This document shows, one piece after another, positions 1 through 64,000 of a stretch of 64,000 bases of DNA; within the stretch, counting starts at the first letter, position 1, and each line of letters opens with the position of its first letter. Origin of the DNA: Armatimonadota bacterium (lineage in GTDB: Bacteria; Armatimonadota; SYMT01). Below the pieces are notes generated by a model. That model was not told the DNA's origin, did no database searches, and saw only the letters and a list, made by a program, of their open reading frames with translations. Made by a program: the position numbers and the translations under genes. The DNA lies in NCBI GenBank assembly GCA_046292385.1, contig JBKBRF010000015.1:70726-134725 (forward strand). The letters are read 5' to 3'.

Positions 1-863
1 TCAGCCTGATCGAGCACGACCAGGGCATCCCGGGACCGCTCGGGAACCGCCACCTCACTCTTACAACCGAGCGACCACGCCACGTACACCTTCGCCTGGT
101 CTCTCAGGATGGCGGCCTCTCCCGGACGGTGAATCTGGAACTCCGAGAACAGCCGGTGCGCCTGCCGGCCGTGCCGGATGCTGATGGCGGGCGCATCGAG
201 CCCGTGGTGCCGGGAGACGACGGCCGCCGCGCGATGGACGCAGCCGATGGCGCTCAGGACGGGCCTTTCCACCCCTCGATAGCCACTGCTCATGCGCAGT
301 AGCCGGGTGGTCACGGCGGCGGCATCCCTGGCACGACCGGCGTAGCAGAACCAGTTCACGAGTTGGCTGCCGGTCCGCAGAACCACGGCATAGCCCGGCT
401 CAGACGGCTCCGGCGGCGCCGGGGAGAGCATTTCCCACGCGTAGGCAAGATGGCTGGTCGCAGCGAGCCACTCATGCCGGTCGAACAGCTCTACGCCCAG
501 TTCGCCCGCCTCCAAGGCTTCACGACGACTCTCCTTCCAGCTCTCGTCCGGGAGTTCGTACCCGCCGAGGGCCTGGGTGATCCGGCTGGAGAGGCGTTCC
601 AACGCCCGAAAGCCTTCGAGATCGAGCCGCAGGCGTAACGCGACCGACGGTAGCATCTCTCTTCGAAGTGCCCAGAAGAGAAGCAGGGCGCGGTTCCGAA
701 GGTGGCTGGGCGAGAGGTCGGCAGGGTTTACGCCCAACTCCTTCGCCAGAACCCGGAGCGACGCCCGGGTCGACGTTGCAAACTCTTCCAGCGCGCGGAC
801 GACCTCGACAGTACTCTCGGCGGAAAGCTGGCGCCAATCGGGCGGGTGGCGTCTAACAGGCAT
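1..863 (-). CDS. HTH-containing regulator-like protein, 3'-truncated by window edge (absent from ORF track)
   Basis: ATG at 863 preceded by GAGGAG; frame open to base 3 (287 codons); MPVRRHPPDW...ASLRVLAKELGVNPADLS (HTH-like), followed by a helical region; divergent from the mobilisation operon. Confidence 0.6.
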   Translation of the reverse strand, partial: MPVRRHPPDWRQLSAESTVEVVRALEEFATSTRASLRVLAKELGVNPADLSPSHLRNRALLLFWALRREMLPSVALRLRLDLEGFRALERLSSRITQALGGYELPDESWKESRREALEAGELGVELFDRHEWLAATSHLAYAWEMLSPAPPEPSEPGYAVVLRTGSQLVNWFCYAGRARDAAAVTTRLLRMSSGYRGVERPVLSAIGCVHRAAAVVSRHHGLDAPAISIRHGRQAHRLFSEFQIHRPGEAAILRDQAKVYVAWSLGCKSEVAVPERSRDALVVLDQA

Positions 864-1075
864 CCGAGCCAGCTCTCCTCATTCGTCCAGTAGTTCGCCC
901 GGCGGCGGTCGTTGCTCCTTAAAACGTAGCCGGCTCGGCCGTGGATGCGCCGGTTACTAGAATGTTCGGCCGGTTGGCGTCTATGCCAGTACCTAATCGG
1001 CTCCCGCCTGACGCACCTTTCAATGGCCCTATCAACGACCATCGTTAGCATGGGAACGAGACCGGTCGAGGCCGA

Positions 1076-2659
1076 GTGGGACCGCTTCTCGCACCAGACG
1101 AACACCTCAGCCCTGCGATGGAAGAGCTCCTCATCCGGTTCCTGAATCACATCACGGCGCTGCAAAGGAAGCTCTCCCAGCGACACCCCGACTTGTGCGC
1201 CGGGGAGATCCAGGTCGGCCTGGCTGTACGCCCAGGGACAGACAAGGCTACCGGACCAGTTGCACTCGACCGGTCGGCCCAGGATCGGCACCTCTACCTG
1301 TTGGGGGCCTCTGGGTCGGGGAAGAGCCGGCTCTTGGAGCTCCTAGTCCGGCAACTGATCCGGCGGGGCGAGGGCTTCTGCCTCGTGGACCCGCACGGCG
1401 ATCTCACGACCAACATTCTCACCTATCTCTACGATCGGAAGCACCGGCACTCCTCGGGTTTGGCCGTTGATGACTCGCGAGTTCACCTCATCGAGCCGTT
1501 CCGCGAGGAAGCCGTGGTTGGGTTGAACGCGCTCGATCCCGGGGGCGCCCCCCTCCATCCGCACATCGGTCAGCTAGTGAGCATCCTTCGCCGGTTCTGG
1601 TCCGGCTCCTGGGGCCCCCGGATGGAGGAATTGCTTCGGACTGGCCTGTTGACGCTCGCGTCCTGCAAACCGCCGCTCACCTTGGTAGAACTGGTTCCGC
1701 TCCTGGTCGACGCAGAATTCCGGGCTCGAGTCCTCACAACTGTCGATGATGATGCGGTGAGAGCCTACTGGCACTGTCGCTACGATCCGCTCTCCGGTGG
1801 CGGGCGGCTGGCGATGTCAGAGCCCGTGCTCAACAAGGTCGGTGCACTCCTGGCCGACCCGCGAGTACGCGGAATGCTTGGACGCCGGGAGACAGGTTTG
1901 GATCTCCGGCGCCTGATGGACGCGGGCGGCTGGGTCCTCTTCAATTGCTCGCGCGGCCAGCTCCGGGACGCTTCGTATCTCCTCGGCTCGTTCCTCGTCG
2001 CCCAGATCCAGGCTGCCGCCCTCTCGCGGGCCGCAGTTTCCGAAGCCGACCGGCGGCCCTTCACGCTACTGGTGGACGAGTTCCAGCACTTCCGGGCGGA
2101 TGATTTTACGGAGATCCTCTGCGAGGCGCGCAAGTACCGGCTTCGGCTGGTGATGGCGCACCAGAACCTCTCACAGCTGGAGGCGCCGCTCCAGCAGGCG
2201 ATCTTCAGCAACGCCGGAACTCACATCATCTTCGCGGTCTCCGCTCAGGACGCGGCGGCGGTCATCAAGCAGTCTCCGGAAGGGGTGATCGGCGTCGAGC
2301 AGCTCATCCACCAGCCGGTCGGGCACGCGTTCTTCTTCCGGCGAGGTCATCTCCCCGTCCGCACCCGTATCTTCCCGGTCGAGATCCCGGCGATTGCACC
2401 AGCCGAACTTGCCGTCTACGCGAGAGAGCTGGCGACCCGCCACGGGGTGCCGCTGAAGGAGGTCGAAGTCGAAATCCGGCAGCGCGCAGGGGGCGCGGCC
2501 CCTGGACCCGATCCGGTTCCGGCAGCACCTTCGCCGCCGCCACCAAAGGGGAAACGGCGCCGGAAGGAAGCGGCTGGGGCGCCGCCTCAGCCGACCCCTT
2601 CAAGCCCTGCTGCTGGGTCCGAAGGTTCTGCACCGATCAAGGAGGCACCGGATGACTGA
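1076..2659 (+). CDS. TraD/TrwB/VirD4-like coupling ATPase (FtsK-HerA superfamily); start may be ATG 1118
   Basis: RHLYLLGASGSGKS Walker A, LLVDEFQHF Walker B, EARKYRLRLVMAHQNLSQL motif; Pro-rich C-tail. Confidence 0.8.
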   Translation: MGPLLAPDEHLSPAMEELLIRFLNHITALQRKLSQRHPDLCAGEIQVGLAVRPGTDKATGPVALDRSAQDRHLYLLGASGSGKSRLLELLVRQLIRRGEGFCLVDPHGDLTTNILTYLYDRKHRHSSGLAVDDSRVHLIEPFREEAVVGLNALDPGGAPLHPHIGQLVSILRRFWSGSWGPRMEELLRTGLLTLASCKPPLTLVELVPLLVDAEFRARVLTTVDDDAVRAYWHCRYDPLSGGGRLAMSEPVLNKVGALLADPRVRGMLGRRETGLDLRRLMDAGGWVLFNCSRGQLRDASYLLGSFLVAQIQAAALSRAAVSEADRRPFTLLVDEFQHFRADDFTEILCEARKYRLRLVMAHQNLSQLEAPLQQAIFSNAGTHIIFAVSAQDAAAVIKQSPEGVIGVEQLIHQPVGHAFFFRRGHLPVRTRIFPVEIPAIAPAELAVYARELATRHGVPLKEVEVEIRQRAGGAAPGPDPVPAAPSPPPPKGKRRRKEAAGAPPQPTPSSPAAGSEGSAPIKEAPDD

Positions 2660-3494
2660 ACGCCGCTCGCGATTCTCAAGGACCGTCGTCGTTCCTGGAA
2701 CCGTGCTCACCGAGCGGGACGCGGCGCTGATCCTCGCCTGTTACCGGCACCAGTGGCTCACCCGGCAGCAGCTGCAGCTTCTCTTCGGGATGGGGGTCAC
2801 GCGGATCAACCAGCGCCTGCGGCAGCTCTACGATTCTCGGTTCCTCGACCGGCTGCGCGCAGGCACGGTGGGAGTGGGGATGCAGCCAGTCTACGTCGCG
2901 GCCGAAGCCGCGGTGCCCCTCCTCAGCCGCAGCACCGATCTCCCGGAAGCCCAGATCCGGGAGCACCTGCGAGAAGACGCCAGGGCCAGCGCCGTTCTCC
3001 TGCCGCACGACCTTCAGGTCAACGACGTGCGGATCGCCCTCACCCGGGCGATCGACGGACACCCCGGACTTCGCCTCGATCTCTGGCTCAACACCCGGGA
3101 GTCGTATGATGCATTCGCTCCCGGACGAGTGCTTCGTCCGGATGGCTACTTCCGATTCTGGCAGGGAGACGTACTCTTCTCGTTCTACCTGGAAGTGGAT
3201 CGAGGGACGTGCAACTTGCCCCGCTGGGAAGCCAAAGTGGAGCGGTATCAGGAGTACCGGGAAGATGGTCACTACACCGCTCGCCACGGGCTCTCCCGGT
3301 TCCGGGTGCTGGTGGCCGCTCCCAGCGCCGCCCGCCTGGAGAACCTCCGCGCGGCGACCGCGAAGGTGGTCAGCCGCAGCTTCTGGTTCGCGCTCACCGG
3401 AGAGCTGGGCGCCATCGCCGGTGTCGCCGCGCCGATCTGGCTGCCCCTCTCTGGCACGGCTCCCCGGCCTCTGATCGAGTCTTCAGGAGAGTGA
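2652..3494 (+). CDS. Replication-relaxation (Replic_Relax) family protein
   Basis: LTERD..IL...HQWLTRQQL N-terminus, PHDLQVND, RPDGYF, FYLEVDRGT motifs; overlaps the ATPase stop. Confidence 0.8.
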   Translation: MTERRSRFSRTVVVPGTVLTERDAALILACYRHQWLTRQQLQLLFGMGVTRINQRLRQLYDSRFLDRLRAGTVGVGMQPVYVAAEAAVPLLSRSTDLPEAQIREHLREDARASAVLLPHDLQVNDVRIALTRAIDGHPGLRLDLWLNTRESYDAFAPGRVLRPDGYFRFWQGDVLFSFYLEVDRGTCNLPRWEAKVERYQEYREDGHYTARHGLSRFRVLVAAPSAARLENLRAATAKVVSRSFWFALTGELGAIAGVAAPIWLPLSGTAPRPLIESSGE

Positions 3495-3496
3495 GG

Positions 3497-3931
3497 ATGC
3501 CCTGGTACTGCGGGTACTGCAGCGCCTGGAACAAGAGCACGCACCGGGTATGCCCGAGCTGCGGGCGCCCGGCGAAAGGGCGGCTCTGCCGGCGCTGCCG
3601 CGCGGACGTGCCGAAGGACGCGAGCTACTGCACCAATTGCGGCAGCTCTCGCCTGACCGAGGCTGCGGTCCGCAAGCTGCCGCTGCCCACCACGCTCCCT
3701 TTGCGCCTCGCGCTTCTGGCTGGCATCCTGCTCCTCCTCTGGTTAGCCATCCACCTGCTGCGGTGGGTGCTACACGGCGCGCTCAGTTTCGCCGCGCACG
3801 CCCTTGTCTGGGTCGTGGTCGCGTGGCTCCTGACCGGCATCCTGCCCCGGCCGTGGGGAGCGAAGGCGCGCGGAGCGGTCTGGACGACGCTGAAGTACTC
3901 GGTCGAGTTCCTCCGCAACCTGTTCAGCTAG
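3497..3931 (+). CDS. Double zinc-ribbon membrane protein
   Basis: Four CxxC pairs (CGYC, CPSC, CRRC, CTNC), then two hydrophobic segments; ATG 3497 after a purine-rich RBS. Confidence 0.7.
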   Translation: MPWYCGYCSAWNKSTHRVCPSCGRPAKGRLCRRCRADVPKDASYCTNCGSSRLTEAAVRKLPLPTTLPLRLALLAGILLLLWLAIHLLRWVLHGALSFAAHALVWVVVAWLLTGILPRPWGAKARGAVWTTLKYSVEFLRNLFS

Positions 3932-4241
3932 CGGCAGGAGGGGCAGTGACACCCCTTGCAATGGCCCGTGCACCGCTGCGCGTATCCGTTACTAGACGCT
4001 GCAGGCACGGGCGCGTGCCTGTACTTCGGGGAGAGTGTCGCTGTGGCTTCGTCGCAGCATCGGCCCGCTCCATCACCTTCCAACGTCGATCTTCCCGCTG
4101 TTGTCCTCTTTGCCAATCCTCCACCGGCCGGCCGGTGATCTACTGGACCCCATGGCCGCCGGACGTCATCCTGACAACGGGACTTGCACCGCGGCGGCCC
4201 AAGATGCGACGGATGGAGCCGCGGACCTGCCGGAGCGGGCG

Positions 4242-5207
4242 ATGAAACGTGAACTGACCCTTTCCCAGGCTATCGAGGCCTATTCCCTGCACCAGGCGGC
4301 GCGGGGCGACTCGGAGACCCACCGCAAGGAGTGCCGTCGGACCCTCGGAGCCTTCGTCTCCTGCTGTGGTGACTTGCCGGCCGCAGGGGTGAGGCCGGAC
4401 GAGCTGCGTGTCTTCATGAACGAGCTGCGGTCCCGGCCCGGGTTAGGCGGCAGAGAGCGGCTTTCCGATCTCACCCTGGCGGCTTACCACCGGGTGCTGG
4501 CCGCCTTCTTCCGGTTCCTGGAGACGGAGGGGCACGTCGAGGCGAGTCCGATGCGGGCCGTGCCCAGGCCGAAGACGCGCCTGCAGCTGATCCGGCCGTT
4601 CTCCGAAGAGCAGCTACGGCGCCTCATTGCGCAGCCGGACCCCGCGAGCTTCATCGGGCTGCGGGACCGCACCCTGATGGTGTTCCTCGCCGACACCGGC
4701 TGCCGGATCTCCGAGTGCCTGGGGATCACCTACACCGATCTCGATCTGGACGCCCGCACCGTCCGCGTGCTCGGCAAGGGAGCCCGGGAGCGAATGGTCC
4801 CCTTCGGGGAGCGGACCCGGCAGTGGCTCGAAGCCTACCTGGCGCGGCGCCGGGAGAGCGAGCTGTCCGACCGGATCTTCGTCAACGAGTTTGGCGAGCC
4901 GCTGACTCGCGGCACGGTCGCCCGGCGGTTCGCCGGGTACGGCCGTCAGGCGGGGATCCGCGGCGTCAGAGTGAGTCCTCACACGTTTAGGCATACCTTC
5001 GCGGTGCAGTGGTTGCTGGGCAGCGGCGATTACAAGGGCGACGCCCTCTCGCTTCAACGCATCCTGGGTCACTCCACCCCGGCAATGACCCAGCGGTACG
5101 TCCACCTGACGAGCGGCGATCTCGGGAGACTTCACGCGAGGCTTTCACCCGCAGACAAATTGTCGGAGGCGCCCCCGCAGGTGGGTCGACGGCGGCGTCT
5201 CCGCTAA
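4242..5207 (+). CDS. Tyrosine recombinase/integrase (XerC/D-like)
   Basis: DTGCRISE, VLGKG, HTFRHTFA, LGHS...MTQRY catalytic R-K-H-R-H-Y set. Confidence 0.93.
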   Translation: MKRELTLSQAIEAYSLHQAARGDSETHRKECRRTLGAFVSCCGDLPAAGVRPDELRVFMNELRSRPGLGGRERLSDLTLAAYHRVLAAFFRFLETEGHVEASPMRAVPRPKTRLQLIRPFSEEQLRRLIAQPDPASFIGLRDRTLMVFLADTGCRISECLGITYTDLDLDARTVRVLGKGARERMVPFGERTRQWLEAYLARRRESELSDRIFVNEFGEPLTRGTVARRFAGYGRQAGIRGVRVSPHTFRHTFAVQWLLGSGDYKGDALSLQRILGHSTPAMTQRYVHLTSGDLGRLHARLSPADKLSEAPPQVGRRRRLR

Positions 5208-5809
5208 CCGATAGTCACCGGCCTCTACGGGAACCGACCTATTCATTCTGGGAGGACGCCAGGGAGCTCTTCGCGAATCAGTCAGTAGCTGGCACCCCGC
5301 GATTGCCGCACCTAGCTCTTGGCCGGGTAGAGTTCGCGCCAGCCAGCCGAGGGAAAACAGTCGAAGGGATTGTCCGGTCCTTCACGCATCCGCTGCCGCA
5401 CGCGCGGATGAATGTCGGTCCCTCCCGCCCCGGCGAAGTGCGGCATCCGTCCGCCACGGGAGGGCGCGACCAGAATCTCATTGAGCTTCTCATCCGGGGT
5501 AATCACTTTCCATCGACGACCCGCCAGGATGGCTGGACTCAAAGTGGGGGACGAGGAAAGGTGCTCGTCTTCGATGCCACGTCCTAGGGGGAGATCGGTC
5601 AGGCGTACCTCCGCATGTTCGGAGCGATGCCGGAGGCAGAGGCCTGGCCGCGCGCTTTCGCGGCAAAGCCCAAGAGAAATACGACGGCTTTCTGTCAGAG
5701 GCACTACAAGCTCAGGAGATTGCGCGGAACAGCCTCGACCTTCCGGGAGCCGCTGACCTAATCGCTACCCTAACACGTGATACGTGAAATAGACGCCCCC
5801 GGAGAAACG

Positions 5810-6526
5810 ATGACAAACTCAAGGAAGGCGGTCGTTCTGCTGAGCGGTGGGCTGGACTCGACGACCACTCTCGCGATCGCTCGGCAGCTAGGCTATGAAC
5901 TGTACGCTCTGACCTTCTATTATGGCCAGCGCCATGGATCCGAGATCGAGGCGGCCCGAGAGATCGCTCGCCGATACAGCGTTGCCGAACACGTGGTCGT
6001 CGAGATTGACCTACGCCTCTTTGGCGGATCGGCGCTGACAAGTGAACTCGAGGTCCCCAAGGGGCGTGCGCTGTGGGAGATCGGAGAGGGAGTCCCGGTG
6101 ACGTACGTGCCTGCCCGCAACACGATCTTTCTCTCCTACGCCCTCGCGTGGGCGGAGACTCTGGGTTCCAGCGACATCTTCATGGGCGTGAACACCCTTG
6201 ATTACAGCGGCTATCCGGACTGCCGACCCGAGTATGTGGCGGCCTTCCAGCATATGGCTAACCTCGCCACCCGGGCTGGAGTGGAGGGACGGCAGGAACT
6301 TCAGATCCACACGCCGCTGATCCATCTCAGCAAAGCCGAGATCGTCCGCAAAGGCGTTGAACTCGGGGTTGACTACGGCCTGACCCGTACCTGCTACGAT
6401 CCCTCTCCTCAAGGCGATGCGTGCGGGGCTTGCGATGCGTGTCTCCTGCGCCTTAAGGGGTTCGCCGAGAATGGCATGAACGATCCGGCACCCTACGCCG
6501 GCGCACTAGTTCCCGCATCCGCCTGA
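5810..6526 (+). CDS. queC: 7-cyano-7-deazaguanine (preQ0) synthase
   Basis: [10 protein letters not shown]-loop, [26 protein letters not shown]...CGACDAC Zn site. Confidence 0.96.
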
Positions 6527-7638
6527 GGCTGCTGTCCTTGGGCTGGGATACATGAGGTTGGGCCTCCCAGCGTCTCCGCCACCCGCTCAACCAGCGGCAA
6601 GTAGATGGAATTGTCCAGCCGGTCGCGGTAGTTCGCCTCGTACGTGCCTGCTGCGATCTGCTGGTCGATCCACTCCGCCTCTTGAAGCAGTACCCATAGG
6701 TTATGGGTGGCGCGGTGGCAGAATCCGGGTAGCTTGTCTGCCTTCAGGCCATCCACCCCGTGCTGCTGGCAGGGTGGGCAGACGCACTCAGCAAGCAGGT
6801 CCCACTCTCTCTCGTTGGGTTTACGCCCGCGCCAGCTTCCCATCTCGACTAGGGTGCGGTCGCCGCTTCCCGGCAACTGCACGATCCCGCGAGCCGCGCG
6901 GTTGCGCCAGCCGCAAGAATCGGCTGAATCGAACCCCAGTAAGGCGGCCAGGTGGAGGGTGGCGGTGCCACCTATGCCGAAGACGTGCAGTTGCTTGCCG
7001 GCCAGGACCTTCCGTGTATCTCCGAGCCCTTGAATCACCGCATCATATGCCATCGCCTTCTTGGCGCGGAGCAGGTTCGGCACGATGGCACCGAGAGCGA
7101 CATCCCCCTTGCGTGCGAGGTTCTCGTCCCCAAGTAGCTGCTCCAGGTACTCAGCGAGCAGAGGGCTGATGTGGATCACCGGAGCATAGCCGTCGTGTTC
7201 ATGCTGCCGGTTCATGGCCATCGTCTTGGTCAGACACTGCTTCTGCTCCTCATCACTCATGCTGGGGAGCGGGATAAAATCCTGGGCGATCGGCTTCCAA
7301 TCCGGCCCCGCCGCCTCGACAAAGCGCTGGTACTGCTCCACGTCCGTGGTTAGGCCCTTGGAAGAGAGATTGAATGCCCCGTTATCTAGAAAGATAGCCA
7401 CGCCCTTCGGCACGCCAAGGAAGTCGCGCAGGCCCTCCTTCATCGCTTGCTGTCGTTTCGGGGAATCGATATGCTCCGGCTCCTGATCTGGCTGGGTGGG
7501 TCGTGTTTGGTTGCGGGGAAACTCCGCATAGGAGACCATCAGAGCCTTCAGTGCCTCCAGAAAGTACGGCGAGTCTGGATCCCATACGGGCGGATGGAGG
7601 TTTCTGAGACTCAGCCCGGCGACGACCTGGATGCCCAC
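6493..7638 (-). CDS. Guanine transglycosylase-family (TGT/DpdA-like) protein
   Basis: FLDNGAF, QDFIP, LHVFGIG, FDSADS motifs, CVCPPC...HNL Zn site; GTG start overlaps the HerA stop by 1 nt. Confidence 0.8.
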
Positions 7639-9431
7639 TACCGCCGCCCCTCGGCGTTCAACTGCTCTCGCGCCTCCTCAAGAGCGACGAACGCGTCCGT
7701 CTCCTCGTGCTCTCCTTGCGACTGGGGCTGCTTGATACGCACTAAGACGGGGAAGTTAATGAACTGGCCCGACAGGAGCGCCTCTCCCACGTCCAGGTCA
7801 GGGAGCATCTTGGCGTCCTCCGCGCCAAGACTCTCAATCGACTTGCGAACAAAGGATTGATCATCGGGGTTCACCATCCGCATGATGATGAACGAGTTGC
7901 ACTGCGACAGGGTGGTCTCATCCAGCCGAGATGGGCGCTGACTGATCATCACCAGGCCGACACCAAACTTGCGTCCCTCCTGGGCGATTTGCTTGGTCGT
8001 GGTGATCGCTTGCTGCTCCGCTGCCGAGGCAGCCCGCGCTGGGGCGAAGTTGTGAGCTTCCTCTAGGACAAGTAGCACAGGCAACTTCAGATCGCCAGCA
8101 ACCCGGGCGCTGAAGATGGCGTCCGCAACGAGGCTGTAGATTGTCGCCTGAAAGTCGTCCGTATAGCCGGCAAGCGCGACGATGCTGATGCCTCCATATC
8201 GCACCAGATCAGTCCGATTTACCGGAAGCGGATTACTGTTCCGAGACACACGGCGGCTGATCTCTTCCATCTGCCGTAGCCGTTTCGCTCCACGCCTCAG
8301 GTTATTTGGGAAGCTCTCCAGCCAACCACCGGTCTGTCGGTTGATGCGCAGTTGCTCCCGTCCGCTCCATTCAATGAGCCGGTCCTTCGCGTCGGAATCG
8401 TCGGTCCGGGCCGCCTTGGCAACGGCTTGCACGAAATCGGCTAGAAAGTACAGATTGGGGCTCGGGCGGTACTGCTTGATGCGATCGTTCCCGAGATACT
8501 CGCTGAGCCAGATGGTGCGCTCCTCCAGCGCAGCGGCATCACCGATGAATGCTTTGGCACCCTGGAATAGGTCATCGAAAAGGCTGCGGTGGGTATTAGC
8601 CATCTGCCATCCCAACGCCTCGATAACTGAGGCAGCCGTTTCCGGTGCTTGCTCGAAGATTGGGAGTTGCGCGAAGTAACGCTGAACTCGCTGTGCGATT
8701 GCGGGAACATCCGCGAGTCCTGTGTAGTCGCCGTGGGGATCGAAGATCACCATCGGGTAGTTCTTCGCCGCCAACTGCTCGATGACCCGGCGAGCCGTCA
8801 CGCTTTTGCCGGCGCCAGTCATCGCTAGAATCGCTAGGTGCCGCGTGACGACTGCATGCCCGTCCACGCACACATCAACCTCGGGCCGGTTGGAGAGCGT
8901 GGCGACGTCGAGCGCCCTCGAAGTGTGCAGTCGCAGATCTCCCAGAACAACCCGAGCAATGTCTTCCGAGGCCGGACGGTAGGCACTGCTGGCGGGCTGT
9001 GGTGGGTAGCGAAGGTGATCAAGCCTCCCCCGACTCGATCCCTCGCATGGTTCGCTCCCCAACACCTGACAGACAGCGGTCACCATCTCGCGGCTCAGCG
9101 AGAGTACAGTGTCGAAGGGGTCCGTGCGCGTCGCTGCTAACTCATGTCCTGCTTCGGCGGGAAACAGAGGATTGAGCCGTTCGATGCGCTGGACCTTCGC
9201 CCAAACGCGGATAGTGGTTCCGGTGTCGCCGTCACCGACCTGACGCAATGTGGCGTCAACCGCAATGATGTCCTGCTCCTTGACCGCCTCGTGCGCGATC
9301 GCCAGTCTGAACTCGCGACTGGTGCTCTCACCGACAAGCGTTCCGACATACCGGTTGTTTTCTTCGTGCACTGGTTCCCTGGCCATGTGTGTGTCTGTAG
9401 CCGTTTCTAAGCTTCCGGGCGAAAGAGCCAA
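7638..9431 (-). CDS. herA: HerA-like helicase/ATPase (copy 1; start may be ATG 9386)
   Basis: N-terminal HAS-barrel-like region, HLAILAMTGAGKS, IFDPHGDY, LEEAHNFAP, EGRKFGVGLVMISQRPS, NPDDQ. Confidence 0.88.
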   Translation of the reverse strand: MALSPGSLETATDTHMAREPVHEENNRYVGTLVGESTSREFRLAIAHEAVKEQDIIAVDATLRQVGDGDTGTTIRVWAKVQRIERLNPLFPAEAGHELAATRTDPFDTVLSLSREMVTAVCQVLGSEPCEGSSRGRLDHLRYPPQPASSAYRPASEDIARVVLGDLRLHTSRALDVATLSNRPEVDVCVDGHAVVTRHLAILAMTGAGKSVTARRVIEQLAAKNYPMVIFDPHGDYTGLADVPAIAQRVQRYFAQLPIFEQAPETAASVIEALGWQMANTHRSLFDDLFQGAKAFIGDAAALEERTIWLSEYLGNDRIKQYRPSPNLYFLADFVQAVAKAARTDDSDAKDRLIEWSGREQLRINRQTGGWLESFPNNLRRGAKRLRQMEEISRRVSRNSNPLPVNRTDLVRYGGISIVALAGYTDDFQATIYSLVADAIFSARVAGDLKLPVLLVLEEAHNFAPARAASAAEQQAITTTKQIAQEGRKFGVGLVMISQRPSRLDETTLSQCNSFIIMRMVNPDDQSFVRKSIESLGAEDAKMLPDLDVGEALLSGQFINFPVLVRIKQPQSQGEHEETDAFVALEEAREQLNAEGRR

Positions 9432-10894
9432 TCCCGGTGCGTGATGTAGATCGCTTGGACCAGGATCCGGCGCATCTCCGCGTCACTCACGTCGCCGCGT
9501 TGGAGACTCACGCCAAGGTGGTACTTGATGAGCTTGCTGTAGGCATCGGTTAACCACGCTGGGACATGAGCGTATTTGTCAGCGGTGTCGAGACCCACGG
9601 GGAACCCATAGCCGGGGAGCAGCCGCGAGTAGAGATAGGCCCTGCGCGCTGCTTCGGTCACCTGATCCGTTCCCAGTTCCGGGAAGACCTCCACCCGTAT
9701 CGGGAGAGTGTTCTCCGATACCTGAACATAGCAGCCTTCCACCCGCGGAAAGCCAATCCGCCCCGGCCGGAGGGGGCTGAAGTCTACCCGGCTGGTCCCG
9801 GCTTCACCCGTGAGCGACACATCCCCGTGCCGGAGCCCGTCGTACTTGGGAATCTCCCAAGAGCTCGAGTATTCGCCCGTCCGAAGGAGCATGGCTAGCA
9901 AGAGCGCGTCCGTATACCCGAGCCGATCCAGCAACGCCTTGGGCGAGGTGAGATCCTTTCGCCCGTACATCTTGTTGAAGTAGTCGGCCTTTCCCAACTC
10001 GCGGAGCTTTCGGAACACGCGCTCCAGGAGGATCCGCTCCGAAAAGTCCCGCAGTTCCCCCCGTTCGACCACCCCCGCGATGATCGGGACAGGACGCCGA
10101 GAACGGGCGACGTGAATGAGCCGACGGTATAGGAACGCAATCCAAGCCAACGGTTCGAACAGTCTCCGGCGCGTCCACTCCTCGGCGCGATCCGTCATCC
10201 GTGGGTAAATGTCCAGATAGGCCTCCCGGAGAAACTCCTCCTTGAGCTGCTGCCCCGCGACGGGATCAGGGGCGTAGTGCTTAAGGAAGAGATCGACGTC
10301 GGCTTCGGTGAAGGGCGTGTGCCCGGCATAGCCACCCATCAGGTAGACGAGCGGCCCATGGTACATTAGGGCGCGGAGGTCCAGGTTTCGCTCGAGGGCC
10401 GACAATCCGCCTAATAGCTCCGCCGTGATCCGGACGATATCGACGAAGTCCTTTCGGGTCTTGCTCCCTCCCTCGAGGTCTCCCAGGATGACAGGGTAAT
10501 ATCCAAACTGCTCCCGCTCCTCCAGGCGGCGCTCACCAGTACGCACGCAATAGGACCCAACGCGCAGCAGGATTGGCACCTGACTGGATATCTGGACCCG
10601 TCCCACTCCGCCGTCGATGAAGGACACCACCTCGCCCTGCACGGAGCCCCAGCCTACCTCGCCGATCTGCTGGACCGGGAGCATTGGCTCAGCGGTACTC
10701 CCGCGGGCAGCGTTCTCAACGTCCCGGCGAAGGGCAGTGATGAATCGGGCGGTGTTCCGGAAGTAGTTGTCCCGAAGGCTCTCCGCCACGGTGAGCGCAT
10801 TCTCGGCCAGCCGGAACATTAGATGCGGCTGGCGCTGGAGGTCTTCCCTGACGCCGTCTTCCGTCAGTCGACGATCGCTGTGCGGATCACTCAT
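9407..10894 (-). CDS. nurA: NurA-like nuclease (copy 1, divergent active-site motifs)
   Basis: SFIDGG, YHGPL, GVVER, GYGFPVGLDTADKYA; directly upstream of HerA; ATGA overlap with the upstream gene. Confidence 0.7.
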   Translation of the reverse strand: MSDPHSDRRLTEDGVREDLQRQPHLMFRLAENALTVAESLRDNYFRNTARFITALRRDVENAARGSTAEPMLPVQQIGEVGWGSVQGEVVSFIDGGVGRVQISSQVPILLRVGSYCVRTGERRLEEREQFGYYPVILGDLEGGSKTRKDFVDIVRITAELLGGLSALERNLDLRALMYHGPLVYLMGGYAGHTPFTEADVDLFLKHYAPDPVAGQQLKEEFLREAYLDIYPRMTDRAEEWTRRRLFEPLAWIAFLYRRLIHVARSRRPVPIIAGVVERGELRDFSERILLERVFRKLRELGKADYFNKMYGRKDLTSPKALLDRLGYTDALLLAMLLRTGEYSSSWEIPKYDGLRHGDVSLTGEAGTSRVDFSPLRPGRIGFPRVEGCYVQVSENTLPIRVEVFPELGTDQVTEAARRAYLYSRLLPGYGFPVGLDTADKYAHVPAWLTDAYSKLIKYHLGVSLQRGDVSDAEMRRILVQAIYITHRDWLFRPEA

Positions 10895-11628
10895 GGCCGC
10901 CGCACCTCTAGGCCGAGTTGAACGAGCAACCGGCGGGCGTCGTCGGAGTGGAAAGCACTCACCGGGAGGCCGGTGATCCGGCTGACCAGCCACTTTGGCG
11001 CGACCCGCATCCCGTCGATTTCCACACACCACCCCTGAAAGCGTGCTGCTCCGGCGGGATCCTCTTGCAGCCCCGCTCCGGCCGCAGCCGAGACGAGATT
11101 CGGATTCCTGCTGACGTACACTCCCCGGAAGCGGATCGTGTCCGCCGCTGAGTCTACTCTCACCGTGGGAGGAACCGGCGCCCTGCCGTGGAGCCAGTCG
11201 TGAAGCATCGACAATCTTCTTCCGGAGGAGCCGGTCAGAATGCGCACTGGCACCCCGGTTGAGGCTACCGGGAATCCGGTCAGTGCGTCGAGGTAGAACT
11301 TTCCGACCGCGACACAGACCTCGTTCACCTCTTGCTCAACCACTACACGCTCAAGGGTCTCCACCGTCGTCCGCTGGAGTTCGTGGGCGCGATGGCGAGT
11401 CATCGTTCGATCGTACCACGGGATCAGCTTGTCTGCCGGGATCAAACCGAACTCCGCGGAGAGAATGTATAGCGCTGGTCGCCCGGTGCCGCCTGCACGT
11501 ATACCCTCGCGCAGGAATCGACGGACAAGGCGGAAGGATGGCCCGTCGTATCGCTCGACGGCCGGCAGGAGCGCTGTGTCAAGCCGCTTGCGTTCGCTAC
11601 ATCCAAGGATCAGGGCAGAGCCAGGCAT
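10891..11628 (-). CDS. DUF6884/YaaA-like protein with extra small C-terminal domain
   Basis: LILGCSERK, PAVERYDGPSF, YILSAEFGLI, IPWYDRTM; C-terminal VEIDG...PKWLVS..TG...FHSDDARRLL..LG; GAGGA RBS before ATG 11628. Confidence 0.7.
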   Translation of the reverse strand: MPGSALILGCSERKRLDTALLPAVERYDGPSFRLVRRFLREGIRAGGTGRPALYILSAEFGLIPADKLIPWYDRTMTRHRAHELQRTTVETLERVVVEQEVNEVCVAVGKFYLDALTGFPVASTGVPVRILTGSSGRRLSMLHDWLHGRAPVPPTVRVDSAADTIRFRGVYVSRNPNLVSAAAGAGLQEDPAGAARFQGWCVEIDGMRVAPKWLVSRITGLPVSAFHSDDARRLLVQLGLEVRRP

Positions 11629-11828
11629 CGAATCCTCTTGGCCAGACAGCAGGATTGTCGGCGTGAAACCGATCGCTCGTTTCTTCTGGGAGCAAAGGGG
11701 CCAGGGGGCTCCTCGGCGCACAACAAAAGAAATGGGCCGAGCGTGTAACACCCTGGCCCCTTCGCGACCATTCCGTAGTGGGGCCGACCAGGTGGCCCGT
11801 TTCAGGTCGTTGAGCGAGACAACTCCCG

Positions 11829-12467
11829 ATGCGTCCGCCATCCCTTCAAGAGCCGGATCTGAAGAGCGACACCCTCTCCCATGCGATCGAGCAGGAGATG
11901 TCCTCGCTCATGGCCGGCATTCGGGTCCTGGTGTCGCGTTCCGGCCTGGCGACAGGCGCGGCAGAGATCGAGTCTCTGGCCGAAGACACCTTTCAGGATG
12001 TCGTCCTCAAAGTGATGGCCCACCGGAACGCCTACAATGAGGGGCGTCCGCTCCGTCCCTGGTTCATGAAGTTCGTCGTGAACCATCTCAAGAACCTGCG
12101 CGGCAGCAGGAAGCGTCGGAGCGCCACGGTGACACCCGTTGCCGAGACCCGCCGAGTTCGAGCGGCGCTTGCCACGTCCGAGGTGGGCGCAGACGATCTC
12201 TCAGAAGCCGAGATGTTCGACCTGCTCGCGCAAGGGTGCGGCTCGCAGCCCCCCGGGGACGCGGGCTGGAACATGCTGATTTCCCTAGCGCTGGAGCGGG
12301 ATCGGGAGATCCTGACGATGCGGTTCCGGTATGGGTTGGAGTATGCGGAGATCGGGCAGGCGCTGGAGATCACCGCCGGGACAGCCCGCACGCGCGTCTG
12401 CCGCGTCCTGGAGCGCCTGCGTCAGGCCTACCGGGAGAGCGAGCGCTTCGCGGGAGGAGGGTCCTGA
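11829..12467 (+). CDS. ECF-type sigma-70 factor
   Basis: Region 2 AEDTFQDVVLK...LRPWF; region 4 DREILTMRFRYGLEYAEIGQALEITAGTARTR. Confidence 0.88.
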   Translation: MRPPSLQEPDLKSDTLSHAIEQEMSSLMAGIRVLVSRSGLATGAAEIESLAEDTFQDVVLKVMAHRNAYNEGRPLRPWFMKFVVNHLKNLRGSRKRRSATVTPVAETRRVRAALATSEVGADDLSEAEMFDLLAQGCGSQPPGDAGWNMLISLALERDREILTMRFRYGLEYAEIGQALEITAGTARTRVCRVLERLRQAYRESERFAGGGS

Positions 12468-12468
12468 G

Positions 12469-13080
12469 ATGCACAAGCCGATGGATGCAGATACGCTCCG
12501 ACGTGAGCGGCTTGCCTACCGGTACGTCCGTGCGCTGGACCGGGGGGACCTCGAGGACGTCGAGGCGGTTCTAGAGGCGGCGATGGACGATCCGCTGCTT
12601 TCCCATGCGCTTTCCGAGATTGACCTCGCCTATCAGGACGAGCTATCCCTGGTTCCAGCTCCTGCAGACGTACGATTGGTACGAGAGCTGCTGCGAAAAC
12701 ACTTCAATAGCGCCGGCTCGGATGAGGCTGAAGAGGAGTTAGCGGAAGAGCCGCTGACTGTGAGCGATGTAGCCGTGCGCCTGCAGCACGAGAAGCGCGT
12801 CCCTGCCGGAGATCGTGAGGCCAACCGGCGTCTCCTTGGCAGCCATCTCGTGGTCCCGGGCTTTCTGAATTTAGAGGCCGTCCGACAGCTTGCGCGGGAA
12901 ACCGGTGTGGAGGCCAGCGAGCGCTTCTGGCGGCTCTTCCGAGAGACGGCCATCATGCTGGGCATCGGCCGCAGCCATCAGCAATCGCAAATGGCAGCGG
13001 CGCGGGAGCAGCGGCATAAGTCACAAGCAGCGAAGCCACCGTCGCAGTTGAGGTCCCAGTGCGAGGAGATACAGGAATGA
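12469..13080 (+). CDS. Uncharacterised soluble protein in the anti-sigma position
   Basis: GGAGG RBS, starts 1 nt after the sigma stop, ATGA overlap with the next gene; no obvious TM segment. Confidence 0.75.
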   Translation: MHKPMDADTLRRERLAYRYVRALDRGDLEDVEAVLEAAMDDPLLSHALSEIDLAYQDELSLVPAPADVRLVRELLRKHFNSAGSDEAEEELAEEPLTVSDVAVRLQHEKRVPAGDREANRRLLGSHLVVPGFLNLEAVRQLARETGVEASERFWRLFRETAIMLGIGRSHQQSQMAAAREQRHKSQAAKPPSQLRSQCEEIQE

Positions 13081-13868
13081 GTCAAACTCTCGGCTCGCAG
13101 CCTCGGTGCCGCCGGATCGCCGACGCCATTCACTGCGTGTATGCCGATGCGGGCCTCGCCCCGACCGCCGGGCGCCCGGGTGCCACTCGGCTGATTGTGC
13201 CGTTGTACGAGCTGATCAACGCCTACCCTCTGCGGGTCGCGGAGATCCGCAATCTGACCTATGGGTCCGCCCGAGAGTTCCTGCTAACGGAAACCCAGCA
13301 GGAAGTGCCGGTTCCCGAGAACAGCGGATGCCCCCTGGCCGGTTTTCTATACATCTATCGCTACGCCGGGTTCTTCTACGGATGCGTGCTCCTGGAGCAA
13401 GGGGACCCTGTATCCAGACGGCGGTTCTCCGCGGCGCATGAACTCGGGCACTACCTGCTGCACTTCCTGCCGCTGCTCCGGGAGTTGGAAGGCCAGGCGG
13501 CACGCCCCTGCGTCATCACGGAAGGGCTCGCCGTGTCAGCAGACCCGGATGCTGCACCACCAGTGGGTGAGGTTCGGTTCACAGAGTCCTTTGGGGCTGC
13601 AGCGACACAGCCCGTTCTTGACCGAGAGGTCATGGAGGACGAAGCCAACGAGTTCGCCGCGGAACTGCTGATGCCGGAACCGGCCGTCCGGCTGATGGCG
13701 GATCGCTATCGTCGCGAAACCGGGGCGCGGCGCCAAGTGTTGGCGCGGCGGCTGGCACCCGAGTTCCTGGTGAGCCGCCAGGCAATGATCCGGCGGCTCG
13801 AGACACTGGGACTACCCACGGCCCAGCGTGTGCCGGGAACCGTCGGTTCGGGGCTGGCGGGAGAGTGA
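13077..13868 (+). CDS. ImmA/IrrE-family Zn metallopeptidase
   Basis: RRRFSAAHELGHYLLH (HExxH), EDEANEFAAELLMP, C-terminal HTH-like LAPEFLVSRQAMIRRL. Confidence 0.92.
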   Translation: MSQTLGSQPRCRRIADAIHCVYADAGLAPTAGRPGATRLIVPLYELINAYPLRVAEIRNLTYGSAREFLLTETQQEVPVPENSGCPLAGFLYIYRYAGFFYGCVLLEQGDPVSRRRFSAAHELGHYLLHFLPLLRELEGQAARPCVITEGLAVSADPDAAPPVGEVRFTESFGAAATQPVLDREVMEDEANEFAAELLMPEPAVRLMADRYRRETGARRQVLARRLAPEFLVSRQAMIRRLETLGLPTAQRVPGTVGSGLAGE

Positions 13869-13872
13869 CGCG

Positions 13873-14916
13873 ATGGGCCTGAGCGACTTCATTCAGAACT
13901 ACGGCGGTCGTCGGGTAGACGAATATGCTCAGCAGCCATCTCTTGAGGGGGAGCCTGCTGACGACAGCGAAGAGCCCGAGGATGCCGAAGGTCTGGACTA
14001 CGAGGTTCCGCGCGAGGATTGGGACGCGGTGGACCTCGACCTGCCGGACGGCTGGAGGGTGGGCGACTGGGACGACCGCCCGATCCGCTTCGTCGACGGG
14101 AAGGACATAGGGGAGACCGTCGCGTGGCTATGCGCTCCGGGTGGCTATCCCGTGCCGGTGCGGCTCTCGCAGATCGGCGGAGTGGTGGTTCGGCTGATCA
14201 ATGGCGAGTGCCGACGCGAGTTCGTGGTCGTGGACAAGGTTGTTTCGATGGTGGCGGACCTCTTTCCGTGGGATGAGGTCGAGAGTTTCGCTGCCGAGCT
14301 TCAGGAGAACGGCTTCCGCCTTCTTCCGGCGCAGCCACCAGAAAACCGCCCTTCCTATGGTTTTGAGAAGATGCGTAAGGCAGCCCAGAACCGCTCGAAC
14401 GACGAGATGGGGGTCCTCGAGGAGGCGGTCTTGGCGCAGGACCCGGGTGTGCCCACCATCGTGGATGGCCGCCTCGAGCCCCGCATCGGGGGTTTCGATC
14501 CGCACGAGCCGGTTTTCGGAGTGGTGAAGCGGCACCACAAGAACTACCTCCATCCGGTAGGCATGCAGCTTCTGTATCAGTTGGAGCCAGGCCAGCGAAC
14601 CCCAGTGTTCCGACTGCCTGGTCGCTTGGAAGTGGTCTCCTGGTACGTGCGCCTCGCCGGCGGTGCCGGGTCGATGCCGAACTGGGGCCTGGTTCGGGTG
14701 GAGGCACCGCGGCTGTGGTTTGAACGGCGGGCAAGGGACTGGAGCCTGGTGGACCGGCTTTCGCACACGCTTCGCGAATACCGCTGCCGCGACGCCAGCT
14801 ATGCGCGAGCGCCCGTTTCTCTCCATCCGATTGTGCGTGCGGAGGAGAGTCTTGGGTCTCTGTTCCATCCAGGCAGCTTGCTGACCCATCGGTTCTACCG
14901 ACTGACAGCTCTGTAG
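13873..14916 (+). CDS. nurA: NurA-like nuclease (copy 2)
   Basis: RFVDG, IVDGRL, GVVKRH, SWYVRL, RAPVSLHPIVRAEESL; upstream of a HerA-like ATPase. Confidence 0.75.
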   Translation: MGLSDFIQNYGGRRVDEYAQQPSLEGEPADDSEEPEDAEGLDYEVPREDWDAVDLDLPDGWRVGDWDDRPIRFVDGKDIGETVAWLCAPGGYPVPVRLSQIGGVVVRLINGECRREFVVVDKVVSMVADLFPWDEVESFAAELQENGFRLLPAQPPENRPSYGFEKMRKAAQNRSNDEMGVLEEAVLAQDPGVPTIVDGRLEPRIGGFDPHEPVFGVVKRHHKNYLHPVGMQLLYQLEPGQRTPVFRLPGRLEVVSWYVRLAGGAGSMPNWGLVRVEAPRLWFERRARDWSLVDRLSHTLREYRCRDASYARAPVSLHPIVRAEESLGSLFHPGSLLTHRFYRLTAL

Positions 14917-14927
14917 ACGCGAGGAGG

Positions 14928-16841
14928 ATGACGATGAGCGAAGAAGTGCACGTCCAGACGCTGGATACGGTGGATGGGGATTTCCGCAATGACGGTCGCT
15001 CGGACAACACCGGACAGGCTGCCGGAATGCCTGAGGAAGCCGCTGGAGGCCCCACGATCATAGTCCAGGCAGGCACCCATGAGATCGGGAAGGTCGCCTC
15101 ACCCCCGCAGCGGGAGTCGACGCCGGACCAATTCTACTTCTGGATTGACCGCGAAGAACTGGTCGAGCGGACCCAGATCGTCCGTACGCAGAGCCGGGTG
15201 GGCGGCCAGGAGATCGACTTCTACGGCATCGTGGATGAAGTGTACCGTCAGAGCCGCAGGCGGAGCATCGGGGAAGAGGCGGACGTATCCGATCAGGATG
15301 TCTCGTACGATCCTCCGTTCGCCGGGGAAGGCGTCACCTTCGCTCAGGCCAGCATCCTCCGTGCGGAGCCGCCGGTCCTGACCCCACCGCGCGAGCAGAG
15401 CCGCGTGTACCTCGGAGGCGAGTTTGAGGCACGCCTAGCCTACGGAGCCGATGAGATCGAGAATCCGCTTCCGGTAGGGCTGGTGAAGAACGGTGGGAGC
15501 GTAGTGGCAGGTCCTGGAGTAATCGACCTGGACTACCTGCTCGGCGTGAACGGCGGACACATGAACGTGAACGGAGTAGCAGGGCGCGGGACGAAGTCCA
15601 GCTTCCTCCTCTTCACCATCGCTATGCTGCTCCGCGAGGTGCGACAGCGCGCCGCGGAGGCGCCGTCCGATCCGAACCCGCTGCTGGTAGTGCCGATCGT
15701 GCTTAACGTGAAAGGCTACGACCTTTTCTACATCGACCGCTGGAGCCGCCGTTACGATCCTGATCGGGATCTGGCGGATTGGAGAGCGCTTGGCGTGCAG
15801 ACCCCGGTCCCGTTCCAGGGAGTCGAGTTCTACGCTCCCCAGCAGCCCGGTAACACGACGCCCGTGCCAATCCAAGGGAGGGGTGATGTCCAAGCGTATA
15901 GCTGGAGCCTGTCAGATGTCATCGAGAGCGGTCTGCTTCTCTATCTCTTTTCGGACGAGGACAGCCGGGATGCCAACTTCAGTGCCCTCGTGCTGGACAT
16001 CGAGGAGCGTCTGACGGTGGAGACGCCGCAGCCAGATGGGACACTCCGGCGGCGACTTCGCGAGGAGGGACTTCCAGCTACGTTTCAGGAGTTGCTGGAT
16101 TGGGTCGCCGGGCCCGGACAGAGCCTGCTCGGAGGTCACCACGCTGGGACTTGGGGGAAGCTGCGCCGCCGCCTCGTGAAGTTGGTGATCGAAGGAGATG
16201 GGGTCCTGCGGCGCAATGACCGTACCGGCAACCCCCTGGCCGTGGCCCGGCGGGAGACGTGCGATCCGATTGTGGTGGACCTGAATGCACTCACGCGGGT
16301 GCCGTCGCTCCAGCGGTTCGTGGTTGCAACGATCTTACGGCAGCTGGTCGACGCCCGCACCGGGCCGAACGCGGTCCGTGGATTGGTCTATGTGGTCGCC
16401 CTCGACGAACTGAATCGATTCGCTCCGCGGGGCTCGCGCGACCCGATCACCCAATTGATCGAGCAGGTCGCGGCCGAGATGCGTTCCCAGGGAATCATCT
16501 TGCTGGGCGCGCAGCAGCAGGCCTCGAAGGTCTCTGAGCGGGTCATCGAAAACGCCAGCATCCGTGTTCTGGGCCGCAGTGGAAGCCTGGAGCTCTCCCA
16601 GCCGGTGTGGAGCTACCTCAGCAAGAGCGGACGCCGAAAGGCTGAGACGCTGAGCGTGGACGAGAAGCTCGTTCTTCAGGACAACTTCCGCGAGCCGATG
16701 CACGTGCGTGTTCCGTTTCCGTCCTGGGCGATGAACCCGCGCGAGACTGCGCCGACGCCTGCTGACTCTGCGACTCCAGCGCTGCCTCCCGGTCCAATCG
16801 GCGAGAGCGCTCAGGCGGAAGACGACATCGAGACGTTCTAA
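14928..16841 (+). CDS. herA: HerA-like ATPase (copy 2, bacterial GxxGxxTKS type)
   Basis: N-terminal HAS-like barrel, HMNVNGVAGRGTKSS, NVKGYDL, LDELNRFAP, RSQGIILLGAQQ. Confidence 0.82.
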   Translation: MTMSEEVHVQTLDTVDGDFRNDGRSDNTGQAAGMPEEAAGGPTIIVQAGTHEIGKVASPPQRESTPDQFYFWIDREELVERTQIVRTQSRVGGQEIDFYGIVDEVYRQSRRRSIGEEADVSDQDVSYDPPFAGEGVTFAQASILRAEPPVLTPPREQSRVYLGGEFEARLAYGADEIENPLPVGLVKNGGSVVAGPGVIDLDYLLGVNGGHMNVNGVAGRGTKSSFLLFTIAMLLREVRQRAAEAPSDPNPLLVVPIVLNVKGYDLFYIDRWSRRYDPDRDLADWRALGVQTPVPFQGVEFYAPQQPGNTTPVPIQGRGDVQAYSWSLSDVIESGLLLYLFSDEDSRDANFSALVLDIEERLTVETPQPDGTLRRRLREEGLPATFQELLDWVAGPGQSLLGGHHAGTWGKLRRRLVKLVIEGDGVLRRNDRTGNPLAVARRETCDPIVVDLNALTRVPSLQRFVVATILRQLVDARTGPNAVRGLVYVVALDELNRFAPRGSRDPITQLIEQVAAEMRSQGIILLGAQQQASKVSERVIENASIRVLGRSGSLELSQPVWSYLSKSGRRKAETLSVDEKLVLQDNFREPMHVRVPFPSWAMNPRETAPTPADSATPALPPGPIGESAQAEDDIETF

Positions 16842-16871
16842 TCGGCGCCTCGGCCACTCCAGAGGGAAGTC

Positions 16872-18107
16872 ATGCGGATCCTGCACACAGCTGACTGGCA
16901 TCTGAACAACCGGCTCGGCCGAATTGAGCTGCAACCGAACATCCGGGCGCGGCTTGAGGAGATCGCCGCCATCCTGCGGGGGGAGAAGATCGACGTCATG
17001 GTGGTAGCCGGCGACCTGTTCAGCCACTTCACGCGGATGGATGAACTGCGGACCGCTGTCCAAGATGTGAACCGCATCTTCAAGCCGTTCCTGATGGACG
17101 GCGGGACGATCGTAGCGATCAGCGGCAACCATGACAATGAGGCACTGTTCCAGATGCTCCGGCTAGCGATGGATCTGGCCTCGCCGATCAATCCCAAGGA
17201 CAGTGGACCGCGCCCGCCCGGGCGCCTCTATCTAGCGGCTGATCCGACGTATTTGCTGCTGGCCGACCGAGACGGAAACCCGGTTCAGTTCGTGCTGCTT
17301 CCCTATCCCACTGCCGCCCGCTACCTTCGAGACGAGCAGACGCGTTACGGGAGCCTGGACGAGAAGAATCAACGCCTCCACGGCGCACTGCTGAGCAGAT
17401 TAGAGCAGATCCAGGCTACGCGCATCCGGCCCAAGCTCCCAAGCGTTCTCGTCTCTCATGTCCACGTGCGCGGCAGCACGATCCACACTACCTACCAGAT
17501 CAGCGAACGAGAAGACGTGATCTTCGAGCAAGGGGAGATTCCCGTCCATTGGGCTTATGGCGCCTACGGCCATATCCATAAGTCCCAGGCACTCGACGGT
17601 ACAGGACACATCCGCTACGCCGGGAGCATCGAACGCTTCGACTACGCCGAACGAGAAGACGAGAAGGGTGTGGTCGTGGTCGAGGTGGGTAGGCAGGGTC
17701 GCGTCGGTTCGCCGCAGGTCATCCCCCTCGATGCAACTCCGATCCACCGCATCGAACTCGAGATCGAGGATCCAGAACGCGACCTTTCGATCCTGAAGGA
17801 CCAGTACTCCGCGGAAGCCACTCGAGCGCTCGTCTCCTATCGGGTTGTTTACCGACCTGGCGAGCACGACCGAGATGCTATCCGGAGGGAAATCGAGCGA
17901 CTGTTCCCGTTTTGGTACGCCGGCGAAGCCGTGCCGGCCGGTTCGGCGCTGAGTGGAAGCCCGATCGACCTGCCCTCGCAGCCGCGCGATGTCCTGGGCA
18001 CCGTCCAGGAGTATTTGCGCTCGCAGGTGCCTGCGGAGGACCGTGACCGCGAGGCGCTGCTGGTCTTGGCCGAGCAGTTGTGGCTGGAGAGGGGGGTAGA
18101 GGTATGA
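16872..18107 (+). CDS. sbcD: SbcD/Mre11 metallophosphoesterase nuclease
   Basis: HTADWH, AGDLF, SGNHD, HVHV, GHIH, YAGS motifs. Confidence 0.93.
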   Translation: MRILHTADWHLNNRLGRIELQPNIRARLEEIAAILRGEKIDVMVVAGDLFSHFTRMDELRTAVQDVNRIFKPFLMDGGTIVAISGNHDNEALFQMLRLAMDLASPINPKDSGPRPPGRLYLAADPTYLLLADRDGNPVQFVLLPYPTAARYLRDEQTRYGSLDEKNQRLHGALLSRLEQIQATRIRPKLPSVLVSHVHVRGSTIHTTYQISEREDVIFEQGEIPVHWAYGAYGHIHKSQALDGTGHIRYAGSIERFDYAEREDEKGVVVVEVGRQGRVGSPQVIPLDATPIHRIELEIEDPERDLSILKDQYSAEATRALVSYRVVYRPGEHDRDAIRREIERLFPFWYAGEAVPAGSALSGSPIDLPSQPRDVLGTVQEYLRSQVPAEDRDREALLVLAEQLWLERGVEV

Positions 18108-21100
18108 TCCCGGTGCGCGTGACACTTGAAGGCTTCCTAAGCTATCGAGAGAGGCAGACGTTGGAGTTCGACGGCTCCTCGCTTTGGGTACTGGCCGGAC
18201 CAAACGGCGCGGGCAAGTCCGCGATCTTCGACGCGATAACCTTTTCCCTGTTCGACACCCATCGATTGGGCAGGCAGCGAGCGGACGAGCTGATCAATCA
18301 CCACTGCGATAGCCTGGAGGTGGAGTTTGATTTCCTGGGTGAGGGCACGCTCTATCGCGTCCGGCGCACGGTTCGCCGTGTGGGCCGAGGACTGCGCGCC
18401 ACCCGCGAGGCCTTCCGTCTTACTGCCACTGATGAGGGGAAGGTTTCCGTTGATCCGATCCCCGGGACTGACGCGGAAGAGGGATTCAGCAGATGGATCG
18501 CCAGGACCATCGGTCTGAACTACGATGCGTTCACGTCGTCCGTGCTACTCCTCCAGGGGCAGAGCGAAGAGCTGTTGAAAGCCGCCGGCAAGAAGAAGGC
18601 CTACGAGATTCTCAAGCAACTGATCGATCTCTCGCCCTACGAGCAGTTGCATGTGCTTACAGACGCTCGCCGGAAGCACTGGGATGGGCAAAAGAAGGGA
18701 TGGACGAACACCCGCGACGGCATCGCTCCGGTAAGTGACGAGGCGCTGGAGGCAGCGGAGAAGGAGCTTCGAGCCGCAGTGGAGGTGTGGACGAAAGCGC
18801 AAGAAGCGGTCGAGCGGCTGACGGCGCTCGCGCAGCAGGCGAAGCAGTGGGAGCAGCTCTCCGGCGATCTACAGAAGCTCGAGGGAGAGATCCGAGTGGC
18901 GCGTGACCTTCTGGCGCGGGAGGAGGAGATCGTACGGAACTTTGCCCGGCTTGAGGAGCTGGAGCGGGTATTGCCGATGCTCGGTTCCATACTGGCGGAG
19001 CGCGGACGACTTGACAAGCAAGAGTCAGAATCTGAGGAGCTTGAGCAACAGTTACCCGGCCTGGAAAGTGCCCTTCAGCAAGCGGAAGCTGAACACCAGC
19101 AGACGACCGAAAAGGGGGAGCGAGTCGCGAGCCGGATCACTGATCTTCAAGCAAAGCGCGCGGAGGTCTCTCGGCGTGTCGCCGACATCGCGCCGCTGGT
19201 TACGCGGCTGGAGCACTGGGAGACTGTTCTCCAGGGTTTGAAGGAAGTCGAGGAGCAACTGGGACAGTTCCCGTCTGACTTGGCGGAGCAACTGGAGGCG
19301 GCGCGACAGAGGGACCGTGCGCTGGAGGAGGCCGAGAAGTCCTTCCCATGGCTGCGTAGCCTCACGGAAGCCCGTGAGGGGCTAGCAGGAGCATTGGGGC
19401 GGCTGAAAGCGGCGAGCGACCGGCTGCAAGAAATCGAAGCCGCCCTCAAGGGCGTGAAACAGGCGATCGGGGAGCAGTCTACACGGGTCGAACAAGCGCG
19501 AGCGGAAGTCTCGAAGATGGACGTGGTGGTTGGCCGTGCCAAAGAACGCTGCGATCAGGCACGCGAGCGCCTGGAGCTTTTCCTGGATGCCGCCACGGAA
19601 CGCGTCTGCAGCCTATGCGGTCAACAGATCGACGAGACGCATGTAGCAGACGAGCGCCAGCGCCTGGAAACGGCCACTGCAGCTGCTGCGGCCGAAGTCG
19701 AAGACGGAGAAGCCGCCTTGGTAGAGGCGCGGGGCACGCTGGGGACCGAGCAAGCTGCGCTAGCGGACCTCCAGCAGCAGGCCGATAGCCTGGAGAAGGA
19801 TCGCCAGAAGGAAGAAAGAAAGCGTGACCGAGCGGAGCAGGACGCGCGGCAGCACCGCGGCCAGCTCACCAGCGCTTATGGCAACCTCTCACCAGGGTAC
19901 CGCGCACGAGTCGCTGCTGCGGCTCCGCAGGATGACGCCACCTGGCTCGCCGCCTCGTTTTCGAATGAAAACGACCTGCAAACCGCCGCGGGGGAGGCAG
20001 GCGCGCGGACGCACCACCGGCTGCACCTGAACGGGTTGGAACAGCAGCAACGCGGCAGGGAGCGGCTGGACGACCGGCGCCAGCATCTGGAAGACCAACG
20101 CCAGGAGCTGGAGAAGTCGGTTAACGTGGAGGGTATGCGAGAGGCTCGTGCCGAGAAGCCGTTACTTGAGGAGCGCCAGCAACTACTTGACGACGAGCTC
20201 GGTCGTGCCTCAAAGGAGCAGGAGGCCGCGAAGAAGGCGCTTGAAGCGGCAACACGAGCGGTTGACAGTGCTCGCCAACAAAGGGATCGTCATGCGCAGA
20301 AGCTTACGACGGCTATTGCGACCCGCGAGGAGATACGCCGCAACGTGACTGGGGCGGTCCAGAAGCTGGAAGAGAGCTGGAGGGACCTAGCCCTGGCAGC
20401 CGATGAGGCGAAGCTCAACGAGTACCAGCTCGAGAAGAAGGCCCTCGCACCGGCCCGCGAAGAGAAGCGAGCGGTGGACAGTGCCCGTGACGCGCTTGCA
20501 GGTTTGCAGAAGCGGGCTACCGAGCTCGAGGAGAAGATTGGCAGTCTCCCCCGTGAGGCGCGGCGGGCGTCCACCGAAGTGGATGCGGAGCTAAACGTGG
20601 CTCGCGCTGGGCGCGACGGCGCTGACGAGTGCCGCCGCCACGCGGACGGGCGCTACAAGGAACTGCAAGACCGCAAGCAGCGCCGAGAAGCTGCCGAGGA
20701 GAAGCTGCGGACGGCAGAGCGCCAGCACTATCTCCACAACCGCCTGACGCAGTTACTTGGTCGTGAAGGTCTGCAGCTCTCACTGTTGCGCCGAGCGGAG
20801 CGCGGCATCGTGGATCTGGCAAATGAGACCCTGGAGGGCTTGTCACGAGGTCGCCTGCACCTTGAATTGCGGAGCGATGGAGCATCCGACTCGGCGCTGG
20901 ACTTGGTGGCCTACAACCTCGACACCGGACCCAAACCCGTTGCTGTGGCTCTGAACAGCGGTAGCCAAAAGTTCCGAATCGCCGTCAGCCTGGCGCTCGC
21001 CATCGGGCGCTATGCCGGGTTGGAGGCCCGCCGGATCGAGTCGGTCATCATCGACGAGGGCTTCGGCAGCCTCGACCGGAACGGCCGCGATGACATGATC

Positions 21101-21244
21101 CAGGAGCTACACGAGTTGAAGCAACATCTTCAGCGGATCATTCTCGTGTCCCATCAGGAAGAGTTCACCGGTGCCTTCGCTAATGGATACGGGATCGCCC
21201 TCGAAAACGGCGGCTCTCGCGTTAGCTTGCTTGAGTGTGGGTAG
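18104..21244 (+). CDS. sbcC: SbcC/Rad50 SMC-family ATPase
   Basis: GPNGAGKS, LLQGQ, long coiled coil with central CSLC zinc hook, SGSQKFR signature, IIDEGFGSLD, VSH; ATGA overlap with sbcD. Confidence 0.93.
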   Translation: MIPVRVTLEGFLSYRERQTLEFDGSSLWVLAGPNGAGKSAIFDAITFSLFDTHRLGRQRADELINHHCDSLEVEFDFLGEGTLYRVRRTVRRVGRGLRATREAFRLTATDEGKVSVDPIPGTDAEEGFSRWIARTIGLNYDAFTSSVLLLQGQSEELLKAAGKKKAYEILKQLIDLSPYEQLHVLTDARRKHWDGQKKGWTNTRDGIAPVSDEALEAAEKELRAAVEVWTKAQEAVERLTALAQQAKQWEQLSGDLQKLEGEIRVARDLLAREEEIVRNFARLEELERVLPMLGSILAERGRLDKQESESEELEQQLPGLESALQQAEAEHQQTTEKGERVASRITDLQAKRAEVSRRVADIAPLVTRLEHWETVLQGLKEVEEQLGQFPSDLAEQLEAARQRDRALEEAEKSFPWLRSLTEAREGLAGALGRLKAASDRLQEIEAALKGVKQAIGEQSTRVEQARAEVSKMDVVVGRAKERCDQARERLELFLDAATERVCSLCGQQIDETHVADERQRLETATAAAAAEVEDGEAALVEARGTLGTEQAALADLQQQADSLEKDRQKEERKRDRAEQDARQHRGQLTSAYGNLSPGYRARVAAAAPQDDATWLAASFSNENDLQTAAGEAGARTHHRLHLNGLEQQQRGRERLDDRRQHLEDQRQELEKSVNVEGMREARAEKPLLEERQQLLDDELGRASKEQEAAKKALEAATRAVDSARQQRDRHAQKLTTAIATREEIRRNVTGAVQKLEESWRDLALAADEAKLNEYQLEKKALAPAREEKRAVDSARDALAGLQKRATELEEKIGSLPREARRASTEVDAELNVARAGRDGADECRRHADGRYKELQDRKQRREAAEEKLRTAERQHYLHNRLTQLLGREGLQLSLLRRAERGIVDLANETLEGLSRGRLHLELRSDGASDSALDLVAYNLDTGPKPVAVALNSGSQKFRIAVSLALAIGRYAGLEARRIESVIIDEGFGSLDRNGRDDMIQELHELKQHLQRIILVSHQEEFTGAFANGYGIALENGGSRVSLLECG

Positions 21245-21460
21245 CGGTCGTTAGGAATCCGATCTCCTCCGCTGGCGGCAGGCAGCATCGCCAGGATCCT
21301 CCCGCGGAGAATGGACAGACCAGGGATCGGCGGAGCGAGGGTCCCTCACTGCCGGCACCAGCCGTTCCCTCTGACTCTCGCTGAGCCCCGACCAGACCCA
21401 TTTCAGGTCGTTCAGGGCCTTGCCCTTCGACAGGGCCGGCTCCTGGCGCTGACACTGGCC

Positions 21461-21667
21461 CTATTTGCCACGGCGGTTGTACGGCGACTGGTTGGTGGGC
21501 TTGAGGGACACATCCGCGGACCGCGCCTTACCCCGCACTCCTGCTTCGGTCCGGCCGAGCTTGAGACCGATGACACGCGTCGGAGTGTTCTCCTTCGCCA
21601 GCTGCTTCAGCCGTTCGACTTCGGCTGGCGTCCATGCCTTGCCTTTGTTGGCGGGATCTTTGGACAT
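21461..21667 (-). CDS. Small basic HTH-like protein (68 aa)
   Basis: GKAWTPAEVERLKQLAKENTPTRVIGLKLGRTEAGVRGKA resembles a Myb/GcrA-N-like three-helix unit; AAGGT RBS. Confidence 0.75.
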   Translation of the reverse strand: MSKDPANKGKAWTPAEVERLKQLAKENTPTRVIGLKLGRTEAGVRGKARSADVSLKPTNQSPYNRRGK

Positions 21668-21899
21668 TATATTACCTTACCGTTCGACACTGTGCGATAT
21701 ACCCGTAGGATAGGGCAGGACCGTGGCGCATGGCAACCACGACTATTCTCTGACTTAGTATGGCGCGGCACTGCCGAGGCGGAGGCATCACAATGAACAC
21801 AACGCTCCGGAGCGTGGTCCGCCACTCCTGCCCCGGACAAATCAGAGACGTAGATCCGTGGGACATCGGAGCAGCCACGGACAGCGGTCCTTTGGCCGC

Positions 21900-24800
21900 T
21901 CAGGAGAGCCGAGAATCTTCGGGTACTCTACGCTCCAACAGGGCTAGGAACCAAGATTCGCCGCTGACGGAAGCGAAGTCCGGGTCGGCGGCAGCTTGTG
22001 ATCGGAGGCGAGGGCTGTCATATATCGCCTGCTCCAGCAACTCTCGACAGCACTCCGGCTCACCGAGCGCGGAGTAGACGCAGGCAAGATCGTAGCACGA
22101 GTTCGTATGCGTCCCTAGCCCGAAGTCTGGCAGGCTCAGCGAGGCCTCTAGGGCGTCCCGTGCCTCTTCGAAGCGCGCCTGACGAAGCAATACGTGTCCC
22201 TCCGCCCAGCGCACTTGAGCGTCGTCCGGGAATTGGGACGCAAGGGCTTCGACCTGTGTGTATGCCGTGGCGAGGAGAGAGTCCAGAGGTGGACCGGGAG
22301 GCGGGAGGAACTCGCCGCGGAGGACTCCTCCGAGCGCTCCGTCCCGCAGAGCGCTTCCCACGGTAACCCAGTCGCGTGTCCAGCATGAAATCAACTCCGG
22401 TTCGCCCTCACGCGCAGCGGCAATTGCTAGGGCGATCCGCAACGCCGGGAGGCAGTAGACCGAAGGAGTGTAGCCGCTCTGCTGAACGACGCTGCCGTTC
22501 TCGATCCGGTGCAATTCGTCAATAACCAACCCGTTACCGTCGCGCACGTGCTCCCGGAACCAATCGGCGGCCGGACGGCGGGGTTGGGCCTGGGATGCAT
22601 CCACAACGGCAAGCGCCGCGCGGTGCGAGCGAGTGACGAGATCTTCGCCCTCCTGGGGCCGATGGATGATCTCGGCCTCGACCAAGCGTCCGTACGCGAA
22701 TTCCCGCAGGGCACCGTATACGCCAATCCACTCCTTTTGCCGATCCGTCGATGGGAGTGCGTCGAGAGCCAAAAGCATTCGGTCACAGAGACAGCGGCAA
22801 GCCCCAAGAGATAACGGAGCGCAGGACCACATCGCCCGGAACACCTCCCCGACGAGAACACTCGACCAGTCGGCCGGCGTGGATGACCATTCCCATAAGA
22901 ACGGCACGGCCTCGGGCTTGGTCACTCGGGCATGGAGTTGGTCGAGAAGAGCTTCTGGCCGGCCGGCCACCTCCGCTCCCATGCCAGCCACGCCGTAATT
23001 CGATGCCGCGCCGATGTGGGACACTAACGGTGCGTACACCTCGGGCACCCGTCCAGCCGATTGCAGGGCCATCAAGAAGTCATCTCGATCGCGGACCACG
23101 TTCGAGCCGAAGACGTGCTGGTGCTGTCGGCAGATGTTGCAAGCCAGATTGATCAACTCGTCGCTTGCCTTATCCGCCTTCAGGACCGCCTGCGCCAGAC
23201 GGATCGCAGGCCAGTCGGCCGGCAGTGCCCTCACCAGGGCCCCAGGATTCTCTAGGTGATCTGCGAGCGCACAGAGGCAGTCGGTACACAGATTCGCGAC
23301 ACGGAACTGCCATTCAGCCGGCTGGCGCTCTATAGGGTGTATCTCATCCCTCTTGTACGCCTGAAGGCCCTCTATCGAAAGCTCGCGGAACGTGGGAAAC
23401 AGCCCGTGGGCAGTGATCTCTGGTGCGAACCTGCGACAGAGATCATCGAGCAGTGCGTAGCACAAGCCCTGGTTGGCTTCTAGGGCCCAAAGGTGGTACA
23501 TGAGCGGCACCTCGCGCGCCGCCTCAGACATGCCGCTGATGTCCAACCCGATCTGCGCCAGCACCGCGACGGATGCGCCACGCAGGGCAAAGACGCGGTA
23601 TTTCGGATCGACGCCCTCCAGATCAGGCACCGAGAGACGCTGGAGCACCTCGCGTGCGTGGGCTGCGGTAGTTGGCGACCTCCCGAGTTGCCACCAGGCA
23701 AGGGCCAGTTCTTCACTCAGAAGTGCTCGCTCGGTGGCGGGCAGTTCTAGCTGTTCCGGAAGAACGGTCGCGGATTTCTCTGGAGTAAGTGCGGCCGCAC
23801 GCGAGAGGATCGCCAAGGCGATTCCGCCGTGCCAAGTAGATAGGACGCCCGACTTCTCAATCGCATCCACCACGTCGGCCGGATGGCTGTCGGCATAGGG
23901 GTAGAGAAGGTCGCAAATTGGCGCCGCAACGACCGCTTCTCTTGCCACAGCCTCAAGCACGTGAGTCCTCACGGGTTCCGGGTACTCCCTTACGAACTCT
24001 CGCAACGCCCGGGCGGATCCAGCACGGACGTTTGGGTCCTCCGAATGCAAGTCGTCGAGGATCGCTTTCAGATCATCGGGGCTTCCAAACAGCGCGACTC
24101 GGCCGCGAACAGCGTCAATAACGTCGCGGAACTGCTCAGTCACCGGAACACCCCCGCCACGGGGTTCAGGCAGTGGCTGAGCTTGAACCCAAGCGAGCAA
24201 GCGACGTGCGACCGAGGCGGCGCGTTCGTGGCTTACCTCACGCAGCGGGACGAGCGCATCGCGGATGAATCGATATTGCCGTTCGGGTCCGGAGGGGCAG
24301 GGCTCGCGGCTGAACTCACGCCGGAGCCTCACCCGCATACGGCGTTCCACCCACCGAGGAGCAACGTCTAGAGCAGAGCCTAGCGCGATCTGGCCGTGGA
24401 TTGCCTGCTTTGCGTCCTCGTCGGAATACAGCGCCCGCACGGCGGCACGAGCGTGGGCGGACCGCCCCACCATACTCCCGAGCGCGCGCATTGTGTGGTA
24501 AGCGGCCCCCGGAAGATCCCGCCTGCTCCACGCTGTCAGTAACGCAGGTACTCGCGGGTCATCAGATCGTCGCTGCGCCAGCCCCTGGGAAAGCGCGGGG
24601 AGCCAGTCGGGATTTCGGAGAAGCACGCCCTCCGACCAGGTGAGGACGTCTGGTTCGGCTCGATCCACCTCACCGCGTACCAGGGCGGTGAGGACCCCAT
24701 CGTCTTGGCCCGGCTCCATCTCGGCCAGTACGTCGTCCCCGGCCTCCATCCTACAGGCGAGCCAGTTGGCCGTGAGTTGCTCACCGAACTGCGGATTCGA

Positions 24801-26666
24801 ATACGTGAGGTTGCCGTTGATGCCCGTCCGGATGTCGCCGCCGGGAGTGAGGATGTCCTCTCTCTGCAGCATCCGCAGGGCAGTTCGACCCTCTTCCGGT
24901 ATGGCGTCGTTGAAGAGTGTGATGAGTTTGCGTGACGGCACGCCCTCGCTCCGACCGGCCCACATGGCAGCAACTAGGCTCTCTTGGGCCTGATCCATCT
25001 CTTCCTGTTCGCAATCGATGCTCGCGGCGGCGCTCTGGAACCTCCGCGCGATCTCTCTGGTCAAGAGGTCGTCGATCCATGGTGGCGTTTTTGGAGGGGC
25101 CAGGCCAGCGTTCACCTGGTCGAGATACACGGTTAGCAGGTACGGGTTGCCAAGTGCCGCGAATTCGGGCCGCCGAATCATAAGCAAGAGACGCTCAGCC
25201 GCCTTCCGCATCCGAACCCGTTTCCGGAGTGTCGCCTCTAGCTCTGTGTCCGTCAGCGTGTCCATGCGAAAGCTGAATTGCGGCGTGTCCCCTACGGAGC
25301 CCGTTCGGCGAAAGAGGTAGGGCTCAAGCTGACGCTGGCGAGATAAGCGATTCCACACGCCGGTCCTGGCGACGAGCAACACCTTAACGCGTTGGTTGCG
25401 TGCCTGCTGGCACAACGCTTCAAGCTCGCCCTCGAACCTTGCGGGGTCAGGCGAGAGGGGTAGGTCGTCAGCGATGAGCATCAAGGGGCCACGGTCTGGG
25501 TCGGCGGCAGACCCGAGGAGACAGCGAAGAATCGTCTCGTCTGAGGCGTCGGCCCGCGACATGTCCCTGAACGCGTCCGCAATTACTTTCGCCAGGGGCT
25601 CTGCTCGCTCCAGAATCGTTCCTCTAACGAGAGCGCGGATCCGTCCGACCGCCTGAATCACCGCCTCGCCGGCAACACCCCAGGACTTTCCAGCACCGCT
25701 GTCGCCGGTGAGCACGAAGAGGGTGCGATCGCTGTTGCGGAACGCCTCGACTGCGTCGATGAGGTCCGATCGCGAGACATACTCCTGCGGCGACCAGTCA
25801 GTGGGGCAAGCGCGCTCAACCTGGAGCTGGCACGCTTTCACAACATCGCGTGGGAGAAGATCTCGCGGCACCAGGCTGAAACCGGTGCGTTCCTCGAGCC
25901 ATGCTAGCGTGAGCGTCAGCGGCCGTGCCGCAGGAGCGTCGCCGACCTCCTGGATGGCGCCACAAAGGGCCAGCACCACCTTGCCAACGGTGTGCGCGTC
26001 AGGGTAGATCTTCAGAAGTTCCTTCTCGATTCCGTCTATGAGGAACTGGATCGGGCTTCGTGGCGATAGGGCAATCTGTCCCAGAACCCGCTCTGCCACG
26101 GCCCTCGCCTCTGCAGCGGTAACCTGTGCACCTCTGCCGCTCTCCTCCCGCGCCTTTTCCCACATCTCCACGGCCTGAGCGACAACTTCCGCGAAGCGCG
26201 CCTGCAGGCGCTCTCGGCGTTCGCGGACCTTCTCCTCCGGCTCTCCAGGGGGATGTAGGTAATTCTCGATGTCGTCTGCGGCGATCGGGGCCGGGCTGGC
26301 GAGCACCGCCGTCCATTCACGGCCTTCGCTCGCCGACACCAGGCCGTTGAGGATCAGGTTGAGCAGTAACCGCTCGTCAGAGAGGATGCGGTAAACGGTC
26401 CATCGGTGATCATCCGCGACGTTCTTCAATTGAACCCACTCATCGCGCACCGATGCCGAACTGCGGATACTGACCGCGTCCGCCTCGGTGCATTCGGGTG
26501 GTGGGGTGGACAGGAGGTCGTTACCGGCGTAGAAGGTGATCGTCCGTCCCCGAACGAGCAGCAGGTAGACGCCATACACTAGGTGGTAGTGGGACCCTTT
26601 CAGGCCGCTCCAGTCTCCAATAGCTTCATACTTGAAGACCGGATCGAGACTCGGTTCCGGAGGCAT
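21900..26666 (-). CDS. Large STAND-type NTPase with N-terminal PD-(D/E)xK-like domain and HEAT/TPR repeats (Avs-like)
   Basis: 1588 aa; GLKGSHYH...GNDL...WVQLK N-terminus; LTGDSGAGKS Walker A, LIADD Walker B; terminal TPR YDLACVYSALG...AAADPDF. Confidence 0.72.
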   Translation of the reverse strand: MPPEPSLDPVFKYEAIGDWSGLKGSHYHLVYGVYLLLVRGRTITFYAGNDLLSTPPPECTEADAVSIRSSASVRDEWVQLKNVADDHRWTVYRILSDERLLLNLILNGLVSASEGREWTAVLASPAPIAADDIENYLHPPGEPEEKVRERRERLQARFAEVVAQAVEMWEKAREESGRGAQVTAAEARAVAERVLGQIALSPRSPIQFLIDGIEKELLKIYPDAHTVGKVVLALCGAIQEVGDAPAARPLTLTLAWLEERTGFSLVPRDLLPRDVVKACQLQVERACPTDWSPQEYVSRSDLIDAVEAFRNSDRTLFVLTGDSGAGKSWGVAGEAVIQAVGRIRALVRGTILERAEPLAKVIADAFRDMSRADASDETILRCLLGSAADPDRGPLMLIADDLPLSPDPARFEGELEALCQQARNQRVKVLLVARTGVWNRLSRQRQLEPYLFRRTGSVGDTPQFSFRMDTLTDTELEATLRKRVRMRKAAERLLLMIRRPEFAALGNPYLLTVYLDQVNAGLAPPKTPPWIDDLLTREIARRFQSAAASIDCEQEEMDQAQESLVAAMWAGRSEGVPSRKLITLFNDAIPEEGRTALRMLQREDILTPGGDIRTGINGNLTYSNPQFGEQLTANWLACRMEAGDDVLAEMEPGQDDGVLTALVRGEVDRAEPDVLTWSEGVLLRNPDWLPALSQGLAQRRSDDPRVPALLTAWSRRDLPGAAYHTMRALGSMVGRSAHARAAVRALYSDEDAKQAIHGQIALGSALDVAPRWVERRMRVRLRREFSREPCPSGPERQYRFIRDALVPLREVSHERAASVARRLLAWVQAQPLPEPRGGGVPVTEQFRDVIDAVRGRVALFGSPDDLKAILDDLHSEDPNVRAGSARALREFVREYPEPVRTHVLEAVAREAVVAAPICDLLYPYADSHPADVVDAIEKSGVLSTWHGGIALAILSRAAALTPEKSATVLPEQLELPATERALLSEELALAWWQLGRSPTTAAHAREVLQRLSVPDLEGVDPKYRVFALRGASVAVLAQIGLDISGMSEAAREVPLMYHLWALEANQGLCYALLDDLCRRFAPEITAHGLFPTFRELSIEGLQAYKRDEIHPIERQPAEWQFRVANLCTDCLCALADHLENPGALVRALPADWPAIRLAQAVLKADKASDELINLACNICRQHQHVFGSNVVRDRDDFLMALQSAGRVPEVYAPLVSHIGAASNYGVAGMGAEVAGRPEALLDQLHARVTKPEAVPFLWEWSSTPADWSSVLVGEVFRAMWSCAPLSLGACRCLCDRMLLALDALPSTDRQKEWIGVYGALREFAYGRLVEAEIIHRPQEGEDLVTRSHRAALAVVDASQAQPRRPAADWFREHVRDGNGLVIDELHRIENGSVVQQSGYTPSVYCLPALRIALAIAAAREGEPELISCWTRDWVTVGSALRDGALGGVLRGEFLPPPGPPLDSLLATAYTQVEALASQFPDDAQVRWAEGHVLLRQARFEEARDALEASLSLPDFGLGTHTNSCYDLACVYSALGEPECCRELLEQAIYDSPRLRSQAAADPDFASVSGESWFLALLERRVPEDSRLS

Positions 26667-27095
26667 TGGGTAGACGCTCTGTCTTGAAGCAACAGACCGG
26701 TCGGTAGCAAAGGTCTGACACCGGGGCCGGCGACCGTCTATGTCTTGCGGTGAGAAACTGGTGCTGGTCGGGTTCCTAGGACGGAGGACGCAGTGAGGCA
26801 GCAGCAGCGCTGCCGCAGGGGCGACCAGCGAGCGGCGGCCCTGGATCCGTTATGACCCGGTGGCGGAACCTCCAACCGTTCCCGGAGCGAAAGCGACACA
26901 GGTCGCACTGAAATCGGACCGCTGGAGCATGTCTTATCACGTCGGAAGCAGCGCCACCTGTCTTCTCCGCTGCGCAGCCTCAACCAGCCTCCAATGGGGC
27001 TTTGCAGCGCCACTTGTTTGAGGTAGAATTCTTCCACAACTCGTCCCGTCACAGGCACGGGAAGGGAATTCTTGCCAGCTTTTCGAGCGACCAGT

Positions 27096-27137
27096 ATGGG
27101 GTGCAGGAGGTCGCAGGTTCGAATCCTGTCGCCCCGA
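27096..27137 (+). other. 3' half of tRNA-Pro(GGG): attR-like attachment site, not an intact tRNA
   Basis: ATGGGGT anticodon loop + GCAGG + AGGTC + GCAGGTTCGAATCCTGT T-arm + CGCCCCGA acceptor strand; upstream is CCAGT rather than the pairing CCTGC, and there is no D-arm or 5' acceptor strand. Confidence 0.88.
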
Positions 27138-27146
27138 TTGAGACAC

Positions 27147-27188
27147 GAAGAGGCCCTGCCTGACTCTGGAGTCGGGCAGGGCCTCTTC
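27147..27188 (+). terminator. Strong hairpin after the tRNA 3' end (probably bidirectional terminator)
   Basis: GAAGAGGCCCTGCCTGACTC / GAGTCGGGCAGGGCCTCTTC 20-bp inverted repeat with one G-U pair. Confidence 0.8.
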
Positions 27189-27208
27189 CGTTTAGCGGCC
27201 GCGCCGCC

Positions 27209-28048
27209 TTACTGTCCCAGGATCTCCCGGAGCACGCGCAGGCCGTGCGCGCAGTCCCGGACGCGGGCTTCCTGGTCGCCGACTTCCCGCTCGATCACCA
27301 GCGGACCGGTGTAGCCGACCCTCTTCAGCGCCTGCACGAACTCCGCCATGCCGACCTGCCCCTCGCCCAGCGGCACCTCTTCGCCCCAGTCGCCGGGGGA
27401 GGTGGGCCGGCGGGCGTCCTTGCAGTGGACGCTGGCGATGTCCGGCCCCAGGATCTCGACCGCTCGGATCGGGTCGCCCATGTCGTAGAGGAGCATGTTC
27501 GCCGGGTCGAAGTTGATCTTCAGGTTGCGGCACTGGAGGTCGTCCAGCGTGCGGCGCAGCAGGTCGGCGGTCTCCTGGCCGGTCTCGAAGCAGAGGGTGA
27601 CCCCCTTCTCCTGCGCCAGGGCCGCCGCCTGCCCCAGCGTGTCGAGGAACGGCCGGCGGGCGGGGTCGGACGGGTCGGGCAGGAAGCCGGCGTGGAGGGT
27701 GAGCAGCTCCAGTCCCAGCGCGCGGGTGCGGTCGAGGCCCCACTGCAGCGTCTCCAGCCGCTGGGCGCGCGTCTCCGGGTTGCCGAAGCCGCCGGTCTGC
27801 TTGATCGTCTCCGGCGTGGTGTAATCTTCCCCGGGGAAGCCGAGCATCGCCGCCGTCATCTCGAAGCCGGCCGCGCGCGCCGCATCCGGCATGGCGTCCC
27901 CTTCTTCCCAGGAGGCGTGGTGCGGATCCCCGCAGGCGATCTGGATTACGTTCACGCCGAGCCGGTCCAGCAGGCTGCGAAGCTCGGGGACGCTCTTCAC
28001 CTGGAGCGACCAACTGCAAACGCCGAGGGCATAGGGTTCAACGGGCAT
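27209..28048 (-). CDS. Sugar phosphate isomerase/epimerase (xylose-isomerase-like TIM barrel)
   Basis: FETGQE, NFDPANM, VHCKD, GEGQV, VIERE; GGAGG RBS. Confidence 0.88.
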   Translation of the reverse strand: MPVEPYALGVCSWSLQVKSVPELRSLLDRLGVNVIQIACGDPHHASWEEGDAMPDAARAAGFEMTAAMLGFPGEDYTTPETIKQTGGFGNPETRAQRLETLQWGLDRTRALGLELLTLHAGFLPDPSDPARRPFLDTLGQAAALAQEKGVTLCFETGQETADLLRRTLDDLQCRNLKINFDPANMLLYDMGDPIRAVEILGPDIASVHCKDARRPTSPGDWGEEVPLGEGQVGMAEFVQALKRVGYTGPLVIEREVGDQEARVRDCAHGLRVLREILGQ

Positions 28049-28262
28049 CAGGACCTCCGTGGAGTACCAAAGGGGGCAGCTACCGCCTACCGGCCTCGAG
28101 TGGGAGAATGGGCGAGTGGGAGAGTGGGCGAACTGCTCGCGTGAGACGCCCTTCCTCGCCCACTCCCCATTCCAGCGATAGGAGCGCCGGGGCGGGCGCC
28201 GCGGGTGAAGGTTCGCTCCCCGGGCAGGGATGCCCTGCCCTGGCCGGTTGGATCGGATGGAG

Positions 28263-29042
28263 ATGAGGATGCAGGAGCTATCCGCGGAAGAAGAGAGGCT
28301 CGTTCGGTGGCTGCGGGAGGCGCGGCGGGTGCTGGCGTTCTGCGGCGCCGGCGTCTCGGCGGAGAGCGGCGTGCCGACCTTCCGGGACGCGGGCGGCCTG
28401 TGGGAAGGCCACCGCGTGGAAGAGGTCGCCACTCCGGAAGCGTTCGCCGCCGACCCCCGCCGGGTCTGGCGGTTCTACGCGCTGCGCCTGGCACGGCTCG
28501 CCACCGTTTCCCCGAATCCGGCCCACGAGGTGCTGGCGGCGATGGAGCGGCACTTCGAAGAGACGCTGGTCGTGACGCAGAACGTCGACGACCTCCACGA
28601 GCGCGCCGGCAGCCGGAGCCTGGTGAAGCTGCACGGCAGCATCCGCGAGACGCGCTGCACGCGCTGCGGCACGGTGAGCGTGCCGGAAGAGCCGGTGTCG
28701 GAGGCGGTGGTTGCCCGCGGCGACCTCCCCCGCTGCGGATGCGGCGGGCTGCTCCGGCCGAACGTGGTCTGGTTCGGGGAGTACCTCGACCCGGCGCACC
28801 TGCAGCGGATCGAGCGGTTCTTCCAGCGGACGGCCGGATCGGAGACGCTGGTGCTGGTGATCGGCACCTCCGGGCTCGTGAGCGGCGGCTACGGCATTCC
28901 CGGGATCGCCTACCGCTCGGGGGCGCGCTCCGCGGAGATCAACCCCGCGGCGTCCGCGCTCTCGGATGAGGTCGATCTCGCGCTGCGGGCTCCCGCCGGC
29001 GAACTGCTGGGCCGAATCTGGCCGCGCGTCACCGGCGGCTAG
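28263..29042 (+). CDS. cobB: NAD-dependent protein deacylase (sirtuin); start uncertain (28257-28269)
   Basis: GAGVSAESGVPTFR, TQNVDDLH, LHGS, CTRC/CGCG, RPNVVWFGE, IGTS, EINP. Confidence 0.92.
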   Translation: MRMQELSAEEERLVRWLREARRVLAFCGAGVSAESGVPTFRDAGGLWEGHRVEEVATPEAFAADPRRVWRFYALRLARLATVSPNPAHEVLAAMERHFEETLVVTQNVDDLHERAGSRSLVKLHGSIRETRCTRCGTVSVPEEPVSEAVVARGDLPRCGCGGLLRPNVVWFGEYLDPAHLQRIERFFQRTAGSETLVLVIGTSGLVSGGYGIPGIAYRSGARSAEINPAASALSDEVDLALRAPAGELLGRIWPRVTGG

Positions 29043-29053
29043 CCAAACCCGAC

Positions 29054-29287
29054 TCAGGCGCCGGCGCGGAGGCGCCGCCAGAAGCGGTAGAAGCGGTTCG
29101 CCCGAATTCCCTTCGGCCGGGGATCGCCGGCACACCGGGAGCAGAGGACGCTCTCGTGCCAGCGCCCGCGCGAGTGCGAGCACGCGCGGCAGGCCGCCTC
29201 CTGGCAGCGGCCGCAGTAGTCGCCCTCGTAAGCCACAAAGTGGTCCCGGCAGACCGAGCACGTCTCATACGGGACGGATAACGCCAT
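29054..29287 (-). CDS. Small Cys-rich zinc-finger-like protein
   Basis: Four CxxC motifs in 77 aa; GAGGGAG RBS. Confidence 0.65.
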   Translation of the reverse strand: MALSVPYETCSVCRDHFVAYEGDYCGRCQEAACRACSHSRGRWHESVLCSRCAGDPRPKGIRANRFYRFWRRLRAGA

Positions 29288-29594
29288 CGGACAGCTCTCC
29301 CTCTCGCACGGTGGCTTCCGGTTGCCTGCTGCGCAACCAGGGTATCTCCTGCTCCACCGCCGTACGGATTCTGTCGGCGTTCCCCGGCCAATTCTCGAAT
29401 CGTTGATTCCGCGCCCCGAGCCTGTCTTCGGCGGCTCTCCGATTCCGTGCGCGTGATCTGCCCGATCGCCGCGCAAAAGCGGCCGCGGTGCCGCCGAGGA
29501 ATTGCGGACGCGACCCTGGAACCGTAGCCTCGTTCCATGCGTGGAGCGTGTCGGGAGCTCGTCTCCGGCCGCGGTGGGAGATCGGGAGCGGGAG

Positions 29595-30455
29595 ATGGAG
29601 TTCGTAACTCTCGGGGTGGTGAGCAACGTCTGGGGTGCGCTCTTCGCGGAGAGCTCGCTCGAAGCGGAGTGCGAGCGGGCCGTCCGGGCCGGCTACGGCT
29701 ACGTGGAGCTGCGGCAGCGCGCCGTTCCGGGCGGCGAGGAGACCGTGCCGGGAGACGACCGCCCCTGGCCGCTGCCGGACCGCCTGCAGGCGCTGGCGGC
29801 GCGGTTCCCGCAGCTCGGCTTCAACCTGGCGGTGGAGGCACCGTTCCTGACCACCCCGCTCGACCCGAACGACCCCTACCTCCAACGGTGCGTCGAGGCA
29901 GCCGTCGCGCTGGGCGGGAATCCGCCGGTGCTGCGGCTGGTCGACGTGAGCCCTGCCTCCTCCCTCTTGAGCGACCCCGGCGAGATCCGGACCCTGGCCG
30001 AGGCGGTAGCCGCGGTCGCGCGCAGCCTCTCCCATCACGGCGTGGCGCTGGCGCTGGAGAACTCCCGGCAGCCGGTCGCCCCGCTCCTGCAGATGCTGCG
30101 GCTCGCAGGCGACAGCCTCTCCGGCGGCATCCCGTCTCCGCGGCTCTGCTGGGACCCGATGAACCAGGCGGCGCAGACCCTCGCGCCGGAAGACCCGCTG
30201 ACAACCGCCCGCGATCTCTCCGGCCCGGAGTTGTTCGAATTCCACTTCAAGCAGGCGCGGAACGGCGAGCTGCTCCCGGACGTGCAGGACGGCGACCTCC
30301 CCTGGTCCTCCCTCCTCCTGGCGCTCCGGGACGGGGGCTTCCGCGGCCCCGCCCTCTTCGAGATCGCCCCCGGCCCCGACATCTGGCCCCGACTGGACCG
30401 CAGCACCGCCTACATCCGCTCCCTTTTGGAAGCAGTTGACCCTTCCAGGGGATAA
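29595..30455 (+). CDS. Xylose-isomerase-like TIM barrel protein
   Basis: GYGYVELR, ALENS, CWDPMN, FHFKQ, GDLPW, FRGPALFE. Confidence 0.78.
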   Translation: MEFVTLGVVSNVWGALFAESSLEAECERAVRAGYGYVELRQRAVPGGEETVPGDDRPWPLPDRLQALAARFPQLGFNLAVEAPFLTTPLDPNDPYLQRCVEAAVALGGNPPVLRLVDVSPASSLLSDPGEIRTLAEAVAAVARSLSHHGVALALENSRQPVAPLLQMLRLAGDSLSGGIPSPRLCWDPMNQAAQTLAPEDPLTTARDLSGPELFEFHFKQARNGELLPDVQDGDLPWSSLLLALRDGGFRGPALFEIAPGPDIWPRLDRSTAYIRSLLEAVDPSRG

Positions 30456-30643
30456 GGGGATTTCATTGAGGATGGGGAGATGGAGTCAGTGCGGAGTGCA
30501 GAGGACGGAGTTCGGAGAACCGAACCCTCCGGTGCGCATGGCTTGAATTCCGCACTCCGCCCTCACCCCTCTGCCCGTAAGACATCCCCTCATCCCCAAG
30601 TTCATCCCCCTATCTCCTTTTCTTACACTCCCGTTACGCCCAA

Positions 30644-31858
30644 ATGAGAATCACCCGCGTTACCACTGCCGTTGTTGAGGCGAACTACGACTGGACCTTC
30701 GTCCGCATCGAGGCGGACAACGGCCTCACCGGGACCGGTGAGTGCTTCTTCGCGCCCGGCCTGACCGGCATGATCCGCGACCTCCGCGGCGTGCTGATCG
30801 GGCAGGACCCGCGCAACGTCGACTTCCTCTTCCGCCGGCTGCAGCGCGCCGCCTCGGGCGCCGGCTCGGTCAGCGGCATCGTCTACAACGCCATCACCGG
30901 CATGGAGGCAGCGCTGCTCGATCTCGTCGGCAAAGCGCTCGGCGTCCCGGTCTGGCAGCTCCTGGGCGGCCGCTGCCGGAGCGAGGTGCGTCTCTATGCG
31001 GACTGCCACGCCGGCAGCGGCCTGGAGAGCTACGGCCCGGCCCTCGACCCGCGGGAGCCGGCCTGGTACCAAGGCGTTCTTGCCACGCTCGAAGACGAGG
31101 ACTCCCTCTCCCCCGCCGCCTGGGCGAAGCGGGCGCGGCAGGCGGTCGACTGCGGCTTCGACGCTCTCAAGTTCGACCTCGATGCGGACGCCACCGCCGC
31201 GGAAGGCCAGCTCCGCGCCCTCACGGCAGAAGAGATCCAGGCGATGGTGGCCCGCGTCCAGGCGCTGCGGGAGGAGGTCGGCTCCGGGGTCGACATCGCG
31301 CTCGACTGCCACTGGCGGTACCCGCTGGCCGACGTGGTCCGCATCGCCCGCGCCATGGAGCCGTTCAACCTCCTCTGGCTGGAGGACCCGCTCCCGCCGT
31401 TCAACCCGCGCTCCTTCCTGGCGCTGCGGGAGAGCAGCTCCGTGCCGATCTGCACCGGCGAGAACCTCTTCACCCGCCACGGCTTCCGAGAGCTGATCGA
31501 GACGCAGGCGGTCCACCTCGTCTCCCCGGACCTGCAGAAGGTCGGCGGCCTGCTGGAGGCGCGGCGCATCGCCGATCACGCCGACATGTACGATCTCCTC
31601 GTCGCGCCGCACTGCATCGCGGGACCGCTGGGGACGATGGCCTCGGTCCACCTCGCCGCCGCCATCCCGAACTTCGTCGTGCTGGAGTTCCACGGGCAGG
31701 ACGTGCCGTTCTGGAGCGACCTGGTCACCGGCGTGGAGCAGCCGCTGATCCGGAACGGCCGGATCCAGGTGCCGGAGACCCCCGGATTCGGGGTAGAGCT
31801 AAACGAAGAAGTGGCGCGAGAGTACCGCAAGCCGGGAGAGAGCTTCTTCGAGGCATGA
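30644..31858 (+). CDS. Mandelate racemase/muconate lactonising enzyme family (sugar-acid dehydratase-like)
   Basis: GLTGTGE, ALLDLVGKALGVPVWQLLGG, ALKFD, LDCH, WLEDP, GEN, APH. Confidence 0.9.
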   Translation: MRITRVTTAVVEANYDWTFVRIEADNGLTGTGECFFAPGLTGMIRDLRGVLIGQDPRNVDFLFRRLQRAASGAGSVSGIVYNAITGMEAALLDLVGKALGVPVWQLLGGRCRSEVRLYADCHAGSGLESYGPALDPREPAWYQGVLATLEDEDSLSPAAWAKRARQAVDCGFDALKFDLDADATAAEGQLRALTAEEIQAMVARVQALREEVGSGVDIALDCHWRYPLADVVRIARAMEPFNLLWLEDPLPPFNPRSFLALRESSSVPICTGENLFTRHGFRELIETQAVHLVSPDLQKVGGLLEARRIADHADMYDLLVAPHCIAGPLGTMASVHLAAAIPNFVVLEFHGQDVPFWSDLVTGVEQPLIRNGRIQVPETPGFGVELNEEVAREYRKPGESFFEA

Positions 31859-32661
31859 GCGAAGAATTCGCGATCGAGGTCAACAGCCGCAGCGCCCACG
31901 TACGCTATCCCTCGCGCGTCGCGGTCGTGGAAGCCCTGGTCCGCCTTCAGGTGGGCCAGGGCGTGCCGGTGCCGGTCTGGCCGCCGCGCCGCCTGCCGCA
32001 CGGCCTGCTGATCTCGGAGGTGCGCGACGGGTGGGTCAGCCTCTGGTCGCCGCTGGAAGACATGGAAGAGTGGCTGCCGCGCCTCACGGAGACGCTGGAG
32101 TGCGCCGGCGTGCTGATCGAGGTGGTGCAGAGCCGCTTCTGGATCTGCGAGCTCTTCCGCGACGGGCAGCTGCTCGGCCGCGTGGAGCTGCCGACTACCG
32201 CCATCGAGTGGGACCTGCTCCAGTCCCAGGTGGAGGCCTCGCTCGTCGCCGAGGGGGTCGCGGAGCCGTGGCGGGACGAGGCGCGCTTCGGCGCCCGCGC
32301 GGACGAGATCGCCCGCTCCGAGGAGTACCAGGAAGACATCCGCCGGCTCCAGGAAGAGCGGCCGCGGCCGGAGGAGCTGCGGCCGTTCCTGCCGCCGCAC
32401 GCCAGCCTGGAGCAGGCCTGGGAGCTGCTGTTTCAGGTCGATCGGGAGGAAGCCCCGGATGCCGGCGAGGAGGCCGAGTCGCCCTACGCGGAAGACTACG
32501 CCGACGCCTTCGCCTCCTACCTCGGCATCCGCGACGCCACCTGGGACCCCCGCGCCGACGCCGACGCCCTCTCCGAAGGCGAGTACGAAGACGAAGAAGG
32601 CCTCCCGGAAGGCTGGCGAGACTTCGTAGTCCTCCCCATCACCCAGCTCCGGGTCCTGTGA
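31855..32661 (+). CDS. Acidic hypothetical protein
   Basis: ATGA overlap with the upstream gene; strong GC3 bias from MSEEFAIEV. Confidence 0.7.
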   Translation: MSEEFAIEVNSRSAHVRYPSRVAVVEALVRLQVGQGVPVPVWPPRRLPHGLLISEVRDGWVSLWSPLEDMEEWLPRLTETLECAGVLIEVVQSRFWICELFRDGQLLGRVELPTTAIEWDLLQSQVEASLVAEGVAEPWRDEARFGARADEIARSEEYQEDIRRLQEERPRPEELRPFLPPHASLEQAWELLFQVDREEAPDAGEEAESPYAEDYADAFASYLGIRDATWDPRADADALSEGEYEDEEGLPEGWRDFVVLPITQLRVL

Positions 32662-32669
32662 TTTCTTTC

Positions 32670-32875
32670 GACACAGAAGGACACAGAAGAACCAACAGAG
32701 GACCACAGATGGGAACCCGCAGGGACTGAACCGCCAAGACGCCAAGTGCGCAATGAGAGCGGGCGAGGTCTCGCCTCACCCGTCGTTCTGAAATCCCGGT
32801 ATCTCCTCCCGAAAGCAGCCCCGAGGGGTTCCTGTCTGTGTTCCCTCTGTTGGTTCTTCTGTGTCCCTCTGTGTC
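32670..32875. repeat. ~49-bp imperfect inverted repeat pair bounding the intergenic spacer
   Basis: GACACAGAAGGACACAGAAGAACCAACAGAGG... (32670-32718) vs ...CCTCTGTTGGTTCTTCTGTGTCCCTCTGTGTC (32826-32875). Confidence 0.8.
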
Positions 32876-32882
32876 AGAACAA

Positions 32883-34847
32883 ATGAGCCTTCCCTACAGA
32901 CAGATCCACCTCGACTTTCACACTTCCGAGCAGATCGTCGGGATCGGCCGGCGGTTCGACGCGGAGGCGTTCGCGCGGCGGCTGGAGGAGGCGCGGGTTA
33001 ACTCCGTTACCTGCTTCTCCCGGTGTCACCACGGGCTGATCTACCACGACACCCGCTTCGAGGCGCGGCATCCCCACCTGGAGGTGAACCTGCTGCAGGA
33101 GCAGATCGAGGCGTGCCACGCCCGCGGGATCCGGGTGCCGATTTACATCTCCGTCGGCTTCGACGAGTTCATGGCGGCGAGGCATCCGGAGTGCGTGGAG
33201 GTGCAGGCGGACGGGCAGACCCTCGGCGCGCCGCTGCAGGCGGGCTGGCGCAAGCTGTGCCTGAACGCGCAGCCGTACGTCGACTACGTCTCCGAGCAGA
33301 CGCAGGAGGTGCTCTCGCTCTTCCCCACCGACGGGCTCTTCTTCGACATCATCCACCAGTACCAGTGCTGCTGCCGCTGGTGTCTGGCCGGGATGCGGGA
33401 GCAGGGGCTGAACCCGGAGGTGGAGGCGGATCGGAAGCGGTTCGCCCGCGGCGTGCTCGACCGGCTCCGCACCCGGATCGCCGCGGAGGTGCGCGCGGTG
33501 GCGCCGGACTGCGACCTCTTCTGGAACAGCGGTCACGTCGACCCGAGCTTCCGCCCCGTGCTCCACACCTTCTCCCACCTGGAGCTGGAGAGCCTGCCGA
33601 GCGGCGGGTGGGGCTACGACCACTTCCCGCTCAGCGTCCGCTACGCCCGCAACCTGGGGCTGGACCACCTGGGCATGACCGGCAAGTTCCTGAAGACCTG
33701 GGCCGGCTTCGGGGAGTTCAAGAACCAGGCCGCGCTGGAGTACGAGTGCTTCACCGCCCTGGCGGAGGGGAGCAAGTGCTCCATCGGCGACCAGCTTCCG
33801 CCCCACGGGGAGCTCGACCCCGGCACCTACCAGCTCGTCGGCGCCGTCTACGCGCAGGTGGAGGCGAAGGAGCCGTGGTGCGCCGGATCCCGCGCCGTCA
33901 CCGAGGTGGCGATCTTCAACCCGGCGGCGGTAGGCGCCCACGACGGCCGCGTCGACACCTCCGCCGGCGGCGCCTACCACATGTTGATCGAGGCGCACTA
34001 CCAGTTCGACCTGGTCGATGCGGAGATCGACTGGTCCCGCTACCGCGTGCTGGTGCTGCCCGATAAGATCCGCCTCGACGCCGCGCTGGCGGAGAAGCTG
34101 CGCGCCTACCTGCGCGGCGGTGGCAAGCTGATTGCCTCCCACCGCTCCGGCCTCGCCGCCGGCCGGGACGAATTCGCGCTGGACGAGTTGGGCGTCCGCT
34201 ACCTGGCCGACGCGCGCTTCTCCCCCGATTACGTGGTCGCCGGCCCCGAGCTGGCGGAAGGCGTGCTCCCGGGCGAGCACGTGATGTTCGACCGCGGCCT
34301 AGAAGTCGAGCCGGCGGAGGGCGCCCGCAGCCTGGCGCAGGTCTGGTGGCCCTACTTCAACCGCACCTGGGAGCACTTCTGCAGCCACCGCCACACGCCG
34401 GTGGAGAAGGAGAGCCCCTTCCCCGCCGTAGTGGCGACGGAGAGCACCGTCTACTTCGCCCACCCGATCTTCGCTGGCTACCTGCAGCACGGCTCCCGCA
34501 CCTACAAGCTGCTCTTCCTGAACGCGCTGCAGCGGCTACTGCCGGAGAAGCTGGTCGAGACCGACGCCCCCACCACCGCGCACGTCACGCTGATGCGGCA
34601 GGAAGCGGAGGGCCGCACTGTCGCCCACCTGCTCCACTACATCCCGGAGCAGCGCTTCCGCGAGATCCAGACGATCGAAGAGGCGATCCCGCTGCGGGAC
34701 GTCAGCCTCTCCGTCAAGCTCGACCGCGAGCCCCGCCGCGTCTACCTCGCCCCCGAAGGCACCGACCTCCCGTGGCAGTGGTCCGCCGGCCGCGCCCGCG
34801 TCACCGTCCCCGAAGTCCGCGGCCACGCGATGGTGGTGTTCGAGTGA
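32883..34847 (+). CDS. Glycoside hydrolase, GH151/GHL6-like (alpha-L-fucosidase-like) with beta-galactosidase trimerisation domain
   Basis: RQIHLDFHTS, FSRCHHG, DGLFFDI, HLELESLP, SIGDQL. Confidence 0.8.
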   Translation: MSLPYRQIHLDFHTSEQIVGIGRRFDAEAFARRLEEARVNSVTCFSRCHHGLIYHDTRFEARHPHLEVNLLQEQIEACHARGIRVPIYISVGFDEFMAARHPECVEVQADGQTLGAPLQAGWRKLCLNAQPYVDYVSEQTQEVLSLFPTDGLFFDIIHQYQCCCRWCLAGMREQGLNPEVEADRKRFARGVLDRLRTRIAAEVRAVAPDCDLFWNSGHVDPSFRPVLHTFSHLELESLPSGGWGYDHFPLSVRYARNLGLDHLGMTGKFLKTWAGFGEFKNQAALEYECFTALAEGSKCSIGDQLPPHGELDPGTYQLVGAVYAQVEAKEPWCAGSRAVTEVAIFNPAAVGAHDGRVDTSAGGAYHMLIEAHYQFDLVDAEIDWSRYRVLVLPDKIRLDAALAEKLRAYLRGGGKLIASHRSGLAAGRDEFALDELGVRYLADARFSPDYVVAGPELAEGVLPGEHVMFDRGLEVEPAEGARSLAQVWWPYFNRTWEHFCSHRHTPVEKESPFPAVVATESTVYFAHPIFAGYLQHGSRTYKLLFLNALQRLLPEKLVETDAPTTAHVTLMRQEAEGRTVAHLLHYIPEQRFREIQTIEEAIPLRDVSLSVKLDREPRRVYLAPEGTDLPWQWSAGRARVTVPEVRGHAMVVFE

Positions 34848-35084
34848 GTTGCCGGCCCGGCAGTTGAGATTCGTGGTTTCAAACTGCCTGGAGAGTGGGT
34901 ATCTATCTTAACTCGGGTACGACAAGCCGACCCGGCCTCTCCGCCGCGGACGCCAGCACAGCCCCTGCGCCGCTGGGTTACCGCGTCGGCTTCCCCTAAC
35001 CGGACGAAACTCGCTCCAGGTTGGTCCCGCTGCCGAGTCTTCGTCCGTCGAGTCCTGCCCAGACGCGCGTACAGGAGACGCGAA

Positions 35085-35621
35085 ATGCCGACTTCCGAAT
35101 TCCAGCCCCGCTCGGCTAGCGACGCCGACCTTCCCCTGGAACGCGACCTCTTCCTGCGCACGCTCATTCGCGAGCTGGCCGGAACGCTCCAGGACGTCGT
35201 GGGTCTGGAAGAAGCGGCCGGCTTCGTCAGCGTGGTCGGGCAGCGTGTGGGCGACCAGATCAACGAGAGCTATAAGTCCGCGCTGCAGGTTCATCAGCTC
35301 TCGCGTCAGCAGGTCGCCGATGTACTGGTGGATTTGAAGCGACGCATCCAGGGCGACTTCTACGTGCTGGAGGAGCGGGAAGACCGCATCACCTTCGGAA
35401 ACCGGACCTGCCCATTCGCGGAGAAGGTGGAGGGACGGCCGGCGCTGTGCATGATGACCTCGAACGTCTTCGGAGTGATCGCCGCGGAGAACCTGGGTTA
35501 CGGGAAAGTAGTGCTCGAAGAGACGATCGCGCGAGGCGATGCCGGCTGCCGGGTCACGGTGTTCCTCCGGCCATCGGAGGAGGCGGAGGCTGCGGACGGG
35601 CGGGAGTACTTCCGGAAATAG
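35085..35621 (+). CDS. Methanogen output domain 1 (MetOD1/V4R-like) protein
   Basis: [44 protein letters not shown]. Confidence 0.8.
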
Positions 35622-35628
35622 CTTGAAC

Positions 35629-37599
35629 GTGACCCCTGAAGAGTTCGTCGCCATTTCCCGCCTCGTCCCGGAGCCGATGTTCCTCGTCACCGGCCAGGGG
35701 GACGTCGTCGCCGCGAATAAGGCCGCCGCCCAGCGACTCGGAGTACATCCCCGCGACGTCGCCGGAAGCGCGTTTGCCAGCCTGCTCTGCGACTCCCCCG
35801 AGGTGGTGGAACGGTATCTCCTTACGTGCGCCCGCAGCGGTGACCCGATGCCCGGCTCACTCGCGCTTCGTCTACCCGGCGGGGAGGCGCTGCCGTGCCG
35901 TGCCGAGGGCGTAGTGGTGCGCCCCCGCGCTGAGGGCGCACCGGCGCTCATCGTTCTACGGCTGGTCCCGAAACACGAGTCGCCCAGCCAGTTTGCCATC
36001 GTAAGCCGCCAGGTCGCCGAGCTCAACGAGGAAATCGCGCGTCGAAAGCGCCTGGAAAGGGCGCAGCGAGAACAGCGGAATTGGCTGGAAGTCACCCTCT
36101 CCAGCATCGGAGACGGGGTGATCGCCACCGACAACGAGGGCCGGGTTCTCTTTATGAATCCAGTGGCGCAGGTCCTGACCGGCTGGCCGCAAGACGAGGC
36201 GCTGGGGCAGCCCCTGGAAGAAGTGTTCCGGATCGTCAACCACGGGACCCGCGAACCGGTGGAAAGCCCGGCCACACGCGTGCTTCGCGAAGGCCGGGTG
36301 GTGGGCCTTGCCAACGACACCGTACTGTTGAGCCGCGACGGGAGCGAGTGGCCCATCGCCGACAGCGGCGCCCCGATCCGTGACGAATCGGGGCGGATTC
36401 TCGGGGTGGTGCTGGTGTTCCTTGAGATCACCGAGCGGCAGGCGATGGAGGCGGCGCTGCGACGGCAAACCGAGGACCTGTTGAGCTCCAATCGCCGCAA
36501 GGACGAATACATCGCCATGCTAGCTCACGAGCTCCGCAATCCGCTCGGGGCGCTCAGCAACGCGGTGGTGCTGTTGGAACAGGCGGAGCGGGGGAGTCCT
36601 TCTTTTGAGCGCGCCAGGGAGGTGGTACGGCGACAGCTCCGGCACCAGGTGCGAATGGTCGATGATCTGCTGGACGTATCGCGCATCACGCGCGGGACGT
36701 TTCACCTGCGCCGGGAGTGGCTGGACCTGCGCGAGCTTTGCGCGCAGGTCGTCGAGGACCATCGGCACCGTATCGACGGAACGAGCCTGCAGCTTCGGGT
36801 CGAGCTGCCGCCCCAGCCGGTGTGGATTCTCGGCGATCCCGCGCGCCTCTCACAGGTGGTGGCGAACCTGCTCACGAATGCGGTGAAGTTCACCCCGACC
36901 GGCGGCACCGTCGATATCAGGCTGAGCGCAGAGGACGGTCGTGCGGTTCTGACCGTAAGCGATACCGGAATTGGTATTGGGTCCGAGCTCCTGCCCCGCG
37001 TCTTTGAGGCGTTCGTGCAGGGAGAGCAGAACCTGGCGCGCACGCGCGGGGGCCTGGGCCTGGGGCTTTCATTGGTGAAGGGTGTCGTCGAGCTTCACCA
37101 GGGTGAGGTGTCGGCCGCCAGCCCCGGTCCGACGCAGGGGGCCGTCTTTACGGTGTCGCTGCCGCTGGCGAGTGCCGGAGAGATGCCGGCAGCGCCTCCG
37201 CCTACTCGCCGGGCTCCGGGCGGCCCGCTGCGAGTGCTGGTAATCGACGACATTTCCGATGCGGCGGAAACAATGCGGGACATGCTGGAGCTGTGGGGGC
37301 ACACGGTCGAGACCGCCCTCGGCGGCGCAGAGGGCGTGGACACCGCGCGACGCTTCCGCCCGCACGTGGTCATCTGCGATCTCGGCCTGCCGGCGATGGA
37401 CGGATATGCCGTGGCTCGAACGCTGAAAGGCGACCCGCGGACCGCCGGCATCCCACTCCTCGCGCTTACCGGCTACGGGGGCGACGAGGCGCGCCGCCGC
37501 TGCCGGGAAGTCGGCTTCGCCGCTCACCTGACGAAGCCGGTCGACGTAGCGCTCCTCCGCCGCCTCCTGGACGAGGTGGCCGCCTCTCCCGATGAATAG
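35629..37599 (+). CDS. PAS-PAS hybrid histidine kinase/receiver
   Basis: SIGDGVIATD PAS, AHELRNPL H-box, NAVKFT, DTGIG, GLGLGL, C-terminal receiver (IDD, CDLGLP, KP). Confidence 0.93.
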   Translation: MTPEEFVAISRLVPEPMFLVTGQGDVVAANKAAAQRLGVHPRDVAGSAFASLLCDSPEVVERYLLTCARSGDPMPGSLALRLPGGEALPCRAEGVVVRPRAEGAPALIVLRLVPKHESPSQFAIVSRQVAELNEEIARRKRLERAQREQRNWLEVTLSSIGDGVIATDNEGRVLFMNPVAQVLTGWPQDEALGQPLEEVFRIVNHGTREPVESPATRVLREGRVVGLANDTVLLSRDGSEWPIADSGAPIRDESGRILGVVLVFLEITERQAMEAALRRQTEDLLSSNRRKDEYIAMLAHELRNPLGALSNAVVLLEQAERGSPSFERAREVVRRQLRHQVRMVDDLLDVSRITRGTFHLRREWLDLRELCAQVVEDHRHRIDGTSLQLRVELPPQPVWILGDPARLSQVVANLLTNAVKFTPTGGTVDIRLSAEDGRAVLTVSDTGIGIGSELLPRVFEAFVQGEQNLARTRGGLGLGLSLVKGVVELHQGEVSAASPGPTQGAVFTVSLPLASAGEMPAAPPPTRRAPGGPLRVLVIDDISDAAETMRDMLELWGHTVETALGGAEGVDTARRFRPHVVICDLGLPAMDGYAVARTLKGDPRTAGIPLLALTGYGGDEARRRCREVGFAAHLTKPVDVALLRRLLDEVAASPDE

Positions 37600-37673
37600 G
37601 CCGTGCCACCTATCCTGGCTGACCGGGTCCACTGAAGCCGAAGAGAACTCTCTACCGCGTTGCGGGCGGTAGT

Positions 37674-40430
37674 CTACTTCGCGGTCATCCAATCGCGGGC
37701 GATGCCGGCTTCGGCCTTGAGAGGTACCCGAAGCTCCAGGGCGCGCTCCATCTCTTCGCAGACGAGGGCGGCGTGCTCCTGCGCCAGGGCCTCCGGCGTC
37801 TCGAAGACCAGCTCGTCGTGGATCTGGAGCAGCAGGCGGAGCGGGCGATCTTCCCGCTCCACGCGGCGCTGCACGTTCACCATCGCGATTTTGATCAGGT
37901 CCGCGGCGCTGCCCTGAACCACCGAGTTGATCGCCAGCCGCTCCCCCAGCGCGCGCATGGTGCGGCTGGGAGCGTGGATCTCCGGAATGGCGCGGCGGCG
38001 GCCCAGGATGGTGCTGACGTAGCCGTGATCGGTCGCCTGGCACACGCACTGGTCGAGGAACTGCTGGATGCCGGGGAAGCGCCCCTGGTACTCCGCGATG
38101 AGCTGCGCCGCAGCGCCGACGTCGAGCCCCTCGATGCGGCGGGCGAGACCGAACGGCGTGACGCCGTAGATGATGCCGAAGTTGATCGTCTTGGCGTGCC
38201 CGCGCTGCTCCCGCGTCACCTCTTCCGGGCGGACCCCGAATACCTGCGCGGCGACCGCCGTGTGGATGTCTTCCCCATTCAGGAAGGCGGCGAGCAGGCC
38301 GGGGTCTTCGCTCAGGTGCGCCAGGACGCGCAGCTCCACCTGGCTGTAGTCCGCGCAGAGCAGCAGGTGGCCTTGCGGAGCGTGGAACGCCTTGCGGACC
38401 TGCCGGCCCTGGTCGCTGCGGACCGGGATGTTCTGCAGGTTGGGACCGTGCGAGGCGAGGCGGCCGGTGGCGGTGACGAGTTGGTGGAAGGTGGTGTGGA
38501 TGCGACCGCTGCGGGAGTCGACCGAGTCGCGCAGGTTCCCCAGGTAGGTGTTGATCAGCTTGGCGAGCTGGCGGTACTCGATGATCAGGCGCGGCACGCT
38601 CGTCCGCGGGTCATTCCGGTCTTCCTGCGCGGCGAGCTTCTCCAGCACCTCGATGTCGGTGGAGCGGCCGGTCTTCGTCTTCTTGCCGGAGGTGAAGCCG
38701 AGGCGGTCGAAGAGCACCTCGGAGAGCTGCTTCGGGGAGTCGAGCTGGAACTCGCACCCGGCCAGCTCCTGCACCTTCACCCGCAGCGCGTCGACGCGGA
38801 TGCCGAGGTCGGCACCCTGGCGCTGCAGCTCCTCCGGGTCGCAGAGGATGCCGCACTCCTCCATCTCCGCCAGCACCACGGAGAGCGGGGCCTCTACCTC
38901 GCGCATCAGCCGCGCCAGGCCCAGCTCTTCCAGCTTCCCTTCCAGCAGGCGGCAGAGCCGCAGGGTGATGTCGGCGTCCTCGGCGGCGTAGGGGGTGACC
39001 CGGTCGAGCGGGACGGCGTCGATCGTCCCCTCTTTCTTCTCGCCCAGCAGGTCGGTCAGCGGGATCATCCGGTGGCGGAGCAGGCTCTCCGCCAGGTGGT
39101 CCAGCTTGGTCGACTTCGACGGGTCGAGGAGCTGGCTCGCCAGCATCGAGTCGAGCACCACGCCGCGCAGCCGCACGCCATTGCGCCGCAGCACGCGGGC
39201 GTCGAACTTCACGTTGTGCCCGCACTTCGGCAGGGTGGGGTCTTCCAGCAGCGGGCGCAGCGCGTCGAGCACCGTCTCCGTATCGAGGTGCGTCTCCGGC
39301 TCCGGCGAGCGGGTCGGCACGTAGACGCCGTGCCCCGCCTCCCACGCGAAACTGAGGCCGCAGAGCTGCGCGTCCCGCTCCAGGCCGGTCGTCTCCGTGT
39401 CGACCGCCACCAGCGGCTGCGCGCGCAGCGTCCGGACCAGCTCCGCCAGCGCCGCGGCGGTGGTGACCGCCTCGTAGCGACCGCTCTCCGCCGTCTCCAG
39501 CTCCCCGGCCGGCTCCTCCGGCGCGGTGGCGGCGAGGAACGCCTCCGCCGCGGCGACCCGCGCGTGGCGGCGCGCCTCGTCCTGGAAGCGGTTGAAGCCG
39601 AGCTCCTGGAAGAGCGGGATCAGGCGCTGCGGCTCCAGCGGGCGCACGCGCAGCTCTTCCAGCGTGCAGGGGAACTCCGGATCGCAGCGGAGCGTCACCA
39701 GCTCCCGGCTCAGCGGCGCCTGCGCGCGGAACGCCTCCAGGTTCTCCCGCCGCTTGCCCTTCAGGCTCTCCAGCCCGGCGAAGATCCCCTCCAGCGTCCC
39801 GAACTGCTTCAACAGCTCCGCCGCCGTCTTCGGACCGATCCCCTGGGCGCCGGGGACGTTGTCGACCGAGTCACCGGTCAGCGTGAGGTAATCGACCACC
39901 TGCTCCGGCGTGATCCCCCGCTTCTCCAGCAGCCCGGCGACGTCGAGCGCGGTGTCGGTGTGAACGTCGAAGAGGCAGACGCGGTCGCAGAGAAGCTGCT
40001 CCAGGTCCTTGTCTTTAGAGACCAGCCGTACGTGGAGGTCCGCGCACTCCGGGTCGTCCAGCACGCGGCGGGTCACCGTGGCGATCACGTCGTCCGCCTC
40101 CAGCCCCTCCTTGAGCAGCACCGGAATGCCCCACGCCTCCATCAGCTCGTGCAGGCGCGGCACCTGCGCCATCAGGTCGTCCGGCGCGGCGTCGCGGGTA
40201 CCCTTATACTCACTGTAAAGCTCGTCGCGAAAAGTACGGCCCGGAGCGTCCCACACCACCGCCAGGTAGTCCGGCCGGTACTGCTCCAGCAGCTTGAAGA
40301 GCATCCCGGTGAAGCCGAAGAGCGCGTGGGTCGGCTCCCCCGTCACCGGGCTGCGCATGCCGCCGCGGATGGCGTAGTAGGCGCGGAAGAACTGGGCGTA
40401 TCCGTCGATCAGGTAGAGGGTGCGAGACAT
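37674..40430 (-). CDS. polA: DNA polymerase I
   Basis: YLIDG 5'-exonuclease, VDTETTG 3'-exonuclease, TGRLAS..PNLQNIP, ADYSQVELR, KTINFGIIYG, QIHDELVFE. Confidence 0.98.
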   Translation of the reverse strand: MSRTLYLIDGYAQFFRAYYAIRGGMRSPVTGEPTHALFGFTGMLFKLLEQYRPDYLAVVWDAPGRTFRDELYSEYKGTRDAAPDDLMAQVPRLHELMEAWGIPVLLKEGLEADDVIATVTRRVLDDPECADLHVRLVSKDKDLEQLLCDRVCLFDVHTDTALDVAGLLEKRGITPEQVVDYLTLTGDSVDNVPGAQGIGPKTAAELLKQFGTLEGIFAGLESLKGKRRENLEAFRAQAPLSRELVTLRCDPEFPCTLEELRVRPLEPQRLIPLFQELGFNRFQDEARRHARVAAAEAFLAATAPEEPAGELETAESGRYEAVTTAAALAELVRTLRAQPLVAVDTETTGLERDAQLCGLSFAWEAGHGVYVPTRSPEPETHLDTETVLDALRPLLEDPTLPKCGHNVKFDARVLRRNGVRLRGVVLDSMLASQLLDPSKSTKLDHLAESLLRHRMIPLTDLLGEKKEGTIDAVPLDRVTPYAAEDADITLRLCRLLEGKLEELGLARLMREVEAPLSVVLAEMEECGILCDPEELQRQGADLGIRVDALRVKVQELAGCEFQLDSPKQLSEVLFDRLGFTSGKKTKTGRSTDIEVLEKLAAQEDRNDPRTSVPRLIIEYRQLAKLINTYLGNLRDSVDSRSGRIHTTFHQLVTATGRLASHGPNLQNIPVRSDQGRQVRKAFHAPQGHLLLCADYSQVELRVLAHLSEDPGLLAAFLNGEDIHTAVAAQVFGVRPEEVTREQRGHAKTINFGIIYGVTPFGLARRIEGLDVGAAAQLIAEYQGRFPGIQQFLDQCVCQATDHGYVSTILGRRRAIPEIHAPSRTMRALGERLAINSVVQGSAADLIKIAMVNVQRRVEREDRPLRLLLQIHDELVFETPEALAQEHAALVCEEMERALELRVPLKAEAGIARDWMTAK

Positions 40431-40544
40431 TCTTTGGAAGGCTAAAGGCAAAAGGCTAAAGGCAAAAGCCCGAACCTGGGCGGCGGGGGGAACGCATTCG
40501 GCGGGCACTCTTAGCTTAGTCGGGTGGTGGAGGGGAGTCGCCGT

Positions 40545-41279
40545 ATGGCAGCATCGGGAAACAACGGTGGGAGCGGCGTGCGGGCCGCGCTGCTGTGGCT
40601 CCGCAGTCTCGTGTGGCGAACCGGTCTCACCGTGTGGCGCTTCCCGCTGCAGGCCGTGCTCGCAAGATGCCTGCTCGTCCTCCCCGTCTTGTTCCTGGCG
40701 GCGATCATCTCCCCCATCTTTGTCGGAGTCGGCCGCAGCTCTCATCGCCCTCACTGCCAGCGAAATCTGAAAGTGATCGGCGTGGCGCTGCAGATGTACG
40801 CGCAGGACTACGACGACCGGCTGCCGAGCTTTACGGATGGTTCGGTGGACCTGCGCGCCGCGATAGACCCCTACCTGAAGGACCCGCGCATCTGGGACTG
40901 TCCCGAGACCCGTGACCGGGAGTCGCGCCGCCGCCCCGTCTACTACGGCTACAACTATCTCGCGCTGGCGCCCGGTGGGCTCGGGATCGAGCTCGAAGGT
41001 GTGGATCGGCCGCAGGATCTGCTGGTGATGGCGGATGCGAATGGCCCTGGACTCATCCCCACGGCACTGGAGGATCGTTACGCGGGCACTCCGCCCGAAT
41101 ACCGGCATAAGGGCGGCGCGGGCTGCCTGTGGCTGGATGGTCACGTGCGGTGGACGAGGCCGGTGCAGCTCGAGAAGCGGTTCGGAGACACCGGCACGCT
41201 CCGCGACTTCCCCTACTGGTGGCCGCGAGCCTCGCGGCACGCGCAATCCACCTCCAGAGCCGAGGAGGCGCGTCGATGA
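40545..41279 (+). CDS. DUF1559/H-X9-DG domain protein, paralogue 1
   Basis: TM segment, CQRNLKVIGVALQMYAQDYD, YGYN, RHKGGAGCLWLDGHV. Confidence 0.82.
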   Translation: MAASGNNGGSGVRAALLWLRSLVWRTGLTVWRFPLQAVLARCLLVLPVLFLAAIISPIFVGVGRSSHRPHCQRNLKVIGVALQMYAQDYDDRLPSFTDGSVDLRAAIDPYLKDPRIWDCPETRDRESRRRPVYYGYNYLALAPGGLGIELEGVDRPQDLLVMADANGPGLIPTALEDRYAGTPPEYRHKGGAGCLWLDGHVRWTRPVQLEKRFGDTGTLRDFPYWWPRASRHAQSTSRAEEARR

Positions 41280-41986
41280 GCGCGCGGCGGAGCGACGGCG
41301 GCCATCTTCGAGCGGTGTTCCTCTGGCTGCGCGGGCAGGCCTGGCGGCTCGGTACAGGGGTGTGGTGGCTGTGCGGTCTTCGGATACCAGTGAATTGGGT
41401 AGCCGGGGGCGGGTTGTGTGTGGCGTTCCTCGGCTCGCTCCTGTTCCCGACGATTAATTACCCACGACCTGCGGCGCGTCGCGCGGCGTGCCAGTCGAAC
41501 CTGAAGCAGCTCGGGATGGCGATCTCCATGTACGTGGAAGACCACGACGGCCGCCTGCCCGACCTGCCGCCCGGCCCGCCCGGCCCGCCCGACCTCCGGC
41601 CACTCCTATCCAAGCACCTCACGAACCCGGGCATCTGGCTCTGCCCGGAACACGGCCTCGACAATGATGCCGCGCGCCACGGTGTGAGCTACGGCTACAA
41701 CCACCTGGGATTGGCGGGGAACGGCACGGGCCTGCGGGTGAGCGAGATCGCCACCTCGAAGGATCTGCTGGTGCTGGTCGATTCCGGCGGCCCGCGGGCG
41801 GTGCCGCACGGCCTCCGCCCCGGCACCCCGCCCGAGTACCGCCACGAGGGCCGCGCGAACGTCCTCTGGCTGGACGGTCACGTGAAGAGCCTCTCGCCCG
41901 CCGATGTCGAGGCACGGGCCGGCGCCGCCGGCGCTTTGCGCGACTTCCCCCACTGGAGCCCGCAACCAAAGCACTCGATCCGGTGA
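41276..41986 (+). CDS. DUF1559/H-X9-DG domain protein, paralogue 2
   Basis: CQSNLKQLGMAISMYVEDHD, SYGYN, RHEGRANVLWLDGHVK; ATGA overlap. Confidence 0.85.
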   Translation: MSARRSDGGHLRAVFLWLRGQAWRLGTGVWWLCGLRIPVNWVAGGGLCVAFLGSLLFPTINYPRPAARRAACQSNLKQLGMAISMYVEDHDGRLPDLPPGPPGPPDLRPLLSKHLTNPGIWLCPEHGLDNDAARHGVSYGYNHLGLAGNGTGLRVSEIATSKDLLVLVDSGGPRAVPHGLRPGTPPEYRHEGRANVLWLDGHVKSLSPADVEARAGAAGALRDFPHWSPQPKHSIR

Positions 41987-42139
41987 GTGGCCTCGACCGC
42001 CGGCGCCCATCTCAGCTGGTGGCATAGGGGCGTCCGGAGGACGCGTGGCCGCAGGCCGGCGGTCGCGAGGTACTTCCAGTGCCTCGCGACCGCCGGTGCG
42101 GCCCCGAGCCCCGGTCGGCAAAGCCGCTACCGCATCGAG

Positions 42140-42547
42140 CTATCCGTACGGCTGGATCAGCCGCAGACCTTCGATCGCGCCGAACGTCTCCGTCTCCCGT
42201 GTCACCAGCGGAATCTCGTGCGCCAGCGCGGTGGCGGCGACCAGCGCCTGCAGGGCGGTGAGGCCGCTCGGCAGCGAGTGATCGAGCAGGAGCTGGACCG
42301 CGTTGGACGAGGCCATCGGGCCGAGGGAGAGGACGGCGTACGCCTGCACGAAGCGCTTCACCCGGCGCTGCTCTTCCGGCGTGCGCGCGCCCTGGAGCAG
42401 CTCCAGGTAGGTCGCCGTGGCGAGGCGGATTTCGACTGGCGGCTGCTGGAAGAAGTCCACCGCCTCCGGAAGGCCGAGGGCGAGGTCGACGCAGACGTCG
42501 GTCGCCACCACCGCGGGCTGCTTGAACGTCTCCAGGCGGATGCTCAC
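42140..42547 (-). CDS. PIN/VapC-like protein (degenerate acidic residues)
   Basis: VVATDVCVD, TYLELLQG, LQALVAATALAHEIPLVTRE..F..I.GL; GTGA overlap with the upstream small gene. Confidence 0.78.
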   Translation of the reverse strand: MSIRLETFKQPAVVATDVCVDLALGLPEAVDFFQQPPVEIRLATATYLELLQGARTPEEQRRVKRFVQAYAVLSLGPMASSNAVQLLLDHSLPSGLTALQALVAATALAHEIPLVTRETETFGAIEGLRLIQPYG

Positions 42548-42822
42548 TGCGCCCCTCCCTCATCCGCGCCCTTCCACATCCCGGCGATCGCCTCCCAGCC
42601 GGCCGGAATGTCGCCTTCCGCCGGACCGGTGTCGGTCGCGAGCACCGCGTGTCCGCGCTCCGCCTTGAGCCACGCCACCGACTGCGGCGCCGGCTGCCGC
42701 GGGGAGAAGGTCCCCAACTCCGCCAGCGGCGTCCGCCCGCCGGACAGCTCCCGTGCCAGGCGCGCCTGCTCCGCCGCCGGGAGCGCCTTCGCCTGGCGCG
42801 CCACCTCGTCGTAATCCGCCAT
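42544..42822 (-). CDS. Putative antitoxin
   Basis: YDEVARQAKALPAAEQARLAREL...IAGMWK; coupled upstream of the PIN gene; GAAGGAG RBS. Confidence 0.65.
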   Translation of the reverse strand: MADYDEVARQAKALPAAEQARLARELSGGRTPLAELGTFSPRQPAPQSVAWLKAERGHAVLATDTGPAEGDIPAGWEAIAGMWKGADEGGAQ

Positions 42823-43029
42823 TCTGTCTCCTTCCACCGATCCCCGGCAGTGCCGCGGGCGCGGCCGGCTGCCCCGTGCATGATCCGGTACCCGGGCCCC
42901 CAGGCGCAACCTGTCGGTCGCCGACGCGGTCACGCGTCACTCAACCCCACTCCGGGTATAGCCCAAAGCGAGGAGCGCGGCCGCCGGTGCGGAAGCGCTC
43001 CGGAATTGATGTACGGAGGAGGAGACGCA

Positions 43030-43428
43030 ATGCTGCACGTACTGGTGCTGCGGGACGAAGAGTGTGCCTCGTGCGACGAGGTCCGCGAAGAGCTGGATGG
43101 ATTGAAGAGTGAGTTTCCCGAGATGAGAATTCGAGAGCGCGTGCTCGACCAGGAGCCGGAGCTCGCCGGCCGCCTCGGCGTGGTGGCGACCCCCGCCGTA
43201 GTGGTCAACAACCAGCTCGCCTTCCAGGGGCATCCGGAGCGTGACTTCCTGGTGAACTACCTGCGCAACGTGCAGGCGGGTCTGCACGACGACCCGACCG
43301 CCTACCCTCCGGACGACGAGCGGGATCCCGAGGCTCGCGGCCAGGAAGCGACCGGCTCGCAGGATGCGGCCTGGCGCGGCAGCGGCCGGCGCCCCTCGTT
43401 CGGCTCCAGCCCCGGCGGACGGCATTAG
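43030..43428 (+). CDS. Thioredoxin-fold small protein
   Basis: CASC, GVVATPAVVVN; GGAGGAG RBS. Confidence 0.8.
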   Translation: MLHVLVLRDEECASCDEVREELDGLKSEFPEMRIRERVLDQEPELAGRLGVVATPAVVVNNQLAFQGHPERDFLVNYLRNVQAGLHDDPTAYPPDDERDPEARGQEATGSQDAAWRGSGRRPSFGSSPGGRH

Positions 43429-43523
43429 CCCTGCGGACCGAGACAGAGAGACGGAGAGATTGAGAGACCGAGGGATTCCGAGCCTCTACCTGCGGTGGGT
43501 GAGAAGAGCCGCACGGAAGAGGA

Positions 43524-43579
43524 TCCCTCTGTCCCTCTGTCCCTCTGTCCCTCTGTCCCTCTGTCCCTCTGTCCCTCTG
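43524..43579 (+). repeat. (TCCCTCTG)7 tandem repeat
   Basis: Seven perfect octamers; degenerate complementary octamers at ~43438-43475. Confidence 0.95.
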
Positions 43580-43726
43580 TCTCTCCGTCTACAGTGAGGA
43601 CTGTGCTTCCGCACAGCGAGGGATGCGCGCTGCCTCGTGCGGGCGGGGCTGCTGCCGCGGTACGATCTCCTCAGTAGATCTTTCAAGCTGGCTCGCACGA
43701 GCCGCTGTCCGCCGAAGGAGCGTCCC

Positions 43727-44323
43727 ATGCGCAATCGAGCCCTCGCCGTGATCGGACTGGTAGCCTGTCTCTCCGGCTCGGCCGGATTCTTCGGGGGCCG
43801 CGCGCTCGCCGCCGCGGAGCCGAAGTCGCACTACGAGAGTGACGTCGCCGACCTCGACCGCACCGAGAAGTACCTCTGCGGCCATCTCTCCACCGCGGTC
43901 CAGACGCTGAAGCGGATCGCTTCCGAGACGACTCCCGAGAATGCGGAGACCGAGAAGCAGGCACGCGAGACGGCGATCGGTGCGGCGCTTCAGCCGTTCC
44001 AGGAAGACAGCTTCATCCTGCTGCTCCAGACCCACTTCCTGGCGCTCGACAACCTGGCGGACAAAGGCGGAGAGCCGGTAGAGCAGTTCCTCAAGCAGGC
44101 GCTCTACCCCAAGCTGGAGCTCACCCCCGAAGAGGTGCTGAAGCACCGGGAGTCGAGCGGCCTGGGCCACGGCGGGCTGATCCTGGCCCACCTGGTGGCG
44201 CGCATCTCCAAGACCCCGGTGGAGAAGGTGCTGGAGGACAAGAAGAACCGCGCCTGGCCGGAGGTGATGCGCCTGCACAAGGTCACGGCCGGGCAGATCG
44301 GTTTCGCTCTGGAAGACAAGTAG
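43727..44323 (+). CDS. Exported hypothetical protein
   Basis: Signal-peptide-like N-terminus MRNRALAVIGLV...ALAA; GAAGGAG RBS. Confidence 0.75.
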   Translation: MRNRALAVIGLVACLSGSAGFFGGRALAAAEPKSHYESDVADLDRTEKYLCGHLSTAVQTLKRIASETTPENAETEKQARETAIGAALQPFQEDSFILLLQTHFLALDNLADKGGEPVEQFLKQALYPKLELTPEEVLKHRESSGLGHGGLILAHLVARISKTPVEKVLEDKKNRAWPEVMRLHKVTAGQIGFALEDK

Positions 44324-44545
44324 CCGTTTGCGTTATGATTCTGTCCAACCGGCGCGGAGCGTCCCCTAACCGGGGTCTGCTCCGCGTTTTTTTGGCAGGA
44401 CGCCGGCGGTATTCCCTAGAAGCTGGCGGTAGGTGCTTGAGATTCGCCGCTCCGCAGGAATAATGGGAATGGTTCGCCGGTGAGGATCGATCGTCGAAGG
44501 AGTGACACTGCCGTGCGGGTCGGGTAGCGGCCCCAGCGGCGCACT

Positions 44546-45856
44546 ATGATTACCGGGTTTTACCTGTTCGCGGCCTTTCTGCTGGTGCTGCTCAACGGCT
44601 TCTTCGTCGCCGCGGAGTTCGCGCTGGTGAAGGTCCGCTCCACTCGCATCGCGGAGCTCGCGAGCGAGGGAAAGCCGACCGCGCGGATGGCGCTCCACGC
44701 GGTCAACCATCTCGACGCCTACCTCTCGGCGACCCAGCTCGGCATCACCCTGGCGAGTATCGGTCTCGGCTGGATCGGCGAGCCGGCGCTGGCGGCCCTG
44801 ATGGAGCCCGCCTTCCACGCGCTGCACGTGCCGCCGGGACTGCTGCACCCGCTGTCGTTCTTCCTGTCGTTCGCCATCATCTCCGCGCTGCACATCGTGC
44901 TGGGAGAGCTGGCGCCGAAGTCGTGGGCGATCCAGCGGCCGGAATCGCTCTCCCTGGCGATCGCCTACCCGCTCCACTGGTTCTTCTGGCTCTTCCGCCC
45001 GGCCATCTGGCTCCTGAACGGCCTCGCGGGGATGGTCCTGCGCCTTTTCCGCATCTCGCCGGCTACCGAGCACGAGCTGGCGCACACGGAAGAAGAGCTG
45101 CGGATGATCCTCACCGCCTCCGGCCAGAGCGGGGTGCTGAAGGACAGCGAGGTGAGCCTGGTCCAGCATGTCTTCGAGTTCGCGGACAAGGTGGCGCGCG
45201 ACATCATGGTGCCGCGGGTCGACATGACCTACCTCGACACCACGTGGCCGCTGGAAAAGAACCTGCGGATCGCCCGGTCGCACACCTTCACCCGGTACCC
45301 GCTCTGCGAGGGGGACACCGACCACGTGCTGGGGATGGTCCACGTGAAGGACCTGATCCGCGTCACCTCCGGCGAGGTCTCGATCGAGGACGTGCGGCGG
45401 GACGTGCTGTTCGTGCCGGAGAACAAGCCGATCGACCTGCTCCTGCGTGAGTTCCAGTTCCGCAAGATCCACATGGCGATCGTGGTGGACGAGTACGGCG
45501 GCACCGCCGGCATCGTGACCCTGGAAGACGTGGTGGAGCAGATCGTCGGTGAGATCTACGACGAGGACGAGGAAGACCGGCCGGAGGTCCAGCGCCTCGA
45601 CACCGACCGGTTCGTGGTCGACGGTAAAGTGCCGCTGATCGACCTCAAGGCGGAGCACGACCTCACCATCCCGCAGAACGGCGCAGAGACGGTGGGCGGC
45701 TGGATCCTGGACCACTTCGGCGGCATCCCGACCGCCGGAGCCACCCTCGACGCCGACGGCCTCCGGCTGGAGGTGCTCGAGATGGAGGGCCAGCGCGTGC
45801 GGAAGGTGCTGATCGAGCGCCTGCCGGTCCCTACTGCGGAGGAGTCGGTGGTCTGA
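44546..45856 (+). CDS. HlyC/CorC (CNNM-CBS) family membrane protein
   Basis: NGFFVAAEFALV, QLGITLASIGLGWIGEP, GELAPKS, IVVDEYGGTAGIVTLED. Confidence 0.95.
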   Translation: MITGFYLFAAFLLVLLNGFFVAAEFALVKVRSTRIAELASEGKPTARMALHAVNHLDAYLSATQLGITLASIGLGWIGEPALAALMEPAFHALHVPPGLLHPLSFFLSFAIISALHIVLGELAPKSWAIQRPESLSLAIAYPLHWFFWLFRPAIWLLNGLAGMVLRLFRISPATEHELAHTEEELRMILTASGQSGVLKDSEVSLVQHVFEFADKVARDIMVPRVDMTYLDTTWPLEKNLRIARSHTFTRYPLCEGDTDHVLGMVHVKDLIRVTSGEVSIEDVRRDVLFVPENKPIDLLLREFQFRKIHMAIVVDEYGGTAGIVTLEDVVEQIVGEIYDEDEEDRPEVQRLDTDRFVVDGKVPLIDLKAEHDLTIPQNGAETVGGWILDHFGGIPTAGATLDADGLRLEVLEMEGQRVRKVLIERLPVPTAEESVV

Positions 45857-46005
45857 CGCAGGCTTCAGTTGCAGGTTGGCCGGTTACCGGTTCGCAGGAC
45901 GGGTCTCGAGTAGGCCCCATTCGAAACCTGTAACCTGCCAACCCACACACGCACCCGCAGAGTTCACTCTGCACCGCCTCGTCTCCTGGACACGCGGAGT
46001 TCTCC

Positions 46006-46170
46006 CGCCCCTCCGGGGCGGGTCTATTGGGCCGACGTGAGTCCGGGGGCTGCGCTGCGCTGGCCCCCGGCTATCCTCTCGCGCCCCTCCGGGGCGCCGC
46101 CGCACCCCAAGATGGATCGCCGGCAGTTGACTGCCGGCGGAGCCAACCGCGGAGTTCACTCCGCACCGCA
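46006..46170. repeat. REP-like cluster
   Basis: CGCCCCTCCGGGGCG at 46006 and 46082; GATCGCCGG..CCGGCGGAGCCAACCGCGGAGTTCACTCCGC at 46115-46164. Confidence 0.8.
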
Positions 46171-46171
46171 G

Positions 46172-46267
46172 CTCCCTGTCTCCCTGTCTCCCTGTCTCCC
46201 TGTCTCCCTGTCTCCCTGTCTCTCTGTCTCTCTGTCTCTCTGTCTCTCCGTCTCTCCGTCTCTCTGT
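46172..46267 (+). repeat. 12 tandem octamers CTC(C/T)C(T/C)GT
   Basis: CTCCCTGT x6, CTCTCTGT x3, CTCTCCGT x2, CTCTCTGT x1. Confidence 0.95.
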
Positions 46268-46296
46268 CCCCGAAGGTCCCTCCGTCTCAGAGAGCG

Positions 46297-47400
46297 TCAC
46301 GCGCCCCGCCAGGCCTCGACTTCCGCGGCGAAGCGCTCGATCTCCTCCACGCTGGTGAGAGCGCCGAGCTCCAGGTGGTACTCCCGCGCCTCGCGCGGCT
46401 CCAGGTACTGGAGCCGGCCCGCTTCTCGCTCCGCAACGCGGCCCAGCGGCAGGCAATTCGCGGGCTCCATGCCGACCACGTAGTTGCGCTGGCCCATCAT
46501 CTTCCACTGCGTGTACTGCGGCAGCTCGTTCCGGTTGAAGCGGACGTAAACCCCGAAGCCGAGCGCCCGGTTTACAATCGCGGTGCCGGTGGAGCCGTCC
46601 GGCGCGGCGCCCAGCTCGTGGAAGTAGGCCTTCTCGTGATAGCCCGGAATCGGCGGGTCGAGCTCGCAGGCGCGCTCCCGGCCCTCCTCCGCGGCGGCGT
46701 CTCGAGGGGTGATCCGCCGGGAAGGCGCCAGCAGTTCGGAGCCTTCGTCGACCGCCGGGAAGCCGATGTTGATGTGGTAGAGCAGCATGTGCTCGGCCCG
46801 GTCGTAGCCGGCGTTCTCCACCCGGTCCCGCACCCGCAGGCAGTTGCTCCCGAGCGTGGTGCTGATCTCCCGGTGGAGGATCAGGTTTTCGCCGAAGACG
46901 AGGCCTTCCTGGCACTTCCCGCGCACCCAGATGCGGTAGTCGTCCCCCTCCCACTCCGCGTCCGCCCAGACGTTCTTGGCGGGCGTGTGGGAGATGTAGC
47001 CGTGGAGGCCGAGGTCGCGCGGTCCGAGCCGCGCGGGGCCCGCCTGCGGATCGTGGCACGGCGCGCCGGCCCAGTTCAGGCCGCACGTCATCAAGAGCCC
47101 GCCGTAGAAGGAGCGGAGCCACCCCAGCCCCTCCGGCTCGAACCGCGACGGGTGCGCGTCCTCCGTCAGGGAGCGCCAGTTCATCGGGCGGCCGGCCCAC
47201 TCGCAGTGGGAGATGTCGAGGCCGCGGTCCAGGAGCACGGTGAACGCCAGCCCGCTGCCGGTCCGCACTTCCGCCGCGCGGACCCCTCGCTCCTTGCCGT
47301 CCGCCAACTCCACCTGCCGCACGCCCGCGACCTGCAGCAGGTCTCCCGTGCGCTGCTCCAGATCCTCGCGGGTCCATTCCCGTCCCCAGAGTCGTGGCAT
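46297..47400 (-). CDS. Aldose-1-epimerase-like (DUF4432) protein
   Basis: LLDRGLDI, FYGGLLMTCGL, GLHG, MLLYHINIG, YVVGMEP. Confidence 0.88.
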   Translation of the reverse strand: MPRLWGREWTREDLEQRTGDLLQVAGVRQVELADGKERGVRAAEVRTGSGLAFTVLLDRGLDISHCEWAGRPMNWRSLTEDAHPSRFEPEGLGWLRSFYGGLLMTCGLNWAGAPCHDPQAGPARLGPRDLGLHGYISHTPAKNVWADAEWEGDDYRIWVRGKCQEGLVFGENLILHREISTTLGSNCLRVRDRVENAGYDRAEHMLLYHINIGFPAVDEGSELLAPSRRITPRDAAAEEGRERACELDPPIPGYHEKAYFHELGAAPDGSTGTAIVNRALGFGVYVRFNRNELPQYTQWKMMGQRNYVVGMEPANCLPLGRVAEREAGRLQYLEPREAREYHLELGALTSVEEIERFAAEVEAWRGA

Positions 47401-47477
47401 CTGTCCGTCCTCCGTTAGCGTGTAGCGTTTAGGGGGTAGCGTGTAGGTCTGTGGCGGCGGGGTTTATGCCGTCCGGA

Positions 47478-47622
47478 CGCCGGGCCCTGAAGGACCCGGC
47501 TGTCTCTCCAGAAAGCACCCTGAAGGGCGCTGCTCACCCGAAAGTAGACCCGGTGGACGCTGAGCCAGCCTGCTTTAGCGGGCTTTCCATAACAGGCCAG
47601 CCGGGTCCTTCAGGGCCCGGCG
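47478..47622. repeat. 145-bp element with perfect 25-bp terminal inverted repeats (REP/MITE-like)
   Basis: CGCCGGGCCCTGAAGGACCCGGCTG (47478-47502) / CAGCCGGGTCCTTCAGGGCCCGGCG (47598-47622). Confidence 0.85.
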
Positions 47623-47648
47623 CTGCAGGACCGGCGAGCTCCCTCGTC

Positions 47649-49061
47649 TCAGAAGCGGCGTCCGACCACGGCCTGCCAGGGGAGATCCGGGGCGAGGACC
47701 CGCTCCGGACGGCCCGCCGCCTTCAGGACCGCCTCCGCCGCCAGGTAGCCGCTGCGGACCGCTGCCTCCATCGTGGCGGGCCAATCGTTTCGGACCCAGT
47801 CTCCGGCGAGGAAGAGGTTCCGCACCGGCGTCTCCGTGGTGGGGCGCATGCGATCGATTCCGGGTACCACCGAGTAGGTGGCCCGCGCCTCTTTGATGAC
47901 GGCCGACTTCACCACCCTGGCGCCGGCGGTGCCGGGGAAGGCGTCCCGCACTTCCCGCTCCGCCTCGGCGAGGATGTCGCGGCGCTGGCTGCGGAGCCAG
48001 CCTCGCGAGGCGCTCACCACCAGGCCCATGTAAGTGCCCGCACCCGGCCGGCCGAAGTCCTCGGTCTTGTTGAACATCCAGTGGATCGGTCGATCGAGCA
48101 GCGCCGCGTGCGGAAGCGCGGTGACGGTGCGGTCCCACCAGAGGTGCACGGCGCTGATCGGGGTTGCCTCCATCCCTTCCCACTGGCGGAAGAACGGCTC
48201 GCTCCGCACCGGCTCCGGCAGCAGCTCCGCCACTCCGTCGAACGGGACCGCGCTGACCACGTAGTCCGCCGCGAGGGTGCCGTCCGCCAGCCGCACGCCG
48301 CCGACGCCCCGCTCGCCGACTTCCAACCCCCGCGCGGAGCTCCGGAAATGGACCTCGGCCCCCTTTGCGCGCAGCGCGTCGACACACGGGTCGTATAGCT
48401 CCCGCAGCGGTACGCGCGGCACGCCCATCTCGTAGGCGGTCGGGTGGCCGAGGAAGCCCTGGCGGAAGACCTGGAAGGCGTAGCGGGCGCTGCACCGCTC
48501 CGGCTCCTCATTGAGCGCACTCACCAGGATCGGCCGCCAGAAGCGGGCGATCGCCCGCTTCGTCTGGCGCGTGGAGCGCAGCCAGTCCGACATCGGGGCG
48601 TCCGGCTCCGGAGCGGGGCGGTGGAGCATCGACATGAAGGCGTTGGCAATCGCCCACTTGTCGGCCGGGGAGAGAAACCGCAGGCGGAAGAAGGAGGGCA
48701 TCAGGTGGAAGGGTGCCGGCAGCCGGCTCCCTCCGAGCACCGACACGCGCCCGCCGGGCTCCAGAAACCGGAGCCGGCCGGTCCAGCGGACGCGGTCTTC
48801 CACGCCGGCGTCCCGGTAGAACCGGAGGAGGTTGGTGCAGCAGCGCATCAGCACGTGCTGGCAGTTGTCGACCACCTCGCCGGTCTCCTGGGCTTCGTAG
48901 GACGAGGCGCGGCCGCCGGGGATCGACTTCCGCTCCAGCACCGTGACCCGGAATCCACGGCCGGCCAGCGCGGAAGCGGCGGCGAGGCCTGCCAGGCCCG
49001 CGCCGAGGACTACGACGTGCCGTGCGCCGCTTGCCGGGACACCAGTCTGGACTGCCACCAT
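47649..49061 (-). CDS. hpnE: Hydroxysqualene dehydroxylase (FAD amine-oxidase fold); start approximate
   Basis: GAGLAGL, GGRASS, VDNCQHVLMRCCTN, LAGDW..WPATMEAAVRSG; coupled to the synthase gene. Confidence 0.9.
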   Translation of the reverse strand: MVAVQTGVPASGARHVVVLGAGLAGLAAASALAGRGFRVTVLERKSIPGGRASSYEAQETGEVVDNCQHVLMRCCTNLLRFYRDAGVEDRVRWTGRLRFLEPGGRVSVLGGSRLPAPFHLMPSFFRLRFLSPADKWAIANAFMSMLHRPAPEPDAPMSDWLRSTRQTKRAIARFWRPILVSALNEEPERCSARYAFQVFRQGFLGHPTAYEMGVPRVPLRELYDPCVDALRAKGAEVHFRSSARGLEVGERGVGGVRLADGTLAADYVVSAVPFDGVAELLPEPVRSEPFFRQWEGMEATPISAVHLWWDRTVTALPHAALLDRPIHWMFNKTEDFGRPGAGTYMGLVVSASRGWLRSQRRDILAEAEREVRDAFPGTAGARVVKSAVIKEARATYSVVPGIDRMRPTTETPVRNLFLAGDWVRNDWPATMEAAVRSGYLAAEAVLKAAGRPERVLAPDLPWQAVVGRRF

Positions 49062-49891
49062 GCCTCCGTCGCGATCCACAGCTTCTTCCAGGTCGGCACC
49101 CGCGCGCGCCGGGAGAAGACGTCGTACTCCTGCGCCACGATCCGCTCCAGGATGCCGCCGTAAATCCGCCGCATCGCCCGCAGGCAAGGGCGGCTGTCCG
49201 CATCGACCAGCTCCACCAGCGGCGCCGAGCGGTCGTAGTAGTCGCGCGCTCGCTCTACCTGGAACCGCATCAGCTCCCGGAACGCCGCGTTATCCACCCC
49301 ACCCCGCAGCTCCGCCTCGGTGTAGCCGAAGCGCCGAAGATCTTCCTGCGGCAGGTAGACGCGCCCCATCTCCGCGTCCTCGCGCAGGTCGCGCAGGATG
49401 TTCGTGAGCTGGAACGCGATCCCGTTGCTCTCCGCCAGCTCCAGCGCGCGCCGGTCCGAGAAGCCGAAGACGTGGATGCAGACCAGCCCCACCACCGACG
49501 CCACCAGGTAGCAGTAGCGGTAGGTCTCGTCGAACGTCTCGAAGCGGCGCGGGCGGAGGTCCATCTCCGTCCCGTCGATCACCTCGTGGAAGTAGCGCGC
49601 GGGAATCCCGTAGCGCCGCACGGCGTCGTGGAACGCCGGAAAGACGGGGCTCTCGCCGTAATCTCCGGAAAGGGCGCGATCCAGCTCCCCGCGCCACTCC
49701 GCCATCCGCTTCGCCGCCTGCTCGCCGCCGTCATCGGAGACGTCGTCCGAGTAGCGCATGAAGGCGTAGATGGCGCACATGGCCGCCCGCTTCGGCGCCG
49801 GGAGGCAGAGGAACGAGTAGTAGAAGTTCCGCGCCTCCGTGCGGGCAACCTGAATGCAGTGGCGGTAGCTCTCGTCGACAGAGTAAGGCAT
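49010..49891 (-). CDS. hpnD: Squalene/phytoene synthase family (presqualene-PP synthase-like)
   Basis: ARNFYYSF, YAFMRYSDDVSD, YCYLVASVVG, FQLTNILRDLRED..GRVYLP. Confidence 0.85.
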   Translation of the reverse strand: MPYSVDESYRHCIQVARTEARNFYYSFLCLPAPKRAAMCAIYAFMRYSDDVSDDGGEQAAKRMAEWRGELDRALSGDYGESPVFPAFHDAVRRYGIPARYFHEVIDGTEMDLRPRRFETFDETYRYCYLVASVVGLVCIHVFGFSDRRALELAESNGIAFQLTNILRDLREDAEMGRVYLPQEDLRRFGYTEAELRGGVDNAAFRELMRFQVERARDYYDRSAPLVELVDADSRPCLRAMRRIYGGILERIVAQEYDVFSRRARVPTWKKLWIATEAWWQSRLVSRQAAHGTS

Positions 49892-50342
49892 CGGCGGGGA
49901 TCTGCGCGGAAAGCACGCGCCGCGGGACCGGAAATCGTATCGCAGATCGGCTGTGGCGGCGGGATGCCAGCGATCTCGTGGCTTACGGGTCTCGCGGTAT
50001 CCATCCGGGTAGTTGCCACGGCTCGGGTGTGGACCGTCACCGCGAAAAGCACGCGACATCTCGCTTGCTCCCAACGACCTACACCGCAATACCTTGAAAG
50101 GGCGAGACTTCGGCGACATTCCCCTGTCGGGGAAACGGTGGCAAGTGTCACACGCGATACGGTCAGTGCACCCGGGGCGCAGCGTAGGTTCTGCCGGTGA
50201 GGACGAGCGGCCCCTCACGTGCCCCTACCCCAATCATCCTGAGCCGCAGGCACGGCGCAGGCCGGCCACCCCTGAAGAAACGGGATGGTCGCCCCACCGA
50301 GCACGGTCCTCCACTCCGATCGAGGTGCCTTTCACCGAATTT

Positions 50343-50724
50343 GTCATTCTGAACGCAGTGAAGAATCTCGGCAGCCGTGTTGGTCCGGAGCACGCATTCC
50401 CGTGACGAGGGATCGGCCTGGCGGGGCGCTCCCGAACGCAGGGCTCATCGTGCTCCCCGAGACTTGAGTGACGTAGATCCTTCCCTGCGGTCAGGATGAC
50501 CACCGGGGGCGGAGCTGTGCTCACGCTGGGTTGACGCCGCTCCGATGGCGCTGGCTCGCGGCGGGAGTTTCTTGAGAACGTCAGTGAAGGATCTCGGCAG
50601 CCGGAAGGGAACGGAGTACGCAGGCGGGTGACGCGGACTCTGCTGCCGGTACCCTTCCACGCGCGAGGCCTCCCGCTCCGGCGCGAAGTAGGCGACGTAG
50701 ATCCTTCAGTGCCTTCAGGATGAC
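50343..50724. repeat. REP-like GTCAT(C/T)CTGA..GAAG(G/A)ATCT repeats in alternating orientation
   Basis: Forward 50343-50368, reverse 50475-50500, partial forward ~50581-50603, reverse 50699-50724. Confidence 0.8.
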
Positions 50725-51052
50725 TGGGGTGGGAAATCGAAGGCGGCCGAGCTATTCACGCCCTTCCCGAGCCCCGGACGGCGGCAAATCTCGCCTGCGC
50801 CACCGGCGGCGTAACTTGACAGCGCGCGATACTTGCCACCGCACTCCACATCCCATACCGGAAGCCGAATCCCTTACGCCGAAAGGAACTACTCGCTCGG
50901 TTCGGTATCTGGAGTGCGAATGCTTGCCTCCAGTACGGGGGGCTTGCTTTCGCGCCCCGCACTAGCGGGGCTCCCGCGGTCGTCCCCCACGTCACTAAAT
51001 GTAGAGTGCGTCGTTCGTGCGACGAAGGCAACTCGCGGCAGCCGGTCGCGAG

Positions 51053-52453
51053 TTACGCCCCGCCCCCGTCTCGCGCGGCGTAGAGGCGCTCGACGGCATC
51101 CTTGATCGCCTGTCCTTCCAGGCTCGGCTCCGCGGCGACGAGCGCCCGGACCTCTTCCGGCGTGCGGCGCTTCAGCGGCCACGGCTCCAGGCGGCTCATC
51201 CGGAGCGCCAGGCGGGCGGCGACTGCGGCGGCTTCGCGGAGGTCGTTCAGGACCACCTTGTCCAGCGTGTCGTGGGCGGTGTGGTCGTAGCCCCGGCCGG
51301 TGTTGGCGGCGTGCGGGTCCCCCATCATGGCGGTGGGAACGCCGGACTGGAAAAACGGAAAGTGGTCCGAGAAGGCGCTGGTCCGCTGCCCCACCGGCAG
51401 CTCTACCGCCATCTCCTTCTCCCACTCGCGGAAGACCGGATCGAGCTCCGGCCAGCGGTTGACCACCAGCCCCTTCCGGTTCGCGCCGCCGGCGGCATCC
51501 AGGTTGAGCATGAACCGGATGCGGTCCAGCTCGTCCGCGTGCTGCGTGACGTAGCGCCAGGCGCCGATCAGGCCGGTCTCCTCGACTCCGAACTCCACGA
51601 AGCGAATCCCGCAGCCGACCGCCTGCGCCGCGTGCTGCGCCAGGACGCGCGCGGCCTCCAGCACGGCAACCGAGCCCGAGGCGGGGTCGTGCGCGCCCTG
51701 GGCGATGTCGTGGCCGTCGTAATGGCAGCCGACCAGCACCCACTCGTCGGGGTGGGTCCGGCCGGGGAGCTCCCCGACCACGTTCCAGGAGGTCGCCTTC
51801 CGGCTGCGATCGGTCGTCTCCACCCGCAGCGTCAGCGGCCCGTACCGTCGCTCCAGCCGGAGCAGCAGCTCGCCCGCCTCTTTCCCGATCGAGACGCCGG
51901 GGATCAGCGCCTCGCGGTCGCTCGCGATGCTGCCGGTCTCCGGGCCGTAGCCGGGATACTGGCTCATGTAGAGGAAGACCGCGGCTCCGCCCAGGACCGA
52001 GCGCTGGTACTTCTCGGAGCGGTGAATGGTGCGCCCTACCCCGCGCGGCGGCGTGGTGCCGACCATCGCCACCGCTCCGGTGAGCCGGCCGGCGACCGCC
52101 TCGAACTCGGCCGGCGCGCCGTCGCCGACCCAGACGAGCGGCGCTTCGACTACCGCGGGAGGGCACATCGGCAGCGAGATACAGGGGAGCTCCCGCTCCA
52201 CCGGCGTAATCACGCGCAGCGAAGCCGGCCCCCGCTCCCAGCCGACGTAGTCGAACGGCTCGCGCCGCACGTTCGCCAGGCCGTACTCCGCCAGCTTCCG
52301 CTCGAACAGCTCCGCCGCCAGCCGCTCCCCCTCCGATCCGGCCCAGCGCGATCCGAAGTCGTCGCAGAGCACCTCCAGGTTATCCATCACCTCTCGCGAG
52401 GTGTAGATGTCGCCGACGAGGGCGCGGTCGATGGAGAGCAGCGGATTCGGCAT
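51053..52453 (-). CDS. M28 family aminopeptidase with PA domain
   Basis: GCHYDGH, GAHDPASG, FGVEETGLIG, LNLD, SDHFPF, HTAHDTLDK. Confidence 0.9.
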   Translation of the reverse strand: MPNPLLSIDRALVGDIYTSREVMDNLEVLCDDFGSRWAGSEGERLAAELFERKLAEYGLANVRREPFDYVGWERGPASLRVITPVERELPCISLPMCPPAVVEAPLVWVGDGAPAEFEAVAGRLTGAVAMVGTTPPRGVGRTIHRSEKYQRSVLGGAAVFLYMSQYPGYGPETGSIASDREALIPGVSIGKEAGELLLRLERRYGPLTLRVETTDRSRKATSWNVVGELPGRTHPDEWVLVGCHYDGHDIAQGAHDPASGSVAVLEAARVLAQHAAQAVGCGIRFVEFGVEETGLIGAWRYVTQHADELDRIRFMLNLDAAGGANRKGLVVNRWPELDPVFREWEKEMAVELPVGQRTSAFSDHFPFFQSGVPTAMMGDPHAANTGRGYDHTAHDTLDKVVLNDLREAAAVAARLALRMSRLEPWPLKRRTPEEVRALVAAEPSLEGQAIKDAVERLYAARDGGGA

Positions 52454-52524
52454 ACGGTTCCGGTTTGCGGAGTGGAAGAGCGGGTTCGGAGGCCGACCCC
52501 TGATCCCCGGCCCCTGTTCCCTGG

Positions 52525-53181
52525 TTACAGCTCGCGGATCTCGATGTTGCGGAAGTCGACCGGGTCGCCGTGGCTCGGGAAGCCGATCAGCCCCTTGCGC
52601 GTGCGCTTCGCGAGCGGGAGGGTGCCCTTGCCGAACGAGTTCCCGAAGTCGTCCAGGTTGACGTCGTGGATCTTGACGCCGTTCAGGTGGATCACCAGGT
52701 GCGGGCCCTGCGCGCGGATCACGTACTGGTTCCACTCCCCCGCCGGCTTGTGCGCCCGCTCCAGCGGGGCCGCGTGGGTGTAGATCGAGCCGTTGCGGTG
52801 GTCCGGCTTGAGGTTGGCGTAGCGCGGAGAATCGTCGTCCAGGATCTGGATCTCCATGCCGTCCGTGGAGGGCCAGCCGCCGCGGGGGAACCGGATGCCG
52901 ACCCCGGTATTCCCGTGCGTCGGCACCCGGTACTCCAGCCGCAGCTCGAAGTCGCCGTACTCCTTCTCGGTAGCCAGGCAGCCGCCGCCGCGTCCGGTGC
53001 AGGTGATCATCTCCCCGTTCGCCTTCCACTTGGAGAGGTCACCCTGCACGGCGTGCCAGCCGGAAAGGTCCTTGCCGTTGTAGAGGCGCTGCCAGCCCTC
53101 CTCCGCAGCGGTGGCCGCGAAGGAGAAGAGGCAGCAGCCGGCCGCCGAGGCGGCCGAGGTGAGGAAGTGGCGGCGGTTCAT
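52525..53181 (-). CDS. DUF1080 (3-keto-disaccharide hydrolase family), Tat signal
   Basis: MNRRHFL, LYNGKDLSGW, EYGDFELRLEY, GMEIQILDD, FRNIEIREL. Confidence 0.92.
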   Translation of the reverse strand: MNRRHFLTSAASAAGCCLFSFAATAAEEGWQRLYNGKDLSGWHAVQGDLSKWKANGEMITCTGRGGGCLATEKEYGDFELRLEYRVPTHGNTGVGIRFPRGGWPSTDGMEIQILDDDSPRYANLKPDHRNGSIYTHAAPLERAHKPAGEWNQYVIRAQGPHLVIHLNGVKIHDVNLDDFGNSFGKGTLPLAKRTRKGLIGFPSHGDPVDFRNIEIREL

Positions 53182-53192
53182 GCGGAGTCTCT

Positions 53193-53846
53193 CTAAAGCT
53201 CGCGGATCTCGATGTTTCGGAAGTCGACGCGGTCGCCGTGGCTCTGCAGGCCGACGTGGCCGCGGCGCGGGCGCTCGGCGAGCGGCTTGTGCCCCCCCTC
53301 GCCCTTGGTGAACTCTTCCACGTTGATCTTCTGGATCTCTTTGCCGTTGAGCCGGACGGTGATGTTCGGGCCCTGCGCACGGATGACGTACCGGTTCCAC
53401 TCGCCGGGAGCCTTGGACGCCTTCTCCTTCGCCGCGGACTGGTAGTAGATGCCGCCGTTGTACTGGGCCGGCTGCAGGTCCTTGTACTGTGGAGCGGCGT
53501 CGTCCAGGATCTGGATCTCCATACCAACGTGGGCGGGATCGCCCTGGGCCGGGTAGCGGATACCGACACCGCTATTGCCGCCGGGGCCGATCCGGTACTC
53601 CAGGCGGAGAATGAAGTCGCCGTACTCCTTGTCGGAAGTCAGCCAGCCGCCGCCGGGCGCCACGCAGGAGAGCAGCTCCCCATTCGCCTGCCACGCTTCC
53701 AGCTTGCCGTCCTTCGCGTGCCAGCCGGAGAGATCCTTGCCGTTGTAGAGCTTGGTAAACCCGCGGCCCTCCTGGGCGTTCGCAGCGCCGAAGCCGGCGG
53801 CAAGCAGCAAGCCGGCCGCGCCGGCGAGGAAGAATCGTCGTTCCAT
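53193..53846 (-). CDS. DUF1080 family paralogue, Tat-like signal
   Basis: MERRFFL, LYNGKDLSGW, GNSGV, GHVGLQSH, FRNIEIREL. Confidence 0.92.
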   Translation of the reverse strand: MERRFFLAGAAGLLLAAGFGAANAQEGRGFTKLYNGKDLSGWHAKDGKLEAWQANGELLSCVAPGGGWLTSDKEYGDFILRLEYRIGPGGNSGVGIRYPAQGDPAHVGMEIQILDDAAPQYKDLQPAQYNGGIYYQSAAKEKASKAPGEWNRYVIRAQGPNITVRLNGKEIQKINVEEFTKGEGGHKPLAERPRRGHVGLQSHGDRVDFRNIEIREL

Positions 53847-54187
53847 TCAGGCTCCACTCCAGATCGGGCGCACTACTGCGCGGAGAGTCTTTCCGCGCGA
53901 ACGGCGGTTTTCCCTGTTTGGAGAGTCGATTGAGGAGGATGGGCCGCTTCGGCGGGGATGGCGTATTCCGTATTCCGTATTGCGTAGCGGCGGGCTCACA
54001 CCGCTTCGCGGGAAATCCTGCCGGGCGAGGCGCTGTCTCCGGGCCTCTCACCGCCGCCAGAGACTGGTTGAACCCGGCGGCACGCCCGCGGCCCGGCGGT
54101 GTTCGCGCAGGGACTCCCGCCCCGCGTCTCCAACGGGGCTACCACTGCGGATCGCCAGGAGCGCCCAGGCAGCAGGAGGACAGGACG

Positions 54188-54610
54188 ATGCTCATTACTA
54201 CCAGGAGAAAAGCGAGACTGCCGCGCGGGCTCAGTTATCCCGTGGGCGCGGAGATCGTGTCGTCAGCCCTGGAGGGCGTTCCGCAGTATCAGGACCTCTA
54301 TCTCTGGTTCGATCGCCCAACCTCGCTCGCCAGAAGCACGGACTGGTCCTCGGGTCCCTTTCCACTCCTGACCACGAGCTACTATCCAGACCCGTATTTC
54401 GACCGCCGCTGGAGCGTGAGTATCTGGGCTGTCCCGTGTGCCTGGAATTGCCGGGCGCGCCAGGCGCTGGTAGCGGAAGGACTGCCCCGGCTGCGATTCT
54501 GGTTGACCGGGGAGCACCCGCCCATCTGGTTCGAGAGCAGCAAGCACCTGCGGATCCACTACGATGAGCTCACCGAGTGCCTGACGTTCACCGAAGACGG
54601 TCGGCCCTGA
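54188..54610 (+). CDS. Hypothetical protein
   Basis: GGAGG RBS, protein-like composition (LPRGLSYPVGAE...). Confidence 0.6.
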   Translation: MLITTRRKARLPRGLSYPVGAEIVSSALEGVPQYQDLYLWFDRPTSLARSTDWSSGPFPLLTTSYYPDPYFDRRWSVSIWAVPCAWNCRARQALVAEGLPRLRFWLTGEHPPIWFESSKHLRIHYDELTECLTFTEDGRP

Positions 54611-54764
54611 GCCGGGCGAGTCACCACCATTCAGCGCCTCGCCCGGCAGGATTAGCCGTCAAGCGAGAGCAGCGCCTCGCTGCGGAATACGCACTACTCG
54701 ATACGCACCCATCCGCCGAAGTGCCGCGCGCCCGGTCCACGCCAGCCAACCCGGAAAGAGCAGC

Positions 54765-55442
54765 TTACGTCTTCCGCAAGATCCCCAGCGGCGTCTGCTC
54801 CGCGCCCTGGCCGAGGGGGTTGTCCTTGAGCGCGAGCCGAACCTCTTCCGGGTCGACGTCCCGGGACTGGCCGAGGACGGCGCTGTCGATGTCGTTCACG
54901 TCGACCACGGCGGCGTGGCAGCCGAGGGCGTCCGCGATGCGCTGCGACACCTGGTCCGGGTCCTTGGGGCCCTTGATGACGCAGTCGCGGAACTGCTCGA
55001 TGCCGGCGGTGCCGGGCGCGTCGATGGCGGCGGCCTGCACGCCGGCGATGCGGTAGAAGTCCCCGCGCCGCCCCAGGAGCTTGCCGACCGCCCCCGCGGC
55101 GGCGGCGAGCAGGATGCGGGGCGCGCCGCACTCGTCGATGGCGCACTGCATGCTGTACGGATTGCGCAGCCCGATGCCGTACGGCACCTGCCGCACGAAC
55201 GGCCACAGCTTGCTCGCCAGCCAGCTCACGCGGATCCGGTCGGTCGGCACGGCGCGGCCCTGCGTGATGGCGACCACCTTCTCGCTGACGAAGACGATGT
55301 CTCCCGGCTGGGCCTGCGGTCCGGCGTAGCGGCGGGCTACCTCTACGATGTCGTCTTCCGGCTGGATGACGTGGGTCTTCAGCGGGATCCGCAGGTAGCT
55401 GCGGCCTGATACGTCGATCGTCGGTGACTTCGTCTTAGCCAT
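54765..55442 (-). CDS. Coenzyme F420:glutamate ligase (CofE)-like family protein
   Basis: LKTHVI, GDIVFVSEKVVAITQG, AVVDVND, NPLGQGAEQTP. Confidence 0.75.
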   Translation of the reverse strand: MAKTKSPTIDVSGRSYLRIPLKTHVIQPEDDIVEVARRYAGPQAQPGDIVFVSEKVVAITQGRAVPTDRIRVSWLASKLWPFVRQVPYGIGLRNPYSMQCAIDECGAPRILLAAAAGAVGKLLGRRGDFYRIAGVQAAAIDAPGTAGIEQFRDCVIKGPKDPDQVSQRIADALGCHAAVVDVNDIDSAVLGQSRDVDPEEVRLALKDNPLGQGAEQTPLGILRKT

Positions 55443-56970
55443 TGGTCCGTCTTCGCTGCCCGCCCATGGCGCCGCGTCCGCGCGGTCCACCCGCGCCGCC
55501 GCCCCTCGTGCCACCCTGGGTGCCTCCGCGCCCGCCGCCCTGGCCGCTACCGCCCCGGCCGCCGCCCTGACCTCCACCACCGCGGTAGTCTCCCTGGCTG
55601 CCACCGCCGCGGTAGTCTCCCTGGCTGCCACCGCCGCGGTAGTCTCCCTGGCTGCCTCGGCCGCGGTTGTCACCCTGGCTACCTTGGCCCCAGCTGCCAC
55701 CCTGGTTGCCTCCGCGGTTGCCGCCCTGGCGGCCGCCAGCGCCCCAGGCGCCACCCTGGGCGCCTCCACGGCTGCCGCCCTGGCTGCCACCACCCCAGCT
55801 GCCTCCGCGGTTCTGATCCTGGCTGCCACCGCCCCGGGTGCCGTCGCGGTTGCCATCCTGGCTGCCACCACCCCAGCTGCCGCCCTGGCTACCGCCACCC
55901 CGGGTGCCGCCACCCCAGGTGCCGCCCTGGCTACCGCCACCTCGGCTGCCACCGGGCCGCGGCCCGGTGGGCCGACCACCGGCGGCGCTGCCGCGGCCGC
56001 CGCCCGCCCGTGGTCCGCCTCCCCGGCGGCCGCGGCCGCGGGGGTCATCCTCCCGCGGGCTCCGCAGCTTCAGGTCGGCGGCTCGGCCAAGGCGCTCTTC
56101 CTCGCGGCGGCTGTGCACCGGTCTCCGCGGCGCTGCCGCTTCCTCCGGCTCCGGCGATGTCGCCACCTCCATCAGGGCTTCCACCTCCTGCGGCAGGAGG
56201 AAGCGCCATTGTCCGACCTTCAGGCGACCACCCCGCACCGGGCCGATCGAGATGCGGGTGAGGCGGGTGACCGGATGGCCCACCACGTGGAGCATGCGCC
56301 GCACCTGCTGGTTGCGGCCTTCCCGCAGCTCGATCTCGACCTTCGCCACGTTCCGGCCCCGGTCGGCGCGGACCACGCGCACTCGCGCGGGAGCGGTCCG
56401 GCGACCGAAGAGCGGGATCCCTTCCCGCAGCTTCGCCAGCGCCTCCTGGTCGGGAATCCCACGTACTTCCGCCACGTAGAGCTTCGGGACCCGGTGGCGA
56501 GGGTGCGTGACGGCGTGGGTAAAGGCGCCGTCGTTGGTCAGGATCAGCAGGCCTTCGGTCTGCGTGTCGAGCCGGCCGACCGGGTGCAGCCCCTCCAGCG
56601 AGGGATCGCCCTTCCCCAGACGCGCCTCCAGCGAGGGCCTCACCAGGTCCATCACGGTCTGCGTCGCGTGACGGTCCTCACGCGTGGTGACGTAGCCGGT
56701 CGGCTTGTATAGAAGCACGTAGAGGCGCGGTACCGCTTTCGGCACGCGCCTCCCGTCTACTACGATGTCGTCCTGCTCCGGGTTGACCTTCTGGCCCAGC
56801 TCCCGGACGACTTTGCCGTTAACTGTAACTTTCCCAGTCGTAATCAGCTGTTCGGCGTCGCGCCGCGACGCCACGCCGGCGGCGGCGAGTACTTTTTGCA
56901 GCCGTTCCGGATGCTCCGGGACTGCTTCCGGCCGCCCGGCGGGCGGCTCTTGATGCGATCGATCTTGCAT
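55435..56970 (-). CDS. rluB: 23S rRNA pseudouridine synthase (RluB/RsuA family) with Gly-rich C-tail; start may be GTG ~56922
   Basis: S4 domain ERLQKVLAAAGVASRR, YKPTGYVTT, VGRLD..TEGLLILTND, EGRNQQVRRM; linked to scpAB. Confidence 0.92.
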   Translation of the reverse strand: MQDRSHQEPPAGRPEAVPEHPERLQKVLAAAGVASRRDAEQLITTGKVTVNGKVVRELGQKVNPEQDDIVVDGRRVPKAVPRLYVLLYKPTGYVTTREDRHATQTVMDLVRPSLEARLGKGDPSLEGLHPVGRLDTQTEGLLILTNDGAFTHAVTHPRHRVPKLYVAEVRGIPDQEALAKLREGIPLFGRRTAPARVRVVRADRGRNVAKVEIELREGRNQQVRRMLHVVGHPVTRLTRISIGPVRGGRLKVGQWRFLLPQEVEALMEVATSPEPEEAAAPRRPVHSRREEERLGRAADLKLRSPREDDPRGRGRRGGGPRAGGGRGSAAGGRPTGPRPGGSRGGGSQGGTWGGGTRGGGSQGGSWGGGSQDGNRDGTRGGGSQDQNRGGSWGGGSQGGSRGGAQGGAWGAGGRQGGNRGGNQGGSWGQGSQGDNRGRGSQGDYRGGGSQGDYRGGGSQGDYRGGGGQGGGRGGSGQGGGRGGTQGGTRGGGAGGPRGRGAMGGQRRRTNG

Positions 56971-58219
56971 ATCGTGGTCCTAACGCCACCGCGGCGAGCA
57001 CCAGCGTCCAACCGGTCCACGGCGCCATGCCGGCCAGCCAGACTCGCCCTACCGCTCCGGTGGCGACCAGCGGCACTTCCGCCACGGGTCGGCCATCCAC
57101 CAGCCCCACCAGCTTACCGCCTACCTGGCGCTGCGTCACCGGGGCGCGCATTTCGGACGCAAGCTGGATGCTCCGCTCGATATTCTTCCCCGGAATGCGC
57201 CGGATTACCGCAGTCAAATCGCGCTCCGGCACCAGCGGCACCGATTCCCGGCTGCCGCCGTCCACGGAGGCGAGCGCTACCGTCTCCCCCGCCTTCGCGA
57301 AGAAGACCGGCTGGAAGTTCTGCTTGCCCCACTCCATGAGCGCGGTGCTGTCGCCGTAAGTATCTCCGCTGTTCAGCACCACGGCAATCAGCCGCCAGGG
57401 GTGACCCGCCTCCTGGTGCGTGGCGGAGGCGACCAGGCAGCGCCCGGACTGCCGCACGTACCCGGTCTTCACGCCGTCGGCGCCCTGGTACTTGCCCAGG
57501 AACTTGTTGTGGTTGGTGACCACCAGGTCTTTCGTGTTCTTGCTGCGGTTGAGCTTGTAGCTCTTGGTCGCCACCACCTGGTTGAAGAGCGGGTACTGGA
57601 TGGCGTGGCGCGTCATCAGCGCCAGGTCGTAGGCGGTGCTGTAGTGCTCCTTGGCATACAGCCCGTTGGTCGTCACGAAGTTGGTGTCGGCCGCGCCCAG
57701 CTCCCGGGCGCGGGAGGTCATCTGCTGGGCGAACGCGGCGGCGGAGCCGGAGAGATGCTCCGCGGCGGCCACGCAGCCGTCGTTGGAGCTGCGGAGCATG
57801 ATCGCGTAGAGGAGGTCCTGCATCGGCACGCTCTCGCCCGGCGCGGCGTTGAAGTTGGCGTACGGCGTGTGCCGCGCCTTCTCGCTGAACGTCACCGCCT
57901 CCCCCAGGCGCCCGCTCTCCAGGATCATCGTGGCGGTCATAATCTTGGTGGTGGAAGCCATCGGCCGGCGCGTTCGGGCGTCCTTCTCGAAGAGGACGGT
58001 GCCGGTGGCGGCATCGACCAGGATCGCGGAGGCGGCCTGGACGCTCGGCGGCTTCAACGGCGGCTCCGAGGGCTCGGTCTGGGCCGCGGCGGGCGCCAGC
58101 GACACCGCCAGCGCGGCGAGGCAGGCGCCGGCCACCGCCGCTAATCGCCGAAAGCGGGAGCCGGCGGGCGCGCTAGATCGAAAGGTCCTGTTTCTCGGAA
58201 AGTGCCGCACCAAGATCAA
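56819..58219 (-). CDS. D-alanyl-D-alanine carboxypeptidase (S11); start uncertain
   Basis: ASTTK (SxxK), SSND (SxN), GVKTG (KTG); signal peptide and C-terminal TM. Confidence 0.93.
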   Translation of the reverse strand: MILVRHFPRNRTFRSSAPAGSRFRRLAAVAGACLAALAVSLAPAAAQTEPSEPPLKPPSVQAASAILVDAATGTVLFEKDARTRRPMASTTKIMTATMILESGRLGEAVTFSEKARHTPYANFNAAPGESVPMQDLLYAIMLRSSNDGCVAAAEHLSGSAAAFAQQMTSRARELGAADTNFVTTNGLYAKEHYSTAYDLALMTRHAIQYPLFNQVVATKSYKLNRSKNTKDLVVTNHNKFLGKYQGADGVKTGYVRQSGRCLVASATHQEAGHPWRLIAVVLNSGDTYGDSTALMEWGKQNFQPVFFAKAGETVALASVDGGSRESVPLVPERDLTAVIRRIPGKNIERSIQLASEMRAPVTQRQVGGKLVGLVDGRPVAEVPLVATGAVGRVWLAGMAPWTGWTLVLAAVALGPRYARSIASRAARRAAGSSPGASGTAAKSTRRRRRGVAARRRTADYDWESYS

Positions 58220-58748
58220 CCTCCAGCCTGGGCAGTTCGGTCAGGTCCGCCAGCCCGAAATGCTTCAAAAACCGCTCGGTGGTCCGGTAGAGGATCGGCC
58301 GTCCCGGCGCGTCCTTCCGTCCCGCTTCCTCGATCAGCTCTCGCTCGACCAGCGTCTTCAGCACCCCGTCGCTCTTCACGCCGCGCAGGGCGTCGATCTC
58401 CGGCTGCGTGATCGGCTGCTCGTACGCCACGATCGCCAGCGTCTCCAGCGCCTGCCGGGAGAGCTTCTGCGCCGGCGGCCGCAAGAACGTGGAGATCACG
58501 CTCGCGAACTCCGGCCGGGTGCGAAGCTGGTACCCGCCGGCCACCCGCACCACGTGGAGGCCTCCGCCGTTGGTGTAGTGGCGGCGCATGTCCTCCAGCG
58601 CCGCGCCGGCGAGCTCCGGCTCCAGGTCGAGCACCGCCCCCACCTGCTCCGCCGTCACCGGCTCGGAGGCCACGAAGAGCAGGCACTCCAGCACGGCGTG
58701 GAGGCCGCGCAGGGTTTCCGGTTGGAGATTCGGGGTTGCCAGTTCCAC
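58173..58748 (-). CDS. scpB: SMC-Scp complex subunit ScpB
   Basis: LECLLFV, VAGGYQLRT, LSRQALETLAIVAYEQPIT, GRPILYRTT..FL..FGL. Confidence 0.95.
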   Translation of the reverse strand: MELATPNLQPETLRGLHAVLECLLFVASEPVTAEQVGAVLDLEPELAGAALEDMRRHYTNGGGLHVVRVAGGYQLRTRPEFASVISTFLRPPAQKLSRQALETLAIVAYEQPITQPEIDALRGVKSDGVLKTLVERELIEEAGRKDAPGRPILYRTTERFLKHFGLADLTELPRLEVDLGAALSEKQDLSI

Positions 58749-58849
58749 AGCCAGTGATAAAGGTCGGTCGCTAGGCCGCGCAGTCGCAGCCGGATCGCTT
58801 CAGGCGGAGCCGGCAGCCGGAATGCTCCCGCCGCACGCGGCGCGCGCTG

Positions 58850-59665
58850 CTAAACATTAATTTCCGGAGCGCCCTCCGGCACTCCTCCCGCATCGTCGGG
58901 CGCGAGTGCCGTGAGGAGGATCTCGCCGAGCGGGCCCTGCTGCCAGGCGCGCACCTGCCCCAGGCGCACCAGCTCCAGCACCGCCAGGAAGGTGACCAGC
59001 ACCTCCAGCCGGGGAATCCGCCGGCCGGCCCGGACCACCAGGCTGCTGAAGAGCAGCGGCTCTTCGCGCTCGCGCACCCGCCGCAGGATCTCCGCGATCC
59101 GCTGCTTCAGGTTCACCTCATGGCGACGCACACGCAGGGCCGTGCGGACCGTTCGACCTTCCTCCTCCGTCGTCTCGTCTTCCAGCAGCCGGCGGACCGC
59201 GCTCAGCAGGTCATCGGGACGCAGCTCCACCAGCGGCACGCCGCCTTCCCACTGCTCCAGGGGGCTGCGCGGAAAGCTCTGCGCGTTCGAGGCGGCGAGC
59301 TCCTGCAGCTCCTCCGCCACGCGCTGGAACCGCTCGTACTCCAGCAGCCGCTCCACCAGCTCCGCGCGCGGATCGCCGCCTTCCTCTTCTTCGGTCAGCG
59401 GCTCCGGCCGGGGCAGCAGCATCCGCGACTTGATCTCCATCAGCGTCGCGGCCATCACCAGGAACTCGCCCGCCACGTTCAGGTCGAGCAGCTCCATCAG
59501 CGCCAGATACTCCAGGTACTGGTCGGTGACCCGCGCGATCGGGATGTCGCGGATGTCGAGCTTCTGCGTCCGGATCAGGTGGAGCAGCAGGTCGAGCGGC
59601 CCCTCGAAGATCGGGAGCCGCACCGGATAGGCAGCGCTGGTACTGGAGGCGAGGCGTGGGGGCAC
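58850..59665 (-). CDS. scpA: Segregation/condensation protein A
   Basis: FEGPLDLLLHLI, GEFLVMAATL.EIKSRMLLP, VTFLAVLEL. Confidence 0.96.
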   Translation of the reverse strand: MPPRLASSTSAAYPVRLPIFEGPLDLLLHLIRTQKLDIRDIPIARVTDQYLEYLALMELLDLNVAGEFLVMAATLMEIKSRMLLPRPEPLTEEEEGGDPRAELVERLLEYERFQRVAEELQELAASNAQSFPRSPLEQWEGGVPLVELRPDDLLSAVRRLLEDETTEEEGRTVRTALRVRRHEVNLKQRIAEILRRVREREEPLLFSSLVVRAGRRIPRLEVLVTFLAVLELVRLGQVRAWQQGPLGEILLTALAPDDAGGVPEGAPEINV

Positions 59666-59749
59666 AGGGCGAGGCTCACGGGGGGCGGGGGAAGGAGGGG
59701 CGCAGCACCGCGTGCGTCGAGCGGTTTGGCCTACAGGAACGATATCGGC

Positions 59750-60805
59750 TCAGCGGGGCGCGTTCGGGAGCGCGCTGCGCAGCATCTTGCTGAGCGTTTC
59801 CGGCGAGGCGTCGCCAACGGCCAGGTAGCGGTAGCCGCCGCGGGAGAGGGCGGCGACCTGCGGGTCGTTGTTGCCGGCGCCGAAGCAGTCATCCGCCGCC
59901 TCGCACTCCGGCCGGCCGCACTGGAAGAGGGTGATGTGGTTCAGACCGTCGGTGTATTCCAGCCGCGCGGCCTGGTGCCGGCGGCCGCAGGCGCACGGGA
60001 TCTGGTAGGCGCCCTCCAGCGTGTAGCCGGCGGGCAGCCAGGTCGGCTGGCGAATCTCGAAGCCGACGATCCGCGAGAGCTGCTCCGGGGTGAAGCGGGC
60101 GGAGGTGTCGCCCGCCTGAGCCGAGGCGTACTTCCGGAGCATGGCGTCGCTGGGACGGAACTCCGACTCCGCGGGCAATTGCGACGGCGAGAGGTACTCC
60201 ACCCGGGTAAAGCGGGTGCTCCGCAGCACCTGGTCGGCCGCGCCGTAGTCCTCGCTCGCCAGGATCACCCAGGTCTTCGGGTCGACCCAGACCCGCTTCC
60301 AGCGGCTCGACTCGCTGTGGGGCCGCAGCTCCACCACCACCGCCGGGCGGCCCGCCACCCGCTCCTCGCCGGCCTTGGTTGCCTCGTAGTTGGTGAGCAG
60401 GCGCATCTGCTGCTCGCGCGCCTCTTCGTCGGTGCTGCGGCGGCTGGCGACGCTGATCCGCTCCAGGCGCGGGTTGTAGCGATAGGTGCGCTCGTCACAC
60501 TCCCAGACCGTGGCACCCTTGAGCGGCGCGGAGAGGTACTCGATGCGCAGGCAGCCCTCGTCGGAGACCAGCACGTTCGCTTCTACCCGGATCGGCTCGC
60601 CCTTGGGGCCGGGCATCAGCGAGGTCTGGTGCCCCTTAAGCGCCACGCGGCGGCCCTCGGTCCACGCCTTGCGGACGATCTCCGCGCCGGTCATGGTCGG
60701 AAGGCCGCCGTCTGCATCGACCTGACGGGTCCGGTAGAGCCAGAGGACACCCCCGACGAGCACGCAGAGGAGCGCTACCAGCCAGGGCAGACCGCGTCGA
60801 AACAC
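59750..60805 (-). CDS. MucB/RseB/LolA-like exported sigma-regulatory protein
   Basis: N-terminal TM, RIEYLSAP, GEERVAGRPA, VWVDPKT, PTWLPAGY, YTDGL..ITLFQ; follows the anti-sigma gene. Confidence 0.8.
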   Translation of the reverse strand: MFRRGLPWLVALLCVLVGGVLWLYRTRQVDADGGLPTMTGAEIVRKAWTEGRRVALKGHQTSLMPGPKGEPIRVEANVLVSDEGCLRIEYLSAPLKGATVWECDERTYRYNPRLERISVASRRSTDEEAREQQMRLLTNYEATKAGEERVAGRPAVVVELRPHSESSRWKRVWVDPKTWVILASEDYGAADQVLRSTRFTRVEYLSPSQLPAESEFRPSDAMLRKYASAQAGDTSARFTPEQLSRIVGFEIRQPTWLPAGYTLEGAYQIPCACGRRHQAARLEYTDGLNHITLFQCGRPECEAADDCFGAGNNDPQVAALSRGGYRYLAVGDASPETLSKMLRSALPNAPR

Positions 60806-60808
60806 GCT

Positions 60809-61345
60809 TTACCTCGTCTCCGTGGCGTTCGGCTTCGGCGCTTCATCCTGCGAGGCGAGCTGCGCCATCGCTTCGTAAGCGACACGGTCGGTCACCGGGC
60901 CTTCGCCCGCCGACATCGCGTGCTGGCGGATTGACTGCGCCAGGGCAGAGCTGGTCATCGAGCCGCGCCCGGCACCCTCGTGGATGCTCAGCGGCGGGAT
61001 GTCGGACGGCCCGACCGGCACCAGCAGCCCCAGCGCCAGCGCGGCGGCCGCCATGCCCATCGCCAGGCCGCGCGCCGGCCGGGAGTAGATCCAGGCCCAC
61101 CACGCCGGGCGCTCCCGCGTCACCTCGCCGGACTCGATCCGGTTGCGCACGGCGTTGAAGAGACCGGGAGGCGGCTGCCGCACTCCGAGCTCCTCCACCA
61201 TCGCCATGACCGAATCCATCGCCGTCAGCTCCGCGCGACAATCGGCGCAGAGCTCCAGATGCGACGCCACCTGCTGGTGCGCGCGCCCATCCAGGATCTC
61301 CACCGAATAGTCCGGCAACAACTCCCGTACCTGTGAGCAGAGCAT
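60809..61345 (-). CDS. Zinc-finger (HxxxCxxC) membrane anti-sigma factor
   Basis: MLCSQVRELL...HLELCADC, single TM. Confidence 0.9.
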   Translation of the reverse strand: MLCSQVRELLPDYSVEILDGRAHQQVASHLELCADCRAELTAMDSVMAMVEELGVRQPPPGLFNAVRNRIESGEVTRERPAWWAWIYSRPARGLAMGMAAAALALGLLVPVGPSDIPPLSIHEGAGRGSMTSSALAQSIRQHAMSAGEGPVTDRVAYEAMAQLASQDEAPKPNATETR

Positions 61346-61350
61346 CTTGA

Positions 61351-61932
61351 CTAACCCTCTACAAATCCCGCCAGCTTGCGGCGCAGGTTGTCCCGCGCCC
61401 GGGCGAGCCGGCTCTTTACCGTACCGACTGAACACTTCATAATCTGCGCGATCTCTTCCACCGGCATCCCGTCCAGGTGATGGAGAGTCACCACCATCCG
61501 GTGGTCGTCCGAGAGACCTGCGATCGCGCGCTGTACCACATCTTGCGTCGCGTGCGTCTGCGTCACCGCGGACGGATCCGCCCGCAGGTCCGGAATCTCC
61601 CGCTGTCCGCCCTCGTCTTCTTCGCCGAAGGGCTGGTCCAGCGACTCCTGCCGCACGCGACCGTGATCCCGGATCCAGTTCCGCGTCAGGTTCGTGGCGA
61701 TCCGGTAGAGCCACGACGGGAACGCTTCCGGCGCTTCGAGGCGGGGCAGCGACTTCCAGACCCGGACGAAGACGTCCTGCGTCAGGTCGGAAGCGTCCGC
61801 ATCACTGCGGACCATCTGATAGATCAGGTTATAGATGCCCCGCTGGTACTGCTCAAACAACCGCTCGAACGCCTGAAGGTCCCCGGCCTGCGCGCGGCGC
61901 ACCAGCTCCGCATTTGGATTCTCGGCTGCCAC
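61351..61932 (-). CDS. ECF sigma factor (RpoE/SigW-like); start GTG 61932 or ATG 62013
   Basis: GDLQAFERL, DLTQDVFVR, WLYRIATN, EEIAQIMKCSVGTVKSRLARAR. Confidence 0.95.
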   Translation of the reverse strand: MAAENPNAELVRRAQAGDLQAFERLFEQYQRGIYNLIYQMVRSDADASDLTQDVFVRVWKSLPRLEAPEAFPSWLYRIATNLTRNWIRDHGRVRQESLDQPFGEEDEGGQREIPDLRADPSAVTQTHATQDVVQRAIAGLSDDHRMVVTLHHLDGMPVEEIAQIMKCSVGTVKSRLARARDNLRRKLAGFVEG

Positions 61933-62159
61933 AGTCCGCCTCTGCGCGCTGGACCCATTATTGGGACACAGGGAGCGGGGCCACGTTCCCGCTGTTTGGG
62001 CCGCACAATCCATATCATAACCCCTGCTGCCACCTCAAGTGAGCCCCGGGAGCGGCAAGCCACCGCTCGCCATGCGCTTCCGGATCTCCAGCCTGCGATG
62101 AAGACCCGGGATCGGCTCGCCGCGTTCCATCAATTCGGCTGCGCCGAGGGTCTAGGGGA

Positions 62160-62194
62160 TAGGGTGTAGGGTGTAGGGTGTAGGGTGTAGGGTG
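62160..62194 (+). repeat. (TAGGGTG)5 heptamer array
   Basis: Five perfect copies; degenerate complementary CCCTA-type heptamers at ~62442-62482; related array at ~63703-63736. Confidence 0.92.
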
Positions 62195-62254
62195 TAGGTC
62201 TGTGGCGGCGGAGGTTGCCGAGCGGTGACTGCAAACTGCTGCCGAGAGGCTGCA

Positions 62255-62311
62255 GATCGCCGGGGGTTAACCCCCCGGCGGAGCCAACCGCGGAGTTTAC
62301 TCCGCTCCGCA
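62255..62311 (+). repeat. REP-like repeat, copy 2
   Basis: GATCGCCGG..CCGGCGGAGCCAACCGCGGAGTTTACTCCGC, near-identical to 46115-46170. Confidence 0.85.
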
Positions 62312-62464
62312 CGCGGCGCAGCGGTAAATCACCACGGCTGCCGTGATCTTCCGAGGACTCGCCGGAGCAAGAGGGTCGCCAGCGAGCAGGAGCAGGAGCA
62401 GGAGGAGCCGTACGCGGAGGGCGCACCCCACCCTCCGACAGCCCTAAACCCTGAACCCTAGACC

Positions 62465-62707
62465 CTACCCCCTGGACCCTAAATGCGGTCTCCGGCTCGG
62501 CACCTCCCACACTACCGCGCGCCAGCCCTGGTGGATGTGCTCCTGCGCGTAGGCCACCGCTTCCTCGTACGTATCGGCGGCGGCGAGATGGCCGGCGCGG
62601 CTGTTCGGATCGGCGACGGCCACCAGGGAGCACTGCGGCGCCTCCACGAGGGTGCGGGCCATCGCCACCTGGAATTCCTCATCGAGCTCGAGAACTACCA
62701 CGGCCAT
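62465..62707 (-). CDS. Small hypothetical protein
   Basis: AGGAG RBS, GC3-biased 80-aa ORF. Confidence 0.6.
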   Translation of the reverse strand: MAVVVLELDEEFQVAMARTLVEAPQCSLVAVADPNSRAGHLAAADTYEEAVAYAQEHIHQGWRAVVWEVPSRRPHLGSRG

Positions 62708-62884
62708 CGTTGTCTCTCCTGGGGCCTTGGCGGCAAGCGACCACTCGCAGCTTTATTCGTTAGTCGTTTGTAGTCTCAGTCTCTCGGAGAAGGCAAGCCC
62801 CGCCATAATAGGAACGCCTGTCCGGACGGGCGGTATCCTTCACGCCGGGCTGCAGCCCCGGCACGTCTTCAGTTTCGCGAATCC

Positions 62885-63706
62885 ATGACCAGCCCCCCTC
62901 GCCTGGGAGACATCCTCCGTGGCCTGGGTCTTGTGACCCAGCAGCAGCTCAACGCCGCCGTCGACTACCAGCTCGCCGCCGAGTCCGCCGCAGGACGGGT
63001 CACCCCCGCAGCGCCGCGGCGCGGCATCCGATTGGGGGAGGCGCTGGTGGAGCTGGGGTTCTGCACCGACAGCGACATCGCCCGGGCGCTCTCCCAGCAG
63101 CAGGGTCTCCCGCACGTCGACCTGGTCTCCACCCCCGCGGACCCCCGCGTCGCAGGCCTGATCCCGGCAGCTACCGCCGCCGAGCTGGTGGCGGCGCCGA
63201 TCCGCCTGGACGGGACCACCCTGGTGGTGGCCGTGGCGGACGCGAGTCGGCGCGACCTGCACGAGCGCCTGGAGCGCGAGTCCGGTCTGCAGGTCACGCT
63301 GGTCATCGCCGCCGAGGGCCAGGTCAAGCGGCTGATCGCCGACATGCGCGGCGACGGCCCCACGCCGGCGGCGCCGCGGGAGCCGACGCCGGAAGAGATG
63401 CTCGTCTCCCTGGTGCAGGGCGCGCTCGACCACCAGACCCGAGACCTCTACCTCATGCCGGTGCAGTCCGGGGCGGAGGTCCGGTTCCGAAACCGGGGCG
63501 AGACCCGGCTGCTCACCAGCCTGAGCCGCCCGCAGTACACCGCTCTGCTGGCCCACCTGAAGAAGCGCTTCGGGGCCGGCGCTCCCACCCAGCTCCTCGG
63601 TCGGCAGGGTGTCGGCTCCGTCCGCCTGGGCGACCGCCTGCTCGAGATGGAGTTCGCCAGCGTCCCGGACCTGGCGGGCGAGCGGGCAGTGCTTCACTTG
63701 TTGTAG
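62885..63706 (+). CDS. GspE/PilB N-terminal (MshEN) domain protein lacking the ATPase domain
   Basis: RLGDILRGLGLVTQQQL...RLGEALVELGF motifs; N2D-like VRFRNRG; stops before any Walker A. Confidence 0.8.
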   Translation: MTSPPRLGDILRGLGLVTQQQLNAAVDYQLAAESAAGRVTPAAPRRGIRLGEALVELGFCTDSDIARALSQQQGLPHVDLVSTPADPRVAGLIPAATAAELVAAPIRLDGTTLVVAVADASRRDLHERLERESGLQVTLVIAAEGQVKRLIADMRGDGPTPAAPREPTPEEMLVSLVQGALDHQTRDLYLMPVQSGAEVRFRNRGETRLLTSLSRPQYTALLAHLKKRFGAGAPTQLLGRQGVGSVRLGDRLLEMEFASVPDLAGERAVLHLL

Positions 63707-63842
63707 GGGTTAGGGGTTAGGGTCTAGGGTCCAGGGCGCACGGTTGCTGGGAACGCCATTCGGGCACGGCTACTCCTGCTCTCTGGCGACCCCCGTGCTC
63801 CGGCGCGTCCTCGGACCGGGTGATCGTTTGGGTGGGTCAGGG

Positions 63843-63882
63843 GGAGCGGAGTAAACTCCGCGGTTGGTTCCGCCGGGGGTTA
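63843..63882 (-). repeat. REP-like repeat, copy 3 (inverted)
   Basis: GCGGAGTAAACTCCGCGGTTGGTTCCGCCGGGG, the reverse complement of the 62255 unit with one mismatch. Confidence 0.85.
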
Positions 63883-64000
63883 TGGGAGTCAAGAAATTAA
63901 CCGGGCTTAAGTAGGCCAACGTAGCGCAGGAGTGCTTCGCTGCCATCCTGGAAGCGGTGCAGGAAGTGGAGGAACCTGCTTCGGAGCTCCTCCAACTGAT

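Follow-up and report, generated by a model that had tools for sequence, protein, structure and literature searches.

What does a locus do that places a gene for 7-cyano-7-deazaguanine (preQ0) synthase, QueC, beside a TGT-superfamily transglycosylase, two NurA-HerA nuclease-translocase pairs, SbcD-SbcC and a sigma factor/metallopeptidase module, and do these genes form one system? We examined it in a window of 64,000 nucleotides (the whole stretch of DNA analysed) from an Armatimonadota bacterium. The initial annotation had proposed a single 12-gene system; our re-analysis bore out each of its genes, the gene order and the overlaps (Table 1), as well as the 200-bp spacer between the divergent operons, whose sequence we read. 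The ATGA and TAGTG overlaps lie at the DUF6884/NurA and HerA/TGT junctions, and further ATGA overlaps occur at the anti-sigma/M78 and SbcD/SbcC junctions. The queC and TGT-like genes are indeed convergent, with 3' ends overlapping by 34 bp. The claim of a single system stood in part: both operons recur together elsewhere, but they are not one obligate unit. Instead, the locus is a composite of a four-gene cassette (DUF6884, NurA, HerA, TGT), an autonomous seven-gene module and queC. The system is absent from PADLOC (2023 models), in line with its presumed novelty, and our literature search found no description of such a system.

Table 1 Features of the locus and its surroundings, in window positions
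Feature	Position	Strand	Basis or context
T4 coupling protein	1076-2659		Upstream of integrase, island
Replic_Relax	2652-3494		Upstream of integrase, island
Tyrosine integrase	4035..5207	+	PF00589 1.4e-35; island context, outside the system
QueC, preQ0 synthase	5810..6526	+	PF06508 252 bits, 3.6e-75
TGT-superfamily transglycosylase	6493..7638	-	PF01702 29.5 bits, cut-off 26.3
HerA-type hexameric DNA translocase, pair 1	7638..9431	-	PF01935 82.8 bits, 4.9e-23
NurA nuclease, pair 1, 495 aa	9407..10894	-	PF09376 32.2 bits, cut-off 21
DUF6884 protein, DpdC/YaaA-like family	10891..11628	-	PF21818 38.3 bits, cut-off 30
Divergent spacer, 200 bp	11629..11828	.	Candidate promoter-like motif 11742-11783, + strand
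ECF-type sigma-70 family factor	11829..12467	+	TIGR02937 52.9 bits, cut-off 42.9
Predicted soluble anti-sigma factor, no known family	12469..13080	+	Predicted complex with sigma factor
M78 (IrrE/CapP-like) zinc metallopeptidase	13077..13868	+	PF06114 55.2 bits, 8e-15; PADLOC capP 1.3e-16
Bacterial-type NurA nuclease, pair 2	13873..14916	+	Family profile against 7f6d_H
Bacterial-type HerA translocase, pair 2	14928..16841	+	Family profile against 7f6d_B
SbcD/Mre11 nuclease, accessory copy	16872..18107	+	TIGR00619 93.1 bits, cut-off 77.65
SbcC/Rad50 ATPase, long coiled coil	18104..21244	+	AAA_23 1.2e-16; SMC_N 2.8e-14
STAND-like NTPase with TPR repeats, 1588 aa	21900..26666	-	Weak AAA_16 and TPR; TPR_END_plus 8.6e-12

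The locus lies in a low-GC island that extends from about contig position 60000 to about window position 27000. It had been described as a tRNA-integrated element, which our data contradict: the sole tRNA of the window and of the whole contig is a tRNA-Arg at 54463, 27 kb past the right edge of the island, and the core genes PolA, ScpA and PBP5 lie in between. A search for direct repeats of at least 16 bp at the island edges found none. The 1588-aa neighbour, formerly called Avs-like, has no PADLOC match and weak AAA_16 and TPR matches; in the atlas it lies closest to NACHT/nSTAND clusters (0.86), which is a lead only. None of 161 related loci contains a relative of it, and it is not conserved with the system.

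The putative marking core

QueC scores 200.5 bits against TIGR00364 (cut-off 150.3) and is the only full-length QueC of the genome, and none was found in seven close relatives (six genomes of the same family and one of the same order, 69-97% complete). The rest of the preQ0 pathway is represented by a QueE-like match below cut-off and one PTPS-family gene only; the full pathway is not established in the genome, which counts against DNA marking. We gathered 81 related loci from many phyla by seeding on the TGT-like enzyme. The core adjoins QueC in five of them (tblastn) and a queuosine-precursor (preQ0) transporter gene in 13 (PF02592 1e-54; TIGR00697 146 bits, cut-off 51), so that the majority of loci have no visible precursor gene in their vicinity. 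The adjacent transporter and the sole-copy island QueC lend support to the earlier 7-deazaguanine idea.

By sequence and by fold, the TGT-like enzyme resembles ArcTGT, a tRNA enzyme, more closely than it does DpdA. Its family profile matches ArcTGT (1iq8) at 1.4e-8 and DpdA (7ui4) at 4.4e-5, and the best Foldseek match of its AF2 model (pLDDT 84) is 1iq8_A (2.4e-11, TMq 0.66), with bacterial and human TGT next in rank. The enzyme, about 350 aa long, aligns to residues 69-334 of the 582 in ArcTGT and therefore has no counterpart of the ArcTGT C-terminal domains. The predicted fold is that of a TGT in which the catalytic Asp pair and the zinc site are intact, and D85, D240, C285, C287, C290 and H312 do not vary among the 20 TGT-like sequences compared. 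The enzyme represents a distinct TGT-superfamily clade. This family is rare and patchy, occurring in 2 of the 401 genomes of our phylum sample, in 117 confirmed stretches in a collection of 185,579 species and at one locus in 2.9 million viral contigs. Many of its members are named tRNA-ribosyltransferases in the JGI annotation. The genome also encodes a canonical Tgt, on contig C86.

The initial annotation saw no dpdC, which does not hold in that the DUF6884 protein falls in the Pfam family given for DpdC in the available part of a survey (PMC12235509). Its PADLOC matches are DpdC (5.1e-5) and PDC-M57A (6.1e-8). About 90 aa at the C terminus of the protein form a conserved domain; C10 and K14 (a CxxxK motif) as well as L56 and S57 are invariant, and A58 and G61, which complete LSAxxG, are at least 90% conserved. 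The best fold match of its AF2 model (pLDDT 89) is YaaA (5caj_B; Z 10.2, rmsd 3.5 Å, 148 residues aligned). In the accessible text of the respective papers, DpdC converts preQ0-DNA to ADG-DNA (PMC10164549), YaaA belongs to the peroxide-stress proteins, and the DUF6884 family, whose member YfjM binds abasic lesions, is modelled as flipping bases out of the helix (PMC11701544). The island appears, from its gene content, to be a mobile one with an uncharacterised Dpd relative, comprising a TGT-like enzyme, a DpdC-like partner and its own QueC.

Across the 81 loci, the TGT-like enzyme and DUF6884 (found in 58) appear to form a constant core, with DUF6884 as its 5' gene and TGT as its 3' gene, around interchangeable nuclease and motor modules. 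NurA-HerA (type A) is present in 34 loci, HerA with a NurA-like protein (type B) in 18, the series sigma, anti-sigma, M78 protease, NurA, HerA, SbcD and SbcC (type C) in 10, both A and C in one (L055), and a Z1-domain protein (type D) in four; five loci have HerA alone at a contig edge, and nine have no recognised effector, six of these with less than 1 kb upstream of the TGT gene. L016, counted as type C, also has a type-A HerA fragment at its edge. A 1447-aa PD-(D/E)XK and SF1-helicase protein adjoins the core in L054, and an AIPR protein stands next to the TGT gene in L020. Z1 domains and AIPR proteins are partners of DNA methylases, as Pfam notes, which fits TGT and DUF6884 standing in place of the methylase. 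On a quick tree of the TGT sequences the effector types are intermixed, with 29 label changes against a minimum of five, and near-identical Microcoleus TGTs have either type A or type B effectors. A constant putative marking core whose effector is freely swapped across bacteria is the design of a restriction-modification-like system. The flanks of these loci mix housekeeping and defence genes, which counts against a defence role.

The two operons were found together outside the window as well, in two genomes (L055 and L016) and one metagenome (L162), and each of the four loci arranges types A and C in a gene order of its own. About 10 additional genome loci have the right-hand operon as the sole effector, placed between the TGT-like and DUF6884 genes or next to them.

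The two NurA-HerA pairs and the sigma/M78 module

The locus appears to join two DNA-end-degrading machines to the putative marking core, one of them under a sigma/anti-sigma/protease switch. In the left operon, HerA starts at 9431 (TTG) or 9386 (ATG). It matches PADLOC HerA models at up to 1.7e-60, and also mad8 and DndH, while all NCBIfam HerA models stay below cut-off. Its partner NurA is unusually conserved, with 55-77% identity across phyla (35 of 81 loci). The second NurA-HerA pair had been a guess, which family profiles against the Deinococcus radiodurans structure 7f6d confirmed. Neither protein itself has a Pfam match; the NurA2 profile (24 homologues) finds D. radiodurans NurA (7f6d_H) at 2e-8, and the HerA2 profile (7 homologues) finds the HerA of the same species (7f6d_B) at 3.1e-72, with a full-length match (positions 58-616). 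Among 120 NurA2 homologues listed, three have a precomputed PF09376 match, and one is named NurA by NCBI. The two HerA proteins align with each other at a probability of only 67% in hhalign (E 5e-5). A second full-length SbcD of the genome lies on contig C66. SbcC scores 136 bits against TIGR00618, below the cut-off of 478.5, and its translation has a C-x-x-C stretch in the middle of the coil.

The sigma factor matches Sigma70_r4_2 at 3.1e-9 and region 2 weakly. The product of the following gene, which has no match in Pfam, NCBIfam or PADLOC, is predicted to be an anti-sigma factor: its predicted complex with the sigma factor reached an ipSAE of 0.85 (runs 0.86, 0.85, 0.85), compared with 0.00 for the best of three controls (partner pLDDT 68-69). 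In this model, anti-sigma residues 2-61 contact sigma residues 26-91 and 165-195. The gene is conserved in 18 loci, and the conserved C-terminal domain of its product may be the target of the M78 peptidase, which has an HELGH (HExxH) motif. In 19 of 21 related loci the promoter-like motif in front of the sigma gene scores well (leave-one-out total 353, whereas 30 shuffles gave 53 on average and 84 at most); the copy in the window scores below 12 in the leave-one-out and is therefore only a candidate. We found no second copy in front of the left operon.

Seeding on the HerA of the right-hand operon gave 80 loci, in which the genes for TGT or DUF6884 lie beside the module in eight and are absent in 72; where both flanks are visible, 22 of 26 lack them. 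The right-hand operon is an autonomous module that usually stands alone, often among defence genes, and its function accordingly needs no deazaguanine mark. NurA, HerA, SbcD and SbcC occur together in this order in 54 of the 80 loci, M78 in 44, and all seven genes in 18. The stand-alone modules are flanked by Cas1/Cas4/Cas3, Wadjet, Mrr, type I restriction-modification and TIR genes, with defence genes in most of those scanned; four of 20 (L092, L103, L129, L141) have housekeeping flanks. HerA2 relatives occur in 92 of the 401 genomes of the phylum sample, 12 of them close, and the distribution of the distant ones (24-35% identity) follows families of the phylum, as for a housekeeping gene.

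Readings of the locus and its relation to known systems

We infer DNA modification and a role in defence for this locus. At about an even chance, we read it as a Dpd-like 7-deazaguanine self-marking system without DpdB and with novel effectors, that is, a composite and horizontally acquired DNA-conflict system. In such a system, the island QueC would provide preQ0 to a lineage in which no QueC was found, and the TGT-like enzyme, judged by its fold and catalytic residues, would exchange guanine in DNA for preQ0, with HerA perhaps supplying the ATP-driven DNA handling since DpdB is missing. The DUF6884 protein, in view of its family and fold, would flip out the inserted base and convert the nitrile, with the amide dADG as the simplest product. 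DNA ends are the substrate of both NurA-HerA and SbcCD; the NurA1-HerA1 pair of the same operon would load on such ends and degrade unmarked DNA. The anti-sigma factor, by its predicted contact, would keep the neighbouring module silent until, by analogy with IrrE and CapP, the M78 protease cleaves it upon sensed DNA damage or infection, and the freed sigma factor would then switch on NurA2-HerA2-SbcD-SbcC, an additional end-degrading machine that is inducible. Two further points count against marking: we know of no mechanism by which a base mark would stop NurA-HerA or SbcCD, and the Salmonella DpdA, in the accessible part of its description, needs DpdB (PMC10164549), which is absent here.

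A possible but clearly less probable account is that independent systems are stacked, the left operon being complete with queC and the right operon being a separate, self-sufficient end-degrading module for defence or repair that adjoins it as defence genes do in islands, with neither depending on the other. It draws on the 34 loci that have a complete type A set but not the right operon, on the 72 of 80 (and 22 of 26) loci in which the right operon stands without TGT or DUF6884, and on the right operon having its own sigma factor and promoter-like motif, with no second copy found before the left operon. In at least eight genome loci (L011, L018, L021, L030, L057, L062, L065 and AP018313), however, the type C module is the sole effector between or beside TGT and DUF6884, in several of them in one gene string on one strand. 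This adjacency, moreover, recurs in at least five gene orders and several phyla, and eight of 80 type C modules adjoin a gene family that only two of 401 genomes in the phylum sample contain. AP018313 and L062 have the same plasmid size, 40,278 bp.

It is unlikely that the island carries cargo for DNA-damage repair or tolerance, with the TGT-like enzyme and a lesion-binding YaaA-like protein replacing or processing damaged guanines, NurA-HerA and SbcCD resecting breaks, and induction as with IrrE. In its favour, IrrE acts as a protease in the damage response, and among solved structures pair 2 is closest to the NurA-HerA repair proteins of D. radiodurans; the family-wise spread of distant HerA2 relatives and the four housekeeping flanks point the same way, as do the peroxide-stress role of YaaA and abasic-lesion binding by YfjM in the part of the work available (PMC11701544). 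Yet guanine repair leaves the linkage to QueC and the preQ0 transporter unexplained, the loci are mobile and patchily distributed, with a 40-kb plasmid among them, effectors are exchanged with Z1 and helicase-nuclease proteins of restriction type, the genome already has an SbcD, and defence genes flank most of the scanned stand-alone modules. Since 7-deazaguanines are common in phage DNA and TGT reactions, being base exchanges, are reversible in principle, the core could also recognise or remove dPreQ0, dADG or dG+ of phages and pass the lesions to the nucleases, for which base flipping as modelled for DUF6884 (PMC11701544, accessible part) would suit; we consider this quite improbable, because a sensor or eraser needs no preQ0, yet QueC or a transporter is encoded beside the core, which moreover pairs with Z1- and AIPR-type companions of modifying enzymes. 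We give the least credence to a substrate in tRNA or other RNA, for example altered tRNA during infection with only indirect linkage to the nuclease genes. The ArcTGT matches in sequence and fold and the JGI names speak for it, but the ArcTGT C-terminal domains have no counterpart, all conserved partners are DNA enzymes, a canonical Tgt is present, and DpdC of the DUF6884 family acts on DNA in the available text (PMC10164549).

Returning to the Dpd-like reading, Dpd (DpdA/DpdB/DpdC with DpdD-K), which occurs in Salmonella Montevideo among others, is the 7-deazaguanine restriction-modification system. The locus shares with it a TGT-superfamily enzyme paired with a DUF6884/DpdC-family protein, linked preQ0 supply genes (QueC, YhhQ), a genomic-island location and marking genes next to those for an ATP-dependent DNA motor and nuclease. 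It differs in its separate TGT clade nearer to ArcTGT (18.7 bits in NCBIfam DpdA, cut-off 200), in the absence of a DpdB/ParB-like ATPase and of DpdD-K from the studied locus, in its effectors (NurA-HerA, a HerA/NurA-like pair, Z1, or SbcCD with NurA-HerA) and in the switch of one effector set. BREX-related capture (BRC), as far as the available description goes (PMC12839542), comprises HerA/FtsK, GNAT and TGT with PglZ, BrxC-like, BrxB-like and DUF4007 proteins; it shares with our locus the pairing of a HerA/FtsK-type translocase with a TGT homologue, and has likewise been proposed to use a 7-deazaguanine self mark without DpdB. PglZ, DUF6079/BrxC, STAND-BrxB, DUF4007 and GNAT are missing from the 12 genes here; conversely, a DpdC-family protein is constant here whereas DpdC is reportedly missing from BRC, and NurA, Mre11 and SbcC do not occur in that part of the BRC description.

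Pair 2 is clearly related to the Deinococcus NurA-HerA, and the four-gene set mirrors the archaeal herA-mre11-rad50-nurA operon. Unlike these, it is mobile, has a patchy distribution, lies mostly among defence genes, is preceded in many loci by sigma/anti-sigma/M78 genes and is sometimes joined to the TGT core. As in Sir2-HerA, DUF4297-HerA and DndFGH/MADS, an effector is paired with a HerA motor, and HerA1 matches mad8 and DndH. The effector here is NurA rather than Sir2 or DUF4297, and the partner modification enzymes are TGT/DUF6884 rather than methylases or Dnd proteins. The M78 gene directly follows that of its presumed substrate and precedes the presumed target genes, as in CapH-CapP (CBASS) and DdrO-IrrE. 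In those systems the substrate is an HTH repressor, whereas here it would be a predicted soluble anti-sigma factor clamping an ECF-type sigma factor, so that the outcome of cleavage would be an active, dedicated sigma factor and not derepression.

The twelve genes and the enzymes of the core

The twelve genes are queC and the members of two operons separated by a 200-bp spacer, with ATGA and TAGTG overlaps at the left-operon junctions and intergenic gaps of -4 to 30 bp in the right operon. All of them are named by Pfam, NCBIfam or PADLOC except the gene downstream of the sigma factor and the second NurA-HerA pair.

Positions of the twelve genes, of neighbouring features in the window and of DUF366 genes in related loci
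Feature	Position	Strand	Evidence or remark
queC	5810-6526	+	3' end overlaps converging TGT-like gene by 34 bp
TGT-like	6493-7638	-	
HerA (pair 1)	7638-9386/9431	-	PF01935 82.8 bits, cut-off 23.2
NurA (pair 1)	9407-10894	-	PF09376 32.2 bits, cut-off 21
DUF6884	10891-11628	-	Pfam
Promoter-like motif, window copy	11742-11783		weak
Sigma	11829-12467	+	
Predicted anti-sigma (no family name)	12469-13080	+	
M78 peptidase	13077-13868	+	PF06114 55.2 bits; PADLOC capP 1.3e-16
NurA2	13873-14916	+	
HerA2	14928-16841	+	
SbcD	16872-18107	+	TIGR00619 93.1 bits, cut-off 77.65
SbcC	18104-21244	+	AAA_23, SMC_N, SbcC_Walker_B
STAND-like NTPase	21900-26666	-	1588 aa, C-terminal TPR repeats
tRNA-Arg	54463		
DUF366, locus L019	1855-2430		
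DUF366, locus L025	3-671		
DUF366, locus L031	1654-2370		
DUF366, locus L055	1016-1624		

The initial annotation had read two NurA-HerA pairs from the sequence. This is correct, because the profiles of NurA2 (24 homologues) and HerA2 (7 homologues) match the D. radiodurans NurA and HerA proteins 7f6d_H (2e-8) and 7f6d_B (3.1e-72, full length), pair 1 being recognised by Pfam. These profile searches against the PDB resolved the identity of the second pair, hhalign of NurA2 against NurA1 having returned no match (probability <1%). In both pairs a NurA-domain nuclease adjoins a HerA ATPase of the DUF87/FtsK type, pair 1 being of the Pfam-recognised kind and pair 2, by its profile matches, of the bacterial, Deinococcus-type kind; the NCBIfam HerA equivalog cut-offs were not reached (164 versus 970). 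SbcD and SbcC have the composition of SbcCD/Mre11-Rad50, a phosphoesterase and an SMC-like ATPase with a coiled coil and a zinc hook. The SbcC translation contains a C-x-x-C stretch in mid-coil and scores 136 bits with TIGR00618, under the cut-off of 478.5. A second SbcD, on contig C66 of the genome, scores better than the island SbcD.

The TGT-like family is large and well conserved, with at least 1412 clusters at E ≤1e-5 (among 8000 candidates scored), typically at ~55% identity, which their sources name tRNA-ribosyltransferase or hypothetical protein. In 20 aligned members D85 (LDNGAF), D240 (DSxDSSGW) and D120 are invariant, as is the zinc site C-x-C-x-x-C...H (C285, C287, C290 and H312), and in a profile alignment D85, D240 and the zinc site coincide with the equivalent positions of ArcTGT. 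The best PDB matches of the profile are ArcTGT (1iq8, 1.4e-8) and DpdA (7ui4, 4.4e-5). With the AF2 model (pLDDT 84), Foldseek placed 1iq8_A first (2.4e-11, TMq 0.66), followed by bacterial and human TGTs, and DpdA was not in the best 50 matches listed. The protein reaches 18.7 bits with the NCBIfam DpdA model NF041059 (cut-off 200) and 8.1e-5 with the PADLOC DpdA model, which leaves it outside the DpdA family despite its TGT-superfamily fold and catalytic residues. Because of the invariant residues, the fold match to 1iq8 and the missed DpdA cut-off, we assign it, on sequence and model, to the TGT superfamily as a member with intact catalytic motifs in a clade of its own.

The DUF6884 protein passes its Pfam cut-off (38.3 bits against 30). 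In 24 sequences C10 and K14 (CxxxK), L56 and S57 are invariant, A58 and G61, the rest of the LSAxxG motif, are conserved in at least 90%, and a C-terminal domain of ~90 residues is conserved as well. The PADLOC DpdC models match weakly and partially (5.1e-5 and 8.6e-4), and the PADLOC candidate family PDC-M57A also matches. In a wide VIA-align search with the AF2 model (pLDDT 89), the best of 48,161 chains was YaaA 5caj_B (Z 10.2, rmsd 3.5 Å, 148 residues aligned) and the second was AF0587 (2q07_A, residues 257-392; Z 9.7, rmsd 3.3 Å, 119 aligned), the next standing at 7.0. Foldseek gave no match for this model at E ≤0.001, and the sequence profile found nothing meaningful among PDB sequences, the best being an unrelated protein at 0.024. 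AF0587, deposited as a protein of unknown function, presumably belongs to the archaeosine-synthase (ArcS) neighbourhood; if it does, the preQ0 nitrile would be acted on by one fold in tRNA and DNA alike. A literature search for AF0587 or 2Q07 found nothing informative.

According to the Pfam authors, DUF6884 resembles YaaA, has a DNA-binding cleft and was modelled with a flipped base (PMC11701544). A dpd-island survey has the entry 'DUF6884, e.g. dpdC' (PMC12235509), DpdC is elsewhere assigned to DUF328/PF03883, the YaaA family (PMC12839542), and DpdC is reported to convert preQ0-DNA to ADG-DNA without need of DpdA or DpdB (PMC10164549). No dpdC had been visible in the first reading of the window. 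Given the Pfam score, the conserved motifs, the YaaA-like fold and the survey entry, that reading gives way to one in which a DpdC-family protein is present, by sequence and modelled fold, with a predicted activity.

A constant core with exchangeable effectors

A search of 185,579 species, one genome each, yielded 117 stretches with a relative of the TGT-like gene. We analysed 80 of the 117, together with one locus from the phylum sample, by tblastn with the window proteins and by de novo ORF clustering. These 81 loci have a core-plus-swappable-effector architecture. Type A (DUF6884>NurA>HerA>TGT) accounts for 34 loci and type B (DUF6884>HerA-like>540-aa protein>TGT) for 18; the 540-aa protein matches NurA weakly (PF09376 4.7e-4, 20.2 bits against a cut-off of 21) and gave no match to NurA1 by hhalign (probability <1%). 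The right-hand operon is present in ten loci (type C), among which we count L016, where a type-A HerA fragment, 74% identical, is kept at the locus edge. One locus (L055) carries both effectors (type A+C), and four are of type D (DUF6884>Z1-domain protein>TGT). Weak similarity links the Z1 protein to MzaC of the anti-phage system MZA, and an AIPR protein directly follows the TGT gene in one type-D locus (L020). HerA stands alone at a contig edge in five loci, and nine have no recognised effector, six of them with <1 kb upstream of the TGT gene. DUF6884 is present in 58 of the 81 loci.

In a tree of 80 TGT sequences from a quick maximum-likelihood search, in which the window's sequence has a long branch, effector types intermingle (29 label changes versus a minimum of 5) and the topology tracks host taxonomy. 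Three near-identical Microcoleus TGTs belong to types A, B and A.

Two further loci were noted. In L054, counted as having no effector, a 1447-aa PD-(D/E)XK nuclease and SF1 helicase protein (5035-9378, minus strand) adjoins the divergent DUF6884/TGT pair; its PLuB helicase-like NCBIfam match (8.5e-35) is under the model cut-off, and it may be a fifth effector type. In genome G050 (93% complete, ~400 contigs), a NurA1 homologue of 55% identity lies near a contig end (C218, 720-2171) and the TGT-like query matched nothing, which points to a gap in the assembly or to a NurA1 lacking the core.

The core is linked to preQ0. A gene of the queuosine-precursor (preQ0/preQ1) transporter family (PF02592 1.1e-54; TIGR00697 146 bits, cut-off 51) adjoins it in 13 of the 81 loci and QueC, by tblastn, in five. 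In four loci a DUF366 gene (PF04017, 9e-61), which has no NCBIfam name, adjoins the transporter or DUF6884 gene in the same orientation. Its product may be a further deazaguanine-handling enzyme; a literature search on DUF366 found nothing relevant, the matches being to DUF3669. The island QueC is the sole full-length QueC of the 98%-complete genome, and six same-family genomes and one same-order genome (69-97% complete) contain no full QueC, only partial PP-loop matches within long ORFs. QueC therefore looks like cargo that arrived with the system. A full QueC is found in 6 of 13 other genomes of the phylum. The source genome also encodes a canonical Tgt (contig C86), one PTPS/QueD-family protein (C48) and a QueE-like ORF (C56) whose TIGR03365 match is full-length but under the cut-off, and it has no match to TIGR04508 (QueE) or PF02592 (YhhQ).

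The right-hand operon, or C module, is autonomous. A metagenome scan seeded with HerA2 found 291 relatives, and in the 80 loci analysed (L085-L164) the counts are lower bounds, many contigs being cut short. NurA2 and SbcD were each found in 70 loci, SbcC in 59, the M78 peptidase in 44, the predicted anti-sigma gene in 34, the sigma gene in 21 and all seven genes in 18. The bacterial NurA>HerA>SbcD>SbcC series (window 13873-21244) is a conserved four-gene unit, complete in 54 of these loci. TGT and/or DUF6884 occur in eight of the 80, and in 4 of the 26 with both flanks visible. Our flank scan took in 114 of 148 ORFs, from 20 of the 22 stand-alone C modules whose flanks are both visible. The flanks contain Cas1/Cas4/Cas3, Cas_GSU0054, Wadjet genes, a type I R-M system, the nucleases Mrr, NgoFVII, REase-ARP and GIY-YIG, TIR, DUF4007 and MTES_1575 proteins, and transposases and integrases; four of the scanned modules have housekeeping flanks (L092, L103, L129 and L141). 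HerA2 has matches in 92 of the 401 phylum-sample genomes, 12 of them close (≥47% identity, source genome included), and the remaining matches, at 24-35% identity, have a family-wise spread.

Each operon is thus also found without the other, and the four A+C composites (the window, L055, L016 and L162) have four different gene orders. That the left and right operons are fully independent here is a serious rival reading, which we hold to be possible if rather improbable. On the other side, the C module is the sole effector beside the core in L011, L018, L021, L030, L057, L062, L065 and plasmid AP018313. In the last of these (AP018313.1, L166, Aulosira laxa NIES-50 plasmid6), nine consecutive same-strand genes, DUF6884>sigma>...>SbcC>TGT, form a complete type C (locus 1580-13056) spanning ~11.5 kb; the plasmid, which is cyanobacterial and mobilizable, has 40,278 bp. 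Its nine genes are annotated as hypothetical except for one 'putative exonuclease', and Tolypothrix tenuis PCC 7101 plasmid5 is of equal length. Other orders are DUF6884>TGT>sigma... (L142 and L154) and TGT<DUF6884 divergent from sigma... (L123 and L144). Because the TGT family occurs in only 2 of 401 phylum-sample genomes, the eight adjacencies of C module and core among 80 loci are far above chance placement, in an informal comparison of related, non-independent loci. The family is rare elsewhere too, with 1 of 72,556 plasmid records and 1 locus in the 2.9 million viral contigs searched. We read the C module as one of several effectors usable by the marking core, and in the window as an addition to a type-A system that is complete without it.

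A putative sigma/anti-sigma/M78 switch

The sigma factor, of ECF type within the sigma-70 family, scores 52.9 bits with TIGR02937 (cut-off 42.9). The protein encoded next to it has no family match and no known anti-sigma domain in Pfam, NCBIfam or PADLOC, and its translation has no hydrophobic segment. Co-folding of the two gave an ipSAE of 0.85 (runs 0.86, 0.85 and 0.85) while the best of three controls gave 0.00; the partner pLDDT was 68-69 and the alignments had 18 and 21 rows. In calibration, 58 of 80 solved complexes reached this ipSAE, as did 2 of 110 mismatched pairs, rates that are approximate for alignments of our own. Since sigma/anti-sigma complexes have already been solved, part of the score may be likeness to them. 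The modelled contacts run from residues 2-61 of the protein to sigma residues 26-91 and 165-195, which are regions 2 and 4 by Pfam, and binding across these two regions is the usual anti-sigma clamp. We predict from this model that the protein is an anti-sigma factor.

An IrrE/CapP-type switch in the usual form, where an M78 peptidase with an HExxH motif cleaves a neighbouring HTH repressor, is not found here: the M78 peptidase is present, and the adjoining protein, with no HTH match, is a predicted anti-sigma factor instead. CapH/CapP and DdrO/IrrE are regulated-proteolysis systems. Because the C-terminal half of the putative anti-sigma factor is conserved and a CapP-like M78 peptidase (1.3e-16) follows, the analogy with these systems suggests that the anti-sigma factor may be regulated by M78 proteolysis.

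In 19 of 21 loci, which come from several phyla, a promoter-like motif with the consensus cTGTAAGAaTTT ... GGCAATTaTATA, also written TGTAAG..TTT then GGCAATT.TATA, lies upstream of the sigma gene. Its leave-one-out total is 353, a figure inflated by related loci; 30 mononucleotide shuffles averaged 53 and peaked at 84. A PWM scan of the window and eight loci found no second site scoring ≥12, for example before the left operon, in the window, L016, L142 or L162. The motif occurs twice in tandem, ~95 bp apart, in L065 (278-319 and 372-413) and L062 (412-453 and 507-548), and two copies are apparent by eye in L122.

A proposed marking mechanism and its genomic setting

In the mechanism that we propose, the substrate of the TGT-like enzyme would be DNA, into which preQ0 would be inserted and then converted; the mark would shield self DNA from end-loading nucleases, and the M78 protease may sense damage or infection. 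Several points stand against self-marking. By profile and model, the TGT-like enzyme is closer to ArcTGT, which acts on tRNA, than it is to DpdA; there is no DpdB; a precursor gene is missing from most loci; and the C module plainly works elsewhere without the mark. Moreover, we know of no way for a base mark to halt HerA-NurA or SbcCD. In its boldest form, the TGT-like and DpdC-like proteins would be a single mark-writer defining a large unnamed 7-deazaguanine self-marking family with at least five unrelated DNA-end/motor nucleases attached, the mark would be a do-not-degrade stop for HerA-NurA/SbcCD, a chemical analogue of Chi, and the seven-gene module would be the first defence operon run by anti-sigma proteolysis of the IrrE/CapP type. 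We regard this full form as unlikely.

The locus differs from Dpd in several components. DpdB is a ParB/DndB-like ATPase needed for insertion; none is seen here, as ParB, DndB and DpdB had no match in 14 proteins (Pfam, PADLOC and NCBIfam) and no such cluster was found among the conserved families of the 81 loci. DpdD-K include SNF2/DEAD helicases and a PLD nuclease, and the twelve genes contain no such domains. A probable likeness lies in DpdC, a DUF6884/YaaA-like protein converting dPreQ0 to dADG, to which the DUF6884 protein may correspond, judging by its Pfam assignment, conserved motifs and modelled fold and, weakly, by the PADLOC models. The nearest described system is BRC (BREX-related capture), in which HerA/FtsK, GNAT and TGT occur together with BREX parts; it is reported to lack DpdC. 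The locus has none of the PglZ, DUF6079/BrxC-like ATPase, STAND-BrxB and DUF4007 that accompany HerA/FtsK there (PMC12839542). PADLOC-DB v2 (2023) has no system model for the locus and gave generic HerA, weak DpdA/DpdC and PDC-M57A matches only. A full-text literature search, with few subscription journals in its range, found no description of TGT and DUF6884 with NurA/HerA or of the seven-gene module. What would be new, within R-M-like marking based on 7-deazaguanine, is the TGT clade, the lack of DpdB, the set of interchangeable effectors and the type of switch.

If this reading holds, 7-deazaguanine DNA marking would extend far beyond Dpd islands, to Cyanobacteria, Chloroflexota, Planctomycetota, Acidobacteriota, Bacteroidota, Deinococcota and others. 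It would operate without DpdB, and the access of the TGT to duplex DNA would be testable with a four-gene cassette. Bacterial NurA-HerA and accessory SbcCD would gain a defined role and a means of self/non-self discrimination, with NurA-HerA-SbcD-SbcC as a conserved bacterial unit, and the sigma/anti-sigma/M78 logic would join the damage-sensing switches of CBASS and Deinococcus. Because cultured, non-pathogenic carriers exist, including the 40-kb cyanobacterial plasmid, the chemistry is directly checkable. Other cultured carriers are Calothrix PCC 7103, Chlorogloeopsis fritschii PCC 6912 and Adhaeribacter aerolatus NBRC 106133, the last being of type A with QueC.

The window forms the last part of a contig of 134.7 kb, in a 7.04-Mb genome of 91 contigs. 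The island, with a GC content of 0.61-0.65 versus 0.68-0.71 outside, covers window positions 1 to ~27000 and starts ~10 kb before the left edge of the window. Core genes in the window include DUF1559 proteins, which are typical of Planctomycetota, and the closest relatives of the island genes are in Gemmatales and other phyla. The island had been described as tRNA-integrated, which we find unsupported, since the sole tRNA of the whole contig lies 27 kb past the island edge, surrounded by the core genes PolA, ScpA and PBP5, and an att-site search (right edge versus 46 kb to its left) found no exact direct repeat of ≥16 bp.

Next to the system lies the gene for the STAND-like NTPase. Avs proteins are STAND NTPases with an N-terminal effector; this one gave no PADLOC match at 1e-3 and has weak AAA_16 and TPR matches, with NACHT/nSTAND at 0.86 as a lead only. 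This neighbour is absent beside the system in every related locus. A 161-aa ORF at 21311-21796 was rejected as a gene, having no family match and no relative in any related locus. A T4 coupling protein and a tyrosine integrase are also encoded on the island, as is Replic_Relax. Its left part, outside the window (contig C15 50000-69999, L084), encodes an N6/N4 DNA methylase, a Rep_O-like protein, a HerA/FtsK-like ATPase and SSB, together with a 1254-aa RHS-repeat protein, a C39 peptidase and a LuxR regulator.

Follow-up and report, generated by a model that had tools for sequence, protein, structure and literature searches.

The window analyzed here, a stretch of 64,000 nucleotides from an Armatimonadota bacterium (contig JBKBRF010000015.1), carries a gene for a 381-aa TGT-like protein between the genes for QueC and a HerA-type ATPase, and this arrangement raises the question of whether the enzyme modifies RNA or DNA, and of what its neighbors would contribute to the reaction. 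An initial annotation described a TGT/DpdA-like enzyme that has its own QueC but no other que or dpd genes, and proposed that HerA/NurA may replace DpdB and DpdC in presenting DNA for base exchange. The ORF map and the Pfam search confirmed the QueC and the TGT-like genes. The QueC ORF spans positions 5777–6526 of the forward strand, with the start at 5810 corresponding to its internal ATG (M12); the two genes are convergent, as annotated, and share 34 nt at their 3′ ends (6493–6526). Judging from homology and gene context, we consider it somewhat probable that the locus encodes a Dpd-like system, which would mark DNA with a 7-deazaguanine and restrict unmarked DNA.

The TGT-like enzyme and its relatives

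The TGT-like protein matched the Pfam model PF01702 with only 29.5 bits (cut-off, 26.3) over residues 199–341, and it fell under the cut-offs of the curated models tgt_general (20.6 vs. 47.6 bits), arcTGT (TIGR00432, 35.6 vs. 350 bits), and DpdA (NF041059, 18.7 vs. 200 bits; 19.6 with the PADLOC DpdA model); arcTGT was the best of the curated models. When the profile of the TGT-like family was compared with the PDB, the best sequence match was also arcTGT (1iq8, E = 2.8e-9), and no bacterial TGT was found at E ≤ 1. VIA-align superposed the AF2 model of the protein (pLDDT 85.5) on arcTGT with a Z of 29.0 and an rmsd of 2.5 Å over 309 residues, covering 21–378 of 577; QTRT1 (Z 26–28) and bacterial TGT (approximately 26) were also matched, and DpdA was not among the 50 fold matches listed. 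As modeled, the protein corresponds to the catalytic core of arcTGT without its C-terminal C1–C3/PUA tRNA-binding domains.

The sequence DNGAF occupies residues 85–89 and, as initially annotated, is closer to the DxGAF of DpdA; in addition, a His is present at the base edge, as in DpdA, where TGTs have Gln. The zinc site noted in the same annotation comprises C285, C287, C290, and H312 (CxCx2Cx21H). The alignment of 32 members revealed that these four residues, as well as D85, N86, G87, F89, and D240, are invariant, and that D120 is conserved in at least 90% of them; the family also has a G(G/A)IVP segment, as in arcTGT and DpdA. Residues D85, F89, D120, H156, and D240 aligned to Asp95, Phe99, Asp130, His181, and Asp256 of DpdA, respectively, both by profile comparison with 7ui4 and by BLASTP against bona fide DpdA (numbering of the S. 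Montevideo protein, with the 7ui4 chain-to-native offset of 20 counted by hand); the roles of these DpdA residues are given in the available text of PMC10164549. The predicted TIM-barrel fold, the catalytic Asp pair, the base-binding Asp, and the zinc site place the protein in the TGT superfamily.

The core TGT-like family formed a clade (99/97) in the phylogenetic tree, apart from 18 short arcTGT-like proteins. This tree included a single DpdA and a single bacterial Tgt but no true arcTGT, and it gives no sister group, since DpdA (5.07) and Tgt (6.32) lie on long branches that it does not place firmly. In public records, these genes carry the label ‘hypothetical protein’ or the name of a tRNA enzyme, the JGI automatic name being ‘7-cyano-7-deazaguanine tRNA-ribosyltransferase’.

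A canonical tgt (524 bits) lies elsewhere in the host genome, on a different contig, and its product showed no significant similarity to the TGT-like protein by BLASTP (E = 1.1); the latter is therefore not the housekeeping Tgt. A transglycosylase paralog acting on tRNA or other RNA, for instance one that inserts preQ0 at a new tRNA position and is merely placed in an operon of DNA enzymes, would agree with arcTGT being the closest curated model and solved fold, and with the tRNA enzyme named by JGI. However, this reading is very improbable considering that the arcTGT tRNA-binding domains are missing, that the DxGAF and the His are of the DpdA type, that all the conserved partners act on DNA, and that the host keeps a canonical tgt, as do 15 of the 16 QueC-less carrier genomes tested.

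The mobile island and the partners of the enzyme

The DUF6884 gene is the first of the cassette operon (Table 1). It is joined to the NurA gene by an ATGA overlap, and the HerA stop overlaps the TGT-like start in the sequence TAGTG, in agreement with the coupling to HerA that had been annotated; the link with HerA/NurA is conserved across phyla.

Table 1. Features of the island, in positions of the window
Feature	Position	Strand	Basis
Mobile-element genes left of the cassette: coupling-protein-like ATPase, Replic_Relax relaxase, tyrosine integrase	1076..5207	+	PF10412 45.1, PF13814 102.9, PF00589 123 bits
QueC, 7-cyano-7-deazaguanine (preQ0) synthase, island cargo	5810..6526	+	PF06508 252.5, TIGR00364 200.5 bits
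Compact TGT-superfamily transglycosylase, proposed DNA guanine/preQ0 exchange enzyme	6493..7638	-	arcTGT-like core, DpdA-like motifs
HerA-type hexameric DNA translocase ATPase	7638..9431	-	DUF87 82.8 bits; exact start uncertain
NurA-type nuclease	9407..10894	-	PF09376 32.2 bits; likely start, ATG at 10894; full ORF, 9407–11032
DUF6884 protein (DpdC family, YaaA-like fold plus extra C-terminal domain)	10891..11628	-	PF21818 38.3 bits; likely start, M72 of the long ORF
Divergent intergenic region between cassette and sigma-factor module; presumed promoters	11629..11828	.	ORF map
ECF-type sigma factor, opens the second module	11829..12467	+	Sigma70_r4_2 36.8, TIGR02937 52.9 bits
Conserved protein ‘X’ without family match	12331..13080	+	Conservation across loci
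M78/IrrE-type metallopeptidase, CapP-like regulator	13059..13868	+	PF06114 55.2, PADLOC capP 58.8 bits
NurA2, second NurA-like protein, bacterial-type	13828..14916	+	Atlas structure matches; FxDG
HerA2, second divergent HerA-like ATPase	14928..16841	+	Atlas DUF87/HerA clusters; hhalign to HerA1
SbcD/Mre11-type nuclease	16872..18107	+	TIGR00619 93.1 bits, cut-off 77.65
SbcC/Rad50-type ATPase	18080..21244	+	TIGR00618 136 bits, below cut-off 478.5; Rad50 models 97–111 bits

The DUF6884–NurA–HerA–TGT island is mobile and accessory. An integrase and a relaxase adjoin the cassette (Pfam scan), the G+C content is 60–64% in the cassette and 61.3% in QueC vs. 69.0% in the backbone, and among 61 relatives the cassette was found in one, the host genome itself. 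Together with the second module, it appears to be a horizontally acquired system of approximately 15 kb (5.8–21.2 kb). An attachment-site repeat was not found, just one 16-mer being common to the left flank and the 20–33 kb region, and the sole tRNA gene of the window lies far off, at 54463. A 1588-aa protein encoded at 21900–26666 gave weak AAA_16/nSTAND1 matches (E = 0.002–0.018) and is not kept at other loci.

The DUF6884 protein exceeded the PF21818 cut-off of 30 bits, and the PADLOC DpdC models gave it weak scores of 20.8 and 16.7 bits. DUF6884 is the family assigned to dpdC in the accessible part of a preprint (10.1101/2025.02.24.639861). In an alignment of 28 sequences, C10, K14, L56, and S57 are invariant and G61 is at least 90% conserved, consistent with the CxxxK and LSAxxG motifs as defined in the portion of PMC11701544 at hand. 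Among 48,161 chains, the top VIA-align match of its model was YaaA (5caj, Z 9.6, rmsd 3.4 Å, 142 residues), and the next unrelated matches had a Z of 7.0; Foldseek gave no match at E ≤ 0.001, with YaaA at rank 20 (E = 0.037). The C-terminal domain (approximately residues 160–245) had no Pfam match at E ≤ 0.5. These motifs and the predicted YaaA-like fold assign the protein to the DpdC family. The presence of this gene contradicts two statements of the initial annotation, namely that no other que/dpd gene accompanies the enzyme and that HerA/NurA would replace DpdC.

Regarding the ATPase and the nuclease, HerA also matched the PADLOC HerA model (203 bits), and its Walker A (G206–S210) and Walker B (L456–H460) motifs reach 95% conservation or more across 38 sequences, as does the IDGG motif of NurA with D140 across 35 sequences; both putative enzymes appear to keep their catalytic motifs. 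The complex prediction for HerA and the TGT-like protein scored 0.01 against a mark of 0.32, and no model was given. Matches to the PADLOC defence models capP and mad8/mad3 were also obtained.

In the second module, the identity of NurA2 comes from Atlas structure matches only (TM 0.72–0.79 to clusters with PF09376 in 11–53% of their members); its FxDG is invariant, and the hhalign comparison of the NurA2 and NurA1 families was not significant (probability 0.2). HerA2 aligned to HerA1 by hhalign (76.7%, E = 2e-5, 434 columns), with conserved Walker A and B motifs. The sigma factor accompanies this module in five loci and protein ‘X’, for which no Pfam match or family assignment was obtained, is kept in 10, the window being included in both counts.

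Related loci were found with a family-alignment query; a single-protein query gave no match in the genome contigs. Of the 56 loci whose sequence extends 4.5 kb or more upstream of the TGT gene, 54 have an ATPase/nuclease set adjoining it: NurA–HerA in 29, HerA′–NurA′ in 13, NurA2–HerA2–SbcCD alone in seven, both in three, and a Z1-domain ATPase in two. DUF6884 is present in 50 of the 56, and several of the seven loci with NurA2–HerA2–SbcCD alone lack it. In most loci only a few nucleotides separate the genes, and DUF6884–NurA–HerA–TGT is a conserved cassette. The TGT-like family comprises approximately 1,400 protein clusters and occurs in at least 110 species-level genomes; the carriers span many phyla (Chloroflexota, Cyanobacteria, Planctomycetota-type, Acidobacteriota, Bacteroidota), with copies on cyanobacterial plasmids and no match among 50,697 phage records. 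Judging by record titles, cultured carriers include Chlorogloeopsis fritschii PCC 6912, Calothrix sp. PCC 7103, Adhaeribacter aerolatus NBRC 106133, and Tolypothrix tenuis PCC 7101. Aulosira laxa NIES-50 is another cultured carrier.

These data bear on whether HerA and NurA restrict DNA or only assist its modification. DpdA insertion needs the DpdB ATPase, according to the text available from PMC10164549, and no DpdB/ParB-like gene was found among the window ORFs by Pfam; HerA could stand in for it. In a system limited to modification, HerA (with NurA) would be an ATP-driven loader for the TGT-like enzyme, there would be no restriction arm, and the mark would shield the DNA of the island or the host against other nucleases or serve epigenetic control. 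The overlap between the HerA and TGT-like genes is in line with this possibility, as is the finding that the cassette stands alone amid unrelated genes at some loci (e.g., L062 and L078). Nevertheless, NurA keeps a nuclease motif that is needless for a loader, and one partner can take the place of another (HerA/NurA of two types, with opposite gene order, a Z1 ATPase, or an SbcCD module), which is typical of swappable effector modules and not of a dedicated loader. A system without restriction is thus unlikely; the swap of HerA–NurA for a Z1 ATPase or NurA2–HerA2–SbcCD is explained no less well by an exchangeable restriction module.

QueC and the supply of preQ0

QueC surpassed the TIGR00364 cut-off of 150.3 bits, as expected for the canonical queC of the initial annotation, and the genome search identified it as the only strong QueC of the host. 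Because none of seven same-family or same-order relatives has a full-length QueC, and because its G+C content is within the range of the cassette, the QueC of the window is island cargo and not a housekeeping gene. The initial annotation would have been refuted, by its own criterion, if the tgt and queC of this locus were the only ones in the genome: this is not so for tgt, which has its canonical copy elsewhere, and it is so for queC, yet as a gene that belongs to the island.

An ordinary queuosine gene next to which the cassette was inserted by chance would also be the only strong QueC, and the 66–71% identity of the window QueC to those of same-phylum genomes without the cassette could be read in this way. 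Against this stand the relatives without full-length QueC, the location of the gene between the integrase and the cassette with the G+C of the latter, and the failure to find QueF in the host genome, which implies that preQ0 could not feed queuosine. Moreover, a cassette-adjacent QueC recurs in three other lineages (L017, L045, and L056), so we judge a chance neighborhood to be extremely improbable. The QueCs of these lineages are just 31–42% identical to that of the window, suggesting that they were recruited separately.

A gene for the YhhQ/Vut_1 preQ0 transporter (145 bits) adjoins the cassette in 13 loci, all of them in QueC-less genomes. QueC is absent from 21 of the 79 cassette genomes, many of the 21 being MAGs of unknown completeness; a linked YhhQ was thus found in 13/21 QueC-less vs. 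0/58 QueC-bearing genomes, and eight of the 21 lack both QueC and the linked transporter. This complementarity comes largely from one phylum (20 of the 21, by record title), so the loci are not independent. The canonical tgt kept in nearly all the QueC-less genomes tested points to deazaguanine salvage, and the overall pattern of precursor supply fits preQ0.

As the initial annotation stated, folE, queD, and queE are absent from the window; whole-genome searches found only candidates, on other contigs. The host core FolE, QueD-like, and QueE-like genes may supply CDG, but the QueE-like (67 bits vs. cut-offs of 206–300; encoded on contig 56 of the assembly) and QueD-like (74 vs. 89 bits) proteins are below their cut-offs, and both genes are kept in relatives without QueC.

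NurA–HerA together with Mre11–Rad50 is the archaeal end-resection set, and an M78/IrrE-type peptidase suggests DNA-damage control. These components would suit a DNA repair system that leaves no mark, where the TGT-like protein is a glycosylase of damaged guanines, the DUF6884 protein binds the lesion or the abasic site, HerA–NurA and SbcCD resect, and QueC and YhhQ are incidental. The DUF6884 member YfjM is reported among the interactors of abasic and RNA-base lesions in the part of PMC11701544 that was accessible. However, the adjacency of QueC in four lineages and the confinement of cassette-linked YhhQ to QueC-less genomes are not easily accounted for unless the substrate is a deazaguanine, and the cassette is patchy and borne by islands or plasmids, unlike core repair genes; we therefore regard repair as quite improbable.

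The opposite reaction, a type IV-like defence in which the TGT-like enzyme strips 7-deazaguanines from phage DNA and HerA–NurA destroy it, is conceivable inasmuch as TGT chemistry would be reversible in principle and glycosylases attacking deazaguanine-modified phage DNA exist (10.1101/2025.10.29.685425, from its available text). But for base removal alone a linked preQ0 synthase or importer would be superfluous, as would a DpdC-family enzyme, and such a defence is therefore highly improbable.

Proposed mechanism and comparison with known systems

In the Dpd-like system that we favor, QueC would make preQ0 from CDG, possibly supplied by the host enzymes; in other hosts, preQ0 would come from a housekeeping QueC or through the cassette-linked YhhQ importer. 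The TGT-like enzyme would swap a DNA guanine for preQ0 by the double-displacement chemistry of TGTs, with D240 as the nucleophile, D85 as the acid/base, and D120 and H156 on the base edge. The DUF6884 protein would flip out the modified base and either turn its nitrile into the amide of dADG, which is the DpdC reaction on DNA, or form a different derivative; as a divergent enzyme with an extra C-terminal domain, it may make a product other than dADG. HerA–NurA would translocate and cut DNA, and the second module (sigma factor, M78 peptidase, NurA2, HerA2, SbcD, and SbcC) would do likewise where present; they would either restrict unmarked DNA or, alternatively, serve as an ATP-driven loader like DpdB in Dpd.

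The resemblance to Dpd (dpdA–dpdK, the 7-deazaguanine DNA restriction-modification island of Salmonella Montevideo, whose mark distinguishes self DNA from that of invaders) comprises a TGT-superfamily enzyme with DxGAF, three catalytic Asp residues and the base-edge His, its CxCx2Cx21–22H zinc site, a partner of the DUF6884/DpdC family, a cluster that contains or adjoins yhhQ or genes of preQ0 synthesis, and the island location. In contrast, the window transglycosylase belongs to a separate clade with a score far below the DpdA cut-off; the DpdA model matched the TGT-like protein in none of 40 carrier genomes (E ≤ 1e-10), three of which have a true DpdA. It also differs in lacking the large Ins8 four-helix bundle, with 45 residues between D240 and C285 vs. 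approximately 112 in DpdA (Asp256–Cys368; PMC10164549, in the text available), and the BLASTP gap against bona fide DpdA is consistent with this absence. Searches with Pfam, NCBIfam, and PADLOC of the ORFs in 1–26.7 kb revealed no DpdB/ParB-like ATPase, DpdD–K helicases, or PLD nuclease in the window; HerA–NurA, a Z1 ATPase, or NurA2–HerA2–SbcCD are found where Dpd has DpdB and DpdD–K.

With arcTGT/TgtA, the enzyme shares the best model, PDB, and fold matches, and a GGVVP-type pocket segment of a preQ0-using enzyme. It differs in being bacterial and island-borne, in belonging to an operon of DNA enzymes, in its lack of the C-terminal tRNA-binding domains, and in having DNGAF and the base-edge His instead of DSGSF and Gln. 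HerA–NurA/Mre11–Rad50 end resection and HerA defence systems have in common with the island the Walker and IDGG motifs and the second NurA-like/HerA-like pair with SbcD and SbcC, whereas in the cassette HerA and NurA are constant members of an operon that also encodes base-modifying enzymes.

BRC (BREX-related capture) also combines a HerA-type translocase with a TGT homologue: as described in the available text of PMC12839542, it has HerA/FtsK, a GNAT protein, and a TGT homologue proposed to mark self DNA with deazaguanine, and no DpdB. The same text defines BRC by PglZ, DUF6079 (BrxC-like), a STAND NTPase (BrxB-like), and DUF4007, with no DpdC homologue, whereas the core of the window cassette includes NurA and a gene of the DpdC family. 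PglZ, DUF6079, and DUF4007 were absent from the scans of the window ORFs; this comparison covers BRC as defined in the article text. The gene combination of the window was undescribed in the literature searched, subscription journals and supplements being outside its scope.

More broadly, we tentatively propose, at slightly short of an even chance, that these loci represent a widespread and so far undescribed ‘write and restrict’ family of DNA 7-deazaguanine systems, in which an arcTGT-derived enzyme and a DpdC-family protein would write, and HerA–NurA, NurA2–HerA2–SbcCD, or a Z1 ATPase would restrict. 7-Deazaguanines in bacterial DNA have so far been tied to Dpd and phage DpdA enzymes. If the proposal is true, such DNA marks would have to be expected in a wider range of genomes, owing to a second transglycosylase clade that is both compact and widespread, the cassette would offer a simple four-gene system for the coupling of a DNA transglycosylase to an ATP-driven motor, and a new role would be suggested for bacterial HerA–NurA.

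Organization of the island

The first 27 kb of the window have a G+C content of approximately 61–65%, versus 68–71% in the remainder. A Pfam scan of the left end identified a coupling-protein-like ATPase, a Replic_Relax relaxase and a tyrosine integrase, followed by QueC. On the same contig (contig 15), approximately 10 kb to the left of the window, the onset of low G+C is marked by a sharp drop to 53.6% (L103:10001-12000, L103 being host DNA); this dip holds ORFs of 495 and 1254 aa, and the island probably starts around there. Where the low-G+C stretch ends on the right lies a gene for a 1588-aa protein, which has weak AAA_16/nSTAND1 matches around residue 300 and carries TPR repeats at its C terminus (TPR_END_plus, 44.8 bits). 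This protein is not conserved in the 80 other loci analyzed.

As the initial annotation had indicated, the gene of the TGT-like protein is coupled to that of HerA (stop and start overlap in TAGTG) and faces a canonical queC, with which it is convergent and overlaps tail to tail by 34 nt. These observations were accompanied by the statement that no other dpd genes were present, which overlooked the DUF6884 (DpdC-family) gene heading the same four-gene operon; its stop overlaps the NurA start in ATGA. The G+C content of QueC (61.3%) is like that of the cassette (60–62%) and unlike that of the backbone (69.0%). A second module is oriented divergently from the cassette; its NurA-like protein, NurA2, gave no significant match to the cassette NurA by hhalign.

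Features of the island and number of loci encoding them (all ORFs of the 80 loci plus the window were clustered; every count includes the window)
Feature	Position	Strand	Description	Loci
QueC	5777-6526 (ORF; internal ATG at 5810)	+	PF06508, 252.5 bits; TIGR00364, 200.5 bits (cut-off 150.3)	
TGT-like protein, 381 aa	6493-7638	-	cassette gene 4 by transcription	81
HerA	7638-9431	-	cassette gene 3 by transcription	51, plus 6 truncated at contig ends
NurA	9407-10894	-	cassette gene 2 by transcription	36
DUF6884 protein	10891-11628 (start at M72 of a long ORF)	-	cassette gene 1 by transcription	56
Second module	11829-21244	+		
ECF sigma factor			module gene 1	
Conserved protein			module gene 2; no family match	
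M78 peptidase			module gene 3; PADLOC capP, 58.8 bits	
NurA2			module gene 4; NurA-like by Atlas structural rows only, TM 0.72-0.79	12
HerA2			module gene 5; divergent HerA-like ATPase by Atlas and hhalign (76.7%, E 2e-5)	10
SbcD, SbcC			module genes 6-7	11 (SbcD)
1588-aa protein	21900-26666	-		

The TGT-like enzyme and its DUF6884 partner

The DNGAF motif (residues 85–89) and the zinc-site residues (C285, C287, C290, H312) of the TGT-like protein, both recognized initially, were invariant in 32/32 aligned family members. The protein obtained 35.6 bits with the arcTGT model (cut-off 350), 20.6 with tgt_general (cut-off 47.6) and 18.7 with DpdA (cut-off 200). Judged by these profiles, it is a member of the TGT superfamily that lies outside every curated family of it. 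When the PDB sequences were searched with a profile of the 32 members, two matches were obtained at E≤1, arcTGT 1iq8 (2.8e-9) and DpdA 7ui4 (1.2e-4), and none to a bacterial TGT. The best VIA-align match of the AlphaFold2 model (pLDDT 85.5) was also arcTGT (Z 29.0, rmsd 2.5 Å, 309 residues), over arcTGT residues 21–378 only: the catalytic domain is matched, and the C-terminal domains that bind tRNA are not. QTRT1 (Z 26–28) and bacterial TGT (approximately 26) followed. DpdA was not among the 50 best VIA-align matches listed, and appeared at rank 47 with Foldseek (TMq 0.57).

The closeness to DpdA proposed in the initial annotation held for motifs: by alignment, DxGAF and the invariant H156 are DpdA-sided, the latter corresponding to DpdA His181 where arcTGT has Gln169. 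It did not extend to the DpdA model score, the best fold or the large DpdA-specific insertion, for which PMC10164549 gives the Asp256 to Cys368 spacing; in the TGT-like protein this insertion is absent and nucleophile and zinc site are 45 residues apart. BLASTP aligned the protein with a bona fide DpdA of a carrier genome (25% identity, 199 residues, E 3e-6), with a second segment spanning the zinc site. Nothing significant was obtained against the host's own Tgt (E 1.1), which, together with the tgt_general score, agrees with the earlier view that this is not a housekeeping tRNA TGT. In a tree of 46 rows, the type of check suggested initially, one clade (support 99/97) comprised the family together with its nearer representatives and was separate from 18 short arcTGT-like proteins. 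The tree included a single DpdA and a single Tgt, both long branches, so that no sister group can be named.

In PMC11701544, DUF6884 is described as distantly related to YaaA, a DNA-binding protein, and as having CxxxK and LSAxxG motifs. The dpd-island domain list of a genome-mining preprint reads 'DUF6884, e.g., dpdC' (10.1101/2025.02.24.639861), and a 2026 report assigns DpdC instead to DUF328/PF03883, YaaA's own family (PMC12839542). DUF6884 and DUF328 are related to each other, and both were matched by one cassette member. The window's protein has both motifs; among 28 sequences, C10, K14, L56 and S57 were invariant and G61 was conserved in at least 90%. Compared with 48,161 chains, the model of its N-terminal domain (pLDDT 88.1) matched YaaA best (Z 9.6), then AF0587 (9.3), the next value being 7.0. 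Since the PADLOC DpdC models gave only about 20 bits, the protein is considered a family member and not a demonstrated DpdC ortholog. Its C-terminal domain of approximately 85 residues (10891-11190, minus strand; columns ~200–287 of the alignment of cassette DUF6884 proteins) is conserved among cassette members, with W200, K212 and W213 invariant and the motif PKWLVS...LTGLPVS.F; it had no Pfam match, and may bind DNA or a partner.

Distribution and conserved neighborhood

In a word-indexed protein search that scored 8,000 candidates, at least 1,412 proteins matched the TGT-like protein at E≤1e-3; identity was 51–70% for the best 120. In a 50%-clustered library, 662, 394 and 98 representatives matched at 1e-3, 1e-10 and 1e-30; 13 sampled weaker matches (~370–540 aa) obtained 35–124 bits with the arcTGT model. 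When each species was represented by a single genome, relatives were encoded in 110 stretches, of which the best 80 were retained for locus analysis. Their carriers are labelled Chloroflexota, Cyanobacteria, Planctomycetota-type, Acidobacteriota, Bacteroidota, Gemmatimonadota, Nitrospirota, Pseudomonadota and Heliomicrobium, and two of the cyanobacterial copies are on plasmids. No match was found in 50,697 phage records and one in 72,556 plasmids; the genes of the plasmid-borne module are all annotated 'hypothetical' or 'putative exonuclease'. Among 61 genomes (the host, 6 of its family, 1 of its order and 53 of its phylum), only the host has the family. Of the three matches to the DpdA model in carriers, two (G043; G045 contig 10) are each divided between two reading frames (L097/L101, L100/L102), through either a frameshift in dpdA or an error in the assembly.

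In 56 loci, the sequence extends 4.5 kb or more upstream of the TGT gene, and 50 of these loci encode DUF6884. The arrangement was DUF6884-NurA-HerA-TGT in 29 and DUF6884-HerA'-NurA'-TGT, with a second HerA/NurA type in the opposite order, in 13; this second NurA type occurs in 15 of all loci, with weak PF09376 matches (16.6–19.8 bits). Seven had only the NurA2-HerA2-SbcD-SbcC module, three both cassette and module, and two DUF6884-Z1 domain ATPase-TGT (Z1 on PF10593, 79–85 bits). None of these arrangements was present in L021, which has an AIPR protein downstream, or in L054, from a Calothrix MAG. In L054 the TGT-like gene is split (9001-10026, ORFs of 111 and 219 aa) and adjoins a 246-nt SbcC fragment; the system appears to be decaying in this locus. 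Thus, the TGT gene is nearly always linked to a set of DNA ATPase and nuclease genes, but not always to the same set, a pattern that, by analogy, would be that of the effector modules of restriction-like systems. Conservation is 95% or higher for the IDGG motif of NurA and for Walker A/B of HerA.

Precursor supply and proposed function

The host assembly (98.45% complete) encodes a canonical tgt (524 bits), queA (420 bits), folE (249 bits), a QueD-like PTPS (74.1 bits, cut-off 89.25; contig 48, L005:1447-1887) and a QueE-like radical SAM protein (67 bits, less than any of the five QueE cut-offs; contig 56, L088:1420-2274). The search proposed in the initial annotation thus recovered queD/queE candidates and a second tgt but no second QueC; QueF and Vut_1 were also not found in this assembly. 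The sole other PF06508 match is a 493-aa QatC-like protein (contig 24, L004:1090-2571, minus strand; NF041925 160.9 bits, below the cut-off of 280), which adjoins an HTH plus M78 peptidase gene and probably belongs to a Qat-type defence locus. Full-length QueC occurred in 0/6 same-family and 0/1 same-order relatives, and in 14/23 other genomes of the phylum, while the QueE-like gene is kept in 5/6 family relatives. QueE-like and QueD-like genes are retained in this family despite the lack of QueC and QueF there. The island QueC may therefore supply the single missing step, from host-made CDG to preQ0, which would explain why queC alone travels with the cassette.

QueC also lies beside the cassette in L017 (beginning 47 nt past the TGT gene; PF06508, 206 bits), L056 (ending 120 nt ahead of DUF6884) and L045 (1.6 kb ahead of DUF6884). 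With the window, these belong to four different labelled groups; approximately 0.07 cases would be expected by chance in 81 loci (a rough estimate for a single-copy gene lying within two genes of a given site in a 5,000-gene genome). The other linked QueCs are 31–40% identical to that of the window, versus 56–71% for same-phylum QueCs, indicating separate recruitment each time. Among 79 distinct carrier genomes (G040, reached via two loci, counted once; G075, flagged unpublished, included), QueC was detected at E≤1e-20 in 58 and missing in 21 (20 Chloroflexota, 1 Acidobacteriota). Canonical bacterial tgt was present in 15 of 16 QueC-less carriers examined, which must therefore salvage deazaguanine bases. 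A Vut_1/YhhQ-family gene adjoins the cassette in 13 loci (145 bits in the one scanned), corresponding to 13/21 QueC-less versus 0/58 QueC-bearing genomes. Of all arguments that the substrate is a 7-deazaguanine, this supply pattern is the strongest. Three points count against it: a linked transporter was not found in 8/21 QueC-less carriers, the MAGs among the carriers are of uncertain completeness, and the loci come largely from one phylum.

In a Chloroflexaceae MAG, a DUF366 gene (PF04017, 205 bits; L033:1654-2370, plus strand) lies between the TGT-like and YhhQ-family genes and may encode a further deazaguanine-related enzyme. Low-scoring full-length QueC-like paralogs (83–97 bits, model positions 4–209; G031, G043, G045, G050, G060, G068) recur in Planctomycetota-type genomes and form a distinct QueC-like family.

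We found no description of this gene set in the main text of openly accessible papers. The nearest described system is BRC (PMC12839542), whose defining genes did not appear in the scans of the island. In the Dpd system, according to PMC10164549, preQ0 is inserted by DpdA and the DpdB ATPase, and DpdC then makes dADG. The cassette is best read as a putative Dpd-like DNA modification module, in partial agreement with the initial interpretation, with the DpdC-family gene now added. The TGT-like and DpdC-family enzymes would form a modification pair, fed by QueC or YhhQ and coupled to HerA-NurA, which would restrict, load DNA, or both; in the window, it would also be coupled to the complete NurA2-HerA2-SbcCD module, with the sigma factor and the M78 peptidase acting as its switch.
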